Source: a virus (lineage: Duplodnaviria > Heunggongvirae > Uroviricota > Caudoviricetes). Taken from it: a DNA stretch of 22,200 bases. A model generated the notes under the pieces. The model saw nothing but the letters and a program-made list of their open reading frames with translations, ran no database searches and was not told the DNA's origin. Location of the stretch: IMG/VR virus record IMGVR_UViG_3300037471_001733, positions 1 through 22,200 of that record. The stretch is one strand, 5' to 3'. Positions 1 to 22,200 of this stretch are shown piece by piece. Position numbers and translations under genes: made by a program. Position 1 is the first letter of the stretch, and every line of letters begins with the position of its first letter.

Positions 1-1068
1 ATGCGACCGTTCACCGCCCTAGCCTGCTCCCTCATCGCGATCACGGCCCACGCGGGAGACGGGCCGTACCTGCAGAAATGGAGGTTCCAGGTGCACGAGA
101 TGGGAGCGCCGGAGGACATCGCCAGCGTGGCTCGCGCCATCAGCACCCCGGGGAAGTACATCGCCGGCCGGGCATGGCACGACGCCACACAGAACTACCA
201 AGCCGCGCTGTTCCAAACTGGACTGCGGCGCACCTTCATCCTGCCCGGCGGCACCGGGGAGGCTTCTGGCGTCAACTCCGGTGGCGAGGTGGTGGGCACG
301 TTCTGGGACGAGGCCGAGGGCCCGTGGCTGACGTCCCGCCGCGCGTTCCATTGGCGCAGCGGCGTCCTGACCACATTGCCTCAGTTCGGCAGCGGAAGCA
401 CGGTGGCCAACGCGGTCAACGAGCGCGGCGTCATCGCCGGCTGGTTCCATGCGACAACCGGCGAACAACACGGCTTCACGTACCGCAACGGCGTTTTTCG
501 GGATCTCGGAACCTGGGGAGGCGCGGCAGCAGAGATCACCTCGATCAACTACTACGGCGATGTGGCCGGCATGCGCTATCGCGGCACCCCGCTGACGCAG
601 GAAGCCGTCAGGGTCGTTGGGGGACGGGTCAACCCGCTCGGCAACCTCCTGCCGCAAGGCCTGGGCAGCCTCGCCCGGTCCATCAACGACCGCGGGGACG
701 TGGCCGGCGTCGCGTTCAACGGGGCAGTCGAAGGGGAAGGCTCGGTGGCATGGCCGTTCGCGGTGTTCGGCAGCAAGCTGGTGTGGCTCGTTCCGCAGAT
801 GGCTGGATGGGGCGGTGGTGCCCTCGGCATCAACAACCAGCGCCAAGTCGTTGGCGGCTACAGCCGGCCGCCAGAGGGTGGCGGCGCGTTCTTGTGGGAA
901 GACGGGAAGCTCACCGACCTATCAAACCTGCCGGAGGTCAAGGCGGCTGGCTGGGTGCAACTCCACACGGCCATAGCAATCAATGACGACGGCGTCATCG
1001 TTGGCGCCGGTATCACGACAGGCTCCCGCATGCGTGGATTCATGCTCGTTCCGATCAGAGGCAGGTGA
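1..1068 (+). CDS. Secreted HAF-repeat (DUF3466-like) beta-propeller protein, 355 aa
   Basis: Signal-peptide-like N-terminus (MRPFTALACSLIAITAHA). Repeated units such as ASGVNSGGEVVG, ANAVNERGVIAG, ARSINDRGDVAG, ALGINNQRQVVG, each followed by aromatic AFHW/GFTY/AFLW motifs. ATG is at base 1, so the upstream context cannot be seen. Confidence 0.8.
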   Translation: MRPFTALACSLIAITAHAGDGPYLQKWRFQVHEMGAPEDIASVARAISTPGKYIAGRAWHDATQNYQAALFQTGLRRTFILPGGTGEASGVNSGGEVVGTFWDEAEGPWLTSRRAFHWRSGVLTTLPQFGSGSTVANAVNERGVIAGWFHATTGEQHGFTYRNGVFRDLGTWGGAAAEITSINYYGDVAGMRYRGTPLTQEAVRVVGGRVNPLGNLLPQGLGSLARSINDRGDVAGVAFNGAVEGEGSVAWPFAVFGSKLVWLVPQMAGWGGGALGINNQRQVVGGYSRPPEGGGAFLWEDGKLTDLSNLPEVKAAGWVQLHTAIAINDDGVIVGAGITTGSRMRGFMLVPIRGR

Positions 1069-1163
1069 CTGCCACTTAAAATGCACTGCGTGAGGCTCGG
1101 CGGCCATGAACCATTCGACAGGCCGGGCCGGCGGTTGCCAGCCGTGCCGGCCTCACGCTGTAT

Positions 1164-1259
1164 TTACCGCAGCATCACAGCAAGCACATCGCGGTAGCCG
1201 GCAACAACAGGCGCGGCGCGTCGCGGCGCCGTCAGCGAAAGAACCAGGCCGAGTTTCAT
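1164..1259 (-). pseudogene. Probable truncated head-fibre gene remnant, 31 codons (MKLGLVLSLTAPRRAAPVVAGYRDVLAVMLR*)
   Basis: Not in the ORF track. ATG overlaps the spike-base stop (TGATG at 1261-1257). The M-x-LGL-x-LSL start resembles the N-terminus of fibre proteins that follow Rcc01079-type spike bases (Rcc01080 starts MIALGLGLGL, from memory). Stop at 1164-1166. Confidence 0.45.
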
Positions 1260-1525
1260 CAGTACAACCCAACGATGTTGGTCGCCGTGGTGCCGGTGGA
1301 AAGCACGCGGTCAGGGCGGATCGGCAACAGCGAGCCGGCCGGTACTGCCACCAGCGTCGCGGTCTGGATGCCGTTGCTGATGGCTAGGTTGCCGGCGCCG
1401 CCGACGTAGATGGCGCGCGGCTTGGCCGCCAAGTCAGTGCCATCGGCGGGGGTGATAGCGAACCAGTTCGTGGCCGGGGTGTCGAGGCCGTTGCCGTAGC
1501 TGGTGAATGTGTCGGTGGCAGACAT
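1259..1525 (-). CDS. Head spike base protein, RcGTA Rcc01079-like, 88 aa
   Basis: Motifs GLDTPATNWFAITPADGTDL, PRAIYVGGAG and VPAGSLLPIRPDRVLSTGTTATNIVGL match the family pattern. SD-like AGGA upstream. Confidence 0.8.
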   Translation of the reverse strand: MSATDTFTSYGNGLDTPATNWFAITPADGTDLAAKPRAIYVGGAGNLAISNGIQTATLVAVPAGSLLPIRPDRVLSTGTTATNIVGLY

Positions 1526-1528
1526 AGA

Positions 1529-1843
1529 TCAGTCCTTCCTCTGTGCTGCGTTGCGCAGCGACGTTTCGCAATGGCCTGGGTCCACGGCATCGAGCAGCCG
1601 GCACAAGATGCAGGCCCAGCGCCGGCCCTCGCGCCGCTGGCGCCCGGCGCGCGTGCTGATGTACTCGCCAACCGTCCCATTGGTGGCAACGTTGCCCACC
1701 AAGTCAAACGCCTTCGCCAAGTCCCAGGCGTGAGACGGGTTGCGGAAGATTGCCCAGACCATGCGCAGGCCGCCGGCCCAAGCGGCAAGCCAGCACAGCA
1801 TCCACAGGCCCAGCAACGCGGCGCGCGTCTTGATCGTTTTCAC
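1529..1843 (-). CDS. Conserved phage hypothetical membrane protein, 104 aa
   Basis: GTG start overlapping the holin stop (GTGA). N-terminal hydrophobic helix. C-terminal E-Y-I-S-T-R-A-G...WACILCRLLDAVDPGHC motif of a kind seen near phage lysis genes. Confidence 0.7.
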   Translation of the reverse strand: MKTIKTRAALLGLWMLCWLAAWAGGLRMVWAIFRNPSHAWDLAKAFDLVGNVATNGTVGEYISTRAGRQRREGRRWACILCRLLDAVDPGHCETSLRNAAQRKD

Positions 1844-2256
1844 GCTTTCCCCTTGAGTCGTTCGACCGACCGTATGCCGCTCAACCCGAGCAAGCCCGTC
1901 AGCAGCGCGAACAGAGCTTCACCATCCACGTCCGGCAGCGGCGGCACGTCATGCACGCCAGCGACGGTCAAGCACCACGGCAGTAGCGGGCGCAGGAGGA
2001 ATGTGTAGCCCATAGACGCGACGCATACCCAAAGCGCTGCGGGACGCGGGCCGCTTTTGAAAATGCTTGGCTGTTGCGCCTCGGTCTTGTTCACGTCAAT
2101 CTGGGCGAGCGCGAGACGCACTTCTGCATCCAGCGCAGCGAGTTCACCCTTCTGTGCCAGATCCAGGAGGCGCAGCTTCGCGTCCGCAGCGGTGGCTGCA
2201 TCGGGCAGCACCTTCTCCAGTGCCGATGTCAAGAGGGTTAGGAGTGCTGGGAGCAT
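1840..2256 (-). CDS. Holin family protein (GTA 3TM-holin-like), 138 aa
   Basis: IDVNKTEAQQPSIFKSGPRPAALWVC motif, hydrophobic segments, and C-terminal LLGLSGIRSVERLKGKA are typical of this family. Confidence 0.8.
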   Translation of the reverse strand: MLPALLTLLTSALEKVLPDAATAADAKLRLLDLAQKGELAALDAEVRLALAQIDVNKTEAQQPSIFKSGPRPAALWVCVASMGYTFLLRPLLPWCLTVAGVHDVPPLPDVDGEALFALLTGLLGLSGIRSVERLKGKA

Positions 2257-2264
2257 GATCTATG

Positions 2265-2298
2265 TTGAAGTAATGTGCTCTAACGTGTATAAATACAC
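2265..2298 (+). promoter_or_regulatory. Sigma70-like promoter for tnpA with overlapping inverted repeat
   Basis: TTGAAG (2265-2270), 17-bp spacer, TATAAA (2288-2293). Palindrome GTGTAT-AA-ATACAC (2285-2298). ATG at 2301 is 7 nt past the -10 box and has no SD. Confidence 0.55.
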
Positions 2299-2300
2299 CC

Positions 2301-2924
2301 ATGGAGCACACATTAAGCGTGGGCGAAGCGGCGGAAATGCTGGGCGTCACGGTCAAGACGTTGCAGCGATGGGAGCGCGAAGGGAGGTTGATCCCGCACG
2401 CACGCACGCCCACGGGCCGACGCCGATACACCGAGGTGCAATTGCGCGAGTTCATGGGCATCAAGCATCCGGCAGCCAAGCGCAAGGCCGTGGCCTACTG
2501 CCGCGTTTCCAGCGCAGCGCAGAAGCCCGACCTTGCCAACCAGCGTCGCGTGCTGGAGGAATTTGTCGCGGCGCGGGGCTTGGCGAATGTCGAGTTCATA
2601 GAGGAAGTCGGGGGCGGACTCAACTTCTCGCGCAAGAAGTTCCTTGCGCTGATGGACGCCGTGGGGCGCGGCGAAGTGGCGACGTTGGTGCTGGCGCACC
2701 GCGACCGGCTCACTCGCTTTGGCTTCGAGTGGTTCGAGCACTTTGCGCAACTGCACGCCTGCGAAATCTTGGTGCTCAACCAGGAGCGGCTGTCGCCGGA
2801 AGCCGAGATGGTGCAAGACCTCATGACCATCGTGCACTGCTTCTCGTCGCGCCTGTACGGGCTGCGCAACTACCGGCGCAAGCTGCAGGAAGCGCTGGGG
2901 CAGGATTCCGCTGGGGAGCAGTGA
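2301..2924 (+). CDS. tnpA: IS607-family serine transposase TnpA, 207 aa
   Basis: N-terminal MerR-like HTH (LSVGEAAEMLGVTVKTLQRWEREG, GRRRY), serine recombinase motif AYCRVSS, and DRLTRFGF. Confidence 0.95.
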   Translation: MEHTLSVGEAAEMLGVTVKTLQRWEREGRLIPHARTPTGRRRYTEVQLREFMGIKHPAAKRKAVAYCRVSSAAQKPDLANQRRVLEEFVAARGLANVEFIEEVGGGLNFSRKKFLALMDAVGRGEVATLVLAHRDRLTRFGFEWFEHFAQLHACEILVLNQERLSPEAEMVQDLMTIVHCFSSRLYGLRNYRRKLQEALGQDSAGEQ

Positions 2925-4228
2925 TGCAACTCGCCCACCGCATCGCCCTGGACCCCACGCCCGAGCAGCGCGAGTATTTCCAGCGCGCAGCAGGCACCGC
3001 TCGCTTCGTCTGGAATTGGGCGCTGGCCGAGTGGAACCGGCAGTACGCGGCCGGCCAGAAGCCAAACGCCAATGCCCTCAAGCGGCAGTTCAACGCCATC
3101 AAGTACACCGAGTTCCCATGGCTCGTAGACGTGCACCGCGACAGCCACGCACAGCCCTTCGCCAATCTCGCCAAGGCGTGGACCAAGTTCTTCAAGGACA
3201 TCCGCGAAGGCCGCGAGGCCCACGCGCCGCAGTTCAAGAAGAAGAACAAGAGCCGCGCATCTTTCTACGTCGCCAACGACAAGTTCGCCATCGACGGCAT
3301 GAGCGTGCGCCTGCCCATGGTGGGTCGCGTGGTGATGCGCGAGGCCCTGCGCTTCGAGGGCAAGGTGATGGCCGCGAGCGTGAGCCGCACGGCGGATCGC
3401 TGGTTCATCGCCTTTCAGGTGGATGTGCCCGACGCGCAGTTCTATCGCAAGCGCACCGGCCACGGCACGGTGGGCGTAGACCTGGGGCTGAAGGCCGCGG
3501 CCACACTGTCTACGGGCGAATCCATCCAGGCGCCCAAGCCATTGCGCGCGGCGCTGCGCCGTCTGCAAATCCGCCAACGGCGCCAGTCGCGCAAGATCGA
3601 GGCGGCCAAAGCTGCCGCAGGCATCAAGGGCAAGCGTGTCCCGAAAGGCGCACGACTGGAGAAGTCCAACAATTTCAAGAAGTCATCTGTCCCGTTGGCG
3701 CGGCTGCACGCGCGCATCGCCAATGTGAGAGCGGATTTCCTGCACAAGCTCACGACCCGTCTCTGCCGCGAAAACCAAGCGGTGGTGATCGAGGACTTGA
3801 ACGTGAGCGGCATGCTCGCCAACGAGAAGCTAGCCCGCGCCATCAGCGATGTCGGCTTCTTCGAGTTCCGGCGGCAACTCACCTACAAGGCTGCGCGCTA
3901 CGGCACGCGGCTGGTGGTGGCTGACCGCTGGTTCCCGAGCAGCCGACTGTGTTCGGCGTGCGGATGGAAGAACGAAGCGCTCAAGCTCAAGGACCGGGAA
4001 TGGGTCTGCTGCGGTTGCGGCAGCATCCACGACCGGGATGTGAACGCGGCGCTTAACCTCAAACGGCTCGCAACCGAAACTGCGCTACCCGTGGCAAGTG
4101 CGTCCGGCAACGGCGCTGCTGCGGCAGGGATGGTCCCTGCCGTGGTCGGGGAAGTCACGCCTGTCAGGCACGAGGCGGTCAGTAAGACGGCTCGGGGCAG
4201 GAAGAAAACTCCGCGCACTTGTGCGTAG
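2924..4228 (+). CDS. tnpB: IS607-family RNA-guided nuclease TnpB, 434 aa
   Basis: Start at ATG 2924 (MQLAHRIALDPT..AGTARFVWNWAL), coupled to the tnpA stop. RuvC motifs VGVDLG, VIEDL and HDRDVNAA are intact. Zn ribbon CSACG/CCGCG. Confidence 0.95.
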   Translation: MQLAHRIALDPTPEQREYFQRAAGTARFVWNWALAEWNRQYAAGQKPNANALKRQFNAIKYTEFPWLVDVHRDSHAQPFANLAKAWTKFFKDIREGREAHAPQFKKKNKSRASFYVANDKFAIDGMSVRLPMVGRVVMREALRFEGKVMAASVSRTADRWFIAFQVDVPDAQFYRKRTGHGTVGVDLGLKAAATLSTGESIQAPKPLRAALRRLQIRQRRQSRKIEAAKAAAGIKGKRVPKGARLEKSNNFKKSSVPLARLHARIANVRADFLHKLTTRLCRENQAVVIEDLNVSGMLANEKLARAISDVGFFEFRRQLTYKAARYGTRLVVADRWFPSSRLCSACGWKNEALKLKDREWVCCGCGSIHDRDVNAALNLKRLATETALPVASASGNGAAAAGMVPAVVGEVTPVRHEAVSKTARGRKKTPRTCA

Positions 4229-4262
4229 ATTTTTGAAAGCAGCATGATCAGTCCAATCCTTC
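4080..4262 (+). ncRNA. Putative omegaRNA (reRNA) of IS607 TnpB, boundaries approximate
   Basis: Inferred from the established rule that the TnpB guide RNA overlaps the tnpB 3' end and right end and takes its guide from the adjacent flank. Not verifiable from sequence alone. Confidence 0.4.
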
Positions 4263-4619
4263 TGGCCAATCCGGGATCGGCACTGTCTTGCCGGCCAGGT
4301 CGTGACTGCAATCGCTCAGAAACTCAATCTGCCCGTCGCGGACGAAGCTATGGCACTGCTGGCACGAGAATGGCGCGGGCTTCAGCGGGTGGTCGCGGTT
4401 GTAGGTACACCAGCAGTGCTCGCGCGGCTCGCCGCTGTATGCGTAGTGGCCCTGGCGCATGAGCAGGCTTGGCGAGAAGGTCGGCCGTTCGGCGTCGCCG
4501 TTCCAGTCCCATGCGCCGCCGATGCCTACGCTCACGTCGTGCGCGGCCTGGCACCCAGGGCACCAAAAAGAAAGCCGGCCATCGGGTCGGCGTCGGAGGA
4601 TTTTCGACAGCGCCTGCAT
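4248..4619 (-). CDS. Cys/His-rich phage protein, probable DUF6527 family, 123 aa
   Basis: FWCPGCQAAH, WDWNGDAERPTFSPSLL and CHSFVRDGQIEFLSDCSHDLAGKTV motifs. Confidence 0.75.
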   Translation of the reverse strand: MQALSKILRRRPDGRLSFWCPGCQAAHDVSVGIGGAWDWNGDAERPTFSPSLLMRQGHYAYSGEPREHCWCTYNRDHPLKPAPFSCQQCHSFVRDGQIEFLSDCSHDLAGKTVPIPDWPEGLD

Positions 4620-4622
4620 GGG

Positions 4623-5102
4623 TCAGGCCGCCTTCAGGTTTTCAGCGATGCGCTGCGTCCAGCCACGGCTGAAGGATGGCCACTGAGGCAAGTCGTTGAG
4701 GAAGTCCAGTCGCTCACCATTGAAGCGGCACATGAGTCGAAACCCGTCAGCCGCACGCATGGCCGCCAGCGTGACCGGCCCGAGCACGCCGTCATCCTTC
4801 ACGCCCAGCGCGCGCTGCATGAGCTTGGCCGCCTGCACGGGGCCGCTGTTGTAGGCGGTATCGAACAAGTCGAAGCGCACGGCGGCAGGAACCTCGTCTG
4901 CGTGAACCACGTCCCAATAGCTCGCCTTGGCGATCTTCTTGGCCAAGTCCAGAGGAAACACGCGCATGTCACCCGTGTAGCCGTTGGCGCGGGCCACGCG
5001 CTGTGTGATTCCGTAGCGGGTCGCCATACCGGGGTCGGCTGGGTGCGAGACGTAATCGCCCTCGTGCCCAAGCAAGCGCTGGAAAGCAGTATCGAAATCC
5101 AT
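4623..5102 (-). CDS. Endolysin, glycoside hydrolase family 108 with peptidoglycan-binding C-terminus
   Basis: LLGHEGDYVSHPADPG..TRYGIT, FDTAYNSGP..A, LQRALGV.DDG..GP.TL and FSRGWTQRI motifs. ATG 5102 preferred because AGGAGG lies 6 nt upstream. Confidence 0.92.
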   Translation of the reverse strand: MDFDTAFQRLLGHEGDYVSHPADPGMATRYGITQRVARANGYTGDMRVFPLDLAKKIAKASYWDVVHADEVPAAVRFDLFDTAYNSGPVQAAKLMQRALGVKDDGVLGPVTLAAMRAADGFRLMCRFNGERLDFLNDLPQWPSFSRGWTQRIAENLKAA

Positions 5103-5104
5103 GA

Positions 5105-5434
5105 TCACCCTCCTGCCGCCAGCCGGTATGCCGCCGCTCTCACATCGGACACGAGCAGCGTCATCCAGGCGTGCAGTGCATTGACCTCGCCGCCCGTCAG
5201 GTCACGAGGCTCGCGTGCTGATTCGCGCACCTCCTGCACCCGTACCACTGGCGCGTAGTCCAGGCGCACGATGTGCCGGCAGTGATACCGGTCCGTTACG
5301 TGCTGTGCATGCGCGCACAGGCCGGGCACGCACGGCAGCGAAGGCATTTCCAACCGTATGCCTTCGTGCATAACTATGCACACGCGACCATCCCACAGGA
5401 GTCGCGTTTGAATGGGGGGAAGGTCCAAGTCCAT
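5105..5434 (-). CDS. Hypothetical protein, 109 aa
   Basis: Strong SD (AAGGAG) 8 nt before the ATG; fills the gap between holin and endolysin. No family recognised. Confidence 0.65.
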   Translation of the reverse strand: MDLDLPPIQTRLLWDGRVCIVMHEGIRLEMPSLPCVPGLCAHAQHVTDRYHCRHIVRLDYAPVVRVQEVRESAREPRDLTGGEVNALHAWMTLLVSDVRAAAYRLAAGG

Positions 5435-5465
5435 TTGTCGCGCTCCTTTTCGTGCAGTAGGTCGC

Positions 5466-5678
5466 TCAGTCCTCGCGCGGCGCCTGATCCCGTCTTTCGC
5501 GCCTCACATCCCTGAGCCATCGCCAGACAAGATAGGCCATTTGCATCAGTAGAAAGATGCAGCCCAGAAACGCGGCCACGTCCGAGAACGTGAATCCGAA
5601 TACAGGGCCTGCCGTGACAGCTATCGCTGCGGGCGTTGCCTCAACAGCATGCTTGAGTAATTCAGGTTTCTGGCTCAC
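5466..5678 (-). CDS. Probable holin (T7 gp17.5-like), about 70 aa
   Basis: GTG 5678 after AAAGGCGG. Pattern ATPAAIAVTAGPVFGFTFSDVAAFLGCIFLLMQMAYLVWRW followed by a basic C-terminus. The ORF track starts at 5711. Confidence 0.6.
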   Translation of the reverse strand: MSQKPELLKHAVEATPAAIAVTAGPVFGFTFSDVAAFLGCIFLLMQMAYLVWRWLRDVRRERRDQAPRED

Positions 5679-5728
5679 GGCCGCCTTTCGGTTGCAATCA
5701 GGTGGTTGCATGCTCTACCTGAAGATCG

Positions 5729-7669
5729 TCAATAGATGGTGCGACTAAACTCGTATAGGTAGCCCGTGCCGCCGATCACGCGAAGCTCGCAGAGGAGCGA
5801 GCCAGGGCCGGAGAAGTTCGAAGCCAACTGCATGAACGGACCCTTCGTAAATGTCATGTTTGCGTTCGATGTAAAGAACGCGACGAGGCGCGGCACCTGA
5901 TCCGTCGCATTGATCGACGTCACGGAGACGGCCGACGTTGCAGACACGGTGAATTTCGACGACGCCGGGCTGAGCGTGAGCGCGCCACCGGACACGTTGC
6001 TCTGCGTGAGCGTGCTGCCGGAGTCGGCCAGGCTGATGTTGCTGGACGCCAGCATCGGATACTCGTTGAGCGCGTCCGTGAGCGGCGCGCAGCCGATCAT
6101 GCTGCCGGTGTGCAGGTACTCGACCTTCGCCGTATTGGCGCCACCGACCCACAGGCGCCGCGGGCGGAACGTGTTGCCGGACAGGTCCACGGCAGGGTTC
6201 GTGCCGGTGAGGCTGATGCCGCGGACGCCGGCCATCGTGCCGCCGCTGCCGGTGAAGTAGATGAAGTTCTCAGTTGCGACCTTGGAGAAGCCGGTGGCGT
6301 CGCTCGACGCTTTCAGGCGGATGCCGTACGAGTTCGCCGAGTCCAGTTGGATGTAGTTGCCGCGGTAGACGTTGCCGTACGTGTCATACGTGCTGTCGAT
6401 TGCAGTGAGCGGCGCAGCCGTATTCCCGAAGAAGAAACAGTCACGGACGCTAGTGCCCCAGCCTTTGTCGACTATGCAAGCATTCTCGACCGCTTCGAAA
6501 TAGCAGCCGTCGATCACGACTTTGCGCATGCCGTCGTTGACGAGGATGCCGTACGCAACGGTCGAGCACTCGCAGGACTCCATCATCGTGGACAGCGCGC
6601 CAATGCCCGTTCCTCCGGAGCCGAGGTTGAACCCGACGTTGAAGCCGCGCGCAGTGATCTTGCGCAGGTTCAGCAGGCCGCCGGTCTTCTCGGTGCCGCA
6701 GTCGACAGCAGTACCGGTGCGGGTGACGGGCGGGACGGCCACGAGTTGGTCATTCATCACGTGCGTCAGCTCGACCAAGCCACCATATGCCGAGTCGAAG
6801 CGGATGCCGGCGCCCGTGCCGTGCTGCCGAATCTCGCACTTCGAGATAACGGAGTAGTCTGAGAAACGATTGAAGTAGACGACTGGGTTCACCGTCGTCG
6901 CGTCAAAGCGAAGCTTCTCGATGTAGATGTGCGGGCACGACGATGAGTTGGTGACGTAGTTGTCGTAGCGCAGAGCCGGCGACGAGTCCGGGGACACGAT
7001 GACGGTGCCGCGGATTGCGCTGCCACCGAGGAATCCGTTGGGTGCGCCTTCGCCGAACAGGTGGAAGACGTAGCCACGATAGTCGAATCCAGGGCTCGCT
7101 TCAGGCAGAGCGATCTTGGCCTTGTAGCGCCCAGCCGGGAAGAAAAGCGACCGACCGCGCGCCCAGGCGTGGTTCATGGCCTTCTGAACACCAGCCGTCA
7201 CGTCCAGCGAAAGCGCGCCAGAGCGAACGTCCGCGCGCTCCTCTATCGTTAGAAAGTCAAGCACGCACACCGCATCAAGAGTTCGATCCTGAACGGTGCG
7301 CGGGACAGCATTCGCATCGTCAAAAACCGTGCCGATGAGGTTGGTGCCCTTGCCTGCTCCAGTGCCGGCGAGGAACTGCGCCAGCCCGGCCGCAGTCTCT
7401 CCAGGGATCAGCGTGTTGGCCTCTTGCACGAAGATCGGCAGTGCCTCGAATAGCGCGTCGGCCCGGTCGTTGAAGTTGGTCGGGTCGTTACGGGAGGGCG
7501 GATCAGGAAGCGGGGTGAAGCTCACGTAGAAAGCTCCTCTGTTAGAAGGCGACGGGGCCGGCGCAGGAGAAGGCGATGGCGAAGGAGACGGGGAAGGCGC
7601 TGCTGCTACAGCCGCATCCCCATCCGTGCCGATGACGAAGCCACCGACGTCAACGAATCCGATTTCCAT
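5729..7669 (-). CDS. Tailspike / tail fibre with pectate-lyase-like beta-helix (646 aa from ATG 7669; about 598 aa from GTG 7525)
   Basis: Anchor motif FTPLPDPPSRNDPTNFNDRADA. RTVQDR..AVCVLDF and DVTAGVQKAM..LFFPAGRY beta-helix cap. Many short beta-rung repeats with Asn/Cys ladders. Confidence 0.85.
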   Translation of the reverse strand: MEIGFVDVGGFVIGTDGDAAVAAAPSPSPSPSPSPAPAPSPSNRGAFYVSFTPLPDPPSRNDPTNFNDRADALFEALPIFVQEANTLIPGETAAGLAQFLAGTGAGKGTNLIGTVFDDANAVPRTVQDRTLDAVCVLDFLTIEERADVRSGALSLDVTAGVQKAMNHAWARGRSLFFPAGRYKAKIALPEASPGFDYRGYVFHLFGEGAPNGFLGGSAIRGTVIVSPDSSPALRYDNYVTNSSSCPHIYIEKLRFDATTVNPVVYFNRFSDYSVISKCEIRQHGTGAGIRFDSAYGGLVELTHVMNDQLVAVPPVTRTGTAVDCGTEKTGGLLNLRKITARGFNVGFNLGSGGTGIGALSTMMESCECSTVAYGILVNDGMRKVVIDGCYFEAVENACIVDKGWGTSVRDCFFFGNTAAPLTAIDSTYDTYGNVYRGNYIQLDSANSYGIRLKASSDATGFSKVATENFIYFTGSGGTMAGVRGISLTGTNPAVDLSGNTFRPRRLWVGGANTAKVEYLHTGSMIGCAPLTDALNEYPMLASSNISLADSGSTLTQSNVSGGALTLSPASSKFTVSATSAVSVTSINATDQVPRLVAFFTSNANMTFTKGPFMQLASNFSGPGSLLCELRVIGGTGYLYEFSRTIY

Positions 7670-7672
7670 ATG

Positions 7673-7697
7673 AAAAAAGCCGCCTCAAGGGCGGCTT
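7673..7697 (-). terminator. Intrinsic terminator-like hairpin
   Basis: Minus strand AAGCCGCC-CTTGA-GGCGGCTT followed by TTTT. Confidence 0.7.
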
Positions 7698-7721
7698 GCT
7701 GGGTTGCGTTGGAAACGGCTC

Positions 7722-8630
7722 TTAAACCAAGCCTTCGATTTCAAGGCTGCAGGTGCTCTTGGTGCGCCCAGGGATCGTGATCGACCAGTCCTTGTAGAAC
7801 CCGTAAATCACAAGACTCTCGTCATCAGGCGAGGCAATCCAGACGACAGGAGTAGCGCGAACATTGGTCAGGCGCTCAGCGGCCACATTGATGGATGCCG
7901 TATCTAGCAGCAGCGGCAAGGACATGCGCTTGTTGAAGGCGCGCTCCACAAGCGTGACGTTGCCGAAATCATCGCGATCCTTCTTGCTGTAGTCCGTGAT
8001 GCCGAAGCTGGTGTTCACAAGAACACGGCCAAGGTTGTAGATACGGCCGACGAGGCACGATCCAACCGAAATAGTCCCGCGCCCCCGAAAACTGAGGACA
8101 ACATCGGCGTTGCTATACGGCGGCAAGTCTCGGAGCACGAGAATCTTTCGACGCTTGATCGCGTCGAAGAAATAATCGAAGTAGTTGTCGACGTCTTCGA
8201 GGCTGCCAAGAGGATCGTAGGTCTTGCTGTAGACCGTCTTATCGTTGGCAACGACTTCCACGGTCAAGCCATCAACGTCTAGATCCAGCAACGCGATGCC
8301 TCGTATCAGTCCTGGACGAATGCGAACCGTGATCGTTGCATCTTCGGTCGGACTGGCCGCCGTGGCCGTTGTCTTGGTGCCGACGACCTTGTCAAACATG
8401 GCCCAGCGATTCGTAGGGCCGATGCGCGTCCAGTTGATTGCATCTTGCTCCGGTGGCGTCGACGAACTACCGGCGACGATGCGCTTGTAGACGCTATGCG
8501 TCGCCGATCTGACCACGAACTGGCCGACGGCATAGACGGCGCCAGCGAACCATTCGCCGTAGTCTGTTTCAGGCACGCTGCTGCTCACCAGCACCGCGTC
8601 AGTGATGCTGGTCGGTACGAGGTACTGCAT
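7722..8630 (-). CDS. Tail-tip structural protein, 302 aa
   Basis: Directly follows the tape measure. ITDAVLVSSSVPETDY.EW and W.RIGPTNRWAMFD motifs; KDRDDFGNVTLVERAF..R resembles distal-tail-type proteins. Confidence 0.7.
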   Translation of the reverse strand: MQYLVPTSITDAVLVSSSVPETDYGEWFAGAVYAVGQFVVRSATHSVYKRIVAGSSSTPPEQDAINWTRIGPTNRWAMFDKVVGTKTTATAASPTEDATITVRIRPGLIRGIALLDLDVDGLTVEVVANDKTVYSKTYDPLGSLEDVDNYFDYFFDAIKRRKILVLRDLPPYSNADVVLSFRGRGTISVGSCLVGRIYNLGRVLVNTSFGITDYSKKDRDDFGNVTLVERAFNKRMSLPLLLDTASINVAAERLTNVRATPVVWIASPDDESLVIYGFYKDWSITIPGRTKSTCSLEIEGLV

Positions 8631-8632
8631 GG

Positions 8633-11600
8633 TCAGTCTGCGGCTCGGGTTTGGATTGCGTCGCCTTCAGGCATGGCTCGCTCGATGAGCTTGGCCGTCT
8701 TCGCCGCGTGGATGGCATTGGCCCGAGCTGCTTCAATCAGGTCGGCGACCTGTTCGCGCAGTGCCGCGACTTCGGCTTCCAGCGCCGAGGTGTCCAGCAG
8801 CGACTGCGTCTGCTGGTTGTTGAAAATCCGGGACGGCGGCGTGTACTCCAACTCCGGCCCCGCTTCGCCGACAACACGCCAGCCGCCGACGTGATCGCCG
8901 CCAGTAGCGAAGCCGGGCACCTTCAGCGCCTTAAGCGTGCTGGTGAGGCTGGCCGCCAGCGATGCACGGATTGACGCCACCTCCGCAGCACTGCGAGCCG
9001 TGGCCGTCAGCGCTTCCTCTACCGCCTTGCTCAACCCAGGCAACTCTGACAACGCATCCTTGTCGCCGGCACGTGCCGCTGCGGTCTTGATGGCGAATTG
9101 CGCCTGTGTCGTTGCAGCGTCCTTGTCGGTCGCGCCTCGCAGGCGAGCAATCTCGTCAATGACCCCCTTGGCTTGGTTCTTCAACTCGTCTGCCGCGTCG
9201 GCAATCTCGCCGAATACCGGCGCGAGTTGCAGCAGCGACAGGTACATCTTGCGGCCCGCTTCGGTGTTGAGGTTTTGCGACTCCACCAGCTTTCGATAAG
9301 CGGCAGCGCTCGTCGGCACGGCGACGTTGATCTCCTTGAACGCCTGGGCCAGCACCTTCTGCCGCACGGCAAGCTGTTCGCTGTCGGTGTAGATCGCCTG
9401 GATGTAGCCCTGCACCAGGCTGGCTGCGTTTGAAGCACCACCAACGGCGCGCGTCAGTGCGATGAACTGATCTGTAGTGATGTTCAAGGCCGGCGCCAGC
9501 GCCTTCGACGCATCGCTGATGGCCTTGATTTCGGCCACGACCTGGTTGATCACGTCAATGCCAGCCGAGTCACCGACAGACTTCAGAATTTCGTCAGCCC
9601 AGCCAGGCAGGTCTGCGGCAATCAATGCGTCGCGCACGGTCTTGCCGGCCTGGGTGGCGAACTCCTCAAATCCCTTCTGCGGGTCGCTGTTGAAGTTGCG
9701 CGAGTCTAGGTTGGCCAGCACGCGGCCGTTTCTGCCGACGATGCGCAGGCCAGCCCAGGAGTCATCGTCGTTGTCGGACGCAAACTTGCCGGTGACCGTC
9801 GCAGCCCCGAGGCCGAACGAGGTCAGTGCAGCGCCGATAGTGGAGGCCACTCCAGTGACAAGCGATTGCACGCTCTTGTCGACGTCGGCGCTGCGGTCGC
9901 TGCGGAATGCACCACTCTCAAGGCCGAAGCCTGGGGTGTTCGCAGCGTTCGCCAGTCGGCCACCAGCCAGGAAGTCGGTGGAGACGGTAAAGGCGCCGCC
10001 GCGGTGCGGGGTGCCGCCACCACCGAAGGCGCTATCAAGTAGGCCGCCAATGGTTCCACCGATCATCCCGCCGATAGGGCCGAAGAACCACGTACCAACA
10101 CCCGTACCGATGGCCGAGCCCCATCTGCCCTGAGTAGCAGAGTAAAGCGCACTCGCATATCCAAGGCCGTTGCCGATATTGCCAATCGTGTTGGAGTTGT
10201 TGATCAGGAATTCACCGGTCCCGGTAAAGCCGTTGCTGATGGCCTGGAACCCAGCGCCTTCGACGGCACCAGAGAAGTTGCTAAGCCACGGCAGCGAGCC
10301 GAGGCTGCGGCTCATGTTGGCAAAGCTGGCGATGTTTCCTGCCGTACCTAACAGGGATGAGCCACCACCACCGTCAGAACCATTGCTGCCACCGAACAGC
10401 GCGCCGGCAATAGCGCCGGTCACGGGCTGCATAACGGCCTGGATGACCGGCCTGAGCACCATGCTGCGGAACAGGCCCTTGATGTAGTCGGCGCCGGACT
10501 TGCCGCCTTCCATCAGTGCATTGGTAAGCGCCTGGCTGACCTGGTCGGTGGTCTTTTCCCACTCAGACAGGAATACCCTGCTCTGCACCTGCTGCGCCTG
10601 AAGCTCGGCGTTCTCAATGGCCTGCGTCTCTTGCACAGAGTTCGCGCCGAACTTGCTGCGAATCTCCTGCAACTGCTTTTCCAGGGCGATCTGGATCTTC
10701 AGTTTCTCGGATGCAACCTGCCGCGCTTCAGCGGAAGCAAACAACATCGAAGCCTGGAGGTCGAGCACACGGTTCTCGTCCTTGATGGCTTGAAGGTCTG
10801 CCAACTGCTGGTTGAAGTACTCGCGGCGCGCGTCAGAGTCGGCGGTGTTGGCCTTGATGATGTCGTTCTGATATTCCTCGTACTGCGCCGCGAGGACAGC
10901 CTTTACGGCCTTCTCTCGCTCGTAGTCGAGCCTTATCAGTTCGTTCTTACCTTTGATGGACCGCGTGGTGATCTGGTCCTCAATCTCGGCGGCTTGGCGC
11001 GTCAGAGCAGCGGCTTCGCCCGTCGCATCCTTCTTCTTGGCAACAAGCGCGGCCTCCTTGAGCAGCGCATCGCGGCGCGTTTCCAGCGCACGCAGATCCA
11101 GGCGCGTGTTTTCCTCAATCGATTCACGCTCGCTGAGTTGGCCAGTGGCGCGCCGCAGGGCAACGTCCTCCTGCGAGCGCTTGATGACCTCCAGCTTTTC
11201 CTTTTCTGCCTGCTTGACGGCTTCGACCTGGGCGCGAGTTGCGTCATTGAAAGCGGTCTGCGCGCCGCTGTTGGACTCCTTGAACCTGTCGCGGAGTTGG
11301 TCATATGTCTGCTGGTAATTCTTCAGCAGTTCATCGCGCACTTTCGGATCGGTCAGCGGATTGGCAATTGCCTTGGCGATCGGACCCATGGTGTCCCGGA
11401 TCGCCTTGTTGAGCTGATCAGTCTTGGAGAGGTTCTTGTTCTGCAGGTCAATGGCCGCAGCAGCATCCTTTTCTGCCTGCGCACGGTTGGCTGCTGAGGT
11501 GGCGCGCTGGGCTTCTTCATCCGCAGCAATGGCAAGCGCAGCCTCCTGACGCTTCAAGTCCGGTAGTTGTGCGCGTGCTTCGGCATTGCCGCCAAAGCGA

Positions 11601-13744
11601 CTCGGATTGAATGGCTGTGACGTGGCATTGCTGATCTGCTGGCGGACGGTATCCAGCATTTCCTCGGTCGTCTGCACGCGCCCGATGCGCAGCACGAAGT
11701 CAATGCCTTCGCTACCCTTTCGCTTGAGCGTGTCCCACCAGCGCTCCAGGGTGCCGAAGTGCTGCGCTGCGTCCTGCAGCCGCGTGTTCAACGCGTCGAA
11801 TGTCTTGGCCAAGGCCTCCTGCGTGCGACCCTGGTCCTCCATCGCTTTGATCTGCTGGAGTTGGGCTGCCGTCAGGAAGTTGTACTGCTTGTTCAGCTCA
11901 GCGGCAAACTTCGCCGGTGCTTCGGCCGCGCCCGCAAAGCGCTTGGCCACAGCATCTGCGCCCTCGCCAGTGACCTTGCTGAAAAGCTGCGCGGCACTGG
12001 CGGCCGATTGAAGCGTTTGCCCCGTGAGTTGGCCGCTGGCAACTAGGGCTTGCAGAGTCCCGCGCGTGCTGCCTATCGTCGTCTCGGTCGCTTCCGAGAT
12101 CGACCGGGCCATAGCGTTGTACTGGCCTTCGGTAAGTCCAGCAGCATTCCCGGTGAGAGTAATAGTTCTCGCGAACTCAGCACTTTGGGCCGAGCCCTTC
12201 GCATATGCTGCAGTCAAGCCGGCGACCGCCGCAGTAGCCAAGACCACCGGGTTGGTCAAAAGGCTGAGAAATCCAGCCGCAAGCCCCTTCAGCGCGCCGC
12301 CTACGCTGCCGAAGATGTCGCGCAACTGGCCGCCTTGCTGGATCAAGATGGTGAACGGGTCCGTTCCCATCTGCAGTTGGGTGATGATGTCCGTGATCTG
12401 AGGAGCCACCAGCGCCATCTGCTGCGCGGCCAGACGGCTTTCCTTGCCGACGCCGGTGAAGCCCTTTTCTGCCTTGGCGAGCGCATCCAGCAGCGGTTTC
12501 GCTTCATTGGTCACGCCGAGCATGGCGGCGCGCTGCGCAAGCAGGTCGTAGGTACTCTTGGTTCCTAGGTCAAGTCGCTGCCGCAGTCCCTTGATGAATT
12601 CTTCGCCCTTCGCCGCCTGTGCGGCGTCAATCTGGGCCTGCTTCAGTGCTTGGAACTTCTGGATCTGTGCTTCGGCAGCAGCCCCGACGCCGGCCAAGCT
12701 GGCCTGAAGGCGCTTCTCAGCCACCTCCATCTGCAGCAGTTCAGACGCATTCTTGTTGGCGGCAACAGCTTGCCGCTCCAACGCCGCGACCTGGGAATCC
12801 AGGGTGACCTGGAACGCCTGCCCCGATTTCGCCTGGGCTGCGTCAATCTGCGCTTGCTTGAGAGCCTGGTACTTCTGGATCTGCGCCTCAGCCGCCGCGC
12901 CAGCCCCTACAAGGGCGGCCTCCTGACGCTTCTCGGCCACCTCCAGCGCCAGCAACTCCGTCGCCGACAGCTTGGCGGCAGACGCTTGCTTTTGCAGGGC
13001 TGCGACTTGCGCGTCAATCGAGGACTGGAAGTCATCCGCGCCCTTAATCTTCGATGCACCAGATAGCGTCGCCTGCTGGATGGCCGCCACTTGTGCTTGA
13101 GCTTGCGCAAAAGCCTGCTGGGCAGATGCCAGTGCAGTAGCAGCGGCATCCTTGCCGGAACCGCTCCTGTGCGCCGCAGCCACGGCATCAATCGCCTTGA
13201 CCAACTCCCTTTGCGCTTCGACCAGCCGTTGCGTGGCCTGAGTCTGAGAGTTGCGCTGCGCAGTCAGAAAATCCTGTGCTGCTTGGCGTTGATCTTGACT
13301 GCGCAGTCCGGCCAACTCGCGCTCAGCCGTCGCCAACTGCTTGGCAGTTGACTCCAAGGTCTGCTGAGCGCGGGCGGCAGAGTTCCCGCCAGCCTCTATC
13401 TGCCGGAGCGCATCAATCCACGGCTTCAGAGCCGCAGCATTCAAGCCACGCGCGGCACCAAGTCGCTCGGCCAGGTCAGCCTCAAGGCTGCCCTTCATGC
13501 CGTTGCTGATCTCGGCCATGGACCGCTTGATGCGCGACACAAGGCTGGCGGTGGATGCGTCCAGATTGGCGCTGGCCTTGCCGCCGGCTTCGCCAATCTG
13601 TCTGAGTCCGGCCGCACTGGCATCGCCAGCCTCTTTGGCGGCTTGGCCAAGCGAGGCCAGATCGCGCTTCATGGCGTTGATGGCGCCTCCAACGCCATCA
13701 GCCGAGACGCCAAACTCCAACTGGCCTTTCAGTTCACCCGCCAT
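8633..13744 (-). CDS. Tape measure protein, 1703 aa
   Basis: Long Ala/Gln-rich helical ORF after the chaperones. QITDIITQL..G..PFTILIQQGGQLRDIFG motif, TLTGNAAGLT motif, Gly-rich hydrophobic segment, C-terminal GFATGGDHVGGWRVVGEAGPEL. Confidence 0.95.
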   Translation of the reverse strand: MAGELKGQLEFGVSADGVGGAINAMKRDLASLGQAAKEAGDASAAGLRQIGEAGGKASANLDASTASLVSRIKRSMAEISNGMKGSLEADLAERLGAARGLNAAALKPWIDALRQIEAGGNSAARAQQTLESTAKQLATAERELAGLRSQDQRQAAQDFLTAQRNSQTQATQRLVEAQRELVKAIDAVAAAHRSGSGKDAAATALASAQQAFAQAQAQVAAIQQATLSGASKIKGADDFQSSIDAQVAALQKQASAAKLSATELLALEVAEKRQEAALVGAGAAAEAQIQKYQALKQAQIDAAQAKSGQAFQVTLDSQVAALERQAVAANKNASELLQMEVAEKRLQASLAGVGAAAEAQIQKFQALKQAQIDAAQAAKGEEFIKGLRQRLDLGTKSTYDLLAQRAAMLGVTNEAKPLLDALAKAEKGFTGVGKESRLAAQQMALVAPQITDIITQLQMGTDPFTILIQQGGQLRDIFGSVGGALKGLAAGFLSLLTNPVVLATAAVAGLTAAYAKGSAQSAEFARTITLTGNAAGLTEGQYNAMARSISEATETTIGSTRGTLQALVASGQLTGQTLQSAASAAQLFSKVTGEGADAVAKRFAGAAEAPAKFAAELNKQYNFLTAAQLQQIKAMEDQGRTQEALAKTFDALNTRLQDAAQHFGTLERWWDTLKRKGSEGIDFVLRIGRVQTTEEMLDTVRQQISNATSQPFNPSRFGGNAEARAQLPDLKRQEAALAIAADEEAQRATSAANRAQAEKDAAAAIDLQNKNLSKTDQLNKAIRDTMGPIAKAIANPLTDPKVRDELLKNYQQTYDQLRDRFKESNSGAQTAFNDATRAQVEAVKQAEKEKLEVIKRSQEDVALRRATGQLSERESIEENTRLDLRALETRRDALLKEAALVAKKKDATGEAAALTRQAAEIEDQITTRSIKGKNELIRLDYEREKAVKAVLAAQYEEYQNDIIKANTADSDARREYFNQQLADLQAIKDENRVLDLQASMLFASAEARQVASEKLKIQIALEKQLQEIRSKFGANSVQETQAIENAELQAQQVQSRVFLSEWEKTTDQVSQALTNALMEGGKSGADYIKGLFRSMVLRPVIQAVMQPVTGAIAGALFGGSNGSDGGGGSSLLGTAGNIASFANMSRSLGSLPWLSNFSGAVEGAGFQAISNGFTGTGEFLINNSNTIGNIGNGLGYASALYSATQGRWGSAIGTGVGTWFFGPIGGMIGGTIGGLLDSAFGGGGTPHRGGAFTVSTDFLAGGRLANAANTPGFGLESGAFRSDRSADVDKSVQSLVTGVASTIGAALTSFGLGAATVTGKFASDNDDDSWAGLRIVGRNGRVLANLDSRNFNSDPQKGFEEFATQAGKTVRDALIAADLPGWADEILKSVGDSAGIDVINQVVAEIKAISDASKALAPALNITTDQFIALTRAVGGASNAASLVQGYIQAIYTDSEQLAVRQKVLAQAFKEINVAVPTSAAAYRKLVESQNLNTEAGRKMYLSLLQLAPVFGEIADAADELKNQAKGVIDEIARLRGATDKDAATTQAQFAIKTAAARAGDKDALSELPGLSKAVEEALTATARSAAEVASIRASLAASLTSTLKALKVPGFATGGDHVGGWRVVGEAGPELEYTPPSRIFNNQQTQSLLDTSALEAEVAALREQVADLIEAARANAIHAAKTAKLIERAMPEGDAIQTRAAD
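12624..13032 (-). repeat. Tandem 216-bp (72-aa) internal duplication in the tape measure gene
   Basis: gcgtcaatctg at 12624 and 12840. Protein units ...EVAEKRQEAALVGAGAAAEAQIQKYQALKQAQIDAAQ and ...EVAEKRLQASLAGVGAAAEAQIQKFQALKQAQIDAAQ. Confidence 0.85.
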
Positions 13745-13747
13745 CAG

Positions 13748-15066
13748 AAATCTCCGAGGAACTTCCCATTAACGGGGAGGAGGTAACGAGTGCGCCCGCA
13801 GGGCGCAGGATATTCGGTTGACTTACGAACAATTCCAGACTTTTACACGCTTCGCGTGTATCGTCTGAGCCATGGAAATCAAGCGTGCCTTCCGCTTCCG
13901 CTGCTATCCGTCGCCGGATCAGCAGGTGGTGCTGGCGCGCACGTTCGGCTGCGCTCGATTCGTCTACAACCACATGCTGCGGCTTCGCACCGATGCGTGG
14001 TTCCAGAAGCAGGAACGGGTTGGGTATCACGAAACCTCCGCTGCGCTCACGGCGCTGAAGAAGCAGCCGGAACTGGAGTGGTTGAACGAGGCAAGTTCGG
14101 TGCCGCTGCAGCAGTCGCTGCGGCACTTGCAGACTGCGTTCACCAACTTCTTCGCCAAGCGGGCGGCATACCCGTCGTTCAAGTCCAAGCACGACAAGCA
14201 GGCGGCTGAGTACACGACCAGCGCCTTCAAGTGGGACGGCAAGGCGCTGAAGCTGGCGAAGATGGACACACCGTTGCCAATTCGCTTCTCGCGCACGATC
14301 CCGAAAGCGGCCAAGGTCACGACTGTGACGGTCAGCCGCGATGCGGCGGGCCGGTACTTCGTGTCCATGCTCTGCGACGACGCGGTGGAAGCACTGCCAG
14401 CTGCCGAGTCCAAGGTCGGCATCGACCTGGGGCTCACGCACTTCGCCATCCTCTCCAGTGGCGAGAAGATCGACGCACCGAATGCCTTCCGCAAGAACGA
14501 AGCGAAGCTCGTCAAGCTGCAGCGCAGACTGGCGAAGAAGGTCAAGGGCTCCAAGAACCGCGCGAAAGCACGGCTCAAGGTAGCCAGGGCACACGCCCAC
14601 ATTGCCGACGCCCGCAGGGACTTCCTGCACAAGCTCTCGACAAGGCTGATACGCGAGAACCAAGTGATCGCCGTCGAGACGCTGGCCGTCAGCAATATGA
14701 AGAAGAACCGGTCCCTGTCCAAGTCCATCTCGGATGCGGGCTGGGCCGAGTTCCTGCGCCAGTTGGAATACAAGGCGCAGTGGTACGGGCGCACGCTGGT
14801 CGGCATCGACCGGTGGTTTCCTTCAAGCAAGCGATGCAGCGACTGCGGGCATACCGCAGCCAAGATGCCGTTGAAGGTGCGCGAGTGGACCTGCCCCGAG
14901 TGCGGCAGCATCCACGACCGCGACGTCAACGCTGCGCGCAACGTTTTGGCCGCCGGACTGGCGGTGTCAGCCCATGGAGAAGCGGTAAGTCCTGTCTGCA
15001 TTTGATGCTGGTGGGCTCGGTTCTGCGAAGTGGGAATCCCCGTCCTTCAGGGCGGTGAGCGGTCAA
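13748..15066 (+). mobile_element. IS200/IS605-family element, tnpB-only (IS1341-type), 1319 bp
   Basis: Right end GAAT-CCCCGTCC-TTCA-GGGCGGTG-AGCGG-TCAA (15034-15066). Left flank TCAG (13744-13747) followed by GAAC and a shortened hairpin (13759-13779). No TSD and no tnpA. The empty site reconstitutes a TGATG gene overlap. Confidence 0.88.
13872..15005 (+). CDS. tnpB: RNA-guided nuclease TnpB (IS609/InsQ-like), 377 aa
   Basis: KRAFRFRCYP..Q...LARTFGCARFVYN HTH. RuvC motifs VGIDLG, IAVETL and HDRDVNAA are intact. CSDCG/CPECG Zn ribbon. Confidence 0.96.
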   Translation: MEIKRAFRFRCYPSPDQQVVLARTFGCARFVYNHMLRLRTDAWFQKQERVGYHETSAALTALKKQPELEWLNEASSVPLQQSLRHLQTAFTNFFAKRAAYPSFKSKHDKQAAEYTTSAFKWDGKALKLAKMDTPLPIRFSRTIPKAAKVTTVTVSRDAAGRYFVSMLCDDAVEALPAAESKVGIDLGLTHFAILSSGEKIDAPNAFRKNEAKLVKLQRRLAKKVKGSKNRAKARLKVARAHAHIADARRDFLHKLSTRLIRENQVIAVETLAVSNMKKNRSLSKSISDAGWAEFLRQLEYKAQWYGRTLVGIDRWFPSSKRCSDCGHTAAKMPLKVREWTCPECGSIHDRDVNAARNVLAAGLAVSAHGEAVSPVCI

Positions 15067-15086
15067 TCCTGGTGCTCACGCATGGC
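14930..15086 (+). ncRNA. Putative omegaRNA of the IS1341-type TnpB; guide begins at 15067 (TCCTGGTGCTCACGCATGGC). 5' boundary approximate
   Basis: Established TnpB architecture plus a recognisable right-end hairpin ending in TCAA at 15066. Confidence 0.55.
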
Positions 15087-15371
15087 GGCCAAGCCGGCCG
15101 CTTCCATCGCGCGGATGTCTTCAAACAGAACGTCGAACTCTTCGTCAGTCAGACGCATGCGCGCCATGTGAGTCAGAACGACGTTGTGGTCTAGGGCGTA
15201 GTGGCCGCCCATGCTGGTGCGCCACTGATTGCGCACGAGGTCGAAGAGGCGGAAAGCCTGCAGGTTTTCCGGCCAAACTTCGACAGGTTCAGGCTCGTAG
15301 TCCTCGGCGGACAGACCGGAGCCTTCAAGAGACTTGGCGGAAGGTGGCTGCCAGCACAGCACCTTCGCCAA
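15063..15371 (-). CDS. Second tail assembly chaperone ORF (DUF1799-like), probably made as a frameshift fusion
   Basis: VEVWPENLQAFRLF...NQWR....G.YALD motif. TTG start without a clear SD; lies in the -1 frame of the upstream chaperone. Confidence 0.85.
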   Translation of the reverse strand: MAKVLCWQPPSAKSLEGSGLSAEDYEPEPVEVWPENLQAFRLFDLVRNQWRTSMGGHYALDHNVVLTHMARMRLTDEEFDVLFEDIRAMEAAGLAAMREHQD

Positions 15372-15376
15372 GGCCT

Positions 15377-15853
15377 TCAGTTTCCCAGGCGGCCCTCTTT
15401 CAGCGCACGGTTGTATGCGTCAGCAATCGCAGCCGCAGCGCCAGGGAAGCGGTCAACCAACTGCAGCACGTTCTCGCGGTCGAACGCATCGGCAAGCTCC
15501 CAACCCTCTGCTGCCGACAGGATGTAGTCCGCATGCCCCTCGTTGATGGCCATGGCGAACTCGGCCTCGGTCGGAGGCTTCGGAGGCTCCACAACAGGCT
15601 CAGCAGCAGCCGGCTTGCGGCCCTTCTTCGCAGGCGCCTCAGCAGCAGCGGCTATCGGCGTCTTGATCCGGTCCACAAGCGCATCAATACGCGCGCGCGA
15701 AGCGGTCGACTGATCGTCAGTCATTTGCGCAAGCTCAGTCCGCGTGCGGTACTTGAACGTGAACTCCAGCGCGTCTGGCTCGCCGCCGGGCACAGGAATG
15801 TCAACGCTCAGTTTGAAATTGGCCGGGCGCTTGCCGAGGGTGATCTTTGCCAT
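15377..15853 (-). CDS. Tail assembly chaperone (gpG-like), 158 aa
   Basis: MAKITLGKRPANF..V.IPVPGG....LEFTFKYRTR, and GWELADAFDRENV.QL...FPGAA.AI..AY..AL..GRLGN. ATG 15853 chosen because the longer start runs through a terminator. Confidence 0.88.
   Translation of the reverse strand: MAKITLGKRPANFKLSVDIPVPGGEPDALEFTFKYRTRTELAQMTDDQSTASRARIDALVDRIKTPIAAAAEAPAKKGRKPAAAEPVVEPPKPPTEAEFAMAINEGHADYILSAAEGWELADAFDRENVLQLVDRFPGAAAAIADAYNRALKEGRLGN
15380..15386 (-). promoter_or_regulatory. Programmed -1 ribosomal frameshift site GGGAAAC
   Basis: CTG GGA AAC TGA at the chaperone end (X XXY YYZ). The -1 frame reads AAA CTG AAG GCC TTG GCG, continuous with ORF 15063-15371, as in lambda G/GT. Confidence 0.85.
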
Positions 15854-15875
15854 TGTGTTGTCGTTGAGTAGGAAC

Positions 15876-15909
15876 AAAAAAAGCCAGCCGGGAGCTACCG
15901 CGGCTGGCT
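15876..15909 (-). terminator. Intrinsic terminator-like hairpin
   Basis: 9-bp stem AGCCAGCCG/CGGCTGGCT followed by a T run on the minus strand. Confidence 0.65.
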
Positions 15910-15960
15910 GTGTAAGCCCGGTGCCCACGCACCGGGATGGCGTGCATCGTGAGATGCATG

Positions 15961-15993
15961 AAAAAGCCCGCAGGGCTTGCGCCGTGCGGGCTT
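15961..15993 (-). terminator. Intrinsic terminator-like hairpin downstream of the homing endonuclease
   Basis: Stem AAGCCCGCA/TGCGGGCTT, then TTTCAT on the minus strand. Confidence 0.65.
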
Positions 15994-16022
15994 GTGACTA
16001 CCCCTTGCGGGGAGGAATCTGT

Positions 16023-17087
16023 TTAGGCTTCGGCGACTTCTGTCTCAGCCTTAGATGCAGCTTCCGCTGCGGCCTTGGCGGCTTCCTTCGCCGCCTTGTT
16101 ACGGGCTCGCGTCTCAGCACACTTGGCTAGGCGGGCGGCCTTCACTTCCGGGTCTGCCCATGCGGCTATCACTTTGGCTGTCGGCTTGGGGACGTGCTGC
16201 GGCTTTATGAGGCCGGCAGCTTCCGCTTCAGCCTTCTTGCGGGCGCGCGTGGCAGCGCACTTCTCCAGGCGAGCAGCCTTCTTCTCGGGATCATCCCAAA
16301 TGGACTGCGTGTGCCGCCTCCGCACCTCGCGCTCTTCATCCGACAAGCGTTTCTTCTCTAGCCTGAACTGCTCCCAATACTTCCTGGAAGCCTCTAGTGT
16401 TTGCTCTCGGCCTTCTTCCGACCAATTCTTCGGCTTGCCTTTCATCGCCTCTGAACGCTTTCGCTTCTGCTCCTCGCTCATTGGAGCGCGAGTTTTGCCG
16501 GCGTTCGCGGCTCCGATCTTGGCCTTCCGCTCCGCAGGCATCGGCCCCATCTTCTTGCCGAGTCTCGCGGCCCTCAATTTGGCTGCGTGCTCTTCCGTGA
16601 TTGGGCCGCGTTTCTTGCCGATCCGCGAGGCCGACATCTTCGCCCTCGTTTCTTCCGAGGGCACATAACCCTTGTGCGAATCAGAGAGCTTTCGCCTGTG
16701 CTCTTCAGAAAGCGGCTTGCCGCGTAAAGCCTGAGCCCTACGCTCTATAGTTTCCGCATGCTGCCTACCGGAGCCGCCTCCAGCATTTAGGTTGTATCCC
16801 TTGCTTTTATTGCGGGTGTCATAGAAGTTGATGAACTCGACCTCTTTCTCGTTGAGTTCATCTTTGTTTGACGCCTCAAAAATAACCTTTATCTCAAACG
16901 CCTCTACACCATATTTGGCAATTGAGTTTTTCAGCCTTCGGCATCCGGTGCTGTCTCTGATGTGTTTCCGCCACCTGCTTTTGACAGAGCCCACGGTCTG
17001 CCCTATGTAGCGCTTGCCAGTCACCACGTTGGTGATCATATAGATCACGCCGTAGGGCTTCGGTCGTGTAGAATCCGCGCCAGCCAT
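16023..17087 (-). CDS. Free-standing GIY-YIG homing endonuclease with NUMOD3 repeats, 354 aa
   Basis: GVIYMITNVVTGKRYIGQT, conserved R (SRWRKH), E (LNEKEVEFI) and GYN. Multiple SEE(H/T/Q)R.K(L/M)S...G.K repeats. The catalytic-domain DNA is AT-richer than its neighbours. Confidence 0.9.
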   Translation of the reverse strand: MAGADSTRPKPYGVIYMITNVVTGKRYIGQTVGSVKSRWRKHIRDSTGCRRLKNSIAKYGVEAFEIKVIFEASNKDELNEKEVEFINFYDTRNKSKGYNLNAGGGSGRQHAETIERRAQALRGKPLSEEHRRKLSDSHKGYVPSEETRAKMSASRIGKKRGPITEEHAAKLRAARLGKKMGPMPAERKAKIGAANAGKTRAPMSEEQKRKRSEAMKGKPKNWSEEGREQTLEASRKYWEQFRLEKKRLSDEEREVRRRHTQSIWDDPEKKAARLEKCAATRARKKAEAEAAGLIKPQHVPKPTAKVIAAWADPEVKAARLAKCAETRARNKAAKEAAKAAAEAASKAETEVAEA

Positions 17088-17117
17088 TTCTTGCAGTCCT
17101 TTCCTGCTGAGTGGTTA

Positions 17118-17152
17118 GAAACCCGCAGCCGTTAGCAGCGACTGCGGGTTTC
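17118..17152. promoter_or_regulatory. 11-bp stem-loop in the leader of the homing endonuclease
   Basis: GAAACCCGCAG (17118-17128) pairs with CTGCGGGTTTC (17142-17152); 13-nt loop. Confidence 0.55.
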
Positions 17153-17198
17153 GCTATTTTCGGGCCTATGCGTATATTTACAGCAAAGACCCTACTGA

Positions 17199-17846
17199 TT
17201 ATGCTGAATAGCGCGTGTGCCTGGAATTTCCGTTTACGACTGCCGAGATGCGATTTATCTGACCTTCCGTCAGACGCGGCACATCATTCAAAGCGACACG
17301 GCCCGGGATATATACCCGCGAGCCATTGCGCAGGAGCATTTTCAGAACCGTATCGGACTGCACGTCGGTCAGGCTGCGCAGCGCGGTATACCCAGCCGTG
17401 GTGTCGTCGTCGTCCAATTCCAGGGTGTACGACGTCGGGGTGAAACCGTCATTAATCGAAAATTCTGTATCATTTTCGAGATATTTGTAAGTAACAGTTT
17501 TCGGATCGCCGCCCGAAGTTTGCGGGTTCATGATCTTCGTGAGCTGCACCCAGGTCGTGACCTTGCGCACCGTGCCAGCGCCGCCGCTGGCGGGATACGT
17601 GGTCGTGCTGCTGGTGTCCAGATTGACCAGCGTGAACGTGGTGGACGTCACGGCACCGATCTCGAACACCCGCTTGGTAACGCGACCCCAGCCGTTGGTG
17701 ATCTCCACCACATCGCCGTTGGAGTAGCTGTGCGCCGTGGAGGTCGTGACGACTGCGGTGGAGGCGTTGCTGACGCCAGTCACGGTGAAAGACGAGCCGA
17801 AGGCGGTTGCCACACTGAAGGTGGTCCCGGTAGGTACGTTAGCCAT
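17199..17846 (-). CDS. Major tail tube protein (Phage_tail_3-like), 215 aa
   Basis: MANVPTGTTFSVAT, H...NGDVVEIT.GW, G.G..RKVTTWVQL..I.NPQTSGGDP...TY.YLE and LKMLL.NGS..Y.PG.V.LN..P motifs. Confidence 0.9.
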   Translation of the reverse strand: MANVPTGTTFSVATAFGSSFTVTGVSNASTAVVTTSTAHSYSNGDVVEITNGWGRVTKRVFEIGAVTSTTFTLVNLDTSSTTTYPASGGAGTVRKVTTWVQLTKIMNPQTSGGDPKTVTYKYLENDTEFSINDGFTPTSYTLELDDDDTTAGYTALRSLTDVQSDTVLKMLLRNGSRVYIPGRVALNDVPRLTEGQINRISAVVNGNSRHTRYSA

Positions 17847-17865
17847 TTGTTGGGCTTCCCAAATG

Positions 17866-17915
17866 AAAAAGCCCGCGAAAGCGGGCCAATGAAAAAGGCC
17901 GCCCGAAGGCGGCCT
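17866..17915 (-). terminator. Two tandem terminator-like hairpins
   Basis: Minus strand AGGCCGCC-TTCG-GGCGGCCT-TTTTCATT, then GCCCGC-TTTC-GCGGGC-TTTTTCATT. Confidence 0.7.
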
Positions 17916-17949
17916 GCTCTTGATGGCCTAACGGCCGGTGATTTGTTGA

Positions 17950-18303
17950 CTACTCAGCTTTCCAGCAGTCGAACTCCTGCATGGCTCCGTAGAGCCCGAG
18001 GTCTGGTTCGTTGATGGCGCCGAATGCGCTGAGGGGACGGGCGTCCATGTCGGTAGCGGCGCGCATGGCGGCGGCTACCTGCTTGGCAAGCGTGGTTGCT
18101 TGGGCACGGGTGTTCGCCCAGAGGTTGATCTGCATGCGCGCGTTGCGAATGCCAGATGCCGTCTTGTCGATGTAGTTGACCTCTTCGCCGCCGACCTGGA
18201 TGTAGGTGGCCCAGGGTCGCGGCGTGTCGAACGGGGCGGTGTCTGGGAAGACGCGGCCCCCGAAGATGGAGCCGATGGCCGAGACGATGCTTTGCTCGAT
18301 CAC
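17950..18303 (-). CDS. Tail terminator (DUF3168 family), 117 aa
   Basis: GGRVFPDTAP..TPRPWATY.QVGG and NARMQINLWA.TR..A motifs; positioned between the gp10-like gene and the tail tube. Confidence 0.88.
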   Translation of the reverse strand: MIEQSIVSAIGSIFGGRVFPDTAPFDTPRPWATYIQVGGEEVNYIDKTASGIRNARMQINLWANTRAQATTLAKQVAAAMRAATDMDARPLSAFGAINEPDLGLYGAMQEFDCWKAE

Positions 18304-18941
18304 AGCACTTCCCTCACCTTCTGGATCATCACTGAGTTGGCCGCGCGCAGTGCGAAGTCGATGTTCTGGTCATAGGCTGGACGCAGGAATGGCTGAGCTG
18401 GCGTCCACCGCGGGCCACCTGGCCATGGGTAGAAGAACTTCAGCTTCTCCGACATCGGAGCGTTGCTCTTTGGCAGTGGCTTGCCGCGCATCTCGGGGCG
18501 CACGATGGTGTACCAGTTGCCAGTCTTCTCATCCTTGTGAACGACGAATGGCTGCCAGTGTCCGAATTCCATGTCGCCCAGCGACGTGCCGCGACCTTCC
18601 AAGAAGTGCCCGTGTGCCGCGTAGCCGTGAGACCTCTTCTTGGTACGGCCTGAGTTCCAAGACACACGATAGGTGGCTCTGGAGTAGCCGGCGCCAGCCT
18701 CTTTGCTCTGCTTCTCGGCGAATGCGCGGTACAGCGAACGACGAAGGTCACCACCTGGGTACAACTTGCCGGTGCTGGAGTCGTAGTGCGGCGCATTGGC
18801 CACCGGCACTTTGCTCATGGCCGCTTCGTAGAGTACCTTCGCGCCCGCGTGCGCCGCCAGACGTACCGCGTCCTTGATGGCCGCTTCGATCTCGTCCAAT
18901 TTGGCAGACATGCGCGAGAAGTCGAACTTGATGTTCAACAT
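18300..18941 (-). CDS. HK97 gp10-like tail completion/neck protein, 213 aa
   Basis: AAHAGAKVLY.AA...VPV, GDLRRSLY, EFGH and W.PAQPFLRPAYD motifs. Confidence 0.88.
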   Translation of the reverse strand: MLNIKFDFSRMSAKLDEIEAAIKDAVRLAAHAGAKVLYEAAMSKVPVANAPHYDSSTGKLYPGGDLRRSLYRAFAEKQSKEAGAGYSRATYRVSWNSGRTKKRSHGYAAHGHFLEGRGTSLGDMEFGHWQPFVVHKDEKTGNWYTIVRPEMRGKPLPKSNAPMSEKLKFFYPWPGGPRWTPAQPFLRPAYDQNIDFALRAANSVMIQKVREVL

Positions 18942-18944
18942 GGC

Positions 18945-21389
18945 TCACCACCTTTTCGCCATGACTAGGCGCGCGTGGTTGATGGACGGCTGAGGCAGCA
19001 CAAGCAGCGCCGCTTGGTCTTCGTTGAGCGCGACATTGCCGGCCTGGTCTGTCGTGCGGGCCGTGACGGCGTAGTAGCCGGGCGGCAGCACCGGCAGATC
19101 CAGCGACCAAGAAATGCCCGTGATCACCAGGCCGTTGGCCGTCGTGTACGTCTCGGTGCCGACACCGACCGACAGCGTGTCGCCGGCCGATGCCGACCAA
19201 GTGCCGGTAAGCGTTGCAGCGATGCCGTAGGCAACGGTCGCACCGGACACCGTAGGCTCCAGCGGCGGCGTCAGGTCAACGGTGATCGGGAAAACAGTGC
19301 TAAAGGCGCCCACAAGGTCGCCGTTGCGCACGCGCGCACGGTACGTGTAGGCGCCTTCCGTCAATCCGCTGTCCGCATACGTCCAGGCTGTGCCGGTGGA
19401 GGTGAGCATGCCCAGCGTGACGTAAGTGCCGCTTGCGGGAGCGCGCTGCAGTTCAATGCGCTCGGACCCTACGAGCGCGGTGCTGAGCGTGCCAACAACA
19501 GCCGGGGCCGAGGAGTTCGTGTAGCCCGCACTGGCTGCACCGCCAACGGACGTGAACGACACCGTCGTCGTGGGTGCCGCCATGCCCGTGGTGTTCGTGG
19601 CGGAGACGTCTGCAAAGCTCGCCGCGTAGTTGCCGGCCAGGTCTTGGATGCGCGCGGTTCCCGAGGACGGCTGCGTGTAGCTGACCGTCACTGTCGAGCC
19701 AGCGGTGACAGACGCACCCAGATCCAAACGGACGCGCTTCAAATCCTCATTCACGAAGGTGCCAGAGACCGTGACCGGAGAGCCCCCCTGCTTGACAGAG
19801 AACGCACTGCCCGGCGCCTTGAATCCGGCGGTATTCGTCAGGTTCAGCGCATCAGTGAACGTGATGAGGACGACGTTGTCGTTGACCGTGATCTGCTGAA
19901 GGTCGGGCGGATCGTTGTCATATGTGAATGTCAGTCCGGTCGATGCCGCGCCGGGCGTGCCGCCTACGACTTGACGCACATACCACGTATTGCTGCCCTG
20001 GACAGGTGCGGGTGTCGTGGTCGTCCACGGGCCGGAGCTCGTCGTGGAGTACTCCAAGCTTGCGCCGCTGGAAGCACCAGTGACGGTGACCGCAGGGTTG
20101 CTGGTGATCTTGTCGGTGGTGGACGGACCAGTGTCGGTCGTCAGCGCCAGCGTGAGCGTGCCGGTGGGCGGCGGCGGTGGCGGTGCAGGGGTCGACTCCA
20201 GCTTCGTCGGGATGGTAGTGACGACACCAGGCGTCGTGCTGTGGTAGTCAGGACCGGGGCTGGACCACAAGTCCCAAAAGAAGTCTCTTATGAGATTCCA
20301 AGGCTTGAGAGCAGTCAGCGAGCCGTCCGAGTTGTGCAGCGCCCAGGTAGCCGCCTGCCATGTGATATGAGTCCCCCTCAATCCCGCGCGGAACGTGCCG
20401 TCCACAGTGACGCCCGTGGTCGTCATGCGGTTGTAGACGTTCTGCAGCGTCGGATTCCCGCTGGAATCCTTCAGGTGGGCAATCGAATAGACGCGAGGCG
20501 TGGCTGTTGCGTCGGCGTGGCTGTTGTGCTCCCAGTTCTGGTTCTGGATGCTCGGACTGATTGCCGTCTTCCCCTGTGCGTCGGCGTACTTCTTGTAGAC
20601 GCCGTTCTCGACGCTTGAATCGTCCCACCAAGTGTCAGGCCCGCCGAGCGTGATGCCGTTGTCAACCATCGGCCCGCACATGGTGTTGACGGCGTAGGTA
20701 GGGAAATTCACAAAGTGCCCCACGATGGTCGTGGGGAACTTCGCCTTCGTGCGGGTCTGAATGCGCAGCAGCGCATCCTTTTGCTTCAACTGCTGGTCTG
20801 ACGTCAGAGCAACACCGTCGTTGTTGCCCCAAGACGTTTCGTTGAAGTCGATGGTGGACAGCAGGTAGCGAATGTCGCCGGCCGGGCGGCCGATGCTGTC
20901 CAGCGCCGCGCCCATGGCTTCCATGAACAGCGCCAACCGTTCTTCTACGGCAGGAATCCAAAGCGCGGGGTGCTCGTTTATCGCGTCAGGATTTTCTTTG
21001 TTGCCCCAGGTATAGACGCCGATTCCGTAATCGCTTTTGTAGCCGCTCTGCCCAGGGCGTAAGTAGGCAGGCGCCCCACGCCCCCCGATGCCTTTGAACT
21101 GCAGCAGGATGCGCATGTAGAGGTCTCGCCCAATGGCGAGACTGCGCGTCTTGAGCGTCTGGAGGTCGGCAAGGATCGAGCTGAAGTCATAGATATACGT
21201 GCCAGAGCCGGCCGGACTCTCTTTCTCCAGGTTCTTCCAGACATAGCGCATCTGGACCCCAATGAGGTTGGGGATGTTGCTGGATGCAGTAGTGGTGCTG
21301 GCGATGCCGTCAAGAAGCGTCGTGAGGTTCTTGGTGTCGCCTGCGCCCAGGACATAGTGTCCCGGATACCACTTGAAGTTCGTCGACAT
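18945..21389 (-). CDS. Multidomain protein: GH-A-like TIM barrel + Pro linker + Ig-like/SwmB-like domains, 814 aa
   Basis: KWYPGHY, GVQMRYVWKNLE...GTY.YDFS (GH35/42-like) and DFNETSWG. PAPPPPP linker. LALTTDTGPSTTDKITS Ig-like start. SwmB-like VLITFTDAL...VTVSYT.P..G..IQDLAGN. Ends ARTTDQAGN. Confidence 0.65.
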   Translation of the reverse strand: MSTNFKWYPGHYVLGAGDTKNLTTLLDGIASTTTASSNIPNLIGVQMRYVWKNLEKESPAGSGTYIYDFSSILADLQTLKTRSLAIGRDLYMRILLQFKGIGGRGAPAYLRPGQSGYKSDYGIGVYTWGNKENPDAINEHPALWIPAVEERLALFMEAMGAALDSIGRPAGDIRYLLSTIDFNETSWGNNDGVALTSDQQLKQKDALLRIQTRTKAKFPTTIVGHFVNFPTYAVNTMCGPMVDNGITLGGPDTWWDDSSVENGVYKKYADAQGKTAISPSIQNQNWEHNSHADATATPRVYSIAHLKDSSGNPTLQNVYNRMTTTGVTVDGTFRAGLRGTHITWQAATWALHNSDGSLTALKPWNLIRDFFWDLWSSPGPDYHSTTPGVVTTIPTKLESTPAPPPPPPTGTLTLALTTDTGPSTTDKITSNPAVTVTGASSGASLEYSTTSSGPWTTTTPAPVQGSNTWYVRQVVGGTPGAASTGLTFTYDNDPPDLQQITVNDNVVLITFTDALNLTNTAGFKAPGSAFSVKQGGSPVTVSGTFVNEDLKRVRLDLGASVTAGSTVTVSYTQPSSGTARIQDLAGNYAASFADVSATNTTGMAAPTTTVSFTSVGGAASAGYTNSSAPAVVGTLSTALVGSERIELQRAPASGTYVTLGMLTSTGTAWTYADSGLTEGAYTYRARVRNGDLVGAFSTVFPITVDLTPPLEPTVSGATVAYGIAATLTGTWSASAGDTLSVGVGTETYTTANGLVITGISWSLDLPVLPPGYYAVTARTTDQAGNVALNEDQAALLVLPQPSINHARLVMAKRW

Positions 21390-21396
21390 CCCAGTC

Positions 21397-21945
21397 TCAG
21401 CGCTCGATGTAGACCCGGAAATCGGGGACGACGCACCACTCAGCGGTACCGGACGCGGTCATCGCCGCGGCCAAGGTCAACTTAAAGCCCGTGGTGATGT
21501 TGGGAATCGTGTCGATGGCCGGGCGCACGTTCGTGATCTGGGCGGACATCGACGAGAAGCCGGAGCCAGCGCCCTGCTTCCTCATCGTCGTGTTGCTGAC
21601 GATGCGCCACTCGGTGGACCAGCCGGCCGTGGTGTTCGTGGCCGCCATCGTGATACCGAACGAGCTGATAGCCGTGTCGGTCAGGTTGCCGTTCGGTCCC
21701 GCATAAAGCGCGGTCTGGATACCGTCAGTGGTGGACGTGGTGACGTTGGTGCCCTTGCCAATGGCGACATAGATGCGCAGCAGATCGCCGACCTTGAGCG
21801 CGTTGGGCGGCACGGTGCACACGCAGTTGTTCATGGCCCGCATGCTGGTGTTGCCAGGAGCTGCGGTGTCGCCGCCATCGGCAAGAAGTCGGAACAGCCG
21901 CGTCGTCGGCATGCTGTCCCGAAGTCGGAAGATGCCGCCGCTCAC
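21397..21945 (-). CDS. Hypothetical Thr/Gly-rich beta-structured virion-like protein, 182 aa
   Basis: GTG start overlapping the upstream stop (GTGA); composition typical of fibre or decoration domains. Confidence 0.7.
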   Translation of the reverse strand: MSGGIFRLRDSMPTTRLFRLLADGGDTAAPGNTSMRAMNNCVCTVPPNALKVGDLLRIYVAIGKGTNVTTSTTDGIQTALYAGPNGNLTDTAISSFGITMAATNTTAGWSTEWRIVSNTTMRKQGAGSGFSSMSAQITNVRPAIDTIPNITTGFKLTLAAAMTASGTAEWCVVPDFRVYIER

Positions 21946-22199
21946 AGATAGCTCTCCCGGAAAACGAACTTCTGCGCTGCAACTAGGCCGAGCACCCGAA
22001 GCACGCCGCTGGTGACCATGTTCTCCGGGCAGACGAACATGGAGCCGGCCGGCACACAGATGCAGGCATTGGCAACCGGAATGTTCGTGTCATCGACCCA
22101 GAGGTCATTGCTTGTGTCGAGGTTCTGCAGGAGCCAGCCGGTACGGTTGACGCGCGCCGCGGCAAGGGTCTGCGCGACGCCTGCAGTCGTGATCGTCGT
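21942..22199 (-). CDS. Partial (5' end outside window) small beta-sandwich phage structural protein
   Basis: Translated by hand: ...TTITTAGVAQTLAAARVNRTGWLLQNLDTSNDLWVDDTNIPVANACICVPAGSMFVCPENMVTSGVLRVLGLVAAQKFVFRESYL*. The stop overlaps the next start. Absent from the ORF track because it has no start codon in the window. Confidence 0.75.
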   Translation of the reverse strand, partial: TTITTAGVAQTLAAARVNRTGWLLQNLDTSNDLWVDDTNIPVANACICVPAGSMFVCPENMVTSGVLRVLGLVAAQKFVFRESYL

Positions 22200-22200
22200 G

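What the first reader, a model, noticed from the sequence alone, without database searches (positions are those of the whole stretch)
2252..17501. Three apparently intact selfish nucleases in one phage late operon: a possible phage-versus-phage homing arsenal
Seen: two unrelated TnpBs (IS607 and IS200/605 types) with all three RuvC acidic residues, plus a GIY-YIG/NUMOD3 endonuclease with its conserved residues. All lie between essential genes, and no flanking phage ORF is visibly broken. Established: TnpB guides derive from the flank beyond the right end and cut TAM-adjacent empty alleles; free-standing phage endonucleases cut cognate genes of co-infecting relatives. Inference: this phage can cleave IS-free or endonuclease-free relatives at the holin junction, the chaperone/tape-measure junction and probably the tail tube gene. 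That would spread the elements and might give interference against related phages.
Basis: partly seen in the sequence, partly recalled or inferred. Interest (0 to 1): 0.72.

Follow-up and report, generated by a model that had tools for sequence, protein, structure and literature searches.

The report
Three independent selfish nucleases in prophage
A prophage carries three real, intact DNA-cutting selfish elements (two RNA-guided TnpB transposons and one homing endonuclease gene), but they arrived separately, and only the homing endonuclease shows signs of spreading between related phages, so this is ordinary accumulation rather than a coordinated anti-phage weapon.

Summary
The three nuclease genes are real and look intact: an IS607 (2254-4242, adjacent motif GGAG), a tnpB-only IS200/IS605 element (13745-15066, CCAT) and a GIY-YIG/NUMOD3 gene behind the tail-tube gene. 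Corrections: the TnpBs are homologous (38% identical), and IS607 sits inside the holin ORF, between codons 1 and 2; its left tip re-supplies the ATG but not the ribosome-binding site.

The GIY-YIG occupies an optional slot that relatives leave empty or fill with related GIY-YIGs or an EndoVII. A recoded AT-rich patch in tail-tube codons 109-133 marks a likely cut/immunity site. This fits intronless homing.

The TnpBs do not fit phage-versus-phage use. The closest relatives have empty alleles, but none is a predicted target. At the holin the motif is missing and 6-9 of 16 guide bases mismatch. At the tape-measure junction the guide matches (14/16), but CCAT lies 7 nt away. No nuclease-carrying relative that covers the tape-measure junction has the IS there.

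Best reading: independent selfish elements at tolerated junctions; 'arsenal' unsupported. The scan has noted start/stop-junction TnpBs, ribosome-site-targeting IS607s and recoded patches beside endonucleases on other DNA.

The parts
2250..2253 (+). GGAG transposon-adjacent motif of the IS607 element (the AG is the likely crossover core); reads as holin codons 2-3 on the other strand
   Evidence: GGAG abuts the left end at 59 of 67 scorable sites of this IS607 subfamily, window included
2254..4242 (+). IS607-family element, 1989 bp: left end with probable tnpA promoter (2265-2293), tnpA, tnpB, omega-RNA scaffold, right end ending AGCAG
   Evidence: Ends defined from homologs; the promoter is a by-eye call, not passed by the consensus scan
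2254..2260 (+). Left-end tip identical to the first 7 nt of the right flank; its first three bases supply the holin start codon on the minus strand
   Evidence: None of 58 homologous left ends starts with CAT; none of 35 matches its own right flank by more than 3 leading bases
2301..2924 (+). tnpA, serine recombinase with N-terminal MerR-type HTH, 207 aa
   Evidence: Pfam PF00239, PF00376; dN/dS 0.11 vs L120
2921..4228 (+). IS607 tnpB, 435 aa, RuvC motifs at residues 185, 289, 371 and zinc finger intact
4243..4258 (+). Predicted 16-nt guide source of the IS607 TnpB; holds the stranded native holin ATG (4243-4245, minus strand) and the DUF6527 stop
   Evidence: guide position inferred from PMC8612924 and PMC10690162
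1840..2256 (-). 3-TM holin gene (GTA_holin_3TM), cut off from its native ribosome-binding site by IS607
   Evidence: relative L200 has DUF6527 stop, 2 nt, holin ATG
13741..13744 (+). CCAT transposon-adjacent motif of the IS200/IS605 element; contains the tape-measure start codon on the minus strand
   Evidence: Left-end guide tetranucleotide GGAA (13758-13761) predicts CCAT by the IS608 pairing rule (my knowledge of the rule; sequence); most homologs have GAAA with TCAT
13745..15066 (+). tnpB-only IS200/IS605 element, 1322 bp: left-end hairpin 13762-13780, tnpB, omega-RNA scaffold, right-end hairpin and terminal TCAA
   Evidence: no Y1 transposase in the record
13872..15005 (+). IS200/IS605 tnpB, 377 aa, RuvC motifs at residues 183, 267, 349 intact
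   Evidence: dN/dS 0.18 vs L202
15060..15066 (+). Last 7 nt of the right end, identical to the native DUF1799/tape-measure spacer of relative L115; carries the DUF1799 stop codon (15063-15065, minus strand)
   Evidence: this right-end variant occurs in 1 of 35 ends, the window's own
15067..15082 (+). Predicted 16-nt guide source of the IS200/IS605 TnpB (3' end of DUF1799)
16023..17087 (-). Free-standing GIY-YIG homing endonuclease with NUMOD3 repeats and a lineage-specific C-terminal extension, 354 aa
   Evidence: dN/dS 0.14 vs L116
17118..17152 (-). Leader hairpin of the endonuclease cassette, shared by GIY-YIG and EndoVII cassettes at this slot
   Evidence: 13 of 18 predicted leader pairs show a two-sided change in at least one of 6 sequences; no Rfam family
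17448..17522 (-). Recoded AT-rich patch in tail-tube codons 109-133; candidate cleavage/immunity site and co-conversion tract
   Evidence: Lowest-GC3 25-codon window in the window (0.32, permutation p 0.0003), L117 (p 0.001) and L116 (p 0.04); GC3 0.84-0.96 there in five empty alleles
17199..17846 (-). Tail-tube gene, host gene and probable target of the GIY-YIG
   Evidence: Pfam PF08813

Best explanation
Three selfish elements arrived independently in the late operon of one prophage and persist because the phage genes around them can still be read. (1) The GIY-YIG is a free-standing homing endonuclease: in a mixed infection or superinfection it cuts the tail-tube gene of a relative near codons 109-133, and repair from its own, recoded and immune allele copies the cassette across (intronless homing). 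The slot and the patch are shown; cutting is inferred. (2) The two TnpB elements are ordinary insertion sequences, probably picked up from the host while the phage was integrated. Each TnpB with its omega-RNA mainly guards its own site: it cuts the empty joint left by excision, and for IS607 also an IS-free copy of an almost identical sister phage, so that repair restores the element. Ends, motifs and guides are shown by comparison; activity is inferred. The IS200/IS605 TnpB is probably unable to home into natural relatives because its guide is 7 nt out of register with the motif. Any harm to competing phages is a side effect, not a coordinated system.
For: Slot polymorphism: empty in L115, L283 and 27 distant loci; GIY-YIG in L116, L119, L284-L286 and a JGI contig; EndoVII in L117. 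Recoded patch in three of four close nuclease-carrying alleles and in no empty one. Closest IS homologs lie in many unrelated bacterial genomes and contigs, 13+ copies in one betaproteobacterial MAG. No tail-module relative carries a tnpB at the DUF1799/tape-measure junction. No motif-plus-guide target in the four closest empty alleles or elsewhere in the prophage. Family habits explain tolerated landing: 8 of 11 homologous IS200/IS605 sites join a long upstream and downstream ORF at an ATGA versus 18 of 82 control ATGAs, p 0.001; 20 of 47 IS607 sites have a start codon 3-10 nt after GGAG versus 121 of 908 controls, p 2e-6 (many sites from one MAG). Donor-joint cleavage and intronless homing are established (PMC10055086, PMC10690162, PMC13565253).
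Against: The closest relatives are only about 72-84% identical in DNA, so a near-identical sister with a cleavable empty site may exist unseen. The patch is shared by a GIY-YIG and an EndoVII carrier and is absent in L119, L284 and L285, so it may be the scar of another nuclease. All three nucleases look conserved, which is also what benefit to the phage would give. No expression or cleavage data.
Confidence: 0.72

Rival explanations
1. Adaptive arsenal: the phage keeps all three nucleases because they cut co-infecting or superinfecting relatives and give it a competitive edge.
For: All three are intact and under purifying selection; empty alleles exist for all three sites; a homing endonuclease can give interference between phages (PMC11620839) and TnpB drives IS spread among plasmids (PMC11870625).
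Against: No co-inheritance; no predicted TnpB target in the closest empty alleles; the dN/dS values span the elements' history outside this phage; IS607 costs the holin its ribosome-binding site.
Confidence: 0.07
2. Passive accumulation in a domesticated or decaying prophage: the insertions are tolerated because the late operon is no longer used, and none of the nucleases matters.
For: The record is a provirus with no integrase found (the record is 73% complete by CheckV); the holin has lost its Shine-Dalgarno; the IS200/IS605 right-end hairpin has one mismatch against the consensus.
Against: Terminase, portal, protease, capsid and tail genes are full length; the holin ATG appears to have been restored by a 7-nt duplication seen in no homolog; the GIY-YIG slot and patch come from lytic-cycle history.
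Confidence: 0.15
3. The elements are silent for another reason: they splice or excise out of the late transcript or genome (IStron-like or TnpA-driven), so their placement costs nothing.
For: IS607 IStrons exist (PMC10690162); the IS607 here has an intact tnpA that could excise it.
Against: Both IS lie antisense to the late operon; no group I intron or other Rfam match; left ends are only 47 and 127 nt long.
Confidence: 0.06

Closest known systems
Free-standing GIY-YIG homing endonucleases of T-even phages (SegB, SegF; intronless homing, reviewed in PMC13565253); catalytic domain like I-TevI (PDB 1mk0)
   Same: GIY-YIG domain with I-TevI catalytic residues plus NUMOD3 repeats; optional gene between two conserved genes; altered sequence in the neighbouring conserved gene.
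   Different: Temperate siphophage-type tail module rather than a T4-like phage; the probable target is a tail-tube gene; the slot alternates between GIY-YIG and EndoVII genes behind a shared leader hairpin; cleavage not tested.
IS607-family elements with TnpB (IS607, IS1535, CboIStron; PMC6188088, PMC10690162)
   Same: MerR-HTH serine recombinase overlapping tnpB, no inverted repeats, dinucleotide core shared by motif and right end, guide from the right flank.
   Different: Motif GGAG with AG core instead of TGGG with GG; no intron; a 7-nt duplication at the left tip, although the family makes no target duplications.
tnpB-only IS200/IS605 (IS1341-type) elements; ISDra2 TnpB (PDB 8bf8, 8h1j; PMC8612924), ISGst elements (PMC10055086)
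   Same: Sub-terminal hairpins, right end ending TCAA, omega-RNA overlapping the 3' end of tnpB, intact RuvC, no transposase.
   Different: Motif CCAT (family mostly TCAT) instead of TTGAT; the guide is 7 nt out of register with the natural empty allele.
Interference by phage homing endonuclease gp210 of PhiPA3 (PMC11620839) and TnpB gene drive in plasmids (PMC11870625)
   Same: The same chemistry could harm or convert a competing replicon.
   Different: Those are shown by experiment; here no cleavable natural target was found for either TnpB and nothing was assayed.

Membership tests
IS607 family | Serine recombinase TnpA with N-terminal HTH, followed by tnpB | tested here: met
IS607 family | No terminal inverted repeats; dinucleotide core shared by target motif and right end | tested here: met
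   GGAG on the left, AGCAG on the right in homologs
IS607 family | No target-site duplication | tested here: inconclusive
   This copy has a 7-nt match between left tip and right flank that no homolog shows; read as a later rearrangement, not proven
IS200/IS605 family, tnpB-only group | Sub-terminal hairpins, tetranucleotide motif predicted by the left-end guide, right end ending TCAA | tested here: met
IS200/IS605 family, tnpB-only group | No Y1 transposase in the element | tested here: met
TnpB OMEGA nucleases | Three RuvC acidic residues and zinc finger | tested here: met
TnpB OMEGA nucleases | Conserved omega-RNA scaffold at the right end | tested here: met
   (sequence conservation only)
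TnpB OMEGA nucleases | omega-RNA expressed; RNA-guided, motif-dependent cleavage | not testable with these tools
   No RNA holder listed; needs assay
Free-standing homing endonuclease (intronless homing) | Intact nuclease domain plus DNA-binding repeats | tested here: met
Free-standing homing endonuclease (intronless homing) | Optional at a fixed site between conserved genes | tested here: met
Free-standing homing endonuclease (intronless homing) | Self allele altered at a target in a neighbouring gene | tested here: inconclusive
   Recoded patch in 3 of 4 close carriers and none of 5 empty alleles, but not specific to the GIY-YIG
Free-standing homing endonuclease (intronless homing) | Cleaves the non-self allele and is over-inherited in crosses | not testable with these tools
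   needs assay
Coordinated phage-versus-phage nuclease system | Components inherited together in relatives | tested here: not met
Coordinated phage-versus-phage nuclease system | Cleavable motif-plus-guide targets in natural relatives | tested here: not met
   (closest relatives are only 72-84% identical in DNA)

The most novel reading that the evidence does not exclude
The IS607 has its own plus-strand promoter, so its TnpB and omega-RNA could be made in the lysogen and cut the holin start of incoming IS-free sister phages, giving RNA-guided superinfection exclusion and homing. Together with the tail-tube-targeting GIY-YIG this would give the prophage a real edge over close kin, and would explain why the holin start codon was rebuilt from the element's tip instead of the element being lost.
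Probability: 0.12. Interest if true: 0.65.

Novelty: new member of a known kind. Interest (0 to 1): 0.3.

Why it matters
If the best reading holds, the value is modest but concrete. It gives a tail-tube homing slot in a temperate phage group with a predicted 75-bp target patch and natural sensitive and immune alleles ready for testing. It gives two TnpBs with predicted motifs (GGAG; CCAT/TCAT) for which my literature searches returned no description. It also shows that a TnpB guide can fall out of register with natural empty alleles, a caution for anyone inferring phage homing from a reconstructed empty site. If the IS607 TnpB does block sister phages from the lysogen, it would be a case of a transposon nuclease acting as prophage superinfection defence.

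Tried and rejected
Close relatives among annotated phages: none, only a 33-bp hairpin match. Sequencing runs: one DNA run, possibly the source sample; no RNA holder listed. Laying its contigs showed even cover and no joint at any empty site; contigs drop rare variants, so this says nothing about excision or induction. Rfam: no family for either omega-RNA or the leader hairpin. Gene-end replacement (a displaced copy of the tail-tube 3' end inside or after the cassette): none detected, although the last 35 codons are divergent and GC3-poor in carriers. First guess that the IS200/IS605 left end began at a TTAC near 13830: rejected, homologs place it at 13745. Extra TnpB, Y1 transposase, HNH_3 or integrase genes in the record: none found (the record is incomplete). 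Second targets of either guide in the prophage: none; only a 7-nt seed match of the IS607 guide at its own left junction, probably too short to cut. Sigma-70 and terminator scans were uninformative. Literature searches found no description of GGAG- or TCAT/CCAT-motif TnpBs or of ATGA-overlap targeting; the library lacks most subscription papers. No structure or complex prediction was run, because it would not change the verdict.
Full report
Setting. The window is the left end of an 87.8-kb provirus record; the same genes stand on a 120-kb contig. The minus strand carries a long-tailed-phage late operon: tail terminator, tail tube, chaperones TAC_4 and DUF1799, tape measure, tail tip, a holin-like gene, GH108 endolysin, DUF6527 and a 3-TM holin. 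Terminase, portal, protease and capsid genes further right are full length.

Observation. All three nuclease genes are there and look intact, with dN/dS of 0.14-0.22 against homologs and no excess of changes at conserved TnpB columns. The two TnpBs are homologous, 38% identical. No further TnpB or close GIY-YIG copy is in the record.

IS607. Eighty bacterial homologs fix the ends: GGAG, then the left end; the right end finishes AGCAG. Here the element spans 2254-4242. Removing it gives DUF6527 stop, two bases, holin ATG, as in relative L200. The junction falls just after that ATG, so the element is inside the holin ORF. The native ATG and ribosome-binding site are stranded on the right flank, where they open a 115-codon antisense frame. 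The holin now starts at a CAT formed by the element's first bases. This tip equals the first 7 nt of the right flank; no homologous left end starts with CAT (0 of 58) and none matches its flank by more than 3 leading bases (0 of 35). I read this as a small duplication that restored the start codon (inference). The new leader has no Shine-Dalgarno. The family usually lands between a GGAG ribosome-binding site and a start codon on its own strand (20 of 47 sites against 121 of 908 controls), so this antisense hit is off-pattern. The two closest holin genes (84% and 81% amino-acid identity) have no GGAG at the junction and differ from the guide at 9 and 6 of 16 positions. They would not be cut.

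IS200/IS605 element. Homologs place the left end at 13745, directly after CCAT, and the right end at TCAA 15066. The left-end guide tetranucleotide GGAA predicts CCAT by the IS608 pairing rule (my knowledge); most relatives have GAAA and TCAT. Whether the TnpB protein followed this switch is unknown. CCAT contains the tape-measure start codon and the right end contains the DUF1799 stop. This suits the family: TCAT is the reverse of the ATGA stop/start overlap and the right end brings an in-frame TGA (8 of 11 homologous sites against 18 of 82 controls; two of the eight have an ATG deep in its frame and are doubtful). The natural empty junction, seen in L115 and L117 and implied by gene spacing in a JGI contig, is stop, three bases, ATG. 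On the element's strand that is CCAT, seven bases, then the guide-matching sequence. The window's right end ends in exactly those seven bases of L115, a variant seen in 1 of 35 ends, so seven bases were probably lost at or after insertion. The guide, which starts right after the element's end (PMC8612924), matches L115 at 14 of 16 positions but is preceded there by TCAA, not CCAT. The enzyme must ignore TCAA or it would cut its own right junction (inference). It can therefore target only the joint left by excision (PMC10055086), for which a transposase must come in trans. Caveat: a closer sister phage with a different junction cannot be excluded.

GIY-YIG. Among the closest tail-tube relatives (85-89% amino-acid identity) the slot behind the gene is empty in L115, holds a related GIY-YIG in L116 and a JGI contig, a distant GIY-YIG in L119 and an EndoVII in L117. 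Homologs of the nuclease at 69% and 61% identity sit in the same slot of far more distant phages, while 27 distant tail modules and L283 have no insert. The cassettes share a leader hairpin with compensatory changes, and the L117 and L119 proteins end in the same three residues, which suggests exchange of coding parts within one cassette. Tail-tube codons 109-133 are the GC3 minimum of the gene in the window (0.32 against 0.86 upstream; p 0.0003), L117 and L116, and are ordinary in five empty alleles. The window and L117 are 95% identical over codons 109-122 against 85% upstream, and share an ENDTE variant found in only 2 of 120 homologs. This is the pattern expected of an immune allele carried along by intronless homing (PMC13565253). 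The patch is not specific to the GIY-YIG and is missing in L119, L284 and L285, so which nuclease made it is open.

Arsenal or accumulation. The endonuclease carriers that cover the tape-measure junction (the JGI contig, L117, L284, L285) have no IS there, and no tail-module relative has a tnpB at that site. The IS relatives come from many bacteria and unrelated viral contigs. The elements are thus separate acquisitions. Interference by a homing endonuclease (PMC11620839) and TnpB drive between plasmids (PMC11870625) show that side effects on competitors are possible, most plausibly for the GIY-YIG and, against near-identical sisters, for the IS607 TnpB. Nothing here shows selection for them.

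Verdict. Observation partly confirmed, interpretation partly supported. New members of three known kinds; interest 0.3. Earlier scan notes describe the same family habits on other DNA; I treated them as leads and rest the claims on the counts above.

Noticed in passing
window 15962-15993: A 33-bp GC-rich hairpin between the GIY-YIG and the chaperone gene is identical to an unannotated stretch of six Klebsiella phage records and conserved in L115 and L117; weak Rfam hits only.
   Followed up: partly
window 17118-17152; L116, L117, L119, L284, L285: Hairpin with an AAC-ending loop followed by CTAACCA precedes both GIY-YIG and EndoVII genes at this slot; compensatory changes, no Rfam family. Possibly a regulatory RNA or DNA element shared by homing cassettes.
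   Followed up: partly
L120-L199: This IS607 subfamily has a conserved GGAG adjacent motif and often sits between a Shine-Dalgarno sequence and a start codon; one betaproteobacterial MAG holds 13 or more copies.
   Followed up: yes
L029, L033-L035, L214, L215: IS200/IS605 relatives with TCAT motif sit in ATGA stop/start overlaps, with the right end supplying an in-frame stop.
   Followed up: yes
L200:476-1165: A 229-aa antisense ORF with an HNH-like motif (by eye; no Pfam hit) lies between endolysin and DUF6527 in the closest holin relative: another probable mobile nuclease in the lysis cassette.
   Followed up: partly
window 5466-5711: Second holin-like gene (PHROG 920) upstream of the endolysin, so the IS607-hit 3-TM holin may be dispensable.
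   Followed up: no
window 3898-4245 (minus strand): The stranded native holin ribosome-binding site and ATG open a 115-codon frame antisense to tnpB and the omega-RNA.
   Followed up: no
window 15002, run X1: A loose contig end shows another copy of a related IS200/IS605 right end in the same sample; its host is unknown.
   Followed up: no
window 15371-15377 and 8633: TAC_4 and DUF1799 lie back to back with a GGGAAA-type stretch near the TAC stop, the usual place of a tail-chaperone frameshift; not examined.
   Followed up: no
G000 74685-77165: queC-, queE- and queD-like ORFs (motifs seen) suggest 7-deazaguanine DNA modification, which could affect self versus non-self cutting by these nucleases.
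   Followed up: no
window 1-1068: 355-aa secreted-looking repeat protein on the plus strand at the record edge, no PHROG hit; host gene or moron.
   Followed up: no

Follow-up and report, generated by a model that had tools for sequence, protein, structure and literature searches.

Among the described systems that come closest to the element considered here are ISDra2 of Deinococcus radiodurans, whose TnpB has TTGAT as its TAM, and IS608 of Helicobacter pylori, whose right-end guide is GAAT. IS608 serves as the model for IS200/IS605 elements: the four nucleotides 5' of the foot of each hairpin read the cleavage sites (PMC3201880). Another IS200/IS605 element, ISGst5 of Geobacillus stearothermophilus, carries IscB, with TTCAT as TAM, in a study that reports no start-codon bias (Meers et al., bioRxiv 10.1101/2023.03.14.532601). 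The gipA element of Salmonella phage Gifsy-1 (NC_010392) belongs to the same family as the one described below, the two being about 74% identical over the last 175 nt and ending at the same TCAA. Both lie antisense in a phage tail operon; in Gifsy-1, TCAA supplies the stop codon of gpZ, and the ATG of gpU is the target.

The window, a stretch of 22,200 nucleotides of viral DNA (Caudoviricetes), contains a tnpA-less element of the IS200/IS605 type (IS1341-like), 1322 bp in length (13745..15066, plus strand), whose right end is exact and whose left end is placed by homology. Its tnpB (13872..15005, plus strand) encodes a 377-aa protein in which both the RuvC D-E-D motifs and the zinc ribbon are intact. 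Three Pfam domains, OrfB_IS605, Cas12f1-like_TNB, and HTH_OrfB_IS605, all exceed their cut-offs, and GIDLG, AVETL, and HDRDVNAA are kept in an alignment to solved TnpB. The protein is homologous over its full length to ISDra2 TnpB (PDB 8h1j, 8bf8, 8exa; E 4.6e-84 for 8h1j and 8bf8), and the two systems have in common the RuvC D-E-D, the zinc ribbon, and a right-end guide RNA overlapping the 3' end of tnpB. Unlike ISDra2, the element in the window has no tnpA, its family's target is TCAT, and its TnpB is a predicted nuclease.

The view that only TnpB remains, put forward in an earlier sequence-only reading of this DNA, is borne out: tnpB is intact, and the 87.8-kb provirus record has no match to PF01797, the family of Y1 (HUH) TnpA. 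The missing tnpA is the mark of a non-autonomous subtype and still allows membership in IS200/IS605. There are subterminal hairpins at both ends, the left one weak, and no terminal inverted repeats. The element falls within a known class, the TnpB-only IS200/IS605 insertion sequences, and is ordinary among them; it may spread by homing or by trans-mobilisation. Non-autonomous, and made up of tnpB and a presumed right-end guide-RNA scaffold, it sits between the tape-measure gene and the frameshift extension of a tail assembly chaperone. The explanation that probably serves best as a whole is an element at 13745-15066 with a TCAT-type target, here CCAT, that has left the proteins of both neighbours as they were.

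The right boundary, at 15066, is fixed by more than 30 relatives, all of which end in TCAA before their sequences diverge, and BLAST matches to the element stop there. Just inside it lies a structured region (14857..15066, plus strand), presumed to be the omega-RNA scaffold from its consensus fold and its conservation in enterobacterial copies. The fold, drawn from 25 copies, has 41 pairs, 17 of them with compensatory changes, and the right hairpin (15038-15057) is among its conserved parts; no Rfam family matches the right-end RNA. Along the plus strand, GAAT (15034-15037) comes first, then the hairpin, then AGCGG as a linker, and last the element's TCAA (15063-15066). GAAT 5' of the hairpin and TCAA as cleavage site are found in IS608 as well, but IS608 has tnpA and targets TTAC at 19 nt from its hairpin, as opposed to TCAT at about 16-17 nt in the window's family. 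Since the right boundary is confirmed and the layout of TnpB and omega-RNA is known, the flank from which the guide would be templated (TCCTGGTGCTCACGCATGGC, 15067..15086, plus strand) begins at 15067, as had been claimed. It is also, on the other strand, the 3' end of the chaperone extension. The length of the guide, and the use of this flank to make it, are predicted from the layout.

What of the genes on either side? The tail assembly chaperone (15377..15928, minus strand; Pfam Phage_TAC_4, the 'G' part) has at its end the slippery heptamer GGGAAAC (15380-15386) and then TGA. Heptamer and stop are kept in the window and in all ten relatives, with the variants GGGAAAT in L084 and TAG as the stop in L086. 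The -1 frame is open across the slippery site and, reading ...PPGKLKALAKVLCWQ..., continues into the extension, which comes before the tape measure. This extension, the 'T' part, is the DUF1799 frame (15063..15371, minus strand; Pfam DUF1799). The chaperone pair thus appears to be of the gpG/gpGT type, with a predicted -1 frameshift and the extension just before the tape measure. In lambda, G likewise ends in GGGAAAC and a -1 shift leads into the extension; the window's chaperone differs in that it belongs to the Phage_TAC_4 and DUF1799 families and its frameshift is predicted.

DUF1799 takes its stop codon, TGA (15063-15065), from the TCAA with which the element ends; the right end does provide the chaperone's stop, as had been read from the letters. 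With the element in place, the minus strand is CAC CAG GAT TGA, giving HQD*. Because homologous chaperones end at the same residue, with H[KQR][DE]* in ten of ten, the filled state is silent at the protein level. On the other side, the tape-measure gene (8633..13744, minus strand; 1703 aa, Pfam TMP_2) starts with the ATG at 13742-13744, and its N-terminus, MAGELKGQ, is common to the window and its relatives. No terminator-like site was found on the minus strand inside the element, and the tail operon is presumably transcribed straight through it.

The left end can be placed by relatives whose empty sites are at hand. For the related insertions L097, L098, and L103, empty sites in sister genomes have TCAT joined directly to the right flank (in L103 but for a 6-nt difference), with no duplication of the target, and related elements begin C-N-G directly 3' of TCAT. 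Gifsy-1, which is filled, compared with Fels-1, which is empty and has an ATGA overlap between gpZ and gpU, also puts the boundary directly after TCAT. The first bases of the window's element, CAGAAAT-CTCC, resemble CAGAATGC-CTCC of Gifsy-1, a validated boundary, and at the position of the target and TAM the window has CCAT (13741..13744, plus strand), where the family consensus is TCAT. Thirty related copies, the window's included, have TCAT in 25 cases and TCAA in one; CCAT is a minority target found in four (L006, L013, and L110 besides the window). The complement of CCAT is ATGG, which contains the start codon of the tape measure. I conclude that the left end is very probably at 13745 and that CCAT, not TCAG, appears to be the target. 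A putative activity of the window's TnpB would be expected to depend on a TAM of the TCAT type.

Inside this boundary a by-eye alignment to relatives finds the left subterminal structure (13758..13779, plus strand): GGAA (13758-13761), the window's homologue of the family's left guide GAAA, and then a hairpin CTTCCC / ATTAAC / GGGGAG. The hairpin is indeed shortened, as had been suspected. It has 4-6 bp, where L097 has 8 bp and Gifsy-1 has 20 bp, and folded as DNA it does no better than shuffled sequences (z-score +1.25). When copies were compared by eye, the target did not vary consistently with the left guide tetranucleotide, GAGA occurring with both TCAT and CCAT, and guide-target pairing was therefore left out of the decision on the window's boundary.

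It is harder to say what the junction looked like before insertion. No empty site of the window's phage was found: searching viral contigs for the chaperone with its protein as guide gave no relatives, a degenerate empty-site pattern had no match in viral contigs, and a looser pattern gave chance matches in metagenome and viral contigs, with chaperone, tape measure, and TAC_4 encoded at none of the at least 240 loci listed. In relatives with no insertion here, 2-10 nt separate GAY TGA from the ATG. Joining 13744 to 15067 gives CAG GAA TGG..., which prolongs the chaperone to ...HQEWRVN*. As this join has no canonical stop, the choice is between an atypical ancestor and a further change, of about 6 nt, after insertion, and the exact pre-insertion sequence can be offered as a reconstruction.

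The second possibility, that the boundary at 13745 is right but that the present junction took two steps, deserves somewhat less than an even chance. By one route the element entered at TCAT, from a chaperone with a GAA TGA stop, and about 6 nt were then lost, bringing the tape-measure ATG up against the left end; by the other it entered at CCAT, and the native ..TCAG beside the right end was then lost. Either would account together for the left junction of family type and the canonical D-stop. The chaperone of L085 has the GAA TGA stop that the first route needs, and the filled site of L103 lacks 6 nt (CTTCAT) present in nine of nine empty sites. Against this, a two-step history calls for an extra event with exact end points, no direct trace, and no known mechanism. 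The 6-nt difference beside the L103 element is comparable to the change of about 6 nt postulated for the window.

With the boundary at 13745, the left end carries CTCC at 13752-13755, that is, on the minus strand, a Shine-Dalgarno-like GGAG 7 nt upstream of the tape-measure ATG, just where the sequence-only reading had put it. Pairing of this GGAG with the 16S rRNA tail (anti-SD, ACCUCCUUA) is computed at -6.6 kcal/mol, and the ATG is preceded by no second SD-like motif. Of the 30 copies, 20 have a GGAG-type motif at a distance of 3-10 nt from the junction ATG, compared to 5.6% of random 20-mers. GGAG is thus a candidate ribosome-binding site that may drive translation of the tape measure. The loss of translational coupling that it was said to make good found no support: relatives have no overlap of stop and start, and few ribosomes would finish DUF1799, because it is a -1 frameshift extension.

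The motif might instead be no working ribosome-binding site at all. CTCC lies directly beside the left guide and hairpin, and for this reason its conservation could serve transposition, through transposase or end recognition, rather than translation, in which case the tape measure would be translated by other means or at a reduced level. CTCC keeps a fixed distance from the left hairpin and guide but a variable one, from 2 to 9 nt, from the ATG, and 10 of 30 copies have no GGAG-type motif, among them L008-L010, which likewise sit on gene starts. I consider this unlikely. A motif of the type is kept despite differing left-end surroundings, AAGGAGG in Gifsy-1 (7 nt upstream of the gpU ATG) and CGGAG in Burkholderiales copies, and the native ribosome site has been displaced by 1.3 kb with no second such motif in its stead.

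The sequence-only reading had the element begin at 13748, inserted 3' of a TCAG (letters 13744-13747) in a TGATG overlap and with TCAG as TAM, so that the empty site should read ...GCCATCAG-TCCTGG.... The hypothetical join of 13747 to 15067 would read CAC CAG GAC TGATG, and it alone needs no more than a single step to yield the canonical HQD*. TCAG, from GAC TGA, also stands directly before the TCCT.. flank in most relatives without an insertion, and a shorter left end has a precedent in L012, where CTCC is just 2 nt from the boundary. The left guide was taken as GAAC (13759-13762), from which the IS608 pairing rule would give TCAG, but that is one base out of register and conflicts with the GAAA (left) and GAAT (right) that abut the 8-bp stem in related copies; the same rule applied to these gives TCAT and TCAA. 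It is too much to ask that G stand at a fourth target position where neither Gifsy-1 nor any of the 30 copies has it, that the window's CAG match the commonest first three element bases by chance, and that the ancestor have had a TGATG overlap absent from all relatives; with validated boundaries all directly after CAT, and with relatives showing another junction and other copies another left end, this reading, about three bases off, is very improbable.

Read on the opposite strand, TCAT is ATGA, which means that the target usually contains the start codon of a gene on that strand, often overlapping the TGA of the gene upstream. The TCAA at the end of the element is likewise TTGA on the opposite strand; the upstream gene regains an in-frame TGA, and its last codon changes only from NNA to NNT. 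GGAG at the left end, 5-9 nt from the retained ATG, would replace the displaced ribosome-binding site. Taken with the 20 of 30 left ends that carry such a motif, these correspondences make seamless antisense insertion at gene junctions a family habit. In the window, the chaperone extension ends HQD* on the element's TGA, and the tape-measure ATG would be served by the element's GGAG. Gifsy-1 has a true ATGA overlap, a fully silent change (CGA to CGT), and its long left hairpin; the window has CCAT and a decayed one.

Gene starts and ends at the insertion sites were judged by Pfam rather than by upstream stops, which carried no information, or by ORF length, which discriminates poorly in genomes so rich in GC (78% observed from the target ATG against 38% background). 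The donated stop ends real genes, with Pfam domains reaching the C-terminus, in L098, L099, L103, L102, L109, and L008, and also ends gpZ in Gifsy-1; ORFs from the target ATG begin real proteins in eight of ten cases tested. No description of a seamless-insertion habit was found in the literature, nor any paper combining TnpB, TAM, and TCAT; TTCAT was found only as the IscB TAM of ISGst5. The target of ISGst5 is like the family's TCAT and fits the model in which the nuclease cuts the empty site and the element is restored, though it belongs to IscB, not TnpB, and to another host.

My tentative suggestion is that the ends of these elements are shaped for translationally seamless antisense insertion, which would allow nearly cost-free colonisation of the packed operons of phages and bacteria; gipA would be one case. 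TCAT, fixed by real empty sites, is the motif for any test of the window's nuclease. In annotating genomes one must expect some stop codons and ribosome sites to be part of a mobile element. That both neighbours are left translatable would explain how such elements persist in essential structural operons of phages.

The tail module of the window is of siphovirus type and lies on the minus strand of an 87.8-kb provirus record. Between its tape-measure gene (8633-13744, 1703 aa) and its DUF1799 frame (15063-15371) sits a plus-strand tnpB (13872-15005, 377 aa). The product has all three Pfam TnpB domains, resembles ISDra2 TnpB over its full length (8h1j, 8bf8; E 4.6e-84) and retains, in alignment with it, the motifs GIDLG, AVETL and HDRDVNAA. 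No Y1 transposase is encoded within the provirus record. The element is a new example within a known class. Another mobile element, of IS607 type, lies at 2301-4228 (plus strand). There, the stop codon (TGA) of a serine recombinase gene (2301-2924; MerR HTH and Resolvase domains) overlaps the start ATG of a further tnpB, longer than the first (about 2925-4228).

The right ends of all the relatives compared (12 viral and 20 bacterial, 70-81% amino-acid identity, mostly Burkholderiales) read GAG-C-A-G-TCAA or a close variant, then diverge, and BLAST matches to enterobacterial copies end exactly at 15066. The last 210 nt share a common fold of 41 pairs, 17 with compensatory changes, which fits a putative right-end guide-RNA scaffold. 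Shared boundary, BLAST ends and conserved fold together uphold the earlier proposal of a guide-templating flank beginning at 15067.

The sequence-only reading, whose cited bases are all found in place, began the element at 13748, after a TCAG target. Directly before the conserved left end, 25 of 30 copies have TCAT, four CCAT, one TCAA and none TCAG. Empty versions of three related insertions (L097, L098 and L103) come from sister Paraburkholderia and Caballeronia genomes. In the first two, TCAT is joined straight to the right flank, so the C-A/T-G that follows TCAT when the site is filled belongs to the element. L103 gives the same boundary apart from a 6-nt CTTCAT, present in nine of nine empty sites (L207-L215) and missing from the filled one: the empty sites carry it in tandem, while the filled site, at L103 1385-1390, lacks one copy (MKMK.. 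versus MK..). This difference sits right at the element junction. The gipA (TnpB) element of Gifsy-1 (L216 682-1975) places the boundary likewise: it reads CTCAT, then CAGAATGCCTCC ... GCAGTCAA, then CGTG, and its element-free relative Fels-1 reads TTCAT followed by CGGG. By homology, the window element very probably begins at 13745 (CAGAAATCTCC), and the target so assigned is CCAT (13741-13744).

The left guide shifts accordingly. GAAC, chosen earlier, is one base out of register; the homologous tetranucleotide is GGAA. In the family, GAAA abuts the left 8-bp stem and GAAT the right one, at the position that guides occupy in IS608 (PMC3201880), and the same pairing rule applied to these tetranucleotides gives TCAT and TCAA. 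One copy (L004/L092) has no left hairpin. An identical 12 nt (TTCGTGTCTCCG) occurs in it twice, once some 120 nt ahead of tnpB, behind the left TCAT, and once directly behind the right TCAA, as though a copy of the target flank had taken the place of the left end.

What did the junction look like before insertion? Among the matches listed by a protein-guided search of viral contigs and by pattern searches of viral and metagenome contigs, none is an uninterrupted site of this phage. A plain join under the 13745 boundary reads CAG GAA TGG and lengthens the chaperone by five residues, which is seen in no homologue. Possibly some 6 nt were deleted after insertion, as the L103 difference hints; possibly the ancestor was atypical. 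The 13748 boundary yields HQD and a stop at once, but it is very unlikely, opposed by the family target pattern, by the validated boundaries of relatives and by the window's CAG, which matches the bases with which the element usually begins.

With the element present, the chaperone frame ends CAC CAG GAT TGA, its TGA (15063-15065) lying within the terminal TCAA. Ten homologues from other phages end in H, then K, Q or R, then D or E, at the same aligned residue, so the filled state leaves the protein intact. The complement of TCAT is ATGA and that of TCAA is TTGA. In L098, L099, L103, L102, L109, L008 and Gifsy-1 gpZ, the upstream gene reads into the element and takes its stop from the TGA there, and Pfam domains extend to the C-terminal end of its product. 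Where the site is empty in L098 and L103, and in Fels-1 (gpZ/gpU, L217 431-434), the neighboring genes share an ATGA overlap; the only codon altered by insertion is then the final sense codon, from NNA to NNT (ACA to ACT, GCA to GCT, CGA to CGT). The last of these is Gifsy-1 gpZ, whose stop the element's TCAA supplies in a fully silent insertion. L008 is the sole copy with a TCAA target, whose complement gives the downstream ORF a TTG start; its phage lysozyme gene terminates on the element's TGA, and the junction is identical with or without the element.

On the other side, GGAG (complement of 13752-13755) lies 7 nt upstream of the tape-measure ATG. Of ten ORFs tested that start at the target ATG, eight mark real gene starts, their Pfam profiles setting in within the first 10-77 residues. 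Among 30 left ends, 20 have a GGAG- or AGGA-type motif at a distance of 3-10 nt from the retained ATG, compared with 5.6% of random 20-mers; Gifsy-1 has AAGGAGG 7 nt before the gpU ATG. In several empty sites the native ribosome site, GAGGA 7-8 nt upstream of the ATG, is part of the right flank and is therefore moved away from the ATG by the element. The donations of a stop and an SD-like motif, claimed from the sequence, are thus real and recur in relatives.

The accompanying idea, that the motif replaces a lost translational coupling, fares worse. The Phage_TAC_4 chaperone gene (15377-15928, minus strand) ends CTG GGA AAC TGA, with a slippery heptamer GGGAAAC (15380-15386, minus strand) directly before the stop. 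Heptamer and stop are kept in the window and ten of ten relatives (GGGAAAT in L084, a TAG stop in L086), and the -1 frame is open into DUF1799, which therefore appears to be the frameshift extension of a gpG/gpGT-type pair, its end probably reached by few ribosomes. In relatives, gene callers begin DUF1799 at codons inside the frame, giving products of 66-105 aa. With that end rarely reached, and TGA-to-ATG gaps of 2-10 nt in uninterrupted relatives, there was little coupling to lose. The predicted loss is instead the AAGGA ribosome site embedded, in those relatives, within the last chaperone codons.

A GIY-YIG/NUMOD3 homing-type endonuclease gene (16023-17087, minus strand) separates the chaperone from the tail tube (17199-17846, minus strand). 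Among relatives, L088 has a GIY-YIG gene at this spot, L086 an Endonuclease_7 gene and L085 nothing, so the tail module collects selfish genes.

I propose that transcription of the late operon runs on through the TnpB element, since no terminator-like site is found within it on the operon strand. Frameshifted ribosomes would terminate at its TGA, and fresh ones would load at its GGAG to translate the tape measure. TnpB with the right-end RNA would cut TCAT-type sites matching the flank, favoring retention or homing. To transpose, the element would depend on a TnpA supplied in trans; its weak left hairpin argues against efficient mobility. A literature search found no paper describing the habit of insertion at TCAT and start codons. 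As judged by the copies compared, giving a stop to one gene and an SD-like motif to the next is a habit of the family, not a peculiarity of the window copy.
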